Position numbers and translations under genes: made by a program
Shown here: piece by piece, positions 1 to 39,074 of the stretch
How positions within the stretch are numbered: position 1 is the first letter of the stretch
How the letters are laid out: every line of letters starts with the position of its first letter
Assembly (NCBI GenBank): GCA_964585535.1
Contig: CAZPDW010000001.1
Location: forward strand, 1-39,074
Direction of reading: 5' to 3'
Length of the DNA stretch: 39,074 nucleotides
Source of the DNA: an uncultured Pirellulales bacterium
GTDB taxonomy: Bacteria > Planctomycetota > Phycisphaerae > Sedimentisphaerales > Anaerobacaceae
Notes under the pieces: model-generated
Seen by the model: the letters and a program-made list of their open reading frames with translations, nothing else
What the model was told of the DNA's origin: nothing
Database searches by the model: none

Positions 1-56
1 ATACGCACCCCGCTACTATAAGCAAAACTTATAGTACAGCCGCCAAAATCGCCCCG

Positions 57-378
57 TTTTTTCAAATAATTTGCCCTGTTTTCACCCTGTTTTTCCAAAC
101 TTTTCCAAAATTTCCCAAAAATTTCGCAGATTTTACACCATTTTTCGCCCCTATAACCCGCATATCTTACCCATCTTAACCCCCGAACTGCATTTTTCGC
201 CCAAAATCAGCTCCCCCCTCCAAAATTTTCCGGATTTCAGCCGCTTCTATTAGTTTTACTTATAATCTGCCGAAGAAAAATTCCGTATTTTTGCCGTTAT
301 CTTCTATTCTGTCACCCAACAATCGCCAATTCTGTTCTCCTGATATCCTGCTCCCCTGTTCTGCTGATATCCTCGTTA
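57..378. other. G-depleted, T-tract-phased (probably intrinsically curved) non-coding tract upstream of comF
   Basis: On the + strand only one GG dinucleotide (232-233) occurs between 57 and 378. T-tracts start at 57,70,79,90,101,111,122,131,141 (spacing 9-13 nt, about one helical turn). The 12-mer CATTTTTCGCCC occurs at 139-150 and 191-202. CCAAAAT occurs at 43,105,201,220. The only ORF here (71-253) is low complexity. Confidence 0.6.
332..373. repeat. 18-bp direct repeat (17/18 identical), period 24 bp, just upstream of the comF promoter
   Basis: CTGTTCTCCTGATATCCT at 332-349 and CTGTTCTGCTGATATCCT at 356-373. Each copy contains GATATC. The repeat ends 20 bp upstream of the -35 at 393. Confidence 0.7.
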
Positions 379-392
379 GGTCTGTCTCGGCC

Positions 393-421
393 TTGCAATT
401 TCGTGGGGAACGCACTATAAT
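393..421 (+). promoter_or_regulatory. sigma70-like promoter TTGCAA-N17-TATAAT
   Basis: TTGCAA at 393-398 and TATAAT at 416-421, with a 17-nt spacer. The predicted TSS is near 428, immediately next to in-frame GTG 429. Confidence 0.45.
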
Positions 422-428
422 TTGTCCT

Positions 429-1196
429 GTGAAAAGGCCCAAACAACGGTTTTTGCCGGCCGGGGTTGTCTTTGCCTCTTTATGGCAGGGCTTCAACCAC
501 CTGCTGTGGCCGGCGGTCTGTGTCAACTGCGGCGACCCCCTGTCACAGAGCCACCTGCTGTGCGGGAAATGCCTGCAAGAGCTGCTTTCTTCGGCCGGGC
601 CCGATTATTGCCCACGCTGCGGCCTGGACGTCAGCCCCTACGCCTTAACCAATAATGCCTGCGGCAAGTGCCAAAGCACAAAATTCCATTTTGACCAAAT
701 CGCCCGCACCGGTATCTACGCCAGGGCCCTTCGGAAAATGATACTCGCGTTCAAAAATGGACGGACGGAGCTTCAGAGCATGCTCGGCTCGCTCGCCAAT
801 GGCGCCCTGCAGGCAGCTCCCTTCGCGGGCAAAATCGATTTTTTCGTTCCTGTCCCGCTGCACTGGTCAAAGCGTCTCATTCGCGGCTACAATCAATCTT
901 ACCTTCTGTGCAAAACACTTCGTACGTCCGAACGGAAAATAAGTACCGACCTTGTCCGCATCCGTTATACTAAGGCGCAGCCGACAATGCCTACACCGGC
1001 GGCGCGTGAGCGGAACGTCGCGGGGGCATTCGCCGTCAGAAAAGGACACTGCCTTGCCGGTCGAAGCATCTGCTTAGTCGATGACGTCAAGACGACGGGA
1101 GCTACGCTCAACGAATGTGCAAGAGTCCTCAAAGACGCTGACGCATCGGCTGTATATGCTCTTGTCCTGGCGGTCGCGGGGCAAAACACAAACTGA
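429..1196 (+). CDS. comF: ComF/ComFC family amidophosphoribosyltransferase-like protein
   Basis: ORF 291-1196 opens with TTG and has no in-frame ATG before the conserved core. It has Cys pairs CVNCG..CGKC and CPRCG..CGKC plus the C-terminal PRTase signature ICLVDDVKTTGATL. The start is set at GTG 429 because the promoter at 393-421 lies inside the longer ORF. TTG 453 or TTG 291 cannot be excluded. Confidence 0.8.
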   Translation: MKRPKQRFLPAGVVFASLWQGFNHLLWPAVCVNCGDPLSQSHLLCGKCLQELLSSAGPDYCPRCGLDVSPYALTNNACGKCQSTKFHFDQIARTGIYARALRKMILAFKNGRTELQSMLGSLANGALQAAPFAGKIDFFVPVPLHWSKRLIRGYNQSYLLCKTLRTSERKISTDLVRIRYTKAQPTMPTPAARERNVAGAFAVRKGHCLAGRSICLVDDVKTTGATLNECARVLKDADASAVYALVLAVAGQNTN

Positions 1197-1227
1197 TTAC
1201 CGAAAGAACATTATTAAACGAGGTATT

Positions 1228-2382
1228 ATGTCGAAAAAGCTGCTCATAAAAAACTGTATGCTATTCGATGCAAAGGACAAGACGACCACTTCGATTCTCA
1301 TCGAAGACGGCCTTATTTCCAGAATCGGCGCGCCGGCGCTCGACGCCGGCTCCGACCACGTCCTCGACGCCGCCGGCAGCATCGTCGCCCCGGGATTCAT
1401 CGACGTTCATATCCAGGGCGCCGGAGGCGCCGATACCCTCGACGGCACGCGAGAGGCCCTCGAAACAATAGCACGCACCTGCGCCCGCTTCGGCACAACC
1501 GGCTTTGTCGCCACCACGGTCTTCAGTACAGCCCAGAGCAACGAACATCTCGCCGTTGCCGCAAAATACACAGGCCAAAACCTTGGCGGCGCCAATCTGC
1601 TCGGAATTCACCTTGAAGGCCCTTTTATCTCGCCCGAGCGCACGGGTATGATACAGAGCGACTGTGTAACCGAGCCCTCCACGGAAGTTCTGAACGAAAT
1701 ACTCGATTTGACCGCGGGCAAACTCACGATTATGACGCTTGCGCCCGAGTTAGGGGGCTGCCTGCCCATCATTCGCCGCCTTGCCGACTCCGGCATAGTC
1801 GCCTCGTTCGGCCATTCCGCCGCTACTTATGAACAGACACTCACCGGCTTCGACGCAGGTATCTCGCACATTACACACCTGTTCAACGCGATGCCCTCGA
1901 TACACCATCGCGCCCCGGGCCCCCTTGTCGCCATTTTCCGAACGGAATCAGTAACCACACAGATAATTTGCGACGGCGTCCACATACATCCGTCCGTGCT
2001 CGATTTGGTCTTCAACGCCCTCGGCCCGGACCGTGTCCTCCCGATTACCGATGGAATGAGGCCTCTCGGGCTGCCCGACGGTCTGTACAGCTATAAAGGC
2101 ATTCCATTCGAATCGATACAGGGCGTCTGCCGGTACAAAGACGGTACACTCTTCGGCTCGGCGGTACCCCTTAGCGAAATGCTTCGCCGGCTCATCAAAT
2201 TCACCAAATGCCCTCTCGACGTCGCCGTCAGGACGGTAACTGAAAACCCCGCTAAGGTACTCGGCATTGACGACAAAAAGGGCTCAATCGCATCCGGAAA
2301 GGACGCCGACCTCGTCCTGCTCGCCCCCGACATCACCGTCCTCGCCACAATAGTGGCGGGAAATGTGGTGTACACCGGCTGA
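1228..2382 (+). CDS. nagA: N-acetylglucosamine-6-phosphate deacetylase
   Basis: ORF 1081-2382, with the start moved to ATG 1228 (MSKKLLIKNCMLFD, preceded by AACGAGG). Amidohydrolase motifs APGFIDVHIQG, HLEGPFIS, FGHSAAT, ITHLFNAM and DGVHIHP are present. Confidence 0.85.
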   Translation: MSKKLLIKNCMLFDAKDKTTTSILIEDGLISRIGAPALDAGSDHVLDAAGSIVAPGFIDVHIQGAGGADTLDGTREALETIARTCARFGTTGFVATTVFSTAQSNEHLAVAAKYTGQNLGGANLLGIHLEGPFISPERTGMIQSDCVTEPSTEVLNEILDLTAGKLTIMTLAPELGGCLPIIRRLADSGIVASFGHSAATYEQTLTGFDAGISHITHLFNAMPSIHHRAPGPLVAIFRTESVTTQIICDGVHIHPSVLDLVFNALGPDRVLPITDGMRPLGLPDGLYSYKGIPFESIQGVCRYKDGTLFGSAVPLSEMLRRLIKFTKCPLDVAVRTVTENPAKVLGIDDKKGSIASGKDADLVLLAPDITVLATIVAGNVVYTG

Positions 2383-2791
2383 TACTCACCCGGCTTCGGC
2401 ATTTGCTGAAAAAGTGCGGCAGTTGGTGACCGTTCACAGAGTAATATGCCAATGCCGAGTTTCAGCCATTTTACGTCATTGCGAGCGAGGCGAAGCCGGG
2501 CTGTTTTGAAGCTGCCGGTAAAGTCGCAGAGCTTCAGGATGAACTGTACTGTCAACAATGCACAGGTAGATACTATTCATCTGACATTCATCTGTGAGGT
2601 TGTCCAACGGTTTTGGGTAACGCCGGGGAAATCCTGTTTTTTTATGGGTGTAAGGGGGTGTTGTGAGTGTGTAGAAGCCGTTGTTCTGAAGCGGATTTGC
2701 GGCAAAATTATCTACGAGCACCGATTTCGCCGCCCCAATGAAATATGCGGGTTAGCGGCGTGCAGGGCGGCCATCGAGGTCGAAAAATACC

Positions 2792-3904
2792 TCAGATTTT
2801 AACGAATGTGCGTTTGCGGTACATCCAGAGCAGGATTAACCAGACGACGGCAAAGGCGGCGGTGTGCTGGACGAGGTCGTTCCAGCAGCCCAGACGCTCT
2901 GCCAGCCCGCCGACGAAGACGTTTCCAATATGGCGAAAATCGAATAGTTCCGTCGCCATATAGACGGCGATGGCGTTCATACCGATGACCTTGAGACCGA
3001 ACGCCCATTTTCCAAGGCCCCATACATCGATGAGTAAGTAGAAAAGGCCCAGCAGCAGATAGCACAGGCCGCCTGAAAACAGCACAAAGGAGCTTGTCCA
3101 GAGGTGCTTGATATTGGGGAACAAGTATGACCACATCTGGCCGAGCGCCAGACAGGCCGCTGCGCCTATAAGCAGGCCTGCGGCCTTTTTGCCGCCGGGG
3201 CGGTCGGTGCGAAGCCAGTGGCCTGCGAAGACGCCGAGCATAACCGTGGCGGCAAAGACGGGCGTCTCGAGAATCCAGGCGTACGGGCTGCCGTCCTCGA
3301 ACCTGCCCAAGAGCAGCCGGTCGATATAAATAGCCAAGTTACCCTCGGGCGTCAGCACGCCCGCGCCGTAGCCGGGCACGGGTACAAGCGCCATCAACGC
3401 CCAGAACAGCAGAAGGAAGATTATGGTCGCGACAACCTGGGCAGCGACTTTGAACTCGAGTATCAGTATTGCAGAGATGATGTACCCGACCGCAATCGTC
3501 TGCAGGGTGTTGGAATAGATGTGAAATGTCGAAGCGTTAAATTGGAGCAGGTTGCCCTGTGCGACCATACCGAGAAAGAACAAAATCAGGGTGCGTTTGA
3601 TAATGTGGATATACAGTGATTTTTTGGTTTGTTCCTGCTCGAGTCGTTTGCTAAAGGAAAACGGCATTACCACACCGACAATGAAGAGAAACAGCGGCAT
3701 AATCAAATCTTCGAAATAAAAACCTTCCCATCTGGCGTGTTGAAGCTGTCGGTGAATAAAGCCGGTAACGGGGCTGTGAAATATCTTATCGAGTGAGGCA
3801 AATATGGTCCCGCCGCCGATAATCCAGAACATATCGAAGCCCCTGAGGGCGTCAATCGACGCTACCCTTTTACTTTCAAGAAGCTGCTCTTTAGTACCTG
3901 ACAT
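2792..3904 (-). CDS. Polytopic membrane acyltransferase, DUF5009/DUF1624 (heparan-alpha-glucosaminide N-acetyltransferase-like)
   Basis: 370 aa with many hydrophobic helices. The N-terminal SIDALRGFDMFWIIGG is typical of this family. Confidence 0.65.
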   Translation of the reverse strand: MSGTKEQLLESKRVASIDALRGFDMFWIIGGGTIFASLDKIFHSPVTGFIHRQLQHARWEGFYFEDLIMPLFLFIVGVVMPFSFSKRLEQEQTKKSLYIHIIKRTLILFFLGMVAQGNLLQFNASTFHIYSNTLQTIAVGYIISAILILEFKVAAQVVATIIFLLLFWALMALVPVPGYGAGVLTPEGNLAIYIDRLLLGRFEDGSPYAWILETPVFAATVMLGVFAGHWLRTDRPGGKKAAGLLIGAAACLALGQMWSYLFPNIKHLWTSSFVLFSGGLCYLLLGLFYLLIDVWGLGKWAFGLKVIGMNAIAVYMATELFDFRHIGNVFVGGLAERLGCWNDLVQHTAAFAVVWLILLWMYRKRTFVKI

Positions 3905-3973
3905 TTCGACTCTTTTCAGTATGGCTGAATAATTTTTCTGTCCCCCCGTTTGTCTTTCCTAGCCGCCAGCCAA

Positions 3974-4058
3974 TGCCCGGGACTGGACTCGAACCAGCAC
4001 GAGATTGCTCTCACCAGCCCCTCAAGCTGGCGCGTCTGCCAAATTCCGCCACCCGGGC
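3974..4058 (-). tRNA. tRNA-Leu (anticodon GAG), class II with long variable arm
   Basis: The reverse complement reads GCCCGGGTGGCGGAATTTGGCAGACGCGCCAGCTTGAGGGGCTGGTGAGAGCAATCTCGTGCTGGTTCGAGTCCAGTCCCGGGCA. Acceptor stem is GCCCGGG/CCCGGGC. Anticodon stem is CCAGC/GCTGG with loop TTGAGGG. Variable stem is GAGA/TCTC and the T-loop is TTCGAGT. CCA is not encoded. Confidence 0.9.
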
Positions 4059-4066
4059 GGCGCAAG

Positions 4067-4094
4067 TTACTATTGATTATTTACTATTGATTAC
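4067..4094. repeat. Tandem 14-bp repeat TTACTATTGATTA(T/C) x2 within the tRNA-Leu promoter
   Basis: 4067-4080 and 4081-4094 are identical at 13 of 14 positions. Confidence 0.8.
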
Positions 4095-4104
4095 TGAATG
4101 TCAA
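4076..4104 (-). promoter_or_regulatory. sigma70-like promoter for tRNA-Leu (TTGACA-N17-AATAAT on the minus strand)
   Basis: On the minus strand the -35 TTGACA is + 4099-4104 and the -10 AATAAT is + 4076-4081, with a 17-nt spacer. The -10 ends 17 nt before the mature tRNA 5' end. Confidence 0.5.
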
Positions 4105-4202
4105 ATGGGAATTCGCAGTTTTGACAACGCGATAAGATTTGCACTTTTCGATTGTGATTATGCCAACGAGGAAATTGTTCGCCGAAAACCGATAATTCAC
4201 AT

Positions 4203-4230
4203 TTGACTCAGTGCTTTCAAATGCTATCAT
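4203..4230 (+). promoter_or_regulatory. sigma70-like promoter TTGACT-N16-TATCAT upstream of cobA-hemD
   Basis: TTGACT at 4203-4208 and TATCAT at 4225-4230. The leader to ATG 4332 is roughly 95 nt. Confidence 0.4.
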
Positions 4231-4331
4231 TATTATCGATGATGATGGGGAATTTGAGGAAATATCGGTGTGCCGAACCATGGCGGGAACAGAGCATCCG
4301 GAGATACACGAATTTATATAAAAACTAAGCT

Positions 4332-5720
4332 ATGGCGAAGGGAAAGGTATATCTTGTCGGCGCCGGGCCGGGCGACGTCGAGCTGATAACCGTCAAGGGA
4401 TATCGGCTCATCAGCGAGGCGGACGTCATACTCTACGACCATCTGATTCCTTCGGAGCTGCTGCGGCTGGCCCGGAGGGGAGCCGAGGTAATATCGGTTG
4501 GGAAGTTCGCATCTCGCCATACACTGCCGCAACTGCGGATTAGCGAGCTTCTGATTGAAAAAGCAGAGGGCGGCAAAAGCGTTGTCCGGCTCAAAGGCGG
4601 CGACCCGTATCTGTTCGGCAGAGGGGCGGAAGAGGCCGTCGCCTGCGCCGAGGCGGGGGTGGATTTCGAGGTTGTTCCGGGAGTCAGCAGCGCACTTGCA
4701 GCGCCGGCCTACGCGGGTATTGCGGCCACGCACAGGGATTACACATCGAGTGTGGCGATAGTGACCGGCCATCGCAAGAGCGAGGAGCTTGAGATTGAGA
4801 TACCCAGGGCCGGGACGGTTATTTTCCTGATGGGTGTCTCGAACATCGAAAGAATCGTCAGCTCTCTGGTCAAACAGGGCCGGCCCGGCGAGACGAAGAT
4901 TGCCGCCATTGAAAAGGCAACGTGTTACGACCAGCGGGTTGTCAGCGGGACATTAGATAACTTTGTTGAGGTAGTTGAAAAAGCCGGTCTGCGGGCGCCG
5001 GCCGTCTTTATCGTTGGCAGGGTGGTGGAGCTTCAGGAGAAGCTGGGCTGGTTCAGCCGCAGGCCGAGGATACTTTTTCCCGGTACGAGTCCGGAAAAAT
5101 ACAGGCATTTAGGGACGATTGTGCACAGGCCGTTAATCAAGCTTGTTGCTATCGAGGACTACAGTGAGGCGGACGTGGTACTGAGCCGGCTGAACGATTA
5201 CGACTGGGTTGTTTTCACAAGCCGTAATGGTGTCAGGTATTTTTTCGAGCGTCTCAATGTCCTCGGGCTCGATGCCAGGGCGTTTGGCCCGGCGAAGGTG
5301 GCTGTCATCGGGGCAACGACGGCGGCGGAGCTTAAGTCGTATGGTATCTTAGCTGACATTCAGCCGGAAAACGAGACTTCCGCCGGTTTGCTCGATGAAT
5401 TCAGGGAAATTTCGGTCGGCAAAAAGAGGATTTTGTTAGTAAGGCCGGAGGTCGGCCCGGACACTTTGCCGCAGGGTCTGGCCGGTCTCGGCGCGATATG
5501 CGAACAGGCAGCGGTGTACCGCAACGTCGAGGTCGAGTCGGATGAGGTCGATTTTGATTTTATCGACCAGGTCCTTTTTACCAGCGGCTCGACGGTGCGT
5601 GCCTACGTAAAGCATTTCGGCACTGTGCCCGGCGGCATCAGGGTATTGTGCCTCGGCCCGCCGACACTTGCCGAGGCCGTAAAGCACGGCATAACGCAGG
5701 CCGAGATTTTGCCGAAATAG
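4332..5720 (+). CDS. cobA-hemD: Bifunctional uroporphyrinogen-III C-methyltransferase / uroporphyrinogen-III synthase (CobA-HemD fusion)
   Basis: The N-terminal half has SUMT motifs VYLVGAGPGDVELITVKG, VVRLKGGDPYLFGRG and VPGVSSA. The C-terminal roughly 215 aa is HemD-like (VVFTSRNGVRYF, LFTSGSTVRAY). Confidence 0.85.
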   Translation: MAKGKVYLVGAGPGDVELITVKGYRLISEADVILYDHLIPSELLRLARRGAEVISVGKFASRHTLPQLRISELLIEKAEGGKSVVRLKGGDPYLFGRGAEEAVACAEAGVDFEVVPGVSSALAAPAYAGIAATHRDYTSSVAIVTGHRKSEELEIEIPRAGTVIFLMGVSNIERIVSSLVKQGRPGETKIAAIEKATCYDQRVVSGTLDNFVEVVEKAGLRAPAVFIVGRVVELQEKLGWFSRRPRILFPGTSPEKYRHLGTIVHRPLIKLVAIEDYSEADVVLSRLNDYDWVVFTSRNGVRYFFERLNVLGLDARAFGPAKVAVIGATTAAELKSYGILADIQPENETSAGLLDEFREISVGKKRILLVRPEVGPDTLPQGLAGLGAICEQAAVYRNVEVESDEVDFDFIDQVLFTSGSTVRAYVKHFGTVPGGIRVLCLGPPTLAEAVKHGITQAEILPK

Positions 5721-5750
5721 CAACATCACAGGCGAAAAGGGGTTATTGAG

Positions 5751-7028
5751 GTGGCTCGAGACAAAAACGCAGGATTGTTCAGGCGGGCGAAGAGATTCAT
5801 ACCCGGGGGAGTCAACAGCCCGGTTCGCGCATTCAAAGCCGTCGGCGGCTCGCCGATATTTATTCAAAAAGCAAAAGGGCCATATATTTATGACGCCAAC
5901 GGCAAGAGGTACATCGATTACTGCCTGTCGTGGGGGCCTATGATTCTCGGCCATGCCCACCGGGCCGTTATCGAGCAGGTCAAAAAGGCGGCGGCAGGGG
6001 GCACCAGCTTCGGGATACCGACCGGGCTCGAGACAAGTCTTGCCGAGATGATTGTTCGGGCGATACCGACGGTTGAAAAGGTCCGACTGGTAAGCTCCGG
6101 CACCGAGGCGGTAATGACGGCGGTTCGGCTTGCCCGCGGCTGTACCGGTCGGGACAAAATTATAAAGTTTTCCGGCTGCTATCACGGCCACGTGGATTAT
6201 CTTCTGGTTCAGGCGGGCTCGGGGGCGATGACGTTCGGCGTGGCGAGCAGTCCGGGCGTACCCGCCGACTTCACGAAGCACACAATCCTGCTTGCCTTTA
6301 ACAACATCGAAAAGCTCCGGAAGGCGTTCGAGAGATACGGCGACAAAATTGCGGCCGTCATTGTCGAGCCGGTTGCGGCGAATATGGGTGTTGTTTTGCC
6401 GAAAGCCGGCTTCCTCAGGGAAATAAGAAAACTCTGCAGCGAATACAAAAGCATTCTCATTTTCGACGAGGTCGTTACCGGTTTCAGGGTCGGGTACGGC
6501 AGCGTCCAGGACATCTTCGACGTCAGGGCCGACCTTACCTGTCTCGGCAAGGTCATCGGCGGGGGGCTGCCTATAGGCGCCTGCGGCGGCAGGGCGAAGT
6601 ATATGGATAATCTGTCGCCGGAGGGCAAGGTCTATCAGGCGGGGACGTTATCCGGCAACCCGGTCTGCGTAGCCGCCGGAATCGCCACATTGAAGCAGTT
6701 AAAGGCCGACAATCCCTACCGGCGTCTCGCACTTTCAACGGAAAAACTCTGCGAGCGGGTATCCGCCGAGTTTGCAAAAGCCGGCGTTGAACACACGATA
6801 AACCATATCGGCTCGATGTTCACGGTCTTTTTTAATTCCGGCCCTGTTACCGACTACGATTCCGCCGTGCGAAGCGATACCAAGGCGTATGCCCGCTACT
6901 TCAAACGGATGCTAAAGGGGGGAGTTTACTTGCCGCCTTCGCAGTTTGAGGCCTGTTTTCTCTCTGTGCGGCACGGGCAAAAAGATTTCGACCAGACCGT
7001 CGCCGCCGTCAGGGGTATGCCGGCATAG
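5751..7028 (+). CDS. hemL: Glutamate-1-semialdehyde 2,1-aminomutase
   Basis: GTG start preceded by AAGGGG. Motifs IPGGVNSPVRAF, SGTEAVMTAVRLAR, IFDEVVTGFR and LGKVIGGGLP. Confidence 0.92.
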   Translation: MARDKNAGLFRRAKRFIPGGVNSPVRAFKAVGGSPIFIQKAKGPYIYDANGKRYIDYCLSWGPMILGHAHRAVIEQVKKAAAGGTSFGIPTGLETSLAEMIVRAIPTVEKVRLVSSGTEAVMTAVRLARGCTGRDKIIKFSGCYHGHVDYLLVQAGSGAMTFGVASSPGVPADFTKHTILLAFNNIEKLRKAFERYGDKIAAVIVEPVAANMGVVLPKAGFLREIRKLCSEYKSILIFDEVVTGFRVGYGSVQDIFDVRADLTCLGKVIGGGLPIGACGGRAKYMDNLSPEGKVYQAGTLSGNPVCVAAGIATLKQLKADNPYRRLALSTEKLCERVSAEFAKAGVEHTINHIGSMFTVFFNSGPVTDYDSAVRSDTKAYARYFKRMLKGGVYLPPSQFEACFLSVRHGQKDFDQTVAAVRGMPA

Positions 7029-7047
7029 CACGATACAGAGGCGGGTA

Positions 7048-8298
7048 CTAATCAGGCAGGCGGAAGAGCTCGCCGGCGTTTTTCAATTGCGTCCGTTTCT
7101 CTGCGTCGAGGCCGATTTCGTCGTCGGTGAGGTAGCAGGCCGGCTCCGGCGCCCAGGGGTCGCGGTAGTAAAGGTCCGCCCGGACGCGCATACTGCCGCC
7201 GCAGGCGTCAAAGAACCTGCACATCCGGCAGCGGCCTTTTATGTACCGGCGGCGGTTTCTAAGGGCCTTGAGCAGCGGCTCATTTTCATCGGTCCAGATT
7301 TCACTGAATGGCTTTTCGCGGACATCGCCCAGGTCGTAGTGCCACCAGAACTGGTCGGGGTGGACTTTGCCGTTGAAATCGATGCAGCCGATGCCGACGC
7401 CGCTGCTGTACAGGCCGCCGCCGTTCCAGGTGAGCAGTCGCCAGACCTCTTCGGCGCGGGCCTTATCCTCTTCGAGCAGCTTGAGGTATATGTACACTCC
7501 ATCGACGTGGTTATCCACCGTCAGGATGTCCGTTTTTCTTTCCGAACGGCTGAACTGTTTTGTTTTGGCGAGTATGGTATCGACGGCAGTTCGGGTTTGG
7601 GAGTGATTAAGGTCATCGGCGGCGATTTTTTTTCCCCGGCCGACGGGGACGAGGTGATAGAAACAGGCCCTTTCTATATTTTCGGCATCAAAAAACTCGA
7701 AGATGGCATCGAGGTCGCGGACGTTTCTGCGGGTCAGCGTCAGTCGCAGGCCGAGGCGTACGCCGACATCCCGGCAGTTTCTGATGCCGCGGACGGCATT
7801 GTCGAAGGCGCCGGCGGTGCCTCTGAATTTATCATTGACCTCGCCGATGCCGTCCAAGCTTATACCCACGTACGAGACACCCTTTTGCTTGAGCTGCTTT
7901 GCCGTCCCGGCGTCTATAAGCGTGCCGTTTGTCGAGACAACGGTGCGCAGTCCCTTGTGGCCGGCATAATCGAGCAGCTCGAACAAATCGGTGCGCATAA
8001 GCGGCTCGCCGCCCGAGAACAGTACCGATGGGACGCCGAAATGTGCCAGGTCGTCAAGGACCGATTTTGCCTGAGAGGTCGTCAGCTCATTTGCGGCTTT
8101 TTCCGGGCCGCTGTCGTTGTAGCAGTGAATGCACGCCAGATTGCAGGCCCTTGTTATGTTCCAGACCACGACGGGGCGGCGCTGAGACGCCTTTGCGGGC
8201 GCCGGCTGGTCACCGCGTGCATCCGGGTTTTGCCGTCCGTAACGAATCCAATCGCCGGGGGTCGGCTGGCCGCAGTATAATTTGCTGATATTTATCAT
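7048..8298 (-). CDS. Radical SAM/SPASM heme-maturation enzyme of the NirJ/AhbC/AhbD family
   Basis: CxxxCxxC cluster motif in WNITRACNLACIHCY. The C-terminal Cys-rich CRMCRFFDACGGS looks SPASM/twitch-like. The N-terminal ISKLYCG...IRYG extension resembles what I recall from NirJ/Ahb-type proteins. The gene sits in a heme cluster and is translationally coupled to hemA. I cannot separate AhbC from AhbD by eye. Confidence 0.7.
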   Translation of the reverse strand: MINISKLYCGQPTPGDWIRYGRQNPDARGDQPAPAKASQRRPVVVWNITRACNLACIHCYNDSGPEKAANELTTSQAKSVLDDLAHFGVPSVLFSGGEPLMRTDLFELLDYAGHKGLRTVVSTNGTLIDAGTAKQLKQKGVSYVGISLDGIGEVNDKFRGTAGAFDNAVRGIRNCRDVGVRLGLRLTLTRRNVRDLDAIFEFFDAENIERACFYHLVPVGRGKKIAADDLNHSQTRTAVDTILAKTKQFSRSERKTDILTVDNHVDGVYIYLKLLEEDKARAEEVWRLLTWNGGGLYSSGVGIGCIDFNGKVHPDQFWWHYDLGDVREKPFSEIWTDENEPLLKALRNRRRYIKGRCRMCRFFDACGGSMRVRADLYYRDPWAPEPACYLTDDEIGLDAEKRTQLKNAGELFRLPD

Positions 8299-9641
8299 CG
8301 ATTGCCTTTTTCATTTTTTTTAATCTCTGTGTCCTCTGTGGCTAAATCATTGGCGTCATCCGTTTCGGAGGATATTTGTTTTGCCCGGCGGATAATACTG
8401 TCGAGCAGCTTTACCGCCTCGGCGGGGCCCTGTCCGGCGGCAACGGCCTTGACATTTTCAATCACACAGTGTGACAGCTTGCCGGCGATTCGGCGCACCA
8501 TTGCCTCGGCGGCGGTTTTGCAGGAAGGCGTCCGTTGAGCGCCGGCAAGAAACCGCTCAAGCTCTTTTTGGCTGATTTCGGTGAACCGGCGTTTCATCGT
8601 TCCGAACAGAGGGCCGATATCTCTGGCGGCGAGCCAGTCCATAAACTGAAGCGTGCTTTTGCGAACGAGCTGCATACCTTCGGCTATGTCGTTTTCACGG
8701 GCCCTGCGGTTCTGTTCGGCCAGGGCGGCGAGGTCGTCAATACTGTAGAGGTGAACGTCTTCAATTTCGCTTATGGCGGGGTCGAAGTTTCGCGGGACGG
8801 CAATATCGATAATCAGTAAAGGCCCTTTGCGGCGTTTCTCTATAATTTTTTCAAAGGGACCTTTGTAAAAGAGATAATCCTTAACGGCCGCCGAGGCAAT
8901 TGCGATATTGGCATCGAGCAGCAGTTCGGCAAGCTCCTGCCATTTCCGGGCCGAGGCCCCGTAGCGGCGAGCCGTTTGCTGCGCACGGTCATAAGAGCGG
9001 TTGACTACGGTAATGTTTCGGCAGCCGGCAGCCGAGAGGTTCTGCAGCAGAAGCTGACCCGTCTGGCCTGCGCCGATAACCAGCACATCGGCCGAGGCGA
9101 GAGCGCCGAAGAGATGTTTGGCCAGCTCGACGGCAACCCCGGCGATGCTTATGCGCCCGACTGAAATCGAGGTTGTTGCGTGGACCTTCTTGCTTGTGAA
9201 AAAGGCGTTGTGGAAAAGGCGATGTAACGTTTTGCCGGTGCTTTTCGCCTCGCAGGCGAGCCGGTAGCTTTGCTTGACCTGGGCTATTATTTGTTCTTCT
9301 CCGACTACCATGCTGTCCAGCCCCGAGGCGACCGAGAGGAGATGGCGTACTGCTTCTTCGTCTTCATAGTTGTAGAGAAGCTGCCGGAAATCCTTCAACT
9401 GCAGGCCGTGAAAGCCGGCTAAGAACTCAGCCAAGGCGTGGCTGGTAATGGGGCTGGTTCTGTTTCTCGCGCAATACAGCTCGACGCGATTACAGGTTGA
9501 CAGCAGGACAAACTCGGCGTTGGTGAAGCTGTTTTTGAGCCGGCCCAGGGCCTGGAGGAGCTGGTTGCGGTCAAAGGCCAGTCGCTCGCGAGTTTCCACG
9601 GGCGCGGTTTTGTGATTAAGTCCTACAACGGTTATCTTCAT
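8295..9641 (-). CDS. hemA: Glutamyl-tRNA reductase
   Basis: Motifs VVGLNHKTAPVETRERLAF, LSTCNRVELY and the NADPH-binding VLVIGAGQTGQL. It carries an acidic low-complexity C-terminal tail (..ATEDTEIKKNEKGNR). Confidence 0.92.
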   Translation of the reverse strand: MKITVVGLNHKTAPVETRERLAFDRNQLLQALGRLKNSFTNAEFVLLSTCNRVELYCARNRTSPITSHALAEFLAGFHGLQLKDFRQLLYNYEDEEAVRHLLSVASGLDSMVVGEEQIIAQVKQSYRLACEAKSTGKTLHRLFHNAFFTSKKVHATTSISVGRISIAGVAVELAKHLFGALASADVLVIGAGQTGQLLLQNLSAAGCRNITVVNRSYDRAQQTARRYGASARKWQELAELLLDANIAIASAAVKDYLFYKGPFEKIIEKRRKGPLLIIDIAVPRNFDPAISEIEDVHLYSIDDLAALAEQNRRARENDIAEGMQLVRKSTLQFMDWLAARDIGPLFGTMKRRFTEISQKELERFLAGAQRTPSCKTAAEAMVRRIAGKLSHCVIENVKAVAAGQGPAEAVKLLDSIIRRAKQISSETDDANDLATEDTEIKKNEKGNR

Positions 9642-10116
9642 TTCTGTCGTATCTCGGCGGTTTTTTTTTCAATTCCTTTTCGGTATCCATTATACGGCCT
9701 GCGGTCAGGCCGGCTGCCCGGGAAATACGCTCGATGGTCTGGTGAACGTCATCCGGGCCGGTTCCGTGGACCATCGCGTAGAGATTATAAGGGAAGTTCA
9801 CGGCGGGGGCTCTTTCGTAGGCGTGGCTGACCTGTTCGAAGCTCGCCAAGACCTTCGCCGCCTTTTCGAGTCGCTGCGGCTCGACGCTCCAGCATACCAA
9901 AGCCGCCGCCGGCAGTCCGGCTTTGAAATGGTTCACTACGGCGCCTATTCTCCTGAGCCGGCCCTGTCGTTTCCAGTTGTTCAATACCCTTAAGAGCTGC
10001 TGCGGAGCCACACCCGCCCGTCGGGCCATAGTCCTGTAAGGCGTTTGGTCGGCCGGCAGGCCCTGCTGGAGCACGGAGAGGATTCGCCGCTCGATGTCGG
10101 TCAGCCAGTCATTCAT
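9616..10116 (-). CDS. Siroheme decarboxylase subunit (AhbA/AhbB; NirD/L/G/H-like, Lrp/AsnC fold)
   Basis: 166 aa. Pattern ILSVLQQGLP...PY..MA...G..., GRLRRIGAVVNHFKAGL..AALVCW, VSHAYER, PYNLYAMVHG matches the NirDLGH/AhbAB family. It overlaps the hemA start by 26 nt. Confidence 0.8.
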   Translation of the reverse strand: MNDWLTDIERRILSVLQQGLPADQTPYRTMARRAGVAPQQLLRVLNNWKRQGRLRRIGAVVNHFKAGLPAAALVCWSVEPQRLEKAAKVLASFEQVSHAYERAPAVNFPYNLYAMVHGTGPDDVHQTIERISRAAGLTAGRIMDTEKELKKKPPRYDRNEDNRCRT

Positions 10117-10126
10117 TATAATGGCA

Positions 10127-10155
10127 ATGATACTAAATTAAGCACGTCTGTTCAA
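10127..10155 (-). promoter_or_regulatory. sigma70-like promoter (TTGAAC-N17-TATCAT on the minus strand) for the ahbA/B-hemA-radical SAM operon
   Basis: On the minus strand the -35 is + 10150-10155 and the -10 is + 10127-10132. Only 10 nt separate the -10 from ATG 10116, implying a leaderless or about 3-nt-leader mRNA. Confidence 0.45.
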
Positions 10156-10213
10156 GCCGTCGTTGCGGCCCGGGTGCTATTTGCAGCTTGCCGTGCGAAA
10201 CTGTTAAAAGCGC

Positions 10214-10242
10214 TTGAAATCAGTCCTTTCTTAGTGTAGAAT
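10214..10242 (+). promoter_or_regulatory. sigma70-like promoter TTGAAA-N17-TAGAAT upstream of hemC
   Basis: TTGAAA at 10214-10219 and TAGAAT at 10237-10242. Confidence 0.45.
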
Positions 10243-10281
10243 CGTGAAAAAGTTCGAGAAAACGCATTCTGGAAGGTCTCA

Positions 10282-11217
10282 ATGAGAGTTGTAAGAATCG
10301 CCGCCCGGCGCAGTAAGCTTGCCGTTACCCAGGCGGAGATTGTCGGGAATTGGCTCTGTAAGCTGTCTGGCGGGCTGGAAATTTCGGTTGTCGGGATTTC
10401 CACTAAGGGCGACCGGGACAGGGAAAAGTTTCTGTACAAAGCCGAGTCGAAGGGCTTTTTCACATCCGAGGTCGAACAGGCCGTTATAGACGGCAGGGCG
10501 GATTTGGCAGTGCACAGCTTGAAGGACCTGCCGACGGCGCCGACGGAGGGGCTGACCATTGCCGCGATACCCGAGCGGCAGTCCGTTGCCGACGCCCTTG
10601 TTGCACGCGGCGGGGTCGCTTCGATTGACGATTTGCCCACGGGGGCTGCTGTCGGCACATCCAGCTTGAGGCGTATCGCCCAGCTCCGGCACATCAGGAG
10701 CGACCTTAACTGTGTCCCCCTGCGCGGCAACGTCGAGAGCCGAATCTCGAAGGTCCAAAGCGGTCAGCTCGACGCCGTCATAGTCGCCTGTGCGGGGTTA
10801 AACCGGCTGGGTCTTGGCGGCAGAATCTCGGCGGTTCTCGAGCCGGATAAGTTTCTCACAGCGCCCGGGCAGGGGGCGTTGGCCGTTCAGGTTCGCAGCA
10901 GCGATACGGAGCTGAACAAGTTAGTATCCCGGCTCGACAACGAGCAGGTGCGAATTGCCGTGCAGGCGGAAAGGCATATTCTCGCCGCTATGCACGGCGG
11001 CTGCAGCATACCATTGGGCGTATATTGCCGGCTCGACGGCGGCGATATTGTCATCGATGCAGTGATAGCCGACACTGACGGCAGCCAATACGTCAGGCGC
11101 TCGAAGAGGGCTTCAATTGGACAAGCCGAAAGTTGCGCCGAAGAGCTTGCCGGGCAGTTGCTGTCGGCGGGCGGGCAGGGGATACTGGACAGGGTCCGCA
11201 GCAGCAGGGACAGTTGA
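10282..11217 (+). CDS. hemC: Hydroxymethylbilane synthase (porphobilinogen deaminase)
   Basis: Motifs RIAARRSKLAVTQAE, HSLKDLP, VGTSSLRR and LRGNVESRI, plus the cofactor Cys in HGGCSIPLG. Confidence 0.92.
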   Translation: MRVVRIAARRSKLAVTQAEIVGNWLCKLSGGLEISVVGISTKGDRDREKFLYKAESKGFFTSEVEQAVIDGRADLAVHSLKDLPTAPTEGLTIAAIPERQSVADALVARGGVASIDDLPTGAAVGTSSLRRIAQLRHIRSDLNCVPLRGNVESRISKVQSGQLDAVIVACAGLNRLGLGGRISAVLEPDKFLTAPGQGALAVQVRSSDTELNKLVSRLDNEQVRIAVQAERHILAAMHGGCSIPLGVYCRLDGGDIVIDAVIADTDGSQYVRRSKRASIGQAESCAEELAGQLLSAGGQGILDRVRSSRDS

Positions 11218-11251
11218 TGGTCGGAAGAGACGACGATTATGTTAAATCCTG

Positions 11252-11280
11252 TTGAAGTTTGAAAAGTGGTGTTGTATTAT
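11252..11280 (+). promoter_or_regulatory. sigma70-like promoter TTGAAG-N17-TATTAT
   Basis: TTGAAG at 11252-11257 and TATTAT at 11275-11280. The -10 ends 15 nt before ATG 11296 and there is no SD, so the leader is very short. Confidence 0.4.
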
Positions 11281-11295
11281 TAGGATTCGGCACTT

Positions 11296-11787
11296 ATGGC
11301 GGACGAATGGGAAATAGATAAGCCGTTGGGGCGGTGTTACGGGACGGGCAGGCAAATCAGTCCGGGCGAAGAGTACTTTGCTGCGCTGGTGGAGAGTGAG
11401 GACGGATTTGCAAGGCGGGACTTTTGTGCGGAGTACTGGCGGCAGGACAAGCCGGAGGTTTACTGCTACTGGAAGACGAAGTTAGCGGCGCCGGACGAGA
11501 AGAAACATATATTCGTCGATGACGATGTGCTGATGACTTTTTTCGAGCGGCTCGAGAGAGAGAGCGAACAGGAGAAGGTCAACTTCAGGTTTGTTCTGGC
11601 GCTGGTTTTGATGAGGCGCAAGCGTTTGAAGTACGTCTCGTCGCGGACCGAGCCGGAAAGGGAAGTCTGGCGGCTGCGAGTGACGGGCTCGCAGGATTTT
11701 GTCGAGGTGACGAAGGCGAATCTCGGCGAAGAGCAGATTCAGCAGCTATCGTCTCAGATAGGCCAGATATTACGGGCGGAACTTTGA
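11296..11787 (+). CDS. Hypothetical cytoplasmic protein (163 aa)
   Basis: Clean ORF with coding-like composition and its own promoter. I recognise no family motif. Confidence 0.6.
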   Translation: MADEWEIDKPLGRCYGTGRQISPGEEYFAALVESEDGFARRDFCAEYWRQDKPEVYCYWKTKLAAPDEKKHIFVDDDVLMTFFERLERESEQEKVNFRFVLALVLMRRKRLKYVSSRTEPEREVWRLRVTGSQDFVEVTKANLGEEQIQQLSSQIGQILRAEL

Positions 11788-11826
11788 ATATCGTATTGCG
11801 TATTGCGTGGGGATTAGGGGACAAAA

Positions 11827-12672
11827 GTGTTGTCGAGGGTTATAGTTTTTGCAGTGATTTCGGTAATTGCCGGCTGTGGGCCGGTGGTTACAGGGCCTGT
11901 GCGGATTTGCCCGCCGATGGGTTCTGCCGATGAGGCGACGGCGGCGCTTGCAGAGCGGGCCGGCAGGGCGGTGCCGCTCAGGGCGAACGGACAGTGTCTT
12001 TTGCGTTATTATGTTGAGGGCGCCGAGCACAGGGAAAATTTTGCGGTAAAGCTGTGGGTGAATCCGCCGGATGAGATTTATCTGCAGGGCGACGTTGCCT
12101 TTGATGCTACGGGGGTGGTGCTTGGGGCGAATTCGCAGGAGTTCTGGTTCTGGATAAAGCCGAAGCAGGTGAGCCGGTACTGGTACGGTAAATGGTCGCA
12201 GGGGGGCGGCGCCGGCGAGCTGATAATAAATCCCGGGGTGGCGCTCGAGGCATTCGGGACAGTGGATGCCGGCGGCGGCGACCGATGGTCTTTGTCGAGT
12301 GAGGGCGGCTGTGACGTGCTGACGAAAACAAATAAGCGGGGCGAGATTTTGAAGCGAATACATATATTGCGGTGCGGGTATCTGGTTTCAGAGATTGAGT
12401 ATTTTGACGGCGGGGGCGATTTGAGCGCGCGGGCCGAGTTCGATAAATATGTGGATGTTGGCGACGGTTTTTTTGTTCCGAAAATGATAAGAATGGTGAC
12501 CACGGCCGTCGATGGGCGGCAGGATTCGGCGAGATTGACACTTGGCTCGGTCAGGCCGGTGCAGTTAAATGAAAGGCAGCGACATCGGCTTTTTGTCCGG
12601 CCGCAGCCGCGGGGCTTTGAGCATGTTTATCAGATTATCGACGGTCATAGAGTCGAACAGGCAGGCAGATAG
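11827..12672 (+). CDS. Hypothetical lipoprotein (281 aa)
   Basis: GTG start preceded by GGGGA. Signal peptide with lipobox (FAVISVIAGC|G). A possible LolB/DUF4292-like beta-rich fold is a guess only. Confidence 0.6.
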   Translation: MLSRVIVFAVISVIAGCGPVVTGPVRICPPMGSADEATAALAERAGRAVPLRANGQCLLRYYVEGAEHRENFAVKLWVNPPDEIYLQGDVAFDATGVVLGANSQEFWFWIKPKQVSRYWYGKWSQGGGAGELIINPGVALEAFGTVDAGGGDRWSLSSEGGCDVLTKTNKRGEILKRIHILRCGYLVSEIEYFDGGGDLSARAEFDKYVDVGDGFFVPKMIRMVTTAVDGRQDSARLTLGSVRPVQLNERQRHRLFVRPQPRGFEHVYQIIDGHRVEQAGR

Positions 12673-12702
12673 AAAAATACGAAAAGGAAAGGATGGATTT
12701 GC

Positions 12703-13605
12703 GTGAGCAGAACTCATTTGAAAGAAAGGTTACAGGAGGGTGTTTTACTGCTGGACGGCGCGATGGGGACGCAGTTGATTATGCGTGGAGCCGAGCCGGG
12801 CAAGTGTAACGAGTATTTGAACGTGGAGAGTCCGGACATTGTGATGTCTATTCACCGGGCGTATTCGAAGGCGGGCAGCGAGGCGGTTATTACCAATACG
12901 TTCGGGGCCAACAGGTACGCGCTGGGCAGGGTCGGTTACGGCGACTATGTGATGGAGATGAACCTGACGGCTGCGCGACTGGCCCGCCAGGCGGTCGGCG
13001 AGGGAAGGTACGTTCTGGGAGACATCGGGCCGAGCGGCGATTTTTTGGAGCCGTTGGGCAACTTGAAGCCACAGGAGCTGCGTGACGCATTTACGGCACA
13101 GGCCGAGGCGCTCAAGACCGGGGGCGTGGACGGTTTTATTATCGAGACGATGACGGCCCTTGACGAGGCGGAGATTGCGGTTCAGGCGGTGAAATTGGTG
13201 GCCGACGGACTGCCGGTGTTTGCGTCGATGGCGTTCGACAAGGCGGGCGAGGATTTCAGGACGATGATGGGCGTTGACGTTTCGTCGGCTGTTGAAAGGA
13301 TGGTGTCGCTGCGCGTTGACGCGGTCGGGTTTAACTGCGGGACGATTTCGCTTGACGAGTACGTTGAGTTAGCGGGCCGGTATGTTGCCGCCGTCAGGGC
13401 GACGGGCAGGGATGTGCCGGTTCTCGCCGAGCCGAACGCGGGCAGTCCGGAGCTGGTCGAGGGTAAGGCGGTCTATAAGGTGACGGCGGAAGAATTTGCG
13501 GCGGCGGTGGAAAAGATAAGGACGGCGGGTGTGAGGATAATCGGCGGCTGCTGCGGGACGGGCCCGGCGCATATCGAGGCGGTGGTGGCTTTGTTTGCCG
13601 GTTAG
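12703..13605 (+). CDS. Homocysteine S-methyltransferase domain protein (stand-alone MetH N-terminal-like module)
   Basis: Motifs LLLDGAMGTQL and ITNTFGAN, with Zn-ligand cysteines in GFNCGT and IGGCCGTGPAHI. Confidence 0.8.
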   Translation: MSRTHLKERLQEGVLLLDGAMGTQLIMRGAEPGKCNEYLNVESPDIVMSIHRAYSKAGSEAVITNTFGANRYALGRVGYGDYVMEMNLTAARLARQAVGEGRYVLGDIGPSGDFLEPLGNLKPQELRDAFTAQAEALKTGGVDGFIIETMTALDEAEIAVQAVKLVADGLPVFASMAFDKAGEDFRTMMGVDVSSAVERMVSLRVDAVGFNCGTISLDEYVELAGRYVAAVRATGRDVPVLAEPNAGSPELVEGKAVYKVTAEEFAAAVEKIRTAGVRIIGGCCGTGPAHIEAVVALFAG

Positions 13606-14930
13606 CGGGCCATAAGCTCTCGAATCCGTTCGATGGTTTTTAGGGTGGCGCCCTGGTTATTTTTTATGGTCTGCCGGCCTGCCCGTGCGATTTGGGCGGC
13701 ATAGCCGGGGTCGGAGAGGCATTTTTCCACGGCCCGGAACAACTCTTCTTTGTCCCTTACCAGGATAGTGCCGTTGCCTTTTGTGAGTACGTCAACGGTG
13801 TGTTTGAAGTTGAATGTGTGCGGGCCGAAGATGGTTGGTTTGGCCAAGGCGGCGGCCTCAATCATATCCGAGCCGCCCATCGGCACGAGAGAACGGCCGA
13901 CGAAGATGACCGTTGCGAGCGAATAGAATTTTCGCAAATCGCCCATTGTGTCGCCGAGAACTATTGCATTGATTATTGATGATTGATTATTGATTATTGA
14001 ATTCGCTGTGTTCTCTGTGTTCTCTGTGGTTTTTTTCTTAACTTCGCTGTAGCGAGTTAATTGGAAGCCGGCTTTCTGAATCAGTTGAGCGACCTCGTCG
14101 AATCGTTCGGGTTTTCGGGGGATGATTGCGAGGCGGAGGTCGGCGAAAGCATTGCGGTCTTTTAGTTTTTTGTAAACGTCGAGGATGATTTTTTCTTCAT
14201 CGTTTCCGGTAGCGCCGGCGACCCAGAGCCGCTGGTTTTTCAAGGCGAGCTGGTCGGCGAGTTCGTCGGCGCCTTCGACTTTGTCGGTGATTTGGGCGGT
14301 GTCGTACTTCAGTGAGCCGGTTACGATTACCTTTGCCGGCGGCGCTCCGATTGCTTTGAAGTGCCCGGCGTACCGGTCGGTCTGGGCGAGGACGAGTGTT
14401 ACGTTCTCAAATATTTTTTTCATAAGCGATTTTACGAGCAGGTATTTCGGCAAACTCTTGTCGCTGATTCTTCCGTTGACGACCACGACGGGTACATTTG
14501 AGGCGTGTGCGATTTGAACGAAGTTGGGCCAGACTTCAAGCTCCATAAGCAGGCACAGGGCCGGTCGTATGTTTTTAAAAGCGTGGGCCATAGTGAGGGA
14601 AAAATCCATCGGAAAGTAAAAAACTGCGAAGCGGCCGCCGTAAACTTTGTTTGCCCGCTCGAAGCCGGTATCGGTGGTGGTGCTGATGACTATTTCAAAT
14701 TCGGGGAAAGTTTCTTCGAGCCCGGCGACGATGGTCTTTGCAGCGTTGACTTCGCCTACGCTGACGGCGTGGAGCCAGATACATTTTTTGCCGGGGCGCC
14801 TGCGGGTGATTTTGCCGAAGCGGTTTTCCCAGCCGATGCGGTAGCGATTGTGCCTGACCATACGGTACAGAGCGACGGGGCTTATCGCGACGGCGGCGAG
14901 CAAATATGCAAGGTCAATCAGTACCTTCAT
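13602..14930 (-). CDS. waaA: 3-deoxy-D-manno-octulosonic acid (Kdo) transferase
   Basis: Motifs WLHAVSVGEVNAA, VVNGRIS, GDTMGDL and FVGRSLVPMGGSDMIEAAALAKPTIFGPH. The start is set at ATG 14930 (MKVLIDLAYLL membrane anchor), although the ORF extends to TTG 14945. Confidence 0.88.
   Translation of the reverse strand: MKVLIDLAYLLAAVAISPVALYRMVRHNRYRIGWENRFGKITRRRPGKKCIWLHAVSVGEVNAAKTIVAGLEETFPEFEIVISTTTDTGFERANKVYGGRFAVFYFPMDFSLTMAHAFKNIRPALCLLMELEVWPNFVQIAHASNVPVVVVNGRISDKSLPKYLLVKSLMKKIFENVTLVLAQTDRYAGHFKAIGAPPAKVIVTGSLKYDTAQITDKVEGADELADQLALKNQRLWVAGATGNDEEKIILDVYKKLKDRNAFADLRLAIIPRKPERFDEVAQLIQKAGFQLTRYSEVKKKTTENTENTANSIINNQSSIINAIVLGDTMGDLRKFYSLATVIFVGRSLVPMGGSDMIEAAALAKPTIFGPHTFNFKHTVDVLTKGNGTILVRDKEELFRAVEKCLSDPGYAAQIARAGRQTIKNNQGATLKTIERIRELMAR
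13969..14029. repeat. In-frame low-complexity insert inside waaA: degenerate 7-mer (TTGATTA)n followed by 9-mer (TGTGTTCTC) x2.5
   Basis: TTGATTA at 13969, 13983 and 13990, with partial units at 13976 and 13997. TGTGTTCTC at 14007 and 14016, plus TGTGG at 14025. It encodes ..TTENTENTANSIINNQSSIINA.. directly upstream of GDTMGDL. Confidence 0.75.
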
Positions 14931-14959
14931 TGGCAATCTCTGCAAAGGACAACGAGATA

Positions 14960-14988
14960 ATGATATTTTGAAAGTGCCGCTGTGTCAA
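14960..14988 (-). promoter_or_regulatory. sigma70-like promoter (TTGACA-N17-TATCAT on the minus strand) for waaA
   Basis: On the minus strand the -35 is + 14983-14988 and the -10 is + 14960-14965. Confidence 0.45.
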
Positions 14989-15012
14989 ATGGTTGACTGT
15001 TCGGGGCGGGGG

Positions 15013-15041
15013 TTGACAAATCCATAAGCCGTTGTTAGAAT
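15013..15041 (+). promoter_or_regulatory. sigma70-like promoter TTGACA-N17-TAGAAT for the CapD-like gene
   Basis: TTGACA at 15013-15018 and TAGAAT at 15036-15041, back to back with the waaA promoter. Confidence 0.5.
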
Positions 15042-15088
15042 CGGCCCTGTAGCTAATTCAGCGGTACAATTATGACGATACAGAGGAT

Positions 15089-17035
15089 ATGCCTGAACCG
15101 GATACAGACACTCAGATAGATGAGCGGAAGCAGCAGCCGGGGTTCTCAGTTCCTCCGAGCGTGCTGCTGAGGTTTCGCAAGCCGCTGATTATTCTCGCGC
15201 ATATCGTGGTTTTTGCAGTCTCACTGATGTTCTCGTTTCTTCTTGCATCCAACATGCAGTTCAGGTCGAAGTGGCTCGTTCAACAGTATCCGACTCTGCT
15301 GGTGTTCTTTATTGCCATCAAGCTTGTCGTGTTCGGATTGTTCAGGCAATACCGCGGGTGGTGGCGTTACGTGGGCATTTCCGACCTTCTCGGAATACTG
15401 CGTGCCTCGCTGGTGAGCACATTGATAATCGTGGCCCTGTGGTGGGCGGCTGTGTTGCAGGTTGACCCGATTCGCAGAATGCTCAGGAATATATCCGAGG
15501 TCAGCCAGGGCGTTTTTATGGCCGATATGTTCGGAACGGTCCTGCTGCTGGCGGGCGTGCGAATGGTTATAAGATTATACTACGAGGAGTTTCGCACCGT
15601 CGAAACCGGGCGGCTCAAACGGTTCCTGATTGTCGGGGCGGGCAATACGGGCGAATCGCTGCTGAGAGAAATTCATCGAATGCGAGTCGTCGAGTACGAC
15701 GTCATCGGATTCATCGACGACGACCCGGCAAAGCAGCATACCAGCATTCATGACATACCCGTCCTCGGGACGGTGGAACGGCTTGGGGAAATCTGCGAAG
15801 AGAACAATATCGAAGAGGTGGCAATAGCCATGCCATCGGCGACGCATTCTCAGCGCAGGCGGGTTATTCAGCTCTGTGAGGGAACGAAGGTCCACTTCAG
15901 GACGGTGCCTTCGATGACCGATATCGCCTCGGGCAGGTTCCGCGTCTCGCAGATTCGCGATATCGATATCAACGACCTGCTCGGCAGAGAAGCCGTCAGG
16001 CTCGAGCCCGGTTCGATAGAGGCCTTTACCAGAAACAAAACGGTTCTGGTCACCGGTGCGGGCGGCTCCATCGGCTCGGAAATGTGCAGGCAGATTTGTA
16101 ACTTCAAGCCGAAACTGCTGCTGCTGATTGAACAGGCGGAAAATCCTCTGTTCTACATCGAGCGGGAATTGAACAATACATTCGGTGACGTTGCGATACA
16201 GGCCGTGATATGCGACATTACCGACCGGATACGCGTTGAAGGCATCTTCCGGTATTACAGGCTCGATGTCGTCATCCACGCAGCGGCCCACAAGCACGTA
16301 CCGCTGATGGAGCTGAACCCGGGTGAAGCCATCAAGAACAACGTGGTGGGGACGCGGACGGTTGCCGACGCCGCAGACAAAACCGGTGTGGCGAACTTTG
16401 TGATGATAAGCACGGACAAGGCCGTCAACCCGACCAGTATAATGGGCTCGTCAAAACGAATCGCCGAACTATATATCCAGGACCTGAACAAGACCAGCGG
16501 CACCGATTTTGTGACGGTTCGCTTCGGCAACGTGCTCGGCTCGGAGGGCTCGGTAGTGCCCATCTTTAAAAAGCAAATCGCCCGGGGCGGCCCGGTTACC
16601 ATTACCCATCCCGATATGAAGCGCTACTTTATGACGATACCCGAGGCCAGCCAGCTCGTGCTGCAGGCGGCGAGTATGGGCAGGGGCGGAGAAATCTTCG
16701 TTCTCGATATGGGCGAACCCGTCAAAATCGTTGACCTGGCCCGCGAGCTTATCACGCTCAGCGGTTTCCGCGCCGGCGAAGACATAGAGATGGTTTTCAC
16801 TGGTAAAAGGCCCGGCGAGAAGCTCTTCGAGGAGCTTTCGATAAAGGGCGAGGACATGCAGCCGACGAGACATCCCAAAATCGGAATCTGGACGAATATT
16901 CCGATGGACCGGGACAATTTGCGAAAAGGTATAGACGAGCTGGTTCAAATCGCCCAGACGCAGGACTACGACAGGATTACCGCGAAAATCAAAGAGCTTG
17001 TCCCCGAGTACGTCGGCCCCGGCAACAATTCATAG
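15089..17035 (+). CDS. Membrane-anchored nucleotide-sugar 4,6-dehydratase/epimerase (CapD/WbpM/PglF family polysaccharide biosynthesis protein)
   Basis: N-terminal TM helices. Two Rossmann motifs (FLIVGAGNTGESL and VLVTGAGGSIGSE) and MISTDKAVNPTSIMGSSKR. GAGGA RBS before the ATG. Confidence 0.85.
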   Translation: MPEPDTDTQIDERKQQPGFSVPPSVLLRFRKPLIILAHIVVFAVSLMFSFLLASNMQFRSKWLVQQYPTLLVFFIAIKLVVFGLFRQYRGWWRYVGISDLLGILRASLVSTLIIVALWWAAVLQVDPIRRMLRNISEVSQGVFMADMFGTVLLLAGVRMVIRLYYEEFRTVETGRLKRFLIVGAGNTGESLLREIHRMRVVEYDVIGFIDDDPAKQHTSIHDIPVLGTVERLGEICEENNIEEVAIAMPSATHSQRRRVIQLCEGTKVHFRTVPSMTDIASGRFRVSQIRDIDINDLLGREAVRLEPGSIEAFTRNKTVLVTGAGGSIGSEMCRQICNFKPKLLLLIEQAENPLFYIERELNNTFGDVAIQAVICDITDRIRVEGIFRYYRLDVVIHAAAHKHVPLMELNPGEAIKNNVVGTRTVADAADKTGVANFVMISTDKAVNPTSIMGSSKRIAELYIQDLNKTSGTDFVTVRFGNVLGSEGSVVPIFKKQIARGGPVTITHPDMKRYFMTIPEASQLVLQAASMGRGGEIFVLDMGEPVKIVDLARELITLSGFRAGEDIEMVFTGKRPGEKLFEELSIKGEDMQPTRHPKIGIWTNIPMDRDNLRKGIDELVQIAQTQDYDRITAKIKELVPEYVGPGNNS

Positions 17036-17378
17036 GCAAATCAGCGAAAAGCAAGGTTCACTCTGCCGACAGCCGGCCGCAATTCGCCGCCTTATTTCCT
17101 TTCGCCAATTTTCCACAATAACCTTTGCCTCCTTCACTGAATAAAACAATTCGCGCTCCAAAACCTCCCCGAAGGGGCCGAGACGTGTTTATATTGGTAC
17201 TGATGGCGTTAATTTCTTTACAGCAGGCAAGCACGTGGAAAAGGTACCGGCGGCAGCTGCGGAAACAGGCCGCATAGCCCTGCCGGAAAATCTGGCTACA
17301 CCCTGTAAGGGACGCCGGCAAATATTTTATTGCCTGTTTGGCCCTTCTTCAGCTAAAATCTTGTGTTTAGGGTCTTTG

Positions 17379-18227
17379 ATGGATAATCCAATGCAAATAG
17401 CGATGCTGCAGGACAAAATAGTCGCCCTCGACGAGCTTGAAGCCGTTTATCTGGACAGGGGGATGTTCTTCGGGGACGGTGTTTACGAGGTTTTGCGCAG
17501 CTACGACGGAAAAATCTTTGCGTTGGAGGAGCACTTAGCCAGATTCAAAAGAGGCCTAGCGGAGCTTCAGATAGGCGGTATCGAACCGGACGAGGTGCGT
17601 CGGCGGGTGCAGAAGGCCTTTGCGACGGCGGGGATTGCGAATGCGAGGATATATTTTCATCTCACTCGCGGCTCGGCAATCAGGAACCACCTATGGGACG
17701 ATGAAATAAAGCCGAACTTTTTCCTGATGGTGACGAAGTTGCGAGAAGACAGGCAGGAAAAGACAAACGGCATCGCGGTATCGACTTACCCGGATTTGCG
17801 CTGGAAGCGGTGCGATATAAAGTCGCTTAACCTGCTGGCGAATGTTCTCGCCCGCAAGGACGCGTCCAGGAAGGGATGCGGCGAAGCAATCCTGTTGAAC
17901 GAGCAGGGTTTTATAACAGAGGGGGCTGCCTCGGCATTTTTTGCAATAGCCGGCGGGGGGATTCAGACGGCGTCGTTGGCGGCAAACATTCTGCCTTCTA
18001 TTACGCGAAAATTTGTTTTCGAAGCAGCCGGGAAGGTGGGACTGGAATTAGTGGAAAAGCCGTTGACGCCCCGCCAGGCAATTGGTGCCGATGAGCTTTT
18101 CATCGCGGTCACCACTAAGGATATTGTTCCGGTAGTGCGATTCGACGACAATGTTGTAGGCGATGGCAGGCCGGGTCGATATACCAAGCTGCTGATGGAG
18201 CAGTTCCGCACTTTCACGCTTTATTGA
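17379..18227 (+). CDS. dat: Class IV (fold type IV) aminotransferase, most like D-amino-acid transaminase
   Basis: ORF 17235-18227, with the start moved to ATG 17379 (MDNPMQ..). Motifs FGDGVYEV, EHLARFKRG, the PLP Lys in CDIKSLNLLANVLA, and GCGEAILL. Confidence 0.7.
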   Translation: MDNPMQIAMLQDKIVALDELEAVYLDRGMFFGDGVYEVLRSYDGKIFALEEHLARFKRGLAELQIGGIEPDEVRRRVQKAFATAGIANARIYFHLTRGSAIRNHLWDDEIKPNFFLMVTKLREDRQEKTNGIAVSTYPDLRWKRCDIKSLNLLANVLARKDASRKGCGEAILLNEQGFITEGAASAFFAIAGGGIQTASLAANILPSITRKFVFEAAGKVGLELVEKPLTPRQAIGADELFIAVTTKDIVPVVRFDDNVVGDGRPGRYTKLLMEQFRTFTLY

Positions 18228-18243
18228 ATTAAGCGAAGGGCCT

Positions 18244-18456
18244 TTGAAGCTGCCATCAAACTGGGATAAATTGGTAAATCAGATTGAGAAACCCGCTCGA
18301 CTGAACGGCGTGAAAAAGAGTATCAATAGAGGAGCACCTTTGGGAGAAGGCAATTGGAAAATGAAGACGGCTTTGAGGATGAATTTAGAATCGACCTTGC
18401 AACCAGGAGAAAGACCCAAAAAATGTACCCCCTATGGCGCAGCCGGGCACCTTTAA
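18244..18456 (+). pseudogene. C-terminal remnant of a Planctomycete/Verrucomicrobia-type Y1 (IS200-like/REP-associated-like) putative transposase
   Basis: The translation LPSNWDKLVNQ..KKSINRGAPLGEGNWKMKTALRMNLESTLQPGERPKK follows the tail pattern I recall for that family (..W...VN......L..S..RG.P.G...W....A..LGLE.TLRPRGRPKK). The catalytic N-terminal domain is absent, and the fragment starts 17 nt after the preceding gene. Confidence 0.5.
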
Positions 18457-18507
18457 TTCCCTGGGATTGAGGAAATATTAATAGAGCCAGTAAGAATATG
18501 CAAGAAT

Positions 18508-18777
18508 ATGATCGTTCACGGTTACCTTTTTATCGGTATAGCTGGGATATGTTTATTGGTACTGACGATAATTGTTTGTATTTTTGGAGATACTGGCTCA
18601 ATTAGTACAGACCCGACAGACCCAGGTGTGTTAAATGGCACCTTGAATTATATGGAAAAAGGAGCATTTGCGAAGTACTACATAGTTTATAAGAGCATTC
18701 TTGGGATTGGTTTTGTTAGTGGAATTCTGGGCATAATACTCTATTTGCTCTTAAAGAAGAGGCCCCCTGCTTCGTAA
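18508..18777 (+). CDS. Small hypothetical membrane protein (89 aa, two predicted TM helices) in AT-rich DNA
   Basis: Hydrophobic stretches IVHGYLFIGIAGICLLVLTIIVCIF and ILGIGFVSGILGIILYLLL. The local sequence is visibly AT-richer than its surroundings. I recognise no family. Confidence 0.45.
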   Translation: MIVHGYLFIGIAGICLLVLTIIVCIFGDTGSISTDPTDPGVLNGTLNYMEKGAFAKYYIVYKSILGIGFVSGILGIILYLLLKKRPPAS

Positions 18778-18951
18778 AGCTGTATAAGCCATATGGCTAT
18801 TTGATAAAGCAAATAGCGGTTTCCACACGCAAAATACGAAGCATAAATGTGTCCTGTATTAGTCCAGCGATCTTAGAGGCCCAGGAGTGAGCTGGTCCAG
18901 CGAATTTGGGTTGGTTCATTTTGCCGAGTTGTTAGTAAAAGGATGCGGAAG

Positions 18952-18978
18952 TCGCAGGTTGAAATGACCTGCGATTTT
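18952..18978 (+). terminator. Intrinsic-terminator-like hairpin
   Basis: TCGCAGGT (18952-18959), a 7-nt loop, ACCTGCGA (18967-18974), then TTTT (18975-18978). Confidence 0.35.
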
Positions 18979-18986
18979 GTTCTTAA

Positions 18987-19349
18987 AACGATACGCTCTT
19001 TGAAAAATTCATAAACCGGCTCATGCGTGCGGTAACCGATGCCGATTCGGCCAGCGCAACGAACCCTGTCGATGTCGTTGATTACACTTACAACGACAAC
19101 GGTATCCGTGTCGAGAAGTATACCTTCAAGGTCGCTCAAAATTACCTCGACACCGTCGATGAGCAGACATACGCCACCAATTCCAGGACCGTAGCGTACG
19201 TCATCGACGGGCATGATGGAATTTTGCGTGACCGATTTGGTTTTTTTAGATACTGCTCCCCCTTTGGTGGGGATAAATTAACGCAGATTAACAGTGTTCG
19301 TTCAGATTTTGGATTCCCGCTCCCCTGGGGATACATTTCGCGGGAATGA
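18987..19349 (+). pseudogene. Fragment of a YD/RHS-repeat protein
   Basis: The open frame from 18987 reads ..FINRLMRAVTDADSASATNPVDVVDYTYNDNGIRVEKYTF...RTVAYVIDGHDG.., a typical YD-repeat unit (NRL..VTD....Y.YD.NG.R). It has no N-terminus and no Rhs core or toxin end. Confidence 0.55.
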
Positions 19350-19413
19350 CAAATTATGCTACGTTCTTATCCTAAAAACGGTCAGTTTGAGAAGGTTAAT
19401 TACCTTACGGCAT

Positions 19414-20916
19414 CTATAGCTCCCAACCTTGTCGATAATTCGGCTTTATAAGCTCGTTAGCGGCCTGGCTGTTGGTTTTCATATTCACAGGGTCCCATTT
19501 GAGTTTCTTTTTCGTTCGCATGGCCATAACGCCAAGACAAAGGGTCTCCGTAACAGGCCCAGCCACTTCGAAGTTGGCCCTGGCGGGCTTTGCGCCTTTG
19601 CAGGCATTGACCCAGTCTTTGGTATGTCCACCGGACCGCTCGATTGTTTGAGGGGGCCTGGTATATGTATTGTTCCTTGCCTTTGGAATCAACCGAGGTT
19701 TCCTGCCGTGGAATGCGGCAAGGATTTTGCCCTTGTCTCCCACAAACAGGATTCCTTCCTCGGGCATATCTTCGCCGTCCTCGTCTAATTCCAGCGGTTT
19801 GGCCGGTCGCATCCCACCATCATACCAGAACAACTCAACCGGCGGCATTGACGCCCTGGCGCCGAATGTGAAATGCGCGGTCATTGCCCTGGGGTGTGCA
19901 ATCTTGTTGTACACCCGTGTCGGTATTTCATCGATGACATCGCAAAAGAAACTGCCGCTGGCTTCAATAGTTTCGGGGGGACCGAGTTTCAAAGCTCGAT
20001 AGATTACATCTATGGAATAACAGCCCATGTCACCTATGGCTCCGGTGCCGAAGTCATACCAGGCCCTCCAGACGGTATGCGTATATTTGTAGCTGAAAGG
20101 TCTGTATTTTGCAGGGCCAAGCCACAGGTCCCAATCGAAACCGTCGGGAATCAGCTCGGCTTCGGGCAGTTTTTTTATGCCGGAGGGCCAGACCGGCCTG
20201 TTCGACCAGTTATGTACCCGGCGAACAGGGCCAATGGCGCCGCTTGCGACCATCTCACAAAGCAGGTCGGTATCCTTAGAAGATGACGGGCCTGTAGCAA
20301 CTTGTGTGGCAACGCCTGTTTGTTTTGCCGTCTCTGCAAGAAGTCTGGCTTCATAGACGGAATTTGTCATCGGTTTCTGGCAGAATACATGTTTGCCCAT
20401 TTTCATAGCCCTGGCGGCTATTTGTGCATGTTGGTGGTCGGTAGAGCCGATTATCACGGCATCGAGGTCCTTCTCTTTTTCGAGGCATTGCCTGAAATCG
20501 GCATAGGCGGAGCAGCCCTTATAATTCATATCCTTTTGCTTGCCGTACCAGGCATTCACGATTTGCTTAGCAGGTTCACGGCCCGCCCTGCAGCCTTCAA
20601 CGCCTTCGTCCCATCCGGGTTCGTCAATGGCCTTGCGAATCATATTTCGAAGGCCGTACGGCTTCCAGGTCAGATAACGGTTATCGTCCTTCACCGGGTC
20701 GCATACCGTGGTGATTTGCAGCTCGGGTTCTTTTAGCATACCGAGCATAACGCGTGTCCCCTGGGTACCGGTTCCAATACAGGCACAGTTGATTTTATCA
20801 CTCGGTGCTACGAATTTGGCCCCGCCCATTACGTGACGAGGGACAATAGTAAAAGCTGCTGCTGCGGCCGCCGCCCCCAGAAAATCACGTCTGTTCATTT
20901 TATTTTCATCCGACAT
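19414..20916 (-). CDS. Tat-exported Gfo/Idh/MocA family oxidoreductase
   Basis: The start is set at ATG 20916 (AAGGAG 8 nt upstream). Twin-arginine signal MNRRDFLGAAAAAAAF, Rossmann motif INCACIGTGTQG and VFCQKP (an EKP-like motif). Confidence 0.85.
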   Translation of the reverse strand: MSDENKMNRRDFLGAAAAAAAFTIVPRHVMGGAKFVAPSDKINCACIGTGTQGTRVMLGMLKEPELQITTVCDPVKDDNRYLTWKPYGLRNMIRKAIDEPGWDEGVEGCRAGREPAKQIVNAWYGKQKDMNYKGCSAYADFRQCLEKEKDLDAVIIGSTDHQHAQIAARAMKMGKHVFCQKPMTNSVYEARLLAETAKQTGVATQVATGPSSSKDTDLLCEMVASGAIGPVRRVHNWSNRPVWPSGIKKLPEAELIPDGFDWDLWLGPAKYRPFSYKYTHTVWRAWYDFGTGAIGDMGCYSIDVIYRALKLGPPETIEASGSFFCDVIDEIPTRVYNKIAHPRAMTAHFTFGARASMPPVELFWYDGGMRPAKPLELDEDGEDMPEEGILFVGDKGKILAAFHGRKPRLIPKARNNTYTRPPQTIERSGGHTKDWVNACKGAKPARANFEVAGPVTETLCLGVMAMRTKKKLKWDPVNMKTNSQAANELIKPNYRQGWEL

Positions 20917-21102
20917 AACAGAAGCTCCTTGTAGTTCTAAACGCCAATTTTCCATTCATACCTACCCGGCTACGTTGCCCGGGCCTTATTTTTTCATCTA
21001 TTACTCACCAAATCCGCCTTTATCAGATACGCGCTGAGACGTTTTTGGATTTCCACTGCCCGCTAAGCTTCGCGTCAATGTCAATAGTATCCTGTAACAC
21101 TT

Positions 21103-22461
21103 TTAATAACCGAGTTCGGTTTGAGTTTCGGCGATTGATTCTTCGATTATGTCCATTGCCCTGGCGGCGATGTCGTCGGGCATAACCACCGGCGGACTCA
21201 TACGCAGGATGTGCCCGGCGGGTATCCAGGCAAGTCCTTTCGTAAAGGCCTTTTGATAGACCATTTTGCCGGCCTCGTCAAACGGCTCTTTGGTATTTTT
21301 GTCTTTTACTAACTCGACTCCCATAAGACAGCCCTTACAGCGGGTGTCTCCGACAATAGAGTATTTTTTGGGCCAGTCGGCCATACGTTTGGTGAAGTAT
21401 TCGCCGAGTTCGGCGGCGCGGGCGAGCAGGCCTTCGGTTTCTATTGTCTCGATGCACGCCAGGGCGGCTGCGCAGGCCATCGGGTTGCCGCCGTAGCTTG
21501 TCGAGGCGCTGATTTTATCGACCGCCTCGGCATACTGTTTCTTTACCACCATTGCGGTTACGGGAAAGCCGTTGCCAAGGCCCTTGCCCAGTGTCACGAC
21601 GTCCGGCACGACATTGAAGTGCTCGATACAGAGGTATTTTCCGGTTCTTGCCATACCGGTGAGGACCTCGTCGGCGACTAACAGGATGCCGCGTTCGTCG
21701 CAGAAGGTGCGCAGCTTGCCGAAGAAATCGTCCGGCGGCATAATCGTACCTCCCCAGCCCTGGATGGGTTCGAGTACAAAGGCGGCAATTTGGCCGGTGG
21801 TGCTTTCTTTGATGAACGTATCGTAAAACTCGAGATACCGCTCGGTATCCAGCGAGCCGTCGGCTCTTGTCCACCAGGGGCGGTATGTATCTGGGCGGGG
21901 CACCATATAGAAGCCGGGCGCCCGCGTCGGGCCGTAGAACGGGTTCATTCGAGCAAGCGAGACCGCGTGGCCGGTCTTGCCGTGAAAGTCCATAAAGCAG
22001 GAGATAAACTCGTGTTTTCCCGTGGCCGCCCGGCAGGTGCGAAGGGCGGCCTCGACGGCGGTCGTGCCGGAATCGTATAACTGGACGCCGGCGAAGCCGT
22101 CGGGCAGAACGTCGAGCAGCTTTTCCAACAGTTCGACCTTGACCGGGGTTATGAAGTCGTGGGCGTTCATCAGGCGATTGGCCCATTTAGCGACCGCCTC
22201 GCTGACCTTCGGGTGGCAGTGGCCGAGCGTCGTAACATATATGCCGCTGGAAAAATCGATGTACCTGTTGCCGTCAACGTCGGTGAGCGTACAGCCCTTT
22301 CCCTCGCTGAAGACGACCGGAAAGAGGCGGACCTGGCCCGACAGTCCCTTCATTATTCTGGCTGCCCTTTCGTGCAGCGCGTTGCTTTTGGGGCCGGGCG
22401 GCGTGACTTTGACATCCGGCCACTGATTCAAATCGATGCTGTACGCAACAGGATCATACAT
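21103..22461 (-). CDS. Class III (fold type I) PLP aminotransferase, GabT-like
   Basis: Motifs PPGPKSNAL, DFSSGIYVTTLGHCHP and DEVLTGMARTG, with the PLP Lys in DVVTLGKGLGNGFP. The start is ATG 22461 or ATG 22482. The ORF-track start at 22599 lies upstream of the predicted TSS. Confidence 0.85.
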   Translation of the reverse strand: MYDPVAYSIDLNQWPDVKVTPPGPKSNALHERAARIMKGLSGQVRLFPVVFSEGKGCTLTDVDGNRYIDFSSGIYVTTLGHCHPKVSEAVAKWANRLMNAHDFITPVKVELLEKLLDVLPDGFAGVQLYDSGTTAVEAALRTCRAATGKHEFISCFMDFHGKTGHAVSLARMNPFYGPTRAPGFYMVPRPDTYRPWWTRADGSLDTERYLEFYDTFIKESTTGQIAAFVLEPIQGWGGTIMPPDDFFGKLRTFCDERGILLVADEVLTGMARTGKYLCIEHFNVVPDVVTLGKGLGNGFPVTAMVVKKQYAEAVDKISASTSYGGNPMACAAALACIETIETEGLLARAAELGEYFTKRMADWPKKYSIVGDTRCKGCLMGVELVKDKNTKEPFDEAGKMVYQKAFTKGLAWIPAGHILRMSPPVVMPDDIAARAMDIIEESIAETQTELGY

Positions 22462-22602
22462 TTTTGCACCTTTCACTGCCATGCCATCTGCGGTGTATAT
22501 ATCGTTCACCAAACATGCTCTTATTGGAATCGCTTTACCGGCCCGGGTGTTTGCACTTCTGCAATTTTGGGAATTTTTCCCGGAAAAACGACCTTGCAAT
22601 CA

Positions 22603-22650
22603 ATTATACCGAATGTTAAATTGTGTTCAAGTGTGTTTTTTAATAACATT
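22603..22650 (-). promoter_or_regulatory. 48-bp promoter/operator module, copy 1 (reads toward the aminotransferase gene)
   Basis: The minus strand reads AATGTTATTAAAAAACACACTTGAACACAATTTAACATTCGGTATAAT. It contains TTGAAC-N16-TATAAT. An upstream A-tract and inverted arms AATGTTA / TAACATT bracket the -35. It is 43/48 identical to 32698-32745. Confidence 0.65.
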
Positions 22651-22708
22651 CAATTTTGACCGGCTGCAGGGGCTGCCAAGCGAAGCATATTAAGGCAGGA
22701 GACAATAA

Positions 22709-23491
22709 GTGGCTCAAAAGAGCGGAAAGATAAGTCAGCCGCGACGGCTCGAGGCAATCAGGCGAAAGCTGCTCGAAGACGATGAGGTCTCGATAGAGGT
22801 CCTTGCCGGCGAGTTCGGTGTCAGCGGTATGACCATACGCAGGGACCTGGACGTGTTAGAGTACCAGGGCGACATAATCCGGACGCACGGCGGGGCGGCG
22901 GCGGCAAAACGGCTTACCTTCGAGTTTTCGTTCCGCGACAGGCAGAACAGGAACATCGAGCAAAAGAGGCGGATAGCCCGGCTGGCGGTAAAATACGTCA
23001 GGCCCGGCGAAGTGATTATGCTCGATACGGGCACGACGACGCTGGCAATCGCCCGGCGGCTCAGCGACAAAGAAAAGATAACGGTAATCACGACCTCACT
23101 GGCGATTGTCTCGGAGCTTCAGTTTGCCGCCGGCGTAGAGACCATTCTTTTAGGCGGTTTTCTGAGAAAGGCATCGCCCGATTTGCACGGGCCTCTTACC
23201 GAGCAGAACGTCGAGCTCTTCCGCACCGATGTTGCTTTCATGGGCGCCGACGCCGTTGACAGTATCGGCAATACCTATACCGACGACCTGCGCGTCGCAA
23301 ACCTTGATAAAAAAATGGCTGCAAATGCAAAAAAGGTAATTGTTGTCGCCGACAGCAGCAAATTCGGCAGGGCCGCAATGTGCAGGGTGTTAGGCCCGGG
23401 CGATTACGATATGCTCATAACCGATTCGGCTGTTGACAAGAAAATCGCCGCAACCCTGGCGAAACGTAAAATCAAGATAGAACCGGCATAA
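22709..23491 (+). CDS. DeoR family transcriptional regulator
   Basis: GTG start with AGGAG 7 nt upstream. wHTH VSIEVLAGEFGVSGMTIRRDLDVLE, and a C-terminal DeoR sensor domain (MLDTGTTTLAIA, VITTSL, AFMGADAV). Confidence 0.9.
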   Translation: MAQKSGKISQPRRLEAIRRKLLEDDEVSIEVLAGEFGVSGMTIRRDLDVLEYQGDIIRTHGGAAAAKRLTFEFSFRDRQNRNIEQKRRIARLAVKYVRPGEVIMLDTGTTTLAIARRLSDKEKITVITTSLAIVSELQFAAGVETILLGGFLRKASPDLHGPLTEQNVELFRTDVAFMGADAVDSIGNTYTDDLRVANLDKKMAANAKKVIVVADSSKFGRAAMCRVLGPGDYDMLITDSAVDKKIAATLAKRKIKIEPA

Positions 23492-23511
23492 AACAAGTAA
23501 GGAGATTCACA

Positions 23512-24321
23512 GTGGAAGAACGCAATTTGTTTTTATCGCGATTTTTCAGCACGGGCCCCGCGATTGTGGTGGCCTTCGACCACGGTATGTTCGACGGGCC
23601 TATCGCAGGTGTTGACAAAATCAGGGAAATTCCGGACAAGATTCTGCCGGAAATAGACGGTGTTTTGATGTCGCCTGGTGCGCTGCGGGACATCGGGCCT
23701 GACCTGTGCGGCCATCGCGGTAGTCCGATGCCGATTGTAAGGATAAACTGGTCGAGCATTTACTGCTTCCAGTGGGACTACCATAGTGGTGACACGGTTC
23801 GTATATACACACCGGCTGAGGCACTCAAATCGGGGGCACAGATGGTTCTTATCTCACTGTCACTGCATACGGGCGACCAGCAGCGTGACAGTAAGAATAT
23901 CGAAGTATTTTCAAGACTGTGCAACGAGGCACATGAGTTAGGGCTTCCGGTGATAGGGGAGTATTTTCCCGTTGACGAAAATATAAGCGAAGACGCCCTG
24001 TACGAGGAGATAAAGATTGGCGCCCGGATACTCTACGAGCTTGGGGCCGATGCGATAAAGACCTTTTATACGAAGGACTTCGAGCAGGTTGTGGCGGGCT
24101 GTCCGACGCCGATACTGGCCCTGGGAGGCCAGCGGCGGGGCAGCGACCTCGACGCTCTCAAACTCGCCCGCCGGCAAATCGATGCCGGGGCGGCGGGTAT
24201 CGTCTTCGGCAGGTATGTGATACAATCTGAAAGGCCCATAGAGCTGCAAAAGGCGCTGCTCGACGTGGTCAAAGGGGGCGTCGGCGGCGAGCAGGCGGCG
24301 GCCAAATACGGGCTGGATTGA
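23512..24321 (+). CDS. Class I aldolase of the DhnA/FbaB/LsrF (DeoC/LacD-like) family
   Basis: GTG start preceded by AGGAG. Motifs IVVAFDHGMFDGP and GADAIKTFYT (candidate Schiff-base Lys), with a TIM-barrel-like periodicity. Confidence 0.7.
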   Translation: MEERNLFLSRFFSTGPAIVVAFDHGMFDGPIAGVDKIREIPDKILPEIDGVLMSPGALRDIGPDLCGHRGSPMPIVRINWSSIYCFQWDYHSGDTVRIYTPAEALKSGAQMVLISLSLHTGDQQRDSKNIEVFSRLCNEAHELGLPVIGEYFPVDENISEDALYEEIKIGARILYELGADAIKTFYTKDFEQVVAGCPTPILALGGQRRGSDLDALKLARRQIDAGAAGIVFGRYVIQSERPIELQKALLDVVKGGVGGEQAAAKYGLD

Positions 24322-24388
24322 GCAGCCGGTTATAACGGATGCCCGCCGCGGGCGAATATAAATCGTCAATTGGAGATAGATATTTTAG

Positions 24389-25672
24389 ATGTCGAGATAT
24401 GTGGAATACTACAGGCGAAAGGAATTTGACATTCCGCAGACGATGCAGGCGGTAATCGCAGCGGGGACGGGTTTTGAGAATTTGAGGGTGGCCGAGGTGC
24501 CGGTGCCGCAAATCGGCCCAGACCAGATTCTTGCGAGGGTCGATGCGGCGGGGGTGTGCACGAGTATTCTCAAGCTGATTGACCAGGGTCCGGAGCACAC
24601 GTATATCAACGGCTGGGATATGAAAAAGTGGCCTTTGATTCTGGGCGACGAGGGCTCGGTGACGCTTGTCAAAATCGGGGAGAATCTCAAAGGCAAATAT
24701 CGGCCTGGCGAGCGTTACGCGATTCAGCCGGCCGTCGGCGTCGGGCCGATTGTGCACCGCGAGCGATACAACAATAACGGCGAGGGTATGTACAAGTGCG
24801 GCGTGGGCTATTCGCTGCCGGGCCATCTCGCCCAGTACATTTGCATCCAGGAGGAGGTTCTGGCCGGCGGCTGTCTGCTGCCGCTTGGCGACGATGATTT
24901 GGCGTATTTTGCCGTGTCGATGGCGGAACCGATAAGCTGTGTCTATTCGGCCCAGCAGAGGAACTACCATTTGTTAAAGGACAGTCCATTTGCCGAACGC
25001 AGGGCGAATATGGGTTTTTTGCCGGGCGGGGTCACTGTTGTCGTCGGAGCAGGGGCAATGGGCAGGATGCACACAGAGCTTGCGCTGCGGTTCAAGCCGG
25101 GCGTGCTGATTGTATCGGATTTGCAGCAGGGCCGGCTCGATAAAACCGCAAAGGCCATCAAAGAAAAGTGCCGCTCGTGCGGGACGCAGCTTGTATGTGT
25201 AACGGCTGATAAGCTTAGGCAGAGTGTCAGCGAGCTGTCGGCCGGCAGGGGCGCAGACGATATTATATTAGCGGTGGGGGTCAATGCCGTTCAGCAGCAG
25301 GCGATCGAGCTGCTGGCGCCCGGCGGTGTGGCTAACCTGTTCGGCGGACTGCCGCGCGGACAGCATATCCTCAAGCTCGACGCGATAGCCGTTCACTACC
25401 GCGAAATCAAGGTTGTGGGTTCAAGCGGCGGCGAACCGAGTGATATGGCTGCAACGCTCGAGGCGATTCATACCGGCGACATCGACCCGGGTAATTATGT
25501 CGCCGCGGTCGGCTCACTCGATAATGCCGTCGACGTATTGAAAATGATAAAGGAAACGCAAATCGACGGCAAGGCGATTCTCTATCCCCACATCAAGCAC
25601 ACGCCACTGAAAACCGTTGACTACTGGGACAAACAGCAGGAGATCGATTTCCTCGACCGGCAGCTTGTTTAG
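24389..25672 (+). CDS. Atypical medium-chain dehydrogenase/reductase (zinc-ADH-like fold, long form of 427 aa)
   Basis: GroES-like N-domain (ILARVDAAGVCTSILK, LILGDEGSVTLVKIG) and Rossmann motif VVVGAGAMGRM. The canonical GHE reads GDE and no four-Cys structural-zinc lobe is seen. Confidence 0.7.
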   Translation: MSRYVEYYRRKEFDIPQTMQAVIAAGTGFENLRVAEVPVPQIGPDQILARVDAAGVCTSILKLIDQGPEHTYINGWDMKKWPLILGDEGSVTLVKIGENLKGKYRPGERYAIQPAVGVGPIVHRERYNNNGEGMYKCGVGYSLPGHLAQYICIQEEVLAGGCLLPLGDDDLAYFAVSMAEPISCVYSAQQRNYHLLKDSPFAERRANMGFLPGGVTVVVGAGAMGRMHTELALRFKPGVLIVSDLQQGRLDKTAKAIKEKCRSCGTQLVCVTADKLRQSVSELSAGRGADDIILAVGVNAVQQQAIELLAPGGVANLFGGLPRGQHILKLDAIAVHYREIKVVGSSGGEPSDMAATLEAIHTGDIDPGNYVAAVGSLDNAVDVLKMIKETQIDGKAILYPHIKHTPLKTVDYWDKQQEIDFLDRQLV

Positions 25673-25683
25673 TGATTTTGAGC

Positions 25684-27375
25684 TTACATATTTATGGTTA
25701 TTTCAGGGCCTCCGGTGTGCCTGATTTTGAGGACGCCGCCTTTGTCGAGCGGCTGCCACGTCCAGCCCTCGGCGTCGAGGTCGGCTCGTTCGGTTATCTT
25801 ATTGCCTGCAACAGTTATACTCTTCGGTTTGGCTGTGATGCGCAGGACTTCTGTCGCGGTGTTGTCGTAGGTTTTGTATGCAATCTCATTCAGTTTGTAG
25901 GAAATTTTTTGTACGACCGATGTCGAGCGCAGCAGGTGATTCTCGTCGGCGGGCGCCCATTCGGGAATTGCGGCGACGGCTGCGGTGAAGTGGCGGATAT
26001 AATCGCTGTAGCCGTCGCTGAACCAGATTTGTCTGCGAATAGGTTTTTGGCCGGTGACATATACCATTCCGTTTTCCTGGGTCATGTAGGTAGCCCAGTT
26101 GAGGTATTTCTCCGCCAGGTCTTTGAATTTACTGTCGCCGGTTCTCTCGTACCACATTGCGCATATCGAGCCGAACCTTGCGGTGTGGCTGCCCATGGGG
26201 ACATAGCACCAGAACTGCTCTTTTATGGCCGGGGCATTTTCGGTTTTGAAGGCGTATTTGACCCAATAGATAAGGTAGGGGATAAATTCGTCGATGTCGT
26301 CTCGCAGGTGGGGATTGTTGATGAGGTATCGTGCGGTTTCCAGCGGGGAGATTTGATTGCGATTGACGTTGCCCTGGTCGTTGGGAATATCCTCGAAGTA
26401 ACCCTTCCAGACCATAGACTTGACAGGGCCGAGATTCGAGAACAGCCAATCCCAGACATGCTTTCGGGTGGTCTTGTAGGTCTTGAGTTTTTCGGGGTCG
26501 AGGTCGATTCTGGCAGAAATTCTTATCAGCTCATCGAAGAGGCTTATCGCTCCGATTACGTTCGAGCAGTATTTTTCATAGACCTTGCCGGTCTCGGCAT
26601 GTACCCGGAAGGGCCAGGGTGAGACGTATGCCTTGTCGAACCATGGGGTCTGCTCGGCCCATTCTTTGTCCTTTTTCACGCCTCGAAAGGCGTTGGCGGC
26701 GAGGGCATCGGCGCAATTGATGGCGGCATCGAGGTATTTTTTTTCATCGACTACCTTATAGAACTGAAGGTATGCGAAAGCAAGCTCGCCGACTTTGTCC
26801 GGCTCGATGACATTGAGGCCGTCGGCTCTTCCACCTATACCCCAGCGTGTTCCGCCGACATATTCGGTTGCTTTGGGGTCGCTGCTGGCGTAGGGGACTT
26901 TGGGCCAGAGCCAGCCCTTGGGTGTGGAGCCGTGTTCGATTTGATGGTCGAGGCACTGGGCGAGCATGCCGATGTAGGAGTCGTCGCCGGAATAGACCCT
27001 GTAATCGAGGACGAGGCCCTGGACGAGGCCTGCGTAGAAGCAGGCGGGGTTGTGCGATTCATCGGAGCCGGCGTCGCCTTTGAGGAACGTTTCTTCGCTG
27101 ATATGCTCGAAGTTGAATATCCAGTTGTGTACCATGTAGTAGGGCAGGCCTGTCGTCGATTCTTTGGGGCAGTTTTTGATGAAGCCGGCGGCGAGGTCGC
27201 AGACTTTTGTGTAGGCGGCGCCGGGGACATCCGGCTTGTACCAGGAAAGCAGCCCAGCCGTGTCGTCGTACACTGCCTTGTGGGTACATAATGTTTCGCG
27301 CGTGGTTTCTGAAAACACCAGGGCGTTAGCAAACAGGAATACAAATATCACATAATACAGGTTCTTTCGCATCAT
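25684..27375 (-). CDS. Secreted protein, paralog A of an unassigned family (putative alpha/alpha-toroid glycan-active enzyme plus C-terminal beta-domain)
   Basis: Signal peptide MMRKNLYYVIFVFLFANALVFS. It shares long identical blocks with 30953-32629: HNPAC.YAGLVQGLVLD.RV..GDDSYI, VPYASSDP, IEPDK.GEL..AYL.FY.V..EKKYL.AAINCADALA, SPWPFRV.A.TG, YFEDIPND, WFSDGY.DYIRHF and STSVVQKI. The fold assignment is inferred from helical repeat patterns only. Confidence 0.75.
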   Translation of the reverse strand: MMRKNLYYVIFVFLFANALVFSETTRETLCTHKAVYDDTAGLLSWYKPDVPGAAYTKVCDLAAGFIKNCPKESTTGLPYYMVHNWIFNFEHISEETFLKGDAGSDESHNPACFYAGLVQGLVLDYRVYSGDDSYIGMLAQCLDHQIEHGSTPKGWLWPKVPYASSDPKATEYVGGTRWGIGGRADGLNVIEPDKVGELAFAYLQFYKVVDEKKYLDAAINCADALAANAFRGVKKDKEWAEQTPWFDKAYVSPWPFRVHAETGKVYEKYCSNVIGAISLFDELIRISARIDLDPEKLKTYKTTRKHVWDWLFSNLGPVKSMVWKGYFEDIPNDQGNVNRNQISPLETARYLINNPHLRDDIDEFIPYLIYWVKYAFKTENAPAIKEQFWCYVPMGSHTARFGSICAMWYERTGDSKFKDLAEKYLNWATYMTQENGMVYVTGQKPIRRQIWFSDGYSDYIRHFTAAVAAIPEWAPADENHLLRSTSVVQKISYKLNEIAYKTYDNTATEVLRITAKPKSITVAGNKITERADLDAEGWTWQPLDKGGVLKIRHTGGPEITINM

Positions 27376-27400
27376 AAGAGTTCCCTATTATCTGTTATTG

Positions 27401-29278
27401 TTAAATGCCCTTGCCTGTTACGGTCCGAACGACTGTTCCGCCTTCAAAAGGTGGAACCTTGATTAAGGCCGAGGTGATATTATCGTCTTGCCTTGTAAAA
27501 AGGTAAAAGCCGGTCGGCACATCCGCGCTGCCGACGAGCTCGGCTTCAACCGTTCCCGAAGACGCCTCGTAAGTGCAGGACTTCATCTTTGAAGTGCGAT
27601 GGGCACGGACAATCCTGAGGGCGTCGTCCATAGTGAGATAAATCGGGTTGTAATCTGCAATGCCTTCGCTGACAAGTTTCAGCTCTCTGTCCCAGTTCTT
27701 CGGCTCTATTCTGAAGAGGTAGTCCGTTTCGTGAGTGAAAAGCACCGCCAACGCCCTGGCATTGAGAGCCCTGGTAAGGATTCTGATGCCGCGGTCAGCC
27801 GTTCCATCGTCATCGTTGTCGGGCTTCCATTCGTAGCCGGTTATATCAGCAATCACAGTTGAGCAGTTAAAGAACTTGCGCCCCGCCAGCTCCACAAAGT
27901 CGGCGTTATATCTCGGATGCGAGACCCTGACTTTTTTGGGCTTTCCATAAACCGGTTCTTCATACAGGCGGAATGGGCCTGACTTGATTCCGGGTCCCGG
28001 CTGACCCCAGGCCCAGTCGAGGGGAGCTGCAGCGATGAACTCAATACGCCACTTATCTGCGATGTGCGGTATGCAATTGCTGCCCATTTCGCCCCAGTGC
28101 GCAATGAGATACTTCGACATCGGCAGCGGCTGATTGTCGGCGCACCATTTGTCAATGGCCTTCAGATTTTCCGATGCGACCTCATCGGGCCAGGACTCTT
28201 TGTCGTTATGATTGTAGAAGATGAACTCGTCGTAGAACTTCGAGCGGTACGGCAGCGCTTTGGGATAGTAGTAGTCGGGTATGAAATGGTTCGGGACCAT
28301 TTGATACTTGTAGTCGGCCTCGAAGTTGGCGGCGTCGGATTCCGGTCTGGGCGGTCTTCCGAAGGCGTGGGGCGACCAGGCTGCCTGTCCGTCCAGGATA
28401 TATCCCCGCAGCTCTTCGACCGCCTGAGGATTCAGGTTGTAAATGAACAGGGCGAGCCACGGCTTGAAACCATATTTGTTGGCGGTTTTAATCCAGAAAA
28501 ACGGAGTCTGGTTCCAGCGTCCGCCCGAGCCGACAACATCATCGATACGCATAGTCACTATCGGCGGCAGAAGCCGCATTGCGAATGGTTTTCTTGCCGC
28601 CCAGACGATTGACCGCCACAGCAAATCATCCAGCCCACCCATAGGCCCAAGCACCGAGCGGTACATCCAGTCCTGGCTGGTGAACTGCGCTACCCTGCCT
28701 TTTCCCGCTGAGGCAGCAACGAGCAGCGGGTAATTGCTGCCGCTCACCAGGACATCGGCATTGACAGCGGAAAATCGAGCAAGCTGCATTACGCCAAATA
28801 GTTCGAGTATCTCAACCGGTTTGTGAAGGGCGGTTATAAAATGGCCTGCCGGCGAGAACTTTAACTCGCCGACATCCACAGGGCGGGACTGTCGGCCCGA
28901 CTGATTCTTCAAAAAGGCGCCCGGAACATCGGGGTCAAAACTGACCAGGCCGGTACCTGCCTTTACACCTGCCGTCAACAGCTCATCGAGTTTGTCCTTC
29001 AGCCGGCTGTCACCGGCGGCTAAGCGGCTGTGGGAGACTATTACCAGGGCATAATAAACGACGGATGCGGGAAGATTTTGCCGGCCCAAATCCACCACGC
29101 TATATGGCACGCCAAAATGGTCGAGATAGGGCAAGAGCTTTTCCTTTGCCTTTGAAACTTGCGGGCTGTTAGTATTCAATAAGACGAGCACATCCATCGA
29201 GCCGGCCTTTGCAGAGGCGTTTGCAGCACCAATTAGTATCATTGATACTAACAGCAGTATAAAAGTTATTTTTTTCAC
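27401..29278 (-). CDS. Secreted 625-aa protein of unknown function (possible flavodoxin/GATase1-like N-domain plus polysaccharide-deacetylase-like middle domain)
   Basis: GTG start preceded by GGAGAAGGA. Signal peptide MKKITFILLLVSMILIGAANASA. The N-terminal VLVLLNTN...LPYLDHFGVPYSVVDL...YALVIVSH resembles sugar-enzyme accessory domains. IVTMRIDDVVG resembles the xRxDD start of NodB/DUF2334-like deacetylase folds. This is a weak call made by eye. Confidence 0.6.
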   Translation of the reverse strand: MKKITFILLLVSMILIGAANASAKAGSMDVLVLLNTNSPQVSKAKEKLLPYLDHFGVPYSVVDLGRQNLPASVVYYALVIVSHSRLAAGDSRLKDKLDELLTAGVKAGTGLVSFDPDVPGAFLKNQSGRQSRPVDVGELKFSPAGHFITALHKPVEILELFGVMQLARFSAVNADVLVSGSNYPLLVAASAGKGRVAQFTSQDWMYRSVLGPMGGLDDLLWRSIVWAARKPFAMRLLPPIVTMRIDDVVGSGGRWNQTPFFWIKTANKYGFKPWLALFIYNLNPQAVEELRGYILDGQAAWSPHAFGRPPRPESDAANFEADYKYQMVPNHFIPDYYYPKALPYRSKFYDEFIFYNHNDKESWPDEVASENLKAIDKWCADNQPLPMSKYLIAHWGEMGSNCIPHIADKWRIEFIAAAPLDWAWGQPGPGIKSGPFRLYEEPVYGKPKKVRVSHPRYNADFVELAGRKFFNCSTVIADITGYEWKPDNDDDGTADRGIRILTRALNARALAVLFTHETDYLFRIEPKNWDRELKLVSEGIADYNPIYLTMDDALRIVRAHRTSKMKSCTYEASSGTVEAELVGSADVPTGFYLFTRQDDNITSALIKVPPFEGGTVVRTVTGKGI

Positions 29279-29304
29279 TTTCCTTCTCCCGTAACCGGCT
29301 TTTT

Positions 29305-30930
29305 TTATAATCGAACAACAATCTCGTTACCGTGTGTATGCCTGATGCGCAGGATGCCGCCTTTTTTCAAGGGCTTCCAGGTCCAGCCCTCGGTATCCGG
29401 CGATTTGCTTTCGTCAATTTCTTTGCCCTTTAGTATTACGTTTTTGGGCTTCGAGGTGATGCGGAGGACCTCGGTGGAGGCATCATCAAAAGTCCTGTAT
29501 CGGATTTCGCTGGGGGAGTATTCGATTGTTTTTATAACGGAGGTAGTGTGGACAAGATGGTTGGCATTGTCCGGGGCGAGTTTTTCGGGCATTACCGCCA
29601 TTGCATTGAGGTAGTGCTCGACGTAGTCGCCGTAGCCGTCGGTGAACCAGATTTCATCGTCGTATGGGTCGCCGGGATACTCATTTCTGCCCTCGTAATC
29701 GACGCTGTATGTGGCCCAGTTGAGCTGGCGAACTGCGTTGGCGACGCGGGAGTCGTCACCGGTGAGTTTGGCATAGAGCAATTCGATTGAGGCGTAGCGT
29801 GAGGTGTGGCTGTTGCCTTCGTATTGATATACGGATTGTTCGTTGATGACGGTGACGCCGTATTTGTCCCAGCGGTGGTTGCCAAGCTCGTTGAACATCC
29901 AGTCGAGGCAGCGGCGGGCGTCTTTCTGCCAGGTGTCGCCCCACTGCTCTTTGTGATTAAGGATATACCAGGCGAGCCGGCCTGCGTTGATACCGGTATT
30001 GGACCAGATGGAGATATCCTCGAAGAACGGGCCGAACTTATTTTTGGAGATGGGAACCTTTTTCAGCCAATCGATGAACAGCCGTTCGGCCATTTTGTAT
30101 TGTTCGGTATTGCCGACGCACATTTTTATCAGCTCGTCGAACATCATTGCCGTCCAGGTCCAGTTGCTCGTATAAGGCCAGAGGACCCTGCCGGTTTGGG
30201 TGTTGACCTTGTAAGGCAGGGGGGATTTTTCGATGTCACCGGCGGCGGTATTTTTGGCGAGGGTGTCGGCGATTTTCACGGCGGCGTCGAGGTATCTTTT
30301 ATTGTCGGTGATTTTGTACAGGTTTATGAGCTGGTATCCGAGGTCGCCGGCCTTGTCCAATTGGGTGACATTGAGTCCGTCGCGGAGGTCACCGTCATAG
30401 CGAAAGCCGGGTTCCCGGCTCGAGTTCCAGGGGTAGGGCAGATTAGGCCATTTGCAATCCGGGCCGCTCAGCCCGTGGTAAAGATAAAAGTCGGCCATAT
30501 AAATCATATTTTCCGGCACCTTGCGGTCGCCGGTATAGGCGTAGTATTTTGCCCAGGAGCTTAGAAGCATCTGAATCTGGTCGCCGCCGATGCCGTCGTC
30601 ATGGTGATGATGTTTGAAGACGGGGTTGTCGAGGGTGTATGGGAGGATTCGGTGGAGCATATAGTATTTGACGCCGTCGTGGACGTAGCCGATGGTGTCC
30701 CATTTGTGCCAGATGAGCTGGAGAACGAGGTCGTAGGATTGGCCGAGGTTGTCGCCGGGCCAGGGGACGATATTGTTGTTTGGGTCGGTTTGAATATAGT
30801 GATGGCCGAGCCGTTCGGGATGGCCGAGCAGGCCGTTAGGGCGCTTTCTCGGCTCAACACGCTCGGCGGCGGAAACGGTTGAAAGCAAGAACAATGCGGC
30901 AGTCAGAGCACATGCAGTATATCTTTTCAT
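29305..30930 (-). CDS. Secreted protein, divergent paralog B of the same unassigned family
   Basis: The start is set at ATG 30930 (GGAG 6 nt upstream). Signal peptide MKRYTACALTAALFLLSTVSAA. It shares with A and C: DKAGDLGYQLINLYKITDNKRYLDAAVKIADTLA, SPLPYKVNTQTG, FFEDI, WFTDGYGDYVEHY, HTTSVIKTIEY and the C-terminal TEVLRITSKPK...EGWTWKPLKKGGILRIRH. Confidence 0.75.
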   Translation of the reverse strand: MKRYTACALTAALFLLSTVSAAERVEPRKRPNGLLGHPERLGHHYIQTDPNNNIVPWPGDNLGQSYDLVLQLIWHKWDTIGYVHDGVKYYMLHRILPYTLDNPVFKHHHHDDGIGGDQIQMLLSSWAKYYAYTGDRKVPENMIYMADFYLYHGLSGPDCKWPNLPYPWNSSREPGFRYDGDLRDGLNVTQLDKAGDLGYQLINLYKITDNKRYLDAAVKIADTLAKNTAAGDIEKSPLPYKVNTQTGRVLWPYTSNWTWTAMMFDELIKMCVGNTEQYKMAERLFIDWLKKVPISKNKFGPFFEDISIWSNTGINAGRLAWYILNHKEQWGDTWQKDARRCLDWMFNELGNHRWDKYGVTVINEQSVYQYEGNSHTSRYASIELLYAKLTGDDSRVANAVRQLNWATYSVDYEGRNEYPGDPYDDEIWFTDGYGDYVEHYLNAMAVMPEKLAPDNANHLVHTTSVIKTIEYSPSEIRYRTFDDASTEVLRITSKPKNVILKGKEIDESKSPDTEGWTWKPLKKGGILRIRHTHGNEIVVRL

Positions 30931-30952
30931 GACCGGCTCCATTTATGAATTG

Positions 30953-32629
30953 TCACATGGTAATGACAATTTCAGCAGCATTATCGTGTCTGATTCTGAG
31001 GACGCCGCCTTTGTCGAGCGGCTGGAAGGTGAAGCCCTCGGCGTTGAGGTTTTTGCGCTCGGTTATCTGCTTGCCGTTCACTTTGACGCTCTTTGGTTTG
31101 GCGGTTATCCGCAGCACTTCAGTTGATTCATCATCGTAGGTCTTGTACTCGATTCGAGCAGGTGAGTATTTGATTTTCTGAACGACTGATGTTGATTTGA
31201 GAAGGTGGTCTTTGCCGGCGGGCGCCCATTCGGGGACGGCGGCCAGGCCTTCGGCGAAGTGACGAATGTAATCACCGTAGCCGTCGGAGAACCACGAGCC
31301 GAGCCACGAAGGGCCTACTGCCACTACGCCGCTGTCGTAGGTCATATAGGAGGCGAAATTGAAGAAGCGATATGCCTGCTGTTTGAACCATTCGTCGTGA
31401 GTTCTTTCGTACCACAGTGCGCAGATTGAGGCGTAACGGGCGGTATGGCTACCCATCGGGGCGTAGCACCAGGTCTGCTCGTTGATTGCGTCGGCGCCTT
31501 TTTCGCCGAAGACACACTTTACCCAGTAAATCAGGGCCGGCACATCGGTTTCCAAATCGGGGTCAAGCCCGGGGTGTTTGATGAGGTAACGGGCGGTCTC
31601 CATCGGGGTAATCTGGATTCTGTTGGATGTCTCGGGGTCGTTCGGGATATCCTCGAAGTATGCGTTCCAGATGAAGGTTTTCATCGGGCCGTTTTTGCTG
31701 TAAAGCCATTTCCAGGCCAGGTCTCGGGCCTTTTTATACGCGCCGGCTTTTTCTTCGCTAAGGTTTATTCGCTTTTTGATGCGGCCCAGCTCATCGAACA
31801 GTGCGATGGGTTCAATGACGTTCGAGCAGTATTGAGAGATGACTACGCCTGTTCTGGCGTTGACGCGAAAAGGCCAGGGTGATTTCTCGGTATTGGCGGG
31901 AGAAAAAATCGAGGGCTCGCCGGTAACGTCGCGGACGTTTTTTGCGAGAGCATCGGCGCAGTTGATTGCGGCCTTGAGGTACTTTTTCTCTTCGGTAACT
32001 TCGTAGAACTTCAGATAGGCAATACCCAGCTCGCCGAGTTTGTCCGGCTCGATGCCGTGCAGGCCGTCGCCTCGCATCGCCTCGTGCTCCCACTTAGTGG
32101 CGCCAACATAGACGACTTCGCCGGGGTCGGAGCTGGCGTAAGGGACGTTGGGCCATTTCCAGTCGGGTTCAGTGCTGCCGAAGTCGATTTGGTGGTCGAG
32201 CATTTCGCGCACAACATCGATATACGAATCATCTCCGGTAAAAACACGCCAATCCAGAACCAGCCCCTGGACCAGGCCGGCATAGACGCAGGCAGGGTTG
32301 TGCATCCAGCCCCCTGCTGTCTTGCCGGCATCGAAGGCCTCCTGACTCTTGATATGCGGGCCATCAAAACAGCAGTAAAGCAGATACAATTTCTTGCCGG
32401 TCTTCGGGTCCGCGGGCGTACCCGACTTGATAAACTCCGAAGCCAGTTTGCAGACGTGGACATATCCTGCACCGGGGGTATCGGGCTTGTACCAGGACAG
32501 AATCTTTCCATCGGCGTCACGCCGGACTTTGTGTGAGCACATTACGCCTTTTTGCTGAGCGGTGACCTGGGCCGATATTTCTGTCGTAAGGATTGCGAGC
32601 AGCATTAGAGCTATGATTGCCGGCTTCAT
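30953..32629 (-). CDS. Secreted protein, paralog C of the same unassigned family
   Basis: The start is set at ATG 32629 (GGAGG 7 nt upstream). Signal peptide MKPAIIALMLLAILTTEISAQ. It aligns full-length by eye to paralog A. Confidence 0.75.
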   Translation of the reverse strand: MKPAIIALMLLAILTTEISAQVTAQQKGVMCSHKVRRDADGKILSWYKPDTPGAGYVHVCKLASEFIKSGTPADPKTGKKLYLLYCCFDGPHIKSQEAFDAGKTAGGWMHNPACVYAGLVQGLVLDWRVFTGDDSYIDVVREMLDHQIDFGSTEPDWKWPNVPYASSDPGEVVYVGATKWEHEAMRGDGLHGIEPDKLGELGIAYLKFYEVTEEKKYLKAAINCADALAKNVRDVTGEPSIFSPANTEKSPWPFRVNARTGVVISQYCSNVIEPIALFDELGRIKKRINLSEEKAGAYKKARDLAWKWLYSKNGPMKTFIWNAYFEDIPNDPETSNRIQITPMETARYLIKHPGLDPDLETDVPALIYWVKCVFGEKGADAINEQTWCYAPMGSHTARYASICALWYERTHDEWFKQQAYRFFNFASYMTYDSGVVAVGPSWLGSWFSDGYGDYIRHFAEGLAAVPEWAPAGKDHLLKSTSVVQKIKYSPARIEYKTYDDESTEVLRITAKPKSVKVNGKQITERKNLNAEGFTFQPLDKGGVLRIRHDNAAEIVITM

Positions 32630-32697
32630 CTTAGTGCCTCCATAAAGTATTGTCACTGTCCCGTTGTGAGTGTTTTTACACGTCGGGGCCTGAAAAA

Positions 32698-32745
32698 AAT
32701 GTTATTAAAAAACACACTTGAACATAATCTAACATCCTTTATAAT
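32698..32745 (+). promoter_or_regulatory. 48-bp promoter/operator module, copy 2 (reads toward the isomerase-kinase-transporter operon)
   Basis: AATGTTATTAAAAAACACACTTGAACATAATCTAACATCCTTTATAAT, with TTGAAC at 32718-32723, a 16-nt spacer and TATAAT at 32740-32745. It is 43/48 identical to the reverse complement of 22603-22650. Confidence 0.65.
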
Positions 32746-32809
32746 GCCCTGCAACTATGTTTTCCACAAAAAAACCGGAATCGAAAAGAACCGTTAAGGG
32801 AGACGCACA

Positions 32810-34171
32810 ATGGCTGACCGAAAGAAAATCGTCGCGGGAATTGTCGGACTCGGATACGAGGGATATTCGATGGATTTCGTTGATAAGATAACGGCCCGCG
32901 TCCGCAGGGACCTGCAGAAGAGCGACGCCTTTACATTCAGGCGGATACCGAAGATTCAAAACTACGAGCAGGGCCAGGCCGCAATCGAGGCATTTTCGCC
33001 GAAGGGCTGTGATTTGCTCATCGCCGTAGTGGCGAGCTGGCTGGACGGGCGGGGCGCGATGCCCTTCTTGATAGCCAACAAGCAGTTGCCCGTTTTGCTT
33101 TACGCGACGGGCGGCAGGACACAAAAGCCCGGCTACCTGCTGTCGCCAGCGGCCGGCGCCGGCGCGCCGGGGATACTCGAACCGATGAGGGCGGCGGGAA
33201 TCGAATTCAAGTTTTTGCACGAGCCGCCGGATACCAATACAAAGGTCGATGAGATACTGCGGTTTGCCAGGGCGGCAAAGGCGGTCAACAACCTTAAGAG
33301 CAAACGGCTCGGCAGTATGGGCTTTGGCGATATGGGGCTGTACACGACAAACTTCGACAACACGCTTATCAGGAACGTATATGGCGTCCAGACCGAGTTC
33401 TTCGATATGCTCGAGGTGGAAAATGCCGCGGCAGCGGTTGGTAAAGCACAGGCAAACAAAGTCATATCGCAATTGAAAAAAGACTGGAAGTTTTTAGGGC
33501 AGTCCCCGAAAGACGAGACGCTCGAGAGGGTCGCCTCGCTGACGTTAGCCGTCCGCAAAATCATAAGGGAAAAGAAGCTCTCGGCCATATCGCTGAAGTG
33601 TGTCGAGGGTATGATGTCGCATATGGCCTGTGCGCCTTGTATGATAGGCACGCTCGTGGGCGACGACTGCTTTTACGTCTGCGAGAACGATGTGCCGGGT
33701 ATGTTGGGTCACGTTATTTTGAATTCGGTCAGCGGCGAGGTTGCAACGTTTGTTGAGTCGTATGAGCTCTGGGACGACCGGATTCTGTTCGGCGTGTGCG
33801 GTTTTGTGCCGCCTTCAATGATAAAGGGGCCCAAACTGAGCAAGCTGTTCAAGACCGAGCCGTGGGAAGGGCTGATGAACTGCTCGCAGATGAAGACGGG
33901 CAGGGTAACAATGCTCAGGCCTTACTTTACCGGCGGTGCGGCCAGGATTCATCTGGTGACGGCCAAGGCGGTGCCGGCGAGAAAGTGGCTCGAGATAGGA
34001 TTTGAAGAGCCGGGAATGCACCCGAGCGTTGAGATTGTACTCGACGGAACGTTGAGGCATTTCGTTGAGCACGTGCCCGCACAGCACTTTTCGTTGGTCT
34101 ATGGCGACTGGGCGAAAGAAGTTGAGTACCTTTGCAGACTGCTCGGCGTCGAATTAGTTTACGAAGGGTAA
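32810..34171 (+). CDS. Aldose-ketose isomerase of the L-arabinose/L-fucose isomerase superfamily
   Basis: AAGGGAG RBS. The architecture parallels AraA/FucI. N-terminal flavodoxin-like IVGLGYEGYS...LLIAVVASW. Central CENDVPG and FVESYELWD match the positions of AraA GEGDWK and FMEDY. C-terminal AQHFSLVYGDW...LGVEL matches AraA HHTVFSH...HDIEI. Confidence 0.6.
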   Translation: MADRKKIVAGIVGLGYEGYSMDFVDKITARVRRDLQKSDAFTFRRIPKIQNYEQGQAAIEAFSPKGCDLLIAVVASWLDGRGAMPFLIANKQLPVLLYATGGRTQKPGYLLSPAAGAGAPGILEPMRAAGIEFKFLHEPPDTNTKVDEILRFARAAKAVNNLKSKRLGSMGFGDMGLYTTNFDNTLIRNVYGVQTEFFDMLEVENAAAAVGKAQANKVISQLKKDWKFLGQSPKDETLERVASLTLAVRKIIREKKLSAISLKCVEGMMSHMACAPCMIGTLVGDDCFYVCENDVPGMLGHVILNSVSGEVATFVESYELWDDRILFGVCGFVPPSMIKGPKLSKLFKTEPWEGLMNCSQMKTGRVTMLRPYFTGGAARIHLVTAKAVPARKWLEIGFEEPGMHPSVEIVLDGTLRHFVEHVPAQHFSLVYGDWAKEVEYLCRLLGVELVYEG

Positions 34172-34195
34172 TAAAGAACCGGCTGGGAAACAGAA

Positions 34196-35698
34196 TTGGA
34201 CTTTTTTCTATCGCTGGACATCGGGACTACATCGGTAAAAGCTGCGCTTGTCGGCGCGGACGGCGAGATACCGGCCATTGCAGTGAGGGAATACACGCTT
34301 TATACACCGGCTGAGAATATCGTTGAGTTAGAGCCGGAAATTTACTGGCGCCGCTGCGTCGAAGGCATCAAAGAGGTGCTTGATAAAAGCGGGGTCGCCG
34401 CGGGGCAAATCAAATCGGTCGGCGTATGCAGCCAGGGCGAAACGCTCATCTGCCTCGACGAGAATGGCGGGGCATTGCGAAAAGCGATTGTCTGGATGGA
34501 CAACCGCTCGACGAAAGAGGCCGGGGAAATAAAAGCCGCCCTGACAACAGAGAACAATACCGGCCAATTGGATGTCGCCGCCACCTGGCCCGTTACAAAA
34601 ATCCTCTGGCTGAAGAAAAACGAGCCCGAAACTTATCGCAGGGTACACAAATTTGTGCTTGTCGAGGATTATATTCTGTACCGCCTGACGGGGCTGTTCA
34701 AGGGAGAGTATTCGCTTTATACGTCGTCGTTTATGTTAGACATCATCAACAAAAGGTGGTGGACCGAGATACTCGATTATGTCGGTGTGGCGGCCGAGCG
34801 GCTTGTTGAGCTTTGCGAGTCGGGCGAGGTAATCGGCGAGGTTCAGCCGGCTGTCTGCAAAGAGACGGGGCTGGCCGAGGGTATGAAGGTTGTTACAGGG
34901 GCGATGGACCAGACGGCGGCGATGATTGGAGCGGGCAACATCAAAAGCGGCATTGTTACCGAGACCACCGGGGCGGCCTTAGCCGTATGCGGTACAACCG
35001 GCGCGTTTGCGGCCAAAGAGGCGAAACGAACTATGGCGGTCCAATACCACGCCATTGTCGACAAATACCTTATCATCGGCTGGTGTCCAACGGGCGGGAT
35101 GGCGTTTAAGTGGCTGCGTGACACCTTGTTCGGCGCAGAAAAAGGCCGGGCGGCAAAAGACGGAGCCGATGTCTACGACGCAATGACCGCACTGGCGGCT
35201 GAAATCCCGCCGGGCAGCCGGGGGCTGATTTTCCTGCCGTACCTGGCAGGTCCCGGGACGGGCAATATCAGCGCCGATGCAAGGGGGGTATTCTACGGGC
35301 TTGAGCTGCACCACAATCGCGGCGATTTTGCCAGGGCGGTAATGGAATCGGTTGCCTTTGTGCTGAAACAATACGTTGTCGAGATGGGCCGGCTGGGCCT
35401 TGAGTGCAGTGAAATCCGTTCGTTAGGGGGCGGCTCGAAGAGCCGGCTGTGGAACCGGATAAAGGCGGACGTCTTGGGAAAACCTGTAACGACGATGAGG
35501 TGTGGCGAGGCCGCTGCGCTCGGTGTCGCCATTTTGCAGGCCGCGGCAATGGGGACGTTCGATACCATCGAGCAGGCCGTTAAAAGTATGGTGCGGACCG
35601 AATCGGTCGTTGAGCCGGTTGAAGAAAATGTCAGGGTGTACGGCGGGATTTTCGAGAAGTTTTGCGAAATAAACAATAAATGTTTCGGTGTGGTGTGA
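34196..35698 (+). CDS. FGGY family carbohydrate kinase (xylulokinase/fuculokinase-like)
   Basis: TTG start. Motifs FLSLDIGTTSVKAALV, VGVCSQGETL, AIVWMDNRS and GGGSKSRLWNRIKADVLGKPV. Confidence 0.88.
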   Translation: MDFFLSLDIGTTSVKAALVGADGEIPAIAVREYTLYTPAENIVELEPEIYWRRCVEGIKEVLDKSGVAAGQIKSVGVCSQGETLICLDENGGALRKAIVWMDNRSTKEAGEIKAALTTENNTGQLDVAATWPVTKILWLKKNEPETYRRVHKFVLVEDYILYRLTGLFKGEYSLYTSSFMLDIINKRWWTEILDYVGVAAERLVELCESGEVIGEVQPAVCKETGLAEGMKVVTGAMDQTAAMIGAGNIKSGIVTETTGAALAVCGTTGAFAAKEAKRTMAVQYHAIVDKYLIIGWCPTGGMAFKWLRDTLFGAEKGRAAKDGADVYDAMTALAAEIPPGSRGLIFLPYLAGPGTGNISADARGVFYGLELHHNRGDFARAVMESVAFVLKQYVVEMGRLGLECSEIRSLGGGSKSRLWNRIKADVLGKPVTTMRCGEAAALGVAILQAAAMGTFDTIEQAVKSMVRTESVVEPVEENVRVYGGIFEKFCEINNKCFGVV

Positions 35699-35708
35699 GG
35701 ACTGGTAT

Positions 35709-37301
35709 ATGGAAGGAATCGGAACACTCGATATCTTTGTATTTATCAGCTACTTTGTCGTAGTTGTATTTATCGGTTTTTTCGTAGGCAGGAAGAAGAA
35801 GGAATCGGCCCGCGATTACTTTGTAACATCGAGCCGGCTGCCGTGGTACATCATCGGCTTTGCGATGGTGGCCTCTTCGATAAGCACCGAGCAGTTTATC
35901 GGCTCGGCGGGCTTTACGTACAAGTGGGGTATTGCGGTATTCAACTGGGAATGGTGCAACTGGCCTGCGATGCTCATATTAATCTGGATATTTCTGCCTG
36001 TATATCTAAACAAGAAGATAGTTACGATGCCCGGCTACCTCGAGAAGAGGTTCGGGGCCGGGCCCCGCAACGTTTATGCGGCCATCAGCATACTCGCGGC
36101 GGTGCTCATAATCCTTCCCGGGGTACTTTACACCGGCGGGCTGCTTTTGAACCAGATATTTCCCGCAATTTCGATAGGTAAGGGAATCTGGCTGATGGCG
36201 ATAGTTAGCGGGGCGTTTACGATTTACGGCGGGATGATTTCGGTGGCGTGGGCGCAGTTGTTCCAGGCGATTCTGCTGTTAGCGTCGGGGATTCTTTTGT
36301 TCTTTTTAGCCATAGTAAAGGTGCCGGGCGGGCTAAACGCCATTCTGTGGGCGCCGGATGAGGCGAGAAACCACCTCATACTGCCATACAATCACCCGGA
36401 GCTTCCCTGGACGGCCATTATAGTTTTAGTCGTTTCGACAAATATATGGTACTTCTGCACAAACCAGACCATAATCCAGAGCTGTCTCGGTGCGAGGTCG
36501 CGCCGGGACGGCATAATGGGGATAATACTGCTGGGTTTTCTGATGATTTTGACCGGTCTTTCGGTGGAGTTTCCCGGCTTAGTGGCTTATGCGCTCAATC
36601 CTCACCTGGAAAAGGCCGACACCGCCTATCCGTTTGTGGTCAAGCAGCTTGTCAGTACGGGGCTGAAAGGACTGGTGCTGGCCGGTATGTGCGGAGCGGT
36701 TATGAGCACGGTCGAGGCGCTGATGCATTCCTCGTCGGCCATTTTCACGATGGATTTGTACACGAGATTGTTCAGGAAAACGCCCGACAAAAAGCTCATC
36801 ACCATAGGCCGATGGGCCAGCGGCAGCATACTTTTAGTGGGAGCGCTGTGGGCGCCGATGGTCGCAAAATTCCCCGACATATTCAGTTTTTTCCAGCGCT
36901 GCTGGTTTTTCATCGCCGCTCCGGTGGCGGCGGTTTTTATCCTTGCGATACTGTCCAAACGCACCACACGAACCGCCGCTCTCTGGGGTCTGCTGCTGGT
37001 CTTTCCGCTGTTCGTATTGCCGTACATCCTGCTGGCCGGCAAGAAGCATTTCGGCTGGCAGGTGAACGATTTTAATTTAGCCGGCGTTATCTTTGCGTTC
37101 TCTATGGTCTTCATCGCTGTCCTCAGCGCATTCACTAAGCCGGCTAAAGCCGAGCAGATTGAGGGGCTCGTCTGGCGCCCGGCAATGATGAAACTGCCCG
37201 AGGCCGAGCTGGCCGACGGCTATCCGTGGTACAAGAACCTCTGGCTGTGGTGCGGAATCTGGGTGGCCGTAATGGTCGCGATATATGTCAGGTTCTGGTA
37301 G
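35709..37301 (+). CDS. Sodium:solute symporter family (SSS/SGLT-like) transporter
   Basis: The start is set at ATG 35709 (GAGGA 7 nt upstream). About 13-14 TM helices, with SSS-type motifs RDYFVTSSRLPWYIIGFAMVASSISTEQFIG and TMPGYLEKRFG. Confidence 0.85.
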   Translation: MEGIGTLDIFVFISYFVVVVFIGFFVGRKKKESARDYFVTSSRLPWYIIGFAMVASSISTEQFIGSAGFTYKWGIAVFNWEWCNWPAMLILIWIFLPVYLNKKIVTMPGYLEKRFGAGPRNVYAAISILAAVLIILPGVLYTGGLLLNQIFPAISIGKGIWLMAIVSGAFTIYGGMISVAWAQLFQAILLLASGILLFFLAIVKVPGGLNAILWAPDEARNHLILPYNHPELPWTAIIVLVVSTNIWYFCTNQTIIQSCLGARSRRDGIMGIILLGFLMILTGLSVEFPGLVAYALNPHLEKADTAYPFVVKQLVSTGLKGLVLAGMCGAVMSTVEALMHSSSAIFTMDLYTRLFRKTPDKKLITIGRWASGSILLVGALWAPMVAKFPDIFSFFQRCWFFIAAPVAAVFILAILSKRTTRTAALWGLLLVFPLFVLPYILLAGKKHFGWQVNDFNLAGVIFAFSMVFIAVLSAFTKPAKAEQIEGLVWRPAMMKLPEAELADGYPWYKNLWLWCGIWVAVMVAIYVRFW

Positions 37302-37322
37302 CGATAAAGCTATCTCGGCGTA

Positions 37323-39026
37323 TTACTTTTTTGACTTTGGTCCTATCGAGCCGCCATAGATGCGAGCGAGTGCTTCGAGGGATTTCTTGGGTTTGTGGTC
37401 GGCGGTGACAACGCCGTAAGGGCCAAAGACGGCATAATCGATGAACTCACGGCGGTGATAGTAATCGGCCCAGCACCAGAGGACACCCCCGGAGATGTCG
37501 GGGACGTTGTTGATGGCTTCGGCGACCTTTTCGATGTAGCGTGCCTGGAAGTCTTCGGAATAGTGCACGTCACCATGAATACCCTTTATGCCGCGTGTTC
37601 CGAATTCGGTGATGATGATGGGCTTGCTGAAATGTCGCCGCTGGCGTCTGATGTGTTTTTCGGAGGGCTCCCGCACATTGGAATCAAGCTGAGAGTAGTG
37701 ATAGGCAACGGGCTCGGTAAACAGGCCGTAGTATATGTTGAAGCACACTATGTCGGCCTGTTCGAAAGCCAGATGTCCTCTTGCATCGCCGCTGGCAACG
37801 AAAGTCACCGGTCGGGTCTTATCGAGCTCTTTCGTTTTCTTAATAAGCCGGCGCATCACCGTGATACCGATATCATTGTCGGTGGCACATTCGTTGGCCA
37901 TGCTCCAGATGATGATGCAGGGGTGGTTTTTGTCCCTGCGAATCATTTTCTCGAGTGCAGTGGCGGCTGGTTCGAGAATGTCGAGGTTCTGGCGTGCGCC
38001 TTTGCCCCACCAGTCCTGTCCCCACCAGTTCAGCGGCAACTCCTCCATCATCAAAAAGCCCATCTCGTCAAAGAGTGAGAGCGTCTCGGGGGAATTCGGA
38101 TAATGTCCCCTGATAAGATTGACCCCCGTTTTCTTTATCATTCTCAGGTCTTCGGTCACGAGTTCTCTTGGCGGATTAGGGCCGAGCCTGCCGTAGATGT
38201 CATATCGGTTTACCCCTTTGACCTTTAGCTCCCTACTGTTGAGGAACAGCCTTTTGCCCTTTGCTTCGATAGTCCTTACACCGAAACGGTCCGACAAGAC
38301 ATCGATTGTCCGTTGGTCACGAGCGAGTGAAGCGGTGAGCGTGTAGAGAACCGGCGTATCCGGCGACCAGAGTTTCGCTTTTGGCATTGAGAGGTCAAGT
38401 TCAGCGGCTGTGACGGCATTTGGCCTGCAATTTACTTTTTTGCCTGCCGTGCACTCAACGTGTGCAACTTCAACGGCCAGAACTGTCTCAACTGTATCAG
38501 CGGTGCGATTTGTGACTTCGACCTTGCAGGTTACCTGGGCAGCGTTGTTGTGTGGAACCGCGATTATTGTGAGGTCCGAAATATACACGCTCGCTGTGCC
38601 GACCAGATGCACGGGCTGGAGTATTCCGCCGTATTGTACCCACTCTATATTCGAAGCGGCAGGCAGCCATTCGATTCTCGGTTTGTTGTCGACACGCAGT
38701 ACCAGATGATTCGGTATGCCGGGTTTTAGATGTTCGGTAACGTCAAATTCGAAAGGCAGGTAGCCGCCGACATTCTCACCGATAAACCGGCCATTCAACC
38801 ATACTTTTGTGTAGTAGTTCACCCGCCAGAAGACAAGCCTCTGGAACATGCCGGACTTCACAAGCTCAGGTGAGATGGCTGTGCAATACCAGCCGATACC
38901 CTCGTAGCCCCACAGGGCTGTTTCGTAACAGTCCCAGGCGCCTGGGACTTTGACTTTTGTCCAATCGCTTCGCTTAAAATCGTCTGAGAACCATTGTTCT
39001 TTTTCACCGATATTAAATACGTCCAT
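37323..39026 (-). CDS. Glycoside hydrolase family 2 (beta-glucuronidase/beta-galactosidase-like), cytoplasmic
   Basis: Sugar-binding N-domain (WYCT..., VWLNGRFIGENVGGYLPFEFDVT). TIM barrel NLIRGHYPNS, acid/base region NHPCIIIWSMANE and nucleophile region PIIITEFG. No signal peptide. Confidence 0.85.
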   Translation of the reverse strand: MDVFNIGEKEQWFSDDFKRSDWTKVKVPGAWDCYETALWGYEGIGWYCTAISPELVKSGMFQRLVFWRVNYYTKVWLNGRFIGENVGGYLPFEFDVTEHLKPGIPNHLVLRVDNKPRIEWLPAASNIEWVQYGGILQPVHLVGTASVYISDLTIIAVPHNNAAQVTCKVEVTNRTADTVETVLAVEVAHVECTAGKKVNCRPNAVTAAELDLSMPKAKLWSPDTPVLYTLTASLARDQRTIDVLSDRFGVRTIEAKGKRLFLNSRELKVKGVNRYDIYGRLGPNPPRELVTEDLRMIKKTGVNLIRGHYPNSPETLSLFDEMGFLMMEELPLNWWGQDWWGKGARQNLDILEPAATALEKMIRRDKNHPCIIIWSMANECATDNDIGITVMRRLIKKTKELDKTRPVTFVASGDARGHLAFEQADIVCFNIYYGLFTEPVAYHYSQLDSNVREPSEKHIRRQRRHFSKPIIITEFGTRGIKGIHGDVHYSEDFQARYIEKVAEAINNVPDISGGVLWCWADYYHRREFIDYAVFGPYGVVTADHKPKKSLEALARIYGGSIGPKSKK

Positions 39027-39074
39027 TTGGAACTGCCAATTATCAGAAAGCGTATGGACAGTCCGTTTTGAGAG

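Follow-up and report, generated by a model that had tools for sequence, protein, structure and literature searches.

A probable conserved catabolic unit of undescribed specificity that appears to act on an acetylated glycan in a Pirellulales-like planctomycete

The window analysed here, a stretch of 39,074 nt of DNA from a Pirellulales-like planctomycete, very probably carries one conserved catabolic unit of undescribed specificity. On a delimitation that we hold with some reserve, this unit extends from ~19.4 kb to the contig end, is tied together by shared control DNA and is built in two layers, one extracytoplasmic and one cytoplasmic. Its overall role appears to be the breakdown of an acetylated glycan that probably contains an amino sugar, by means of two unnamed families of secreted enzymes and what appears to be an undescribed sugar pathway of five enzymes. 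The rest of the window encodes heme biosynthesis, a Kdo transferase and similar housekeeping functions, and genes for sulfatases, SusC/D and TonB receptors are absent from the 39,074 nt.

An earlier note on this DNA had placed a glycan-utilisation locus of twelve genes at 21103-39026. These genes are in place and are real, in the families given there; the locus, however, probably begins at 19414. A gene for a GFO/IDH/MocA oxidoreductase with a TAT signal (19414-20955, minus strand; Pfam GFO_IDH_MocA and TAT_signal) lies 147 nt downstream of the aminotransferase gene on the same strand, in an order that is kept in the related genome L005, and is a probable member of the locus as the last gene of the aminotransferase transcription unit. 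Among NCBIfam models it scores highest with the BT_2158 family glycoside 3-dehydrogenase, at 389 bits where the cut-off is 750. Two antisense ORFs (25672-26622, plus strand; 32729-33472, minus strand) have no family matches and overlap real genes and are therefore treated as spurious. As a test of enzyme function, scores were compared with the curated NCBIfam cut-off of the best equivalog; every enzyme scored below it and none reaches a characterised function. Given that literature searches also found no pathway with the same enzyme set, the view that the genes do not make up an already described pathway is supported.

The two divergent control regions of the locus have in common a promoter/operator block (copy 1, 22574-22650; copy 2, 32698-32774). 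An exact 25-mer, TGTTCAAGTGTGTTTTTTAATAACA, is restricted to these two intergenic regions (22624-22648 in block 1 and 32700-32724 in block 2), whereas no copies are expected by chance, and sits within a 77-nt inverted repeat pair (I1). Both blocks contain identical -35 (TTGAAC) and -10 (TATAAT) hexamers, with the copy 1 promoter on the minus strand directed to the aminotransferase gene and the copy 2 promoter on the plus strand directed to the isomerase gene; the Tor operon, which encodes secreted proteins, and the isomerase operon of the window have a common control region. The block is unchanged in five promoter copies from three genomes, and copy 2 is conserved at the same place in two related genomes (L005 and L086). 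We suggest that the AgaR-like DeoR-family repressor encoded at 22709-23491 (plus strand; Pfam HTH_DeoR and DeoRC; best NCBIfam model AgaR, 200 bits against 260) probably controls all units by means of this shared putative operator.

Synteny in relatives, named beforehand as a check, extends across three phyla and is accompanied by the shared control DNA. The cytoplasmic module, i.e. aminotransferase, dehydrogenase, FucI/SftI-like isomerase, FGGY kinase, DhnA-type aldolase and DeoR regulator, is found again in members of the Planctomycetota, Bacteroidota and Chloroflexota, and in some of them it forms a single compact operon. Counting neighbours within 10 kb of orthologs (at least 40% identity) of DAC625, a secreted protein of the locus, we found the isomerase in 17 loci, the aldolase in 16, the kinase in 15, Tor and DeoR in 14 each and the aminotransferase in 10, across the three phyla. 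Viewed from the isomerase, in 35 independent metagenome loci of at least 10 kb, the kinase accompanies it within 10 kb in 27/35, the aldolase in 17/35, DeoR in 16/35, the aminotransferase in 13/35 and DAC625 in 12/35. In L094 and L100 the DeoR, MDR dehydrogenase, aminotransferase, aldolase, kinase and isomerase genes all lie on one strand together with a small SIS isomerase gene, and in L094 these module genes form one uninterrupted run. In most lineages the module lies among signal-peptide CAZyme-like genes and SusC/D. The Bacteroidota versions share with Bacteroidota PULs the SusC/D pairs, ECF sigma/anti-sigma genes and GH genes, and therefore follow ordinary PUL grammar; in the window, by contrast, there is no SusC/D, and Pfam has no family for the central secreted enzymes.

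The class-III (GabT/ArgD-like) aminotransferase (ORF 21103-22599, minus strand; Pfam Aminotran_3, 3e-97) most likely starts at ATG 22482, giving a CDS of 21103-22482 and 459 aa, because a promoter-like -10 ends at 22603, four bases before the listed TTG, and because homologs have 455-463 aa. All of its NCBIfam matches are below cut-off. Among solved structures, GABA aminotransferases and amino-acid racemases are nearest to it; these act on amino acids and GABA and not on sugars, an observation that speaks against an amino-sugar route. Its dehydrogenase partner, usually encoded by the adjacent gene, is the MDR enzyme in some loci and a GFO/IDH/MocA enzyme (GFO c7) in others. Among 26 aminotransferase loci, five have only the MDR, 15 only the GFO c7 enzyme, none both and six neither; whichever dehydrogenase is present, it always goes with the aminotransferase and not with the aldolase. 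The MDR gene, which is directly beside the aminotransferase gene in L094 and L100, is a lineage-specific substitute partner and not a core gene. In the window it encodes a protein of 427 aa (24389-25672, plus strand; Pfam ADH_N and ADH_zinc_N) with IolM as best NCBIfam model (84 bits against 450). The earlier suggestion that canonical Zn ligands are missing is half correct: Asp takes the place of the GHE-motif His, but the catalytic Cys is kept.

The short aldose-ketose isomerase of the FucI/AraA superfamily (32810-34171, plus strand) matches Pfam Fucose_iso_N1 weakly; in NCBIfam it scores best with SftI, a sulfoquinovose isomerase (77 bits against 700), and its PDB sequence matches are D-arabinose isomerase and L-fucose isomerase. 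The XylB/GntK-like FGGY kinase (34196-35698, plus strand; Pfam FGGY_N and FGGY_C) scores best with XylB (330 bits against 380), and its gene overlaps by 11 nt that of an SSS sodium:solute symporter (35688-37301, plus strand; Pfam SSF, 2.8e-59), which passes the cut-off of the NCBIfam sss superfamily model. The aldolase (23512-24321, plus strand; Pfam DeoC, 2.6e-16) is of the class I DhnA/LsrF type as had been proposed, a member of the DhnA/LsrF/ADH-synthase branch of the DeoC/LacD family: its best matches overall are ADH synthase and LsrF, its top PDB sequence matches are LsrF and MJ0400, and its NCBIfam scores (PRK07226, 142 bits; LsrF, 132 bits against 297) are both below cut-off. The pairing of an FGGY kinase with a DhnA-family, LsrF-like enzyme is shared with the lsr autoinducer-2 operon; among solved structures the aldolase matches LsrF best, and the kinase matches LsrK strongly. 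However, the locus lacks LsrG, LsrR and LsrACDB, the LsrF and LsrK models stay below cut-off, and in relatives of the locus, unlike in lsr, secreted CAZyme-like genes and SusC/D accompany the pair.

The GH2 enzyme, of the beta-glucuronidase/beta-galacturonidase type (listed 37323-39026, frame to 39074, minus strand; three GH2 Pfam domains), has beta-glucuronidase as best NCBIfam model (243 bits against 544) and GUS enzymes and AqGalA as nearest solved structures. The position of its 5' end, at or just beyond the contig end, is uncertain given that the reading frame is open to the contig end and that the residues upstream of ATG 39026 (LSDNWQF) resemble the N-terminal LDGLWAF stretch of E. coli GUS. 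Its placement in the cytoplasm, as given in the earlier note, consequently rests on homologs, which have no signal peptide and one of which is encoded directly after the isomerase gene in L092.

On the secreted side, signal peptides are visible in four Pfam-less sequences, as had been noted. That these proteins belong to no nameable family is correct for Pfam; by fold, however, they can be placed as one Agd3/PelA-like deacetylase and three (alpha/alpha)6 barrels and are no longer wholly unnameable. DAC625 (625 aa; 27401-29278, minus strand) has no Pfam, NCBIfam or PDB match by sequence beyond weak matches to DUF2194 and GATase1_like, and its AlphaFold2 model (pLDDT 89) has three domains, with Agd3 (6nwz, 4.9e-11) and PelA (9cgy) as top Foldseek matches. 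Residues D246, D247, H304, H394, R503 and H516 are invariant in 75 sequences of the family, down to 30% identity. DAC625 resembles Agd3 (CE18), PelA (CE21) and Bacillus cereus PelADA in its three-domain architecture of an alpha/beta/alpha domain, a distorted (beta/alpha)7 esterase domain and a beta-sandwich, in an Asp-Asp pair, an Arg and an acid His followed by HxxD, and in being extracytoplasmic; the architecture and the HxxD pattern agree with those published for Agd3 and PelADA (PMC7229062, PMC13254593). It differs from them in that sequence similarity is not detectable, in that its two invariant His candidates for the metal lie 90 residues apart and not as HxxxH, the spacing in CE4 and CE18, and in that it belongs to catabolic loci, whereas Agd3, PelA and PelADA belong to biosynthetic operons that mature a biofilm polymer. 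Based on its predicted structure, we suggest that DAC625 is a putative metal-dependent polysaccharide deacetylase. GH2 or GH28 genes adjoin it in other loci. Elsewhere the neighbours of its orthologs include sulfatases, a GH29 fucosidase and an IlvD/EDD dehydratase, while an aminotransferase is missing from the vicinity; DAC625 is therefore not bound to the present pathway, and O-deacetylation is an alternative activity for it.

TorA (25684-27375), TorB (29305-30942) and TorC (ORF 30953-32656), all on the minus strand, are predicted to be (alpha/alpha)6-barrel paralogs that are faintly GH127-like, with a C-terminal beta-sandwich in TorC. The TorC start is ATG 32629 (CDS 30953-32629, 558 aa), as in the identical protein P0001. 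TorC is 56% identical to TorA, which has a weak C5-epim_C match in Pfam, and 35% identical to TorB, the most divergent of the three. All 2486 TorC homologs are labelled hypothetical and form a large Pfam-less family; the GH127 catalytic domain is weakly matched in 10/25 Tor family members, and the AlphaFold2 model of TorC (pLDDT 84) finds only generic barrel matches in Foldseek, with query TM-scores of at most 0.48.

Combining these data, we suggest that outside the cytoplasm (i) DAC625 would take acetyl groups off the glycan, the groups removed being most likely the N-acetyls of an amino sugar, (ii) TorA-C, which are glycosidase-like, would cut the exposed linkages, and (iii) the TAT-exported glycoside-3-dehydrogenase-like oxidoreductase may join these steps. 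The SSS transporter would import the products, and the GH2 enzyme would remove beta-linked uronic acid in the cytoplasm; the usual cargo of SSS transporters, however, is monosaccharides, and this is hard to reconcile with a glycosidase inside the cell. The best reading of the cytoplasmic layer, which we put forward as a possibility and no more firmly, is a transamination route in which the de-N-acetylated amino sugar is deaminated before it is isomerised, phosphorylated and cleaved. The class-III aminotransferase would convert the free amine to a ketone, the MDR enzyme (in other lineages the GFO/IDH/MocA enzyme) would reduce this ketone, the FucI/SftI-like isomerase would make the ketose, the FGGY kinase would phosphorylate it and the DhnA-type class I aldolase would cleave the phosphorylated ketose to triose phosphate plus a small aldehyde. 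The proposal of a complete route is supported, with the MDR as a lineage-specific substitute. Gene families, folds, invariant residues, synteny, the common control DNA and the mutual exclusion of the two dehydrogenases are observed; we infer the order of the cytoplasmic steps, the substrate, the choice of N- over O-deacetylation and the glycosidase activity of TorA-C.

Alternatively, though this is unlikely, the sugar is a neutral 6-deoxyhexose or pentose freed by Tor and degraded by a fucose/rhamnose-type pathway to DHAP and lactaldehyde or glycolaldehyde, with the dehydrogenase handling the aldehyde, the aminotransferase as a side branch and DAC625 stripping O-acetyl groups only. The E. coli L-fucose (fucPIK, fucAO, FucR) and L-rhamnose regulons have the same order of isomerase, FGGY kinase, aldolase and aldehyde dehydrogenase/reductase, FucR is of the DeoR family, and FucI is in the superfamily of the locus isomerase, which is closest to the 6-deoxy-6-sulfo-glucose isomerase SftI. 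A Tor-isomerase-kinase module occurs without DAC625 in L084 and, together with the SSS gene, in L086, where the aminotransferase and aldolase are also missing within the 10-kb flanks; the core sugar may therefore be neutral. The occurrence of DAC625 beside the GH29 fucosidase and sulfatases points the same way, as does the likeness of the aldolase to ADH synthase, the substrate of which is a 6-deoxy-ketohexose 1-phosphate, and so does the top Foldseek match of Tor, entry 2rdy, attributed here to a GH95-like protein. However, the E. coli aldolases FucA and RhaD are class II, the locus enzymes score far below cut-off with the FucI, FucK and RhaB models, the kinase is nearer to XylB and GntK than to FucK, and, unlike in E. 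coli, aminotransferase and dehydrogenase are integral to the module. In most lineages these two genes lie adjacent inside the operon directly after DeoR, the alternative dehydrogenases go with the aminotransferase and not with the aldolase, and in Ulvibacterium marinum a third, non-homologous pair, a DegT aminotransferase and an RmlD-like reductase, is found beside DAC625 with a GalK-like kinase and an SSS transporter.

As a special case of the amino-sugar transamination route, the substrate could be a GalNAc-rich polymer, either Pel/galactosaminogalactan-like alpha-1,4-GalNAc or unsulfated chondroitin-like GlcA-GalNAc, with galactosamine converted to galactose or talose and then to tagatose phosphate for class I aldolase cleavage; we consider this improbable. 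Agd3, PelA and PelADA, the sole structural relatives of DAC625 that have been characterised, all have alpha-1,4-GalNAc polymers as substrates, although fold similarity does not fix the substrate; the best model of the regulator, AgaR, is the GalNAc/GalN repressor, although its cut-off is not reached; and Pfam PF01791, "DeoC/LacD family aldolase", is named partly after LacD, the tagatose-bisphosphate aldolase, although the locus aldolase is nearer to LsrF and ADH synthase. The glucuronidase-like GH2 and the GalK-like kinase that follows the aminotransferase-reductase pair in Ulvibacterium also agree with GalNAc, whereas an AgaS-type deaminase and a second kinase, for tagatose 6-phosphate, are missing. 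The aga/gam system for N-acetylgalactosamine and galactosamine (AgaR, AgaA, AgaS, KbaY/Z) has in common with the locus a DeoR-type repressor, deacetylation, amine removal and aldolase cleavage. In aga, deacetylation and deamination take place on the phosphorylated monosaccharide (AgaA and the SIS-domain protein AgaS) and the aldolase is class II (PMC12118421); in the locus the putative deacetylase is secreted and of the polymer type, the candidates for amine removal are a PLP transaminase and a reductase, and there is no PTS.

It is decidedly improbable that the substrate of the module is an Amadori- or opine-like compound, either a sugar-amine conjugate or an amino-polyol, in place of a glycan-derived amino sugar, and that the secreted enzymes are a lineage-specific add-on. 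Some isomerase modules do have a DAO-family oxidase, ABC transporters and an M24 peptidase as neighbours in place of glycosidases: the compact operon of L094 is flanked by ABC transporter genes and by genes for a second aminotransferase, an SDR, a PTE-family hydrolase and a DAO-family FAD oxidase, and an M24 creatinase/prolidase-like gene lies inside the L100 module. Against this stand the CAZyme-like and SusC/D surroundings in most lineages and the control region common to the Tor and isomerase operons.

Sulfo-EMP-like sulfoglycolysis with non-orthologous parts (SftI-like isomerase, FGGY kinase, class I aldolase, sulfolactaldehyde reductase) is extremely improbable: the enzyme order mirrors sulfo-EMP, the logic of isomerase, kinase, class I aldolase and reductase is that of sulfo-EMP and sulfo-SFT, and SftI is the nearest named relative of the isomerase, but scores are very low (SftI, as given above), the window has no GH31-type sulfoquinovosidase and no sulfonate exporter, and aminotransferase and deacetylase would have no role. 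Unrelated neighbouring operons with no common function can hardly account for a control block common to the units and a synteny that repeats across phyla from two independent starting points, DAC625 and the isomerase.

The region from approximately 19.4 kb to the end of the contig is a conserved catabolic locus with an undescribed specificity and shared control DNA; it is a locus for glycan utilisation that supplies an isomerase-kinase-aldolase pathway. Its unusual parts are (i) a putative catabolic deacetylase resembling Agd3 and PelA, (ii) a large, unnamed (alpha/alpha)6 family, and (iii) an embedded aminotransferase-reductase pair. The earlier note had read an uncharacterised catabolic locus here from the sequence, and this reading is supported by synteny, by the shared control DNA and by the finding that no described pathway matched. 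All the genes that it named were confirmed by an ORF listing and family scans. The four secreted proteins, DAC625 (27401-29278) and the paralogs TorA (25684-27375), TorB (29305-30942) and TorC (30953-32629), all on the minus strand, have obvious signal peptides and no Pfam or NCBIfam match at normal thresholds, in line with the claim that the extracellular enzymes belong to no nameable family. The claim that the MDR dehydrogenase lacks the canonical Zn ligands holds in part: the catalytic Cys is retained, but Asp stands in place of the GHE-motif His.

Several gene borders could be refined. The revised probable starts of the class-III aminotransferase and of TorC are 22482 and 32629, respectively, and a GFO/IDH/MocA oxidoreductase with a TAT signal (19414-20955) is probably part of the aminotransferase transcription unit. 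The SSS transporter and kinase genes overlap by 11 nt. The GH2 reading frame is open up to the contig end and, therefore, the N-terminus of the protein is uncertain; GH2 homologs have no signal peptide. The window probably derives from a Pirellulales planctomycete: a contig of a MAG labelled as uncultured Pirellulales carries a DAC625 copy that is 93% identical, and its gene order agrees with that of the window up to the end of that contig.

The isomerase, kinase, aldolase, MDR, GH2 and DeoR proteins all score below the curated NCBIfam equivalog cut-offs. The isomerase reaches 76.8 bits against the sulfoquinovose isomerase SftI (cut-off 700) and 34 bits against the L-fucose isomerase FucI (cut-off 850). 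The kinase belongs to the FGGY family, with 330 bits against XylB (cut-off 380), 282 against GntK (cut-off 649) and 222 against LsrK (cut-off 528). The aldolase falls within the Pfam DeoC/LacD family; ADH synthase (119 bits, cut-off 299) and LsrF (thiolase model; 132 bits, cut-off 297) are among its best models, and it scores 142 bits against PRK07226 (cut-off 241) and 102 bits against the archaeal class I FBP aldolase (cut-off 430). MDR scores 84 bits against IolM (cut-off 450), and DeoR scores 200 bits against AgaR (cut-off 260). GH2 contains all three GH2 Pfam domains and scores 243 bits against the beta-glucuronidase GUS (cut-off 544). Solved relatives agree with these model-based placements. 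The nearest solved structures of GH2 are GUS enzymes (glucuronidases) and one galacturonidase, suggesting that the substrate contains a beta-linked uronic acid. In the related locus L092, the gene directly after that of the isomerase encodes a GH2 homolog.

Four described systems share parts of this logic, and each was rejected or down-weighted. The aga/gam GalNAc cluster resembles the locus in the sequence of deacetylation, deamination and cleavage and in its control by a DeoR protein, but the window lacks an AgaS-type SIS deaminase and a class II tagatose-bisphosphate aldolase. Sulfo-EMP has the isomerase, kinase, aldolase and reductase logic in common with the locus, but neither a sulfoquinovosidase nor a sulfonate exporter is present. 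The same logic is found in the fucose and rhamnose schemes; for the fuc/rha regulons, the window aldolase is of the wrong class. The lsr operon fails on the absence of LsrG and LsrR. In line with the earlier note, the window encodes no sulfatase, TonB receptor or SusC/SusD pair. The adjacent SusC/SusD pair that defines a Bacteroidota PUL is missing here; the Bacteroidota loci L002, L003 and L007 carry one, and L038 apparently does too, with an ORF of the SusC cluster followed by an unannotated 499-aa ORF. Literature searches on the enzyme combination, on CE18 in catabolic loci, on galactosamine transaminase routes and on FGGY-based sulfoglycolysis returned no matching pathway. A 2025 review on the metabolism of amino sugars contains no mention of aminotransferases or transaminases, and the only deamination step found there is that of the AgaS-type deaminase/isomerase (PMC12118421).

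Synteny was approached from two independent starting points, DAC625 and the isomerase. A scan with DAC625, using one genome per species, gave 79 loci. Orthologs that are at least 40% identical occur in Planctomycetota, Bacteroidota and Chloroflexota, and within 10 kb of them we found the isomerase in 17 loci, the aldolase in 16, the kinase in 15, Tor and DeoR in 14 each and the aminotransferase in 10, all of these counts being lower bounds because many contigs are incomplete. The isomerase gave 35 metagenome loci that span 10 kb or more; of these, the kinase is present in 27, the aldolase in 17, DeoR in 16, the aminotransferase in 13 and DAC625 in 12. In L094 and L100, the genes for DeoR, MDR, the aminotransferase, the aldolase, the kinase and the isomerase lie on one strand together with a gene for a small SIS isomerase; the module forms an uninterrupted run in L094, and in L100 two other genes lie between the kinase and isomerase genes. 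In total, the synteny from both starting points argues that the cytoplasmic module is a coherent unit and that the surrounding secreted genes are variable. The loci L084 (Chryseolinea) and L086 have Tor, the isomerase, the kinase and an SSS transporter but lack DAC625; a Dysgonomonas-type variant has three TAT oxidoreductases in place of Tor and the aminotransferase, as well as a KpsF-like SIS isomerase; and some modules adjoin a DAO-family oxidase, an M24 peptidase and ABC transporters.

Individual loci add further details. The two intervening genes in L100 (7358-8827), located between those for the kinase and the FucI-like isomerase, encode a second isomerase, which is AraA-like (Arabinose_Iso_C), and an M24 creatinase/prolidase-like protein. 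In L086 (19249-21722), genes for GFO/IDH/MocA, AP_endonuc_2 (xylose-isomerase-like TIM barrel) and transketolase/E1-like proteins lie behind an AraC regulator and adjoin a four-copy Tor cluster with the isomerase, kinase and SSS genes; no aldolase gene is in range, and a transketolase-type cleavage may take the place of the aldolase. Alternatively, these genes may be a separate operon. A gene for a gamma-glutamyltransferase (Ntn-hydrolase) recurs beside DAC625 and Tor (L017, L023/L024, L026, L029, L034 and L097). This is a hint that the substrate may contain another amide bond, e.g. that of an N-acyl or amino-acid substituent. In Bacteroidota, a lipoprotein of approximately 243 aa (cluster c12) follows DAC625 or Tor in L022 (13592-14320) and five other loci; it has no Pfam or NCBIfam match, by eye resembles the DUF1080/LamG-like '3-keto-disaccharide hydrolase' type, and is not found in the window.

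The locus consists of two divergent gene pairs. In the first, the aminotransferase gene (with that of the TAT oxidoreductase) lies opposite DeoR-aldolase-MDR; in the second, TorC-TorB-DAC625-TorA lies opposite isomerase-kinase-SSS. Both intergenic regions contain one member of a 77-nt inverted repeat pair, within which an exact 25-mer is absent from the rest of the window and had no matches in 100 shuffles. A pattern scan found a TTGAAC-16-TATAAT promoter twice inside the repeat, once directed towards the aminotransferase and once towards the isomerase, and a dyad, ATGTTA-N25-TAACAT, flanks the -35 box of the shared block. The promoter block is invariant in five copies from three genomes, i.e. 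the window, L005 and the more distant L086. Because this control block is common to both intergenic regions and invariant in three genomes, there is strong sequence evidence for common regulation of both gene pairs, and the encoded DeoR protein is presumably the regulator acting on the block. Chance adjacency of the genes is contradicted by the synteny together with the shared operator.

DAC625 has no PDB match, either as a single sequence or as a profile, and no NCBIfam match; no Pfam family scores above threshold, with DUF2194 weakly matched by 7 of 30 family members. The AlphaFold2 model (pLDDT 89) has domains at approximately residues 30-230, 240-560 and 563-620, and the top Foldseek match is Agd3 (6nwz, E 4.9e-11 over the full length), with PelA also among the best; the next matches are the small GATase1-like structures 2gk3 and 3soz, aligned to the N-terminal domain. 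Agd3, the CE18 enzyme, combines an alpha/beta/alpha CBM87-like domain, a distorted (beta/alpha)7 esterase domain and a C-terminal beta-sandwich (PMC7229062), and the 610-aa PelADA of Bacillus cereus has the same three-domain architecture (PMC13254593), which the DAC625 model matches. Six residues, D246, D247, H304, H394, R503 and H516, are invariant in all 75 homologs compared, the most distant being 30% identical. D246 and D247, located after the first barrel strand, correspond to the CM1 Asp-Asp of CE18 (catalytic base and metal ligand), whereas the CM2 HxxxH metal motif is lacking: H304 and H394 are 90 residues apart, and H394 is followed by E397 (HxxE). R503 and H516 are candidates for the CM3 Arg and CM4 His, and H516 is part of FTHETD, with an HxxD pattern resembling H488/D491 of PelADA. 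As judged from conservation, these residues are the predicted CE4/CE18 catalytic inventory. Sequence and profile searches do not place DAC625 in CE18 and, given the two His residues 90 positions apart, we describe the protein as Agd3/PelA-like and leave it outside CE18. It may remove O-acetyl groups. Orthologs without the module adjoin genes for sulfatases, a GH29 fucosidase, GH2 proteins and an IlvD/EDD dehydratase, suggesting that the deacetylase is a portable accessory. Distant homologs (L048-L083; approximately 30-35% identical, median ORF approximately 800 aa) from Anaerolineae, Verrucomicrobiota and Bacillota have unrelated, uninformative neighbourhoods, with a conserved five-gene block in Longilinea and Anaerolinea.

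TorA, TorB and TorC are 35-56% identical and belong to a family of at least 2,486 proteins, every one of them annotated as hypothetical, from KSB1, Calditrichota, Bacteroidota, Latescibacterota and other phyla. In the Tor model (pLDDT 84), an (alpha/alpha)6 barrel is followed by a C-terminal beta-sandwich. Searches against PDB chains with a single sequence and with a profile gave nothing meaningful, and Foldseek returned only generic (alpha/alpha)6 matches (AGE epimerases, GH76, GH116, GH127 and GH146) with query TM-scores of at most 0.48, so that Tor could not be assigned to a family. The catalytic domain PF07944 of GH127/GH146 (beta-L-arabinofuranosidase clan) is weakly matched by 10 of 25 family members (best 5.8e-5), but these matches stay below the gathering score and none of the three window paralogs showed the domain. 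With regard to the Cys nucleophile and the Cys3-Glu zinc site of GH127/GH146, C397 and C412 are nearly invariant in the alignment; many acidic residues are invariant. Based on the fold, the secretion signals, the invariant acidic residues and the genomic context, the Tor proteins are most likely glycosidases. In L085 (1-9536; candidate division KSB1), a Tor homolog has a context quite unlike that in the window, with five GFO/IDH/MocA paralogs, two proteins with FGE-sulfatase domains and a ThuA/AP_endonuc_2 fusion.

The aminotransferase is integral to the locus and has a swappable reductase partner. In Bacteroidota and Chloroflexota, its gene is directly followed by that of a cytoplasmic GFO/IDH/MocA oxidoreductase (cluster c7). 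In the window, L005, L090, L094 and L100, c7 is absent and MDR is present, adjoining the aminotransferase in L094 and L100. Among 26 loci with the aminotransferase, 15 have only c7, five have only MDR, six have neither and none has both. A third arrangement is found in Ulvibacterium marinum, in which the DAC625 ortholog adjoins genes for an RmlD-like reductase, a DegT-family aminotransferase, a GalK-like kinase and an SSS transporter, together with two GH28, one GH2, a gamma-glutamyltransferase and an amidohydrolase. That three non-homologous pairs of an aminotransferase and a reductase occupy this neighbourhood points to a single function, which would most simply be conversion of an amine to a ketone and then to an alcohol; the closest solved relatives of the aminotransferase are amino-acid enzymes. 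The Ulvibacterium locus (L024, 1-17186; strain CCMM003, NZ_RBCJ01000003.1) is from a cultured flavobacterium, and the GH2 protein encoded there has 1004 aa.

Combining these data, we tentatively propose, as a possibility that we regard as somewhat doubtful, that the locus encodes an undescribed and widespread form of amino-sugar catabolism. In this model, the secreted Agd3/PelA-like de-N-acetylase would act with Tor, whose more than 2,400 homologs would form a new glycoside hydrolase family, to release a free amino sugar; the class-III transaminase and a keto-reductase, rather than known deaminases, would then remove the amine; and the isomerase, FGGY kinase and class I aldolase would act after amine removal. 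The route would be widespread in Planctomycetota, Bacteroidota and Chloroflexota of sediment and soil. We consider N-acetylated residues of a hexosamine or 6-deoxy-hexosamine, within microbial or algal polysaccharides that contain uronic acids, as candidate substrates; GalNAc polymers would be a specific sub-case. If correct, this model would unite thousands of environmental proteins in a candidate new glycoside hydrolase family, extend a deacetylase fold so far known only in biofilm polymer maturation (Agd3 and PelA) to catabolism, and add a transaminase-based stripping of nitrogen from an amino sugar, which is not mentioned in the 2025 review (PMC12118421). Because the lineages carrying the locus are dominant members of sediment, soil and digester communities, the locus could bear on the turnover of acetylated exopolysaccharides from microbes or algae. 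The compact set of soluble enzymes makes the model directly testable, and related loci are carried by the cultured Chryseolinea sp. H1M3-3 and U. marinum CCMM003, the latter being a tractable organism for the deacetylase and the aminotransferase-reductase idea.

The remainder of the window carries housekeeping genes, among them those for alternative heme biosynthesis, a Kdo transferase and a PglF-like dehydratase. The cluster for siroheme-dependent (alternative, Ahb-type) heme biosynthesis (4332-11217) includes genes for a CobA/HemD fusion, an AhbD-like radical-SAM/SPASM protein, glutamyl-tRNA reductase, porphobilinogen deaminase, a second class-III aminotransferase that is probably HemL and an NirDL/AhbAB-like protein with a regulator fold. 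Between 17000 and 20000, the G+C content dips to 0.47-0.49 compared to approximately 0.54-0.58 elsewhere; this dip is flanked by a class-IV aminotransferase gene and the gene for the TAT oxidoreductase, and the catabolic locus has its left edge here.

Follow-up and report, generated by a model that had tools for sequence, protein, structure and literature searches.

A duplicated, bidirectional promoter/operator cassette probably places an aminotransferase and a sugar pathway of a planctomycete under one DeoR-family regulator

Repressors of the AgaR, GlpR and SrlR type are encoded at the locus on which they act, regulate their own genes and govern divergent catabolic operons. The inducer in the DeoR family is typically a phosphorylated intermediate. 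DeoR of E. coli, which is capable of long-range looping, represses a sugar-phosphate pathway through multiple operators (deo/nupG/tsx). Its operator is a 16-bp palindrome in which a TGTTA and a TAACA arm are adjacent (5+6+5; TGTTAGAA-TTCTAACA; PMC5326754). Another arrangement has been described for FruR, a DeoR-family protein of Lactococcus lactis and Faecalibacterium prausnitzii: 10-bp motifs (TGAWWGWTTT), which may lie in either orientation, form an array over the -35, the -10 and the start, where the apo-regulator blocks RNA polymerase, and the effector is a sugar phosphate (PMC11906611). Some members of the family are activators or dual regulators (PMC11906611).

In this report, we describe a promoter/operator cassette that occurs twice, in inverted orientation and about 10 kb apart, in the window, i.e., the whole stretch of 39,074 nucleotides of an uncultured planctomycete that was analysed (Table 1). 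To our knowledge, hardly any information exists on how transcription is controlled in Planctomycetota. Read directly, copy 1 is AATGTTATTAAAAAACACACTTGAACACAATTTAACATTCGGTATAAT (the reverse complement of 22603-22650) and copy 2 is AATGTTATTAAAAAACACACTTGAACATAATCTAACATCCTTTATAAT (32698-32745). The two are identical at 43 of 48 positions and without interruption over the first 27 nt, just as a preliminary description of this DNA had claimed. The duplication is well above chance: with up to three mismatches allowed, the 27-mer is found in the window at these two places only, and it did not occur in any of 100 shuffles. In a repeat search, the inverted pair reached 77 nt, with 77% identity (22574-22650 and 32698-32774). 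The duplication is an old one, because copy 2 carries a copy-specific base (AATCTAACAT) and both copies are kept across relatives. The gene calls confirm that, relative to the genes they face, the two copies have the same orientation, with the class III aminotransferase in front of copy 1 and the isomerase-kinase-symporter operon in front of copy 2. They also place the start of a DeoR-family gene 59 bp from copy 1 (22709, as compared with 22650). The preliminary observation is confirmed, and the interpretation attached to it is partly supported. Judged from its sequence, the cassette is a real, functional control element of a tidy but ordinary kind of regulon, in which one local DeoR-type regulator probably switches four neighbouring sugar/aminotransferase gene groups.

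Table 1. Features of the two cassettes and of the genes that they adjoin (positions in the window)
Feature	Position	Strand	Remarks
Operator array, copy 1	22613-22649	+	Units 1-4
Copy 1, unit 1	22613-22622	+	Direct RTGTK unit, ATGTTAAATT
Copy 1, unit 2	22623-22632	+	Direct RTGTK unit, GTGTTCAAGT
Copy 1, unit 3	22633-22642	+	Direct RTGTK unit, GTGTTTTTTA
Copy 1, unit 4	22643-22649	+	Inverted unit, ATAACAT
Operator array, copy 2	32699-32735	-	Units 1-4 on the minus strand
Copy 2, unit 1	32735-32726	-	Direct unit, ATGTTAGATT
Copy 2, unit 2	32725-32716	-	Direct unit, ATGTTCAAGT
Copy 2, unit 3	32715-32706	-	Direct unit, GTGTTTTTTA, same letters as copy 1 unit 3
Copy 2, unit 4	32705-32699	-	Inverted unit, ATAACAT
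Promoter facing aminotransferase	22603-22630	-	-35 TTGAAC 22630-22625, 16-nt spacer, -10 TATAAT 22608-22603; 10/12
Promoter facing isomerase-kinase-symporter	32718-32745	+	-35 TTGAAC 32718-32723, 16-nt spacer, -10 TATAAT 32740-32745; 10/12
Divergent promoter facing deoR (predicted)	22594-22622	+	-35 TTGCAA 22594-22599, 17-nt spacer, -10 TAAATT 22617-22622
Divergent promoter facing parC operon (predicted)	32726-32754	-	-35 TTGCAG 32754-32749, 17-nt spacer, -10 TAGATT 32731-32726
Class III aminotransferase	21103-22482	-	Pfam Aminotran_3, 3e-97
DeoR-family regulator gene	22709-23491	+	Pfam HTH_DeoR and DeoRC
DeoC/LacD-type class I aldolase	23512-24321	+	Co-directional with deoR; profile matches
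Zn-dependent dehydrogenase	24389-25672	+	Co-directional with deoR; profile matches
parC, parB, 625-aa protein, parA	25684-32629	-	Four co-directional secreted-protein genes of unknown function
Fucose-isomerase-like isomerase	32810-34171	+	Downstream of copy 2
FGGY sugar kinase	34196-35698	+	Isomerase operon
Na+/solute (SSF) symporter	35688-37301	+	Isomerase operon

The likely operator is an array of four units. Their consensus is RTGTK; three are direct and follow one another at exactly 10 bp, and the fourth is usually inverted (ATAACAT). The pattern TGTK-N6-TGTK-N6-TGTK occurs in the window only at the two cassettes (0.02 occurrences expected), as does TGTTA-N20-30-TAACA (0.10 expected). The inverted arms about 30 bp apart that the preliminary description had taken for the operator do exist, and they are units 1 and 4. 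However, they are the ends of a phased array, and the outer arm is not universal: among related loci (designated by L numbers), it is degraded or direct in L004, L005, L010, L039 and L040, where the phased units persist. In L004 and L005 it reads TTGTGC or TTGTTC, and the fourth unit is direct in L040 and degenerate in L010 and L039. In the distant loci L009, L010 and L037-L040, the letters of the units vary as well (GTGTGACATC, GTGTTCACTT). Nonetheless, TGTK-N6-TGTK-N6-TGTK is present in each of these six loci (17-21 kb) at one place, directly upstream of the operon that contains deoR. The invariant property of the putative operator is thus the helical phasing of its TGT cores and not the 30-bp inverted pair.

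The array resembles the known operators to different degrees. The preliminary description had invoked the E. coli DeoR palindrome; this does have TGTTA/TAACA arms (PMC5326754), and both copies have these half-sites. But the E. coli arms are adjacent, N6 apart within 16 bp, whereas the outer arms of the cassette are 25 bp apart with two direct units between them; the inner pair, TGTTT-N5-TAACA, spans 15 bp with one mismatch in both copies. The closest documented architecture is the 10-bp array of FruR. As in such tandem-repeat operators, at least three units at 10-bp phasing overlap the core promoter, and the units extend across the -35, the -10 and the region past the start. Differences are the number of units (eight for FruR, four here), their sequence, the bidirectionality and duplication of the cassette, and the lack of a PTS/HPr partner at this locus. 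The cassette also shares the general bacterial design of divergent promoters, in which one binding region serves two opposed units, the regulator's own gene included; it differs in that its promoters interdigitate and in that the whole cassette is duplicated, wiring in two further operons.

Each cassette contains two back-to-back promoters. The preliminary description had placed TTGAAC-N16-TATAAT at each copy, and a promoter scan recovered both, with just one other 10/12 match in 19 kb; scores are relative to the sigma-70 consensus, the use of which in Planctomycetota is assumed (a literature search for a planctomycete promoter consensus found nothing relevant). The second promoter, predicted on the opposite strand, had been overlooked. 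Its two versions, TTGCAA-17-TAAATT and TTGCAG-17-TAGATT, score 8/12, which is under the threshold of the scan, and they were not called by it. Both pairs of promoters have -35 and -10 hexamers with the 16-18-nt spacing of the sigma-70 type. An alignment of 31 non-redundant sites along the array strand shows that the promoter of that strand (TTG-N3, 17-18 nt, TA..TT) is conserved in every one of them. In it, TTG[C/A]A. lies 17 nt (18 nt in three sites) upstream of TA[T/A]ATT, a hexamer that makes up the 3' half of unit 1; T1, A2 and T6 of this -10 are found in 31 of 31 sites, and TTG at 17 nt in 27-28 of them. Another candidate for the divergent promoter, TTGTGT-N17-TAACAT, was dropped in favour of TTGNNN-N17-TAWWTT, as it is not conserved in loci of the L004 type. 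Further, the similarity goes beyond the 48-mer because a conserved CAAS, seven bases after TATAAT, is the -35 box of the array-strand promoter.

The two promoters do not share the same distribution. With one exception, TATAAT or TACAAT, at fixed spacing, is present at every site where a gene starts downstream. It is absent where none does (L011/L024, L019/L027, L032, L009, L010, L037 and L040); in L019/L027, the only gene on this side is that of a tRNA, 290 nt away. The exception is L039, where a divergent gene begins ~145 nt away from the array and TATAAT is nonetheless missing. Of the six loci of 17-21 kb named above, all found by way of the regulator protein, only L038 has TTGAAC/TATAAT; it is missing in L009, L010, L037, L039 and L040. 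The array-strand promoter is kept in loci without the opposite one, and it is independent of the latter because it is conserved where the spacer has no ATTATA. The array and the array-strand promoter represent the universal core of the cassette, since they are kept where TATAAT is missing. On this comparison, the promoter facing the aminotransferase or the isomerase is an add-on that is built into units 2-3 and the spacer.

The units cover positions from about -52 to -19 of the TATAAT promoters and from the -10 element to about +30 of the array-strand promoters. The two promoters interdigitate such that each -35 lies at the predicted start of the other, ~33 bp apart. Transcription is predicted to start at ~22596/22595 (CA, minus strand) for the aminotransferase, at ~22629 (plus) for deoR, at ~32752/3 (plus) for the isomerase, with a leader of ~58 nt to ATG 32810, and at ~32719 (minus) for parC. 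A CA is conserved in related sites at the distance expected for a start after the -10 (about 7 nt), which is only suggestive of starts. From ~11 nt past each predicted start there is a T-run followed by an A-run (e.g., TTTTTCCGGGAAAAA; 22570-22590 on the minus strand and 32757-32775 on the plus strand); the T-run is at a fixed distance in most related sites. This element may form a hairpin at the 5' end of the transcript or serve as a further site for a protein.

Loci that were collected via the regulator protein are unbiased with respect to the cassette pattern. The closest regulator homologue in a search of the contig collection is 81% identical, and the MAGs that supplied the best homologues are labelled Planctomycetota, Sedimentisphaerales, Phycisphaerales or Pirellulales. 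In L001-L005, L007 and L008, whose regulators are 67-81% identical to the one in the window, the cassette is kept while both flanks have diverged. In L001, L002, L003, L007 and L008, the cassette is located between the aminotransferase and deoR, and neither flank can be aligned. The identity between the window and L002 at third codon positions is only 58-61%. The retention of the cassette between diverged flanks, at this level of third-codon identity, indicates that it is under selection and supports its assignment as a selected cis-regulatory element. In L001 and L002 the second copy precedes the isomerase operon, and the order of the genes is unchanged. The loci with an orthologous second copy are L001, L002, L012, L013, L015, L023 and L036, and both copies are kept in L001, L002 and two long metagenome contigs. 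The TTGAAC/TATAAT promoter of copy 2 is likewise conserved in front of isomerase genes orthologous to that of the window.

Other genomes have assembled the same genes differently. L004, L005 and L038 have a single divergent region, with the aminotransferase on one side of the cassette and, on the other, genes for an FGGY kinase, an AraA-like isomerase, DeoR and the aldolase. In L009, L010, L037, L039 and L040, a related array is upstream of one operon that encodes FGGY kinase, isomerase, DeoR, aminotransferase, amidohydrolase and symporter. The order deoR-aldolase is conserved in L001-L008 and L038. Since the aminotransferase accompanies the sugar enzymes and the regulator throughout, this synteny, that of the single-operon genomes included, supports the earlier idea of one regulon that links the aminotransferase to a sugar pathway. 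The single-operon cluster, which recurs among MAGs of Planctomycetota and is at ~7100-17000 in each of the five loci, has an AraA-like isomerase, a class III aminotransferase, an Amidohydro_2 protein and an SSF symporter. A GFO/IDH/MocA protein with a GH109-like C-terminus is encoded there too, and PD40/Tricorn-like, MBOAT and ALGX genes often come after the cluster.

The product of 22709-23491 is a member of the DeoR family, with matches to PF08220 (7.7e-15) and PF00455 (7.4e-49) and, in the PDB, a sequence match to the DeoR C-terminal domain 7l6l. The best NCBIfam models are those of AgaR (199.6 bits), GlpR (185.6 bits) and SrlR (173.8 bits), and all of these scores are below the equivalog cut-offs (260 bits for AgaR, NF040755). 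At 94.5 bits against a cut-off of 244 (NF007961), the protein is not an orthologue of E. coli DeoR. Its gene set (aminotransferase, aldolase, isomerase, FGGY kinase and SSF symporter) is unlike aga, glp or srl. Thirteen orthologues, which keep the TGT cores, all have the recognition helix VSGMT[IV]RRDL. L006, the most distant orthologue (59%), has a different recognition helix and a weak, shorter and different array.

We consider it likely that this adjacent protein acts at the two cassettes as the repressor of four transcription units. For the identity of the binding protein, its oligomeric state, the repression and the inducer, we infer the following. A cassette of ~60 bp would act in both directions, its four-unit array being interleaved with two back-to-back promoters of the sigma-70 type. 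The array-strand promoter, whose -10 falls within unit 1 and whose start is closely followed by units 2-4, would drive deoR-aldolase-dehydrogenase from copy 1 and the four-gene parC unit from copy 2; TTGAAC-N16-TATAAT, with its -35 inside unit 2, would drive the aminotransferase from copy 1 and isomerase-kinase-symporter from copy 2. In the absence of inducer, the DeoR-family protein, probably as a dimer of dimers, would occupy the array and keep RNA polymerase off the two promoters in each cassette. The aminotransferase (perhaps with the oxidoreductase gene that follows it), deoR-aldolase-dehydrogenase, parC-parB-unk-parA and isomerase-kinase-symporter would be co-repressed, the regulator's own gene among them. 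Release would be brought about by a pathway intermediate, most likely a sugar phosphate made by the FGGY kinase.

The array could instead be an operator at which the DeoR-family protein activates or acts dually, like FucR or F. prausnitzii FruR. We regard this as rather unlikely. Half-sites between about -52 and -19 of the TATAAT promoter are at typical positions for an activator too, a fucose activator is among the weaker NCBIfam family matches of the regulator, and F. prausnitzii FruR shifts from blocking to helping RNA polymerase on one 10-bp motif array (PMC11906611). However, repression is more likely than activation because the TATAAT promoter, at 10/12, is near to consensus and should need no activation. 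Also, the units cover the -10 and the +1 to +30 region of the array-strand promoter, which is a repressing position, and the closest named relatives of the regulator (AgaR, GlpR and SrlR) are repressors.

Somewhat less probable is that the phased direct repeats are bound by another regulator that is encoded elsewhere, e.g., a response regulator of the kind that binds direct repeats spaced by 10-11 bp, with deoR as a passenger. Direct repeats about one helical turn apart are typical of regulators of the OmpR/ArcA type, and the repeats of ArcA also read TGTTA. Against this, the array of the single-operon genomes precedes the very operon that contains deoR, and each of the arrays has a deoR orthologue either within a few kb or elsewhere on its contig. 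Where the TGT cores are retained, the recognition helix does not vary, and the half-site equals that of E. coli DeoR (PMC5326754). It is improbable that the cassettes are merely copies of a strong promoter (UP-element A-tract, -35 and -10) with no operator. The A-tract, TTGAAC and TATAAT do explain part of the conserved bases, but there is also conservation of the upstream ATGTTA and of TAACAT in the spacer, which are not promoter elements, and the array survives where TATAAT has decayed or never existed.

The distribution of the cassette in metagenomes also favours a control element operated by the local DeoR-family protein. When 241 million metagenome records were scanned for exact matches to the pattern AACAYACTTGNACAYANNNTAACAT, 26 stretches were obtained; as this pattern fixes the core and so preselects the hits, unbiased evidence comes only from bases outside the pattern and from the protein-derived loci. 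Four of the 26 (L014/L021 and L018/L028) are low-complexity chance hits. The 22 real matches adjoin aminotransferase/deoR, parC/isomerase or FGGY-isomerase-deoR, with the exceptions of L022 and L034, in which the gene on the promoter side encodes another oxidoreductase or a secreted protein. Near-identical contigs are present in JGI metagenomes (L013, L015, L033 and L035). Because the matches are confined to one gene set, with at most two per contig even on a contig of 285 kb, the cassette is not a dispersed repeat. The notion of a functionless dispersed repeat, mobile-element end or recent gene-conversion product, which could appeal to the inverted pair and to local recombination (a mosaic L001 and patches of 95-98% identity), is very improbable and largely refuted by the two copies in 39 kb with their constant genic context, by the retention of both, with copy-specific differences, across lineages with saturated synonymous sites, and by the absence of a transposase between or beside them.

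Copy 1 is in the intergenic region from 22482 to 22709 and copy 2 in that from 32629 to 32810. The four secreted-protein genes are probably part of the regulon, since they are downstream of the divergent promoter of copy 2; co-regulation of parC-parB-625-aa-parA with the other cassette genes is probable on the same grounds. The ATG of parC, at 32629, is preceded by GGAGG. ParA, ParB and ParC are paralogues of 545-567 aa. Neither they nor the 625-aa protein have a Pfam or NCBIfam match, although one has a sub-threshold C5-epimerase-like hit, and ParC and the 625-aa protein have no sequence match in the PDB. On the other side, 147 nt separate the aminotransferase gene from a downstream gene for a TAT-signal GFO/IDH/MocA oxidoreductase (19414-20955, minus strand), and the two may share a transcript. 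The oxidoreductase scores 389 bits against a model of BT_2158-type glycoside 3-dehydrogenases (cut-off 750).

The cassette constitutes independent evidence that ties a class III aminotransferase to an isomerase-kinase-aldolase sugar pathway and to secreted proteins of unknown function. It is possible, but doubtful, that its presence signals a so far uncharacterised catabolic route, widespread among Planctomycetota and amounting to a new amino-sugar or sugar-amine pathway; a literature search on the gene cluster found nothing relevant. If such a route exists, the class III aminotransferase would be an obligatory partner of an aldose-ketose isomerase, an FGGY kinase and a class I aldolase, along with an amidohydrolase, GFO-type dehydrogenases and unknown secreted proteins, and the conserved operator would be a handle for the full regulon and the inducer. 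The principle (a DeoR-family repressor, phased repeats and divergent, autoregulated promoters) is a textbook one, and the cassette is a well-delimited case of it in a poorly studied phylum. Together with its candidate regulator, it provides a testable example of promoter/operator grammar in Planctomycetota and a sequence tag with which to gather the regulon from metagenomes.

The start of the aminotransferase bears on the length of its leader. The TTG at 22599 had been ruled out in the preliminary description, and it is indeed implausible: orthologues align from ATG 22482/22461, and the Pfam domain begins at residue 92 of the long ORF. ATG 22482 (MAVKGAK...) is favoured as the start, and ATG 22461, which has the better Shine-Dalgarno sequence, is a possible alternative. 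The predicted leader is ~114-135 nt, as compared with ~40-95 nt in L003, L004, L007 and L008. The suggestion that this leader is regulatory in itself is not supported. It has no Rfam match at E<=1, its fold shows no unusual stability (MFE z-score of -0.23 relative to shuffles), and its high identity to L002 (94%, against 58% at third codon positions) may reflect a recombination tract. This conservation is not diagnostic because, in a sliding-window comparison with L002, the tract enters the coding region of the aminotransferase, a similar patch of 95-98% identity is inside deoR, and L001 is recombinant. A small ORF in the leader (MFGERYIHRR...) was rejected; the peptide is changed in L002 and interrupted in L001.

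A few features of the surrounding DNA are recorded here. The patches at 22393-22632 and 23190-23370 are 92-98% identical to L002, versus ~58-60% at third codon positions elsewhere, and could be recombination tracts or the product of unusual constraint. L001 is a mosaic (its 4197-5313 compared with 22483-23491 of the window): its aminotransferase and aldolase are 96-97% identical to those of the window, its DeoR is 80% identical and L002-like, and an insertion of ~110 nt separates its copy-1 leader from the start of the aminotransferase. Between the genes for a class IV aminotransferase and the oxidoreductase, 18001-19000 has a GC content of 0.44, versus ~0.54 elsewhere, and short ORFs only, without family matches. 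A tRNA gene at 3974-4058 (minus strand) is the sole match above the Rfam gathering threshold in the whole window.

Follow-up and report, generated by a model that had tools for sequence, protein, structure and literature searches.

An unnamed family of exported six-hairpin proteins, candidate glycoside hydrolases, in a planctomycete operon

Gene content of the locus

The window analyzed here is a 39,074-nucleotide stretch of an uncultured Pirellulales bacterium (assembly GCA_964585535.1, contig CAZPDW010000001.1, positions 1 to 39,074). Genes A (positions 30953 to 32629, 558 aa), B (29305 to 30930, 541 aa) and C (25684 to 27375, 563 aa) are present on its minus strand as open reading frames where a preliminary description had placed them, and all three belong to one unnamed six-hairpin family. 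As that description had proposed, A and C are close (54% identity over their full length; BLASTP, E = 0), while B is divergent but collinear (33% identity to A, E = 4e-78); the similarity is far beyond chance, and the paralogy is real. The A/B/C series is broken, however, by a fourth gene, X (27401 to 29278, minus strand, 625 aa), since the gene order is A-B-X-C. Gaps within the series measure 22 nt (A-B), 26 nt (B-X) and 25 nt (X-C), purine runs resembling Shine-Dalgarno sites precede all four starts, and the four N-termini, read by eye, all look like Sec signal peptides. The tight spacing, ribosome-binding sites and signal peptides described earlier for A, B and C were therefore seen again, and extend to X. 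An alternative GTG start for A exists at 32656 in the list of reading frames; the ATG at 32629 has GGAGG 9 nt upstream. Terminator-like sites across the region did not exceed shuffle expectation, and none fell inside the gaps between A, B, X and C.

A 180-nt AT-rich intergenic region (32630 to 32809) separates the A-B-X-C operon from a divergent isomerase-kinase-transporter operon. It holds one promoter-like site per strand, which is not above shuffle expectation, and no Rfam element was found in it; it is likely the shared regulatory region of both operons. The plus-strand operon begins with a FucI/SftI-like aldose-ketose isomerase gene (32810 to 34171), recognized by a weak match to Pfam Fucose_iso_N1, by the NCBIfam model for the sulfoquinovose isomerase SftI (1.3e-21, below cut-off) and by a PDB match to D-arabinose/L-fucose isomerase over the N-terminal part only. 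An FGGY-family sugar kinase (34196 to 35698; Pfam FGGY_N/C; xylulokinase-like at 330 bits, below cut-off) and a sodium:solute symporter (35688 to 37301; Pfam SSF) follow. At the edge of the locus lies a minus-strand GH2 glycosidase gene resembling beta-glucuronidases and beta-galactosidases (37323 to 39026), with the Pfam GH2 N-terminal, middle and TIM domains and an NCBIfam beta-glucuronidase score of 242.6 bits, below cut-off.

On the other side of the cluster, three plus-strand genes encode a DeoR-family, AgaR-like regulator (22709 to 23491; assigned by Pfam; NCBIfam AgaR 199.6 bits, below cut-off), a DhnA/LsrF-type class-I aldolase (23512 to 24321; Pfam DeoC; PDB matches LsrF and MJ0400) and an IolM-like zinc-dependent alcohol dehydrogenase (24389 to 25672; Pfam ADH_N/ADH_zinc_N; NCBIfam IolM 8.5e-24, below cut-off). 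The last is confined to the closest relatives, loci L004 and L005. Beyond them, on the minus strand, are a class-III PLP aminotransferase or racemase (21103 to 22599; Pfam Aminotran_3) and a TAT-exported Gfo/Idh/MocA oxidoreductase resembling glycoside 3-dehydrogenases (19414 to 20955; Pfam GFO_IDH_MocA, C2 and TAT_signal domains; NCBIfam BT_2158 family 388.8 bits, below the cut-off of 750).

Fold, conserved residues and family assignment

The AlphaFold2 model of A (mean pLDDT 90.2) shows a 12-helix (alpha/alpha)6 barrel at residues ~54-464, with the 12 long helices expected of the six-hairpin superfamily, where six form the inner ring and six the outer, followed by an all-beta domain (475-557), a beta-sandwich of ~85 aa. 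Both the six-hairpin fold and the C-terminal beta-sandwich had been called from the sequence, and the model bears out each. A Foldseek search with this model returned 137 PDB matches at E<=1e-3, and the 50 of these that were listed are almost all six-hairpin proteins (AGE epimerases, GH76, GH127/146 and GH8/9/78/116). All listed matches lie at ~10% identity and TM 0.45-0.65, and the Foldseek comparison proposed in the preliminary description thus yielded, among the matches listed, generic six-hairpin neighbors only. The closest folds among them are epimerases and isomerases rather than hydrolases, which counts against reading the family as hydrolases.

The motifs HNPAC, VPYASSDP, SPWPFRVNA, YFEDIPND and WFSDGYGDY, singled out at the outset, are real, as they are conserved in 40 homologs. 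In a diverse 42-sequence alignment, D327 and E384 are the only invariant barrel acids; D196, E326, H395, R398, D449 and D453 are at least 90% conserved; Y428 never varies and Y451, like H395 and R398, almost never does. H457 is conserved alongside H395 and R398 in the homolog alignment. Despite its divergence, B retains every family-invariant residue together with D196, E326, D327, E384, H395, R398, D449 and D453. By secondary-structure position, all of the conserved motifs fall either in long loops or where helices 2, 4, 6, 8, 10 and 12 begin. Judged from these positions rather than from distances, the conserved residues may be grouped in one pocket of the predicted structure.

The earlier failure to place the three proteins in a known family was borne out by every resource that was searched. 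A, B and C had no Pfam or NCBIfam match above cut-off, and a PDB sequence search found no chain matching beyond one helix-hairpin motif. Most of the 240 listed relatives carry no source name, and every name shown is 'hypothetical protein'. Pfam, NCBIfam, PDB sequences, Foldseek on the PDB to April 2026 and the source names of the 240 relatives served as proxies for membership in a CAZy GH or PL family, and every one of these proxies was negative.

Several six-hairpin families were considered individually. GH76, GH127/GH146, GH8, GH9, GH78 and GH116 share with A, B and C the 12-helix barrel, the hairpin motif 'G-x-L-x-x-L-Y-x-x-T-x-x-x-x-Y-L-x-x-A', an accessory beta-sandwich, export and a place in polysaccharide utilization loci; by secondary-structure position, the conserved polar residues of A, B and C would also lie on the long-loop face of the barrel. 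In contrast to members of those families, A, B and C reach the threshold of no family model and show ~10% identity to every solved match. For GH127/GH146 (DUF1680, PF07944) the best match covered no more than a 30-residue hairpin and scored 14.9 bits, short of the cut-off of 24.9, and this model was sub-threshold in 17 of 40 family members. Enzymes of GH127/GH146, as known from HypBA1, use a cysteine nucleophile and a Cys3-Glu zinc site; no cysteine is invariant or at least 90% conserved in the diverse family alignment, and the aligned positions do not hold this Cys/Zn site. GH76 (PF03663) gave sub-threshold matches only, in 7 of 40 members, and PDB profile matches to GH76 span only the repeated hairpin motif of 25-35 residues. 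Two consecutive catalytic aspartates characterize GH76, and the aligned position in the present family reads D196-K197. Members of the AGE superfamily (cellobiose 2-epimerase, glucose 2-epimerase and the sulfoquinovose isomerase YihS) gave the best barrel superposition (TM by target 0.60-0.65, E ~1e-6); there was, however, no Pfam AGE match, and the PDB sequence match to cellobiose 2-epimerase had E 0.06 over one hairpin. AGE enzymes are cytoplasmic single barrels of ~390-420 aa that lack a beta-sandwich, whereas members of the present family, at ~550 aa, carry signal peptides and the extra beta domain.

Gene X, family distribution and a shared cytoplasmic module

Gene X encodes an exported three-domain protein that has no Pfam or NCBIfam match. 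Its AlphaFold2 model (pLDDT 88.8) takes an Agd3/PelA-like, CE18-like fold, with Agd3 (6nwz; E 3e-11 over 752 alignment columns) and PelA (9cgy; 1.8e-9) as top Foldseek matches. Agd3, a CE18 enzyme, consists of a GATase1-like CBM87, a (beta/alpha)7 barrel and a beta-rich C-terminal domain (PMC7229062). The same order of GATase1/ThuA-like domain, (beta/alpha) barrel and C-terminal beta domain is seen in Agd3, PelA and X, and the three domains of CE18 are all found in X by AlphaFold2 secondary structure and Foldseek. Residues D246-D247, H304, H394, E397 and H516 are invariant in the homolog alignment, so that, judged by sequence position, a CM1-like Asp-Asp motif is present, and the next conserved histidine lies ~148 residues past D246-D247, a distance that recalls the long interval between CM1 and CM2 in Agd3 (PMC7229062). 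In contrast to Agd3, whose CM2 supplies metal ligands as HxxxH, X lacks HxxxH and has an invariant H394-x-x-E397 instead. Sequence homology to CE18/Agd3 was detected neither in PDB chains nor in Pfam or NCBIfam, and a profile of 39 homologs found no PDB chain at E<=10. The setting also differs, being catabolic for X and an exopolysaccharide biosynthesis operon for Agd3/PelA. On the strength of the modeled fold, we regard X as a putative glycan de-N-acetylase.

The six-hairpin family comprises 1582 clusters at 50% identity, from Planctomycetota, Bacteroidota, KSB1, Ignavibacteriota, Verrucomicrobiota and others, and is found in polysaccharide utilization loci of bacteria from soil, sediment, digesters and termite guts. 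Members of A-type and B-type occur together in 16 multi-copy loci outside the window (15 of them distinct), across phyla, and C-type orthologs are restricted to L001, L004, L006 and L007, which are Pirellulales-like loci. This distribution indicates that A-type and B-type are ancient subfamilies and that C is a planctomycete-specific duplicate of A. Of the triplication originally envisaged, the three paralogs stand, but they appear to be an ancient pair plus a lineage-specific copy. In relatives, the family sequence is joined to Ig-like, fn3, DUF4082 and Laminin_G_3 domains and to T9SS sorting tails; among the 25 commonest fused families, no second catalytic domain was found other than single-protein matches to Peptidase_S9 and RGI_lyase. 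The 79 family genome loci hold SusC in 12, SusD in 11, GH28 in 9, GH97 and GH92 in 6 each and GH78 in 4, and GH116, sulfatases and AP_endonuc_2 also appear in labeled contexts.

A cytoplasmic module recurs beside the family, consisting of the DeoR regulator, class-III aminotransferase, Gfo/Idh/MocA oxidoreductase, FucI-like isomerase, FGGY kinase, class-I aldolase and a transporter, which by synteny is a FucP-like MFS protein in Bacteroidota loci in place of the sodium:solute symporter. Across 82 tabulated family-centered loci, two of which are duplicates, the aminotransferase was found in 17, the isomerase in 16, FGGY in 15, DeoR in 14 and the aldolase in 13; the Gfo cluster was found in 15 of 79 family loci. 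In 48 X-centered loci the corresponding counts were 20 for the isomerase, 19 for FGGY, 16 for Gfo, 13 each for the aldolase and DeoR, and 11 for the aminotransferase. The six-hairpin family and X are therefore each linked, independently, to one module. They are not an obligate pair, since X occurs in only 5 of 79 family-centered loci and the family in only 6 of 48 X-centered loci. Family genes can be interleaved in the module operon, as in L044 (regulator, aminotransferase, family member, Gfo, isomerase, MFS transporter), and in the majority of family loci no module is seen within 10 kb. Genes for Gfo/Idh/MocA, AP_endonuc_2 and ThuA proteins are very numerous in these phyla, so part of the co-occurrence may be background. 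Orthologs of the aminotransferase, 61-63% identical in Planctomycetota, Bacteroidota and Ignavibacteriota, lie in the same operons as the family, which is flanked, in two distinct catabolic settings, by class-III aminotransferases of two unrelated types.

With its order of transporter, aldose-ketose isomerase, kinase and aldolase, the module resembles the L-fucose (FucP-FucI-FucK-FucA) and EMP-type sulfoquinovose pathways, and its FucI/SftI-like isomerase, FucP-like MFS and FGGY kinase, the last comparable to FucK, have counterparts there. It differs from them in that every component falls below equivalog cut-offs, in having a class-I DhnA/LsrF-type aldolase where the L-fucose pathway has class-II FucA, and in also having the class-III aminotransferase and the Gfo/Idh/MocA oxidoreductase.

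Proposed function and its alternatives

Fold and genomic context point to glycosidase or lyase activity for A, B and C. On balance we lean, with some reserve, toward exported glycoside hydrolases that form a candidate new GH family and work with X and the module on one glycan. Cleavage of this glycan by the three proteins, either periplasmic or extracellular, would rely on D327 and E384, aided by D196, E326, D449, D453, H395 and R398 on the long-loop face of the barrel; these catalytic roles are suggested by the conservation pattern. A-type and B-type would have complementary specificities, for example for different linkages or for endo versus exo action, with C as an extra A-type copy. The glycan probably contains an amino sugar, from which X would take off N-acetyl groups; hints of this are the two aminotransferase types beside the family and, in X, the fold and domain layout of Agd3 with the invariant Asp-Asp pair. 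Counting against the amino-sugar reading, the aminotransferase has its closest solved relatives among GABA-type aminotransferases and amino-acid racemases rather than among sugar enzymes. Once released, the sugar would be taken up by the SSS or FucP-like transporter, and the aminotransferase and oxidoreductase would then replace the amino group by a hydroxyl via a keto intermediate. After isomerization to a ketose by the FucI-like enzyme, the FGGY kinase would phosphorylate the ketose and the class-I aldolase would split the product; we infer this order of steps. The DeoR repressor would control the locus.

Four other readings were weighed. It is unlikely that A, B and C are polysaccharide lyases that act by beta-elimination on a uronic-acid glycan with a Tyr/His base and an Arg/Asn neutralizer. 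A toroid followed by a beta domain does recall the PL families built as (alpha/alpha)n toroid plus beta-sandwich, Y428, H395, R398 and Y451 could furnish such residues, GH28 and the beta-glucuronidase-like GH2 are neighbors, and SDR and IlvD/EDD dehydratase genes occur in a second context. However, no lyase is among the 50 best of the 137 Foldseek matches, the beta domain spans only ~85 aa, the module has an FGGY kinase and class-I aldolase instead of KduI/KduD/KdgK/KdgA-type genes, and both invariant barrel residues are carboxylates, which fits acid/base hydrolysis better. We are slightly more doubtful that the proteins are periplasmic AGE-like epimerases or isomerases, acting on oligosaccharides or on polymers in the manner of glucuronyl C5-epimerase. 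The full-barrel matches to AGE enzymes, sub-threshold Pfam C5-epim_C matches in 8 of 40 members and the conservation of H395, R398 and H457 agree with such a role; set against them are the lack of an AGE match by Pfam or PDB sequence, the signal peptides and surface or T9SS multidomain forms, a placement beside SusC/D that suits a depolymerase, and several paralogs per locus, which fit several linkages better than a single epimerization.

A part in an oxidative route, in which the TAT-exported Gfo/Idh/MocA enzyme would make 3-keto-glycosides for A, B and C to hydrolyze, hydrate or eliminate, we consider as improbable as epimerization. The glycoside-3-dehydrogenase-like gene in the window speaks for it, as do the Gfo cluster frequency and family members beside GFO_IDH_MocA_C2, AP_endonuc_2, 3keto-disac_hyd and ThuA in KSB1, Latescibacterota and other contigs. 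Yet the abundance of these partners makes adjacency weak evidence, the Gfo of the module is mostly of cytoplasmic type, and we know of no six-hairpin proteins among the enzymes of the route. Highly improbable, finally, is a non-catalytic role in glycan binding or as a scaffold of the uptake machinery, which would agree with the adjacency to SusC/D in some loci and the fusions to Ig-like and lectin-like domains. D196, E326, D327, E384, H395, R398, D449 and D453 persist across very divergent members, a pattern usual for active sites and not for binding surfaces, and nearly all of the listed Foldseek neighbors with a six-hairpin barrel are enzymes.

More speculatively, the family, X and two unnamed exported proteins of related loci (c61 and c20) might form the extracellular arm of a new cross-phylum system for degrading amino-sugar polymers, with transamination and keto-reduction as its cytoplasmic arm. 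The polymer could be, for instance, an exopolysaccharide resembling Pel, galactosaminogalactan or chitosan, or a glycan with 3- or 4-amino-deoxyhexoses, and the amino group would be lost by this route rather than by the classical deaminase route. If this were true, the GH family, the esterase family and the amino-sugar catabolic pathway would all be new. For the six-hairpin family itself, which has no name in any resource searched, an assigned activity would supply annotations for thousands of genes and probably the basis of a new CAZy family. Taken with the operon that contains the aminotransferase and with X and its Agd3 fold, it could show how environmental bacteria use amino-sugar-bearing polymers, whose turnover is poorly understood, and the conserved A-type/B-type pair provides a clean system for the division of labor between paralogous enzymes.

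The operon and the history of its paralogs

Four co-directional genes occupy positions 25684-32629 on the minus strand of the window, encoding A (30953-32629, 558 aa), B (29305-30930, 541 aa), X (27401-29278, 625 aa) and C (25684-27375, 563 aa), with gaps of 22, 26 and 25 nt between them. A, B and C are paralogous exported proteins: identity is 54% between A and C across the full length and 33% between A and B, which are collinear. An SD-like purine run stands at each of the four starts (GGAGG for A), and the N-termini, read by eye, all show positive charge followed by a hydrophobic stretch, as in a Sec-type leader. The preliminary description of an operon of three secreted paralogs was thus confirmed in its coordinates, its 22-26 nt gaps, its SD-like runs, its leaders and its paralogy. 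Since terminator-like hairpins were not enriched and none fell inside the A/B/X/C gaps, a single A-B-X-C operon is the simplest reading. The stop of C (25684) lies 11 nt from that of a convergent Zn-dependent dehydrogenase gene (25672), leaving hardly any space for separate terminators.

We sorted 110 family proteins from fetched loci by comparison with A, B and C, and recognized two old subfamilies, A-type and B-type. These occur together in 16 loci (15 distinct) besides the window, in both Bacteroidota and Planctomycetota; C-type copies were restricted, among the classified loci, to the Pirellulales-like loci L001, L004, L006 and L007, loci that carry 3-5 copies. Because A and B co-occur across phyla and C-type copies are so confined, these comparisons indicate that A and B form a conserved pair and that C is a lineage-specific duplicate of A. 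The triplication with sub-functionalisation suggested earlier therefore stands in part: a recent triplication was rejected, given the age of the A- and B-types, and is replaced by an ancient pair plus a duplicate of A, a history that supports a division of labour between paralogs. Relative to A, B retains the putative catalytic motifs and diverges in loops such as HNPAC and the IPNDPETSNR segment.

Fold, conserved residues and extent of the family

Neither Pfam nor NCBIfam matched A, B, C or X above cut-offs. When 40 members of the alignment were scanned singly, only sub-threshold matches appeared, to the GH127 catalytic domain (17/40), the C5-epimerase C-terminal domain (8/40) and GH76 (7/40). 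Sequence searches of the PDB with a single protein and two profiles found nothing beyond a recurring helix-hairpin motif ('...L-Y-x-x-T-x-x-x-x-Y-L-x-x-A...'), which is common to GH76, LanC, GH127-like proteins and cellobiose epimerase and is repeated inside GH76 itself; the sub-threshold Pfam matches arise because similarity is limited to this motif. Every name shown among the 240 database clusters nearest to A and B was 'hypothetical protein', most clusters being unnamed, and our literature search found no paper on the family or its gene module.

An AlphaFold2 model of A, built from an alignment of those 40 sequences (mean pLDDT 90.2, pTM 0.90), displays 12 long helices across residues 54-464 and an all-beta domain at 475-557. 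Foldseek comparison with the PDB returned 137 matches at E<=1e-3. The 50 listed were nearly all six-hairpin proteins, including cellobiose/glucose 2-epimerases, YihS, GH76, GH127/GH146, GH8/GH9-like, GH78 and GH116 proteins, at ~10% identity and with target-normalised TM scores of 0.55-0.65; GH144 and GH162 structures were absent from these top 50. Since a solved close relative would score far better, none existed among PDB entries to April 2026. The lowest E-value belonged to the SSV19 archaeal virus tail protein 7xdi_F (TM 0.38-0.45, rmsd 12.6), probably a generic helical-toroid resemblance. Taken together, the model and its neighbours support the six-hairpin barrel and C-terminal beta domain first proposed from sequence patterns, and the earlier failure to name a family holds across Pfam, NCBIfam, PDB sequences, Foldseek and cluster names. 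A, B and C are members of a large, unnamed six-hairpin family.

In an alignment of 42 diverse sequences (27-56% identity to A), P251, D327, E384, Y428, P466 and H475 are invariant, and D196, E326, Q385, H395, T396, R398, W446, D449, Y451 and D453 are among the residues at least 90% conserved. The helices of the model are joined by short connections (131-135, 212-215, 410-413) and long ones (70-112, 150-195, 230-272, 309-340, 374-393, 429-447). The motifs HNPAC, VPYASSDP, SPWPFRVNA, YFEDIPND, WFSDGYGDY, EPDK and NEQ...GSHTAR all fall inside long connections or where the next helix starts; the model would therefore put them on a single face of the barrel, the side on which six-hairpin enzymes carry their catalytic centre. 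Every conserved residue of this putative active site is kept in B, and all three paralogs consequently look active.

A profile search over 1.84 billion representatives recovered 1582 clusters at E<=1e-3 and 408 at E<=1e-30. Genome matches came from Planctomycetota, KSB1, Calditrichota, Ignavibacteriota, Verrucomicrobiota, Lentisphaerota, Gemmatimonadota, Latescibacterota, Glassbacteria, Aminicenantes and Bacteroidota (Chitinophagaceae, Cytophagales, Prolixibacteraceae and Tannerella), the nearest planctomycete matches being from Pirellulales (91%) and Phycisphaerales (82%), so that the window probably stems from a planctomycete of Pirellulales type. Cultured carriers of the family include Chryseolinea sp. 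H1M3-3, Maribellus sp. CM-23 and Mariniphaga sediminis SY21. Two public contigs, L083 (metagenome Ga0315538_1001437) and L004 (Pirellulales MAG CAYMYK010000034.1), are near-identical or close relatives of the locus and keep the gene order, with X at 99% and A at 91%. Members in MAGs labelled 'archaeon' and 'Methanosarcinaceae archaeon' (locus L029 and protein P0429) are probably binning errors, since the rest of the distribution is bacterial. Many relatives reach 700-1900 aa through extra Ig-like, fn3, DUF4082 or Laminin_G_3 modules or T9SS sorting tails, as is usual for secreted or surface-bound enzymes. Of the 25 most frequent fused families, just two could supply a second catalytic domain, Peptidase_S9 and RGI_lyase, each seen in one protein. 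As the fusions comprise only Ig-like, fn3, DUF4082 and lectin-like modules, they were discarded as a substrate clue.

Protein X and the cytoplasmic module

A profile of X found no match in the PDB. In its model (pLDDT 88.8) a GATase1/ThuA-like domain at the N-terminus is followed by a central alpha/beta barrel and, at the C-terminus, a beta-sandwich. Its best Foldseek matches were to Agd3 (E 3e-11 over a full-length alignment), the galactosaminogalactan de-N-acetylase that founded CE18, and to PelA (1.8e-9), which modifies Pel. Agd3 has the three-domain order seen in X; its first motif is Asp-Asp, and the histidines that bind the metal follow at an unusually large distance (PMC7229062). Invariant residues of X include D246-D247, then H394 and E397 148 residues on, as well as H304 and H516; the HxxxH motif of Agd3-type enzymes is missing. 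Because of the Agd3-like fold and domain order, together with D246-D247 and the distant H394/E397, X plausibly represents a new sequence family of metal-dependent glycan de-N-acetylases.

Divergent from the operon are genes for a FucI/SftI-like isomerase, an FGGY kinase and a sodium:solute symporter. The other flank holds genes for the Zn-dependent dehydrogenase, a class-I aldolase of DhnA/LsrF type, an AgaR-like regulator of the DeoR family, a class-III aminotransferase and a TAT-exported Gfo/Idh/MocA protein that resembles glycoside 3-dehydrogenases. A GH2 gene stands at the edge of the locus. The kinase stop and symporter start overlap by 11 nt (35688-35698), which suggests translational coupling. 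Rfam found only a single tRNA, elsewhere in the window, so a riboswitch or similar RNA element between the divergent operons was rejected. An unrelated tetrapyrrole biosynthesis cluster lies at 4332-11217 (CobA/HemD fusion, HemL, radical-SAM/SPASM protein, HemA, HemC). GC content falls to 0.47-0.49 at 17000-20000, above all at 18228-19413, compared to ~0.54-0.58 elsewhere; this last 1.2-kb stretch has short ORFs only, one of which (19023-19349, plus strand) includes the YD/RHS-like segment 'YTYNDNGIRVEKY', perhaps a remnant of a gene or an insert of foreign origin.

We tabulated 82 family-centred genome loci (79 distinct) and sought module genes by tblastn, which recovered the aminotransferase (17 loci), isomerase (16), kinase (15), regulator (14) and aldolase (13). 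Neighbour clustering of the family loci added Gfo (15), SusC (12), SusD, SDR and FucP-like MFS (11 each), esterase (10), GH28 (9), GH97, GH92 and DMFA2_C (6 each) and GH78 (4). Family genes (FAM) can be interleaved with the module in single operons, as in L044 (DeoR>AT3>FAM>Gfo>Isom>MFS, AT3 being the aminotransferase) and L036 (DeoR>AT3>Gfo>Isom>MFS>FAM>X>FAM). Likewise, 48 X-centred metagenome loci, each of at least 6 kb, carried the isomerase (20), kinase (19), Gfo (16), aldolase (13), regulator (13), aminotransferase (11) and six-hairpin family (6). X accompanied the family in only 5 of the 79 family-centred loci and the family X in 6 of the 48 X-centred loci, so an obligate pair was rejected. 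Because both sets independently carry the module, yet seldom each other, gene neighbourhoods point to the cytoplasmic module as a hub to which X and the six-hairpin family attach as two separate exported arms.

Other proteins recur at these loci. Proteins of ~500 aa with a DMFA2_C domain and a GATase1-like C-terminal domain directly follow family genes in 6 loci (L020:11723-13252, L058:140-1624, L063, among others), and may be analogous partners to X, since the N-terminal domain of X is also GATase1-like. Cluster c61 (~440-490 aa, 'QTIDGFGVNIN' motif; L133:3216-4541, L122:13050-14396, L023:13293-14777) occurs in 11/48 X-centred loci and also beside six-hairpin genes; neither Pfam nor NCBIfam matches it, and it may be a further glycosidase without a name. 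Cluster c20, a predicted lipoprotein of ~240 aa likewise without Pfam or NCBIfam match, directly follows X or six-hairpin genes in at least 12 loci (e.g. L036:15448-16179, L059:17000-17734, L113:11851-12573).

Predicted activity and substrate

The six-hairpin family is most likely a new glycoside hydrolase family. Its two invariant carboxylates, D327 and E384, would, judging from conservation, favour acid/base hydrolysis, and we rank below this both a lyase activity, which we consider unlikely, and an epimerase activity, which seems slightly less likely still. Action in an oxidative 3-keto-glycoside route is similarly improbable: in Pfam-labelled contexts family members do lie beside GFO_IDH_MocA_C2 proteins, AP_endonuc_2, 3keto-disac_hyd and ThuA, but these partner families are very abundant in the phyla that carry the family. 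The same contexts also place GH28, GH97, GH116, GH78 and sulfatases beside the family. A, B, C and X have isoelectric points of 6.0-7.3, values that were discarded as uninformative about charged substrates.

For the hydrolase we suspect an amino sugar. The window's aminotransferase has orthologs at 61-63% identity in three phyla, whereas conservation is lower for the isomerase (32%), kinase (40%) and aldolase (46%). Another class-III aminotransferase, unrelated to that of the window (24-27% identity), lies beside the family in a different conserved context (L015, L028, L034, L011, L165), with an SDR, an L-arabinonate-dehydratase-like IlvD/EDD enzyme, a GntR/FCD regulator and an EamA transporter; this gene content suggests a route that is oxidative and non-phosphorylative. 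The closest counterparts of the cytoplasmic Gfo protein are C3-specific dehydrogenases (levoglucosan dehydrogenase and UDP-GlcNAc 3-dehydrogenase), enzymes that work in pairs with aminotransferases, converting hydroxyl, keto and amino groups on sugars into one another, and X-centred loci also hold GH4 alpha-galactosidase and galactokinase genes. The suspicion arises from these observations together with the de-N-acetylase fold of X. The nearest solved relatives of the aminotransferase are GABA-type aminotransferases and amino-acid racemases, and a B. thetaiotaomicron fitness study contains no transaminase-based amino-sugar route (PMC8121099).

Taken together, gene context indicates that the six-hairpin genes are tied to a conserved, aminotransferase-containing sugar-catabolic module and to a putative de-N-acetylase of Agd3 fold. 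What makes them of interest is how large the unannotated family is, along with the possibly novel amino-sugar route linked to it.
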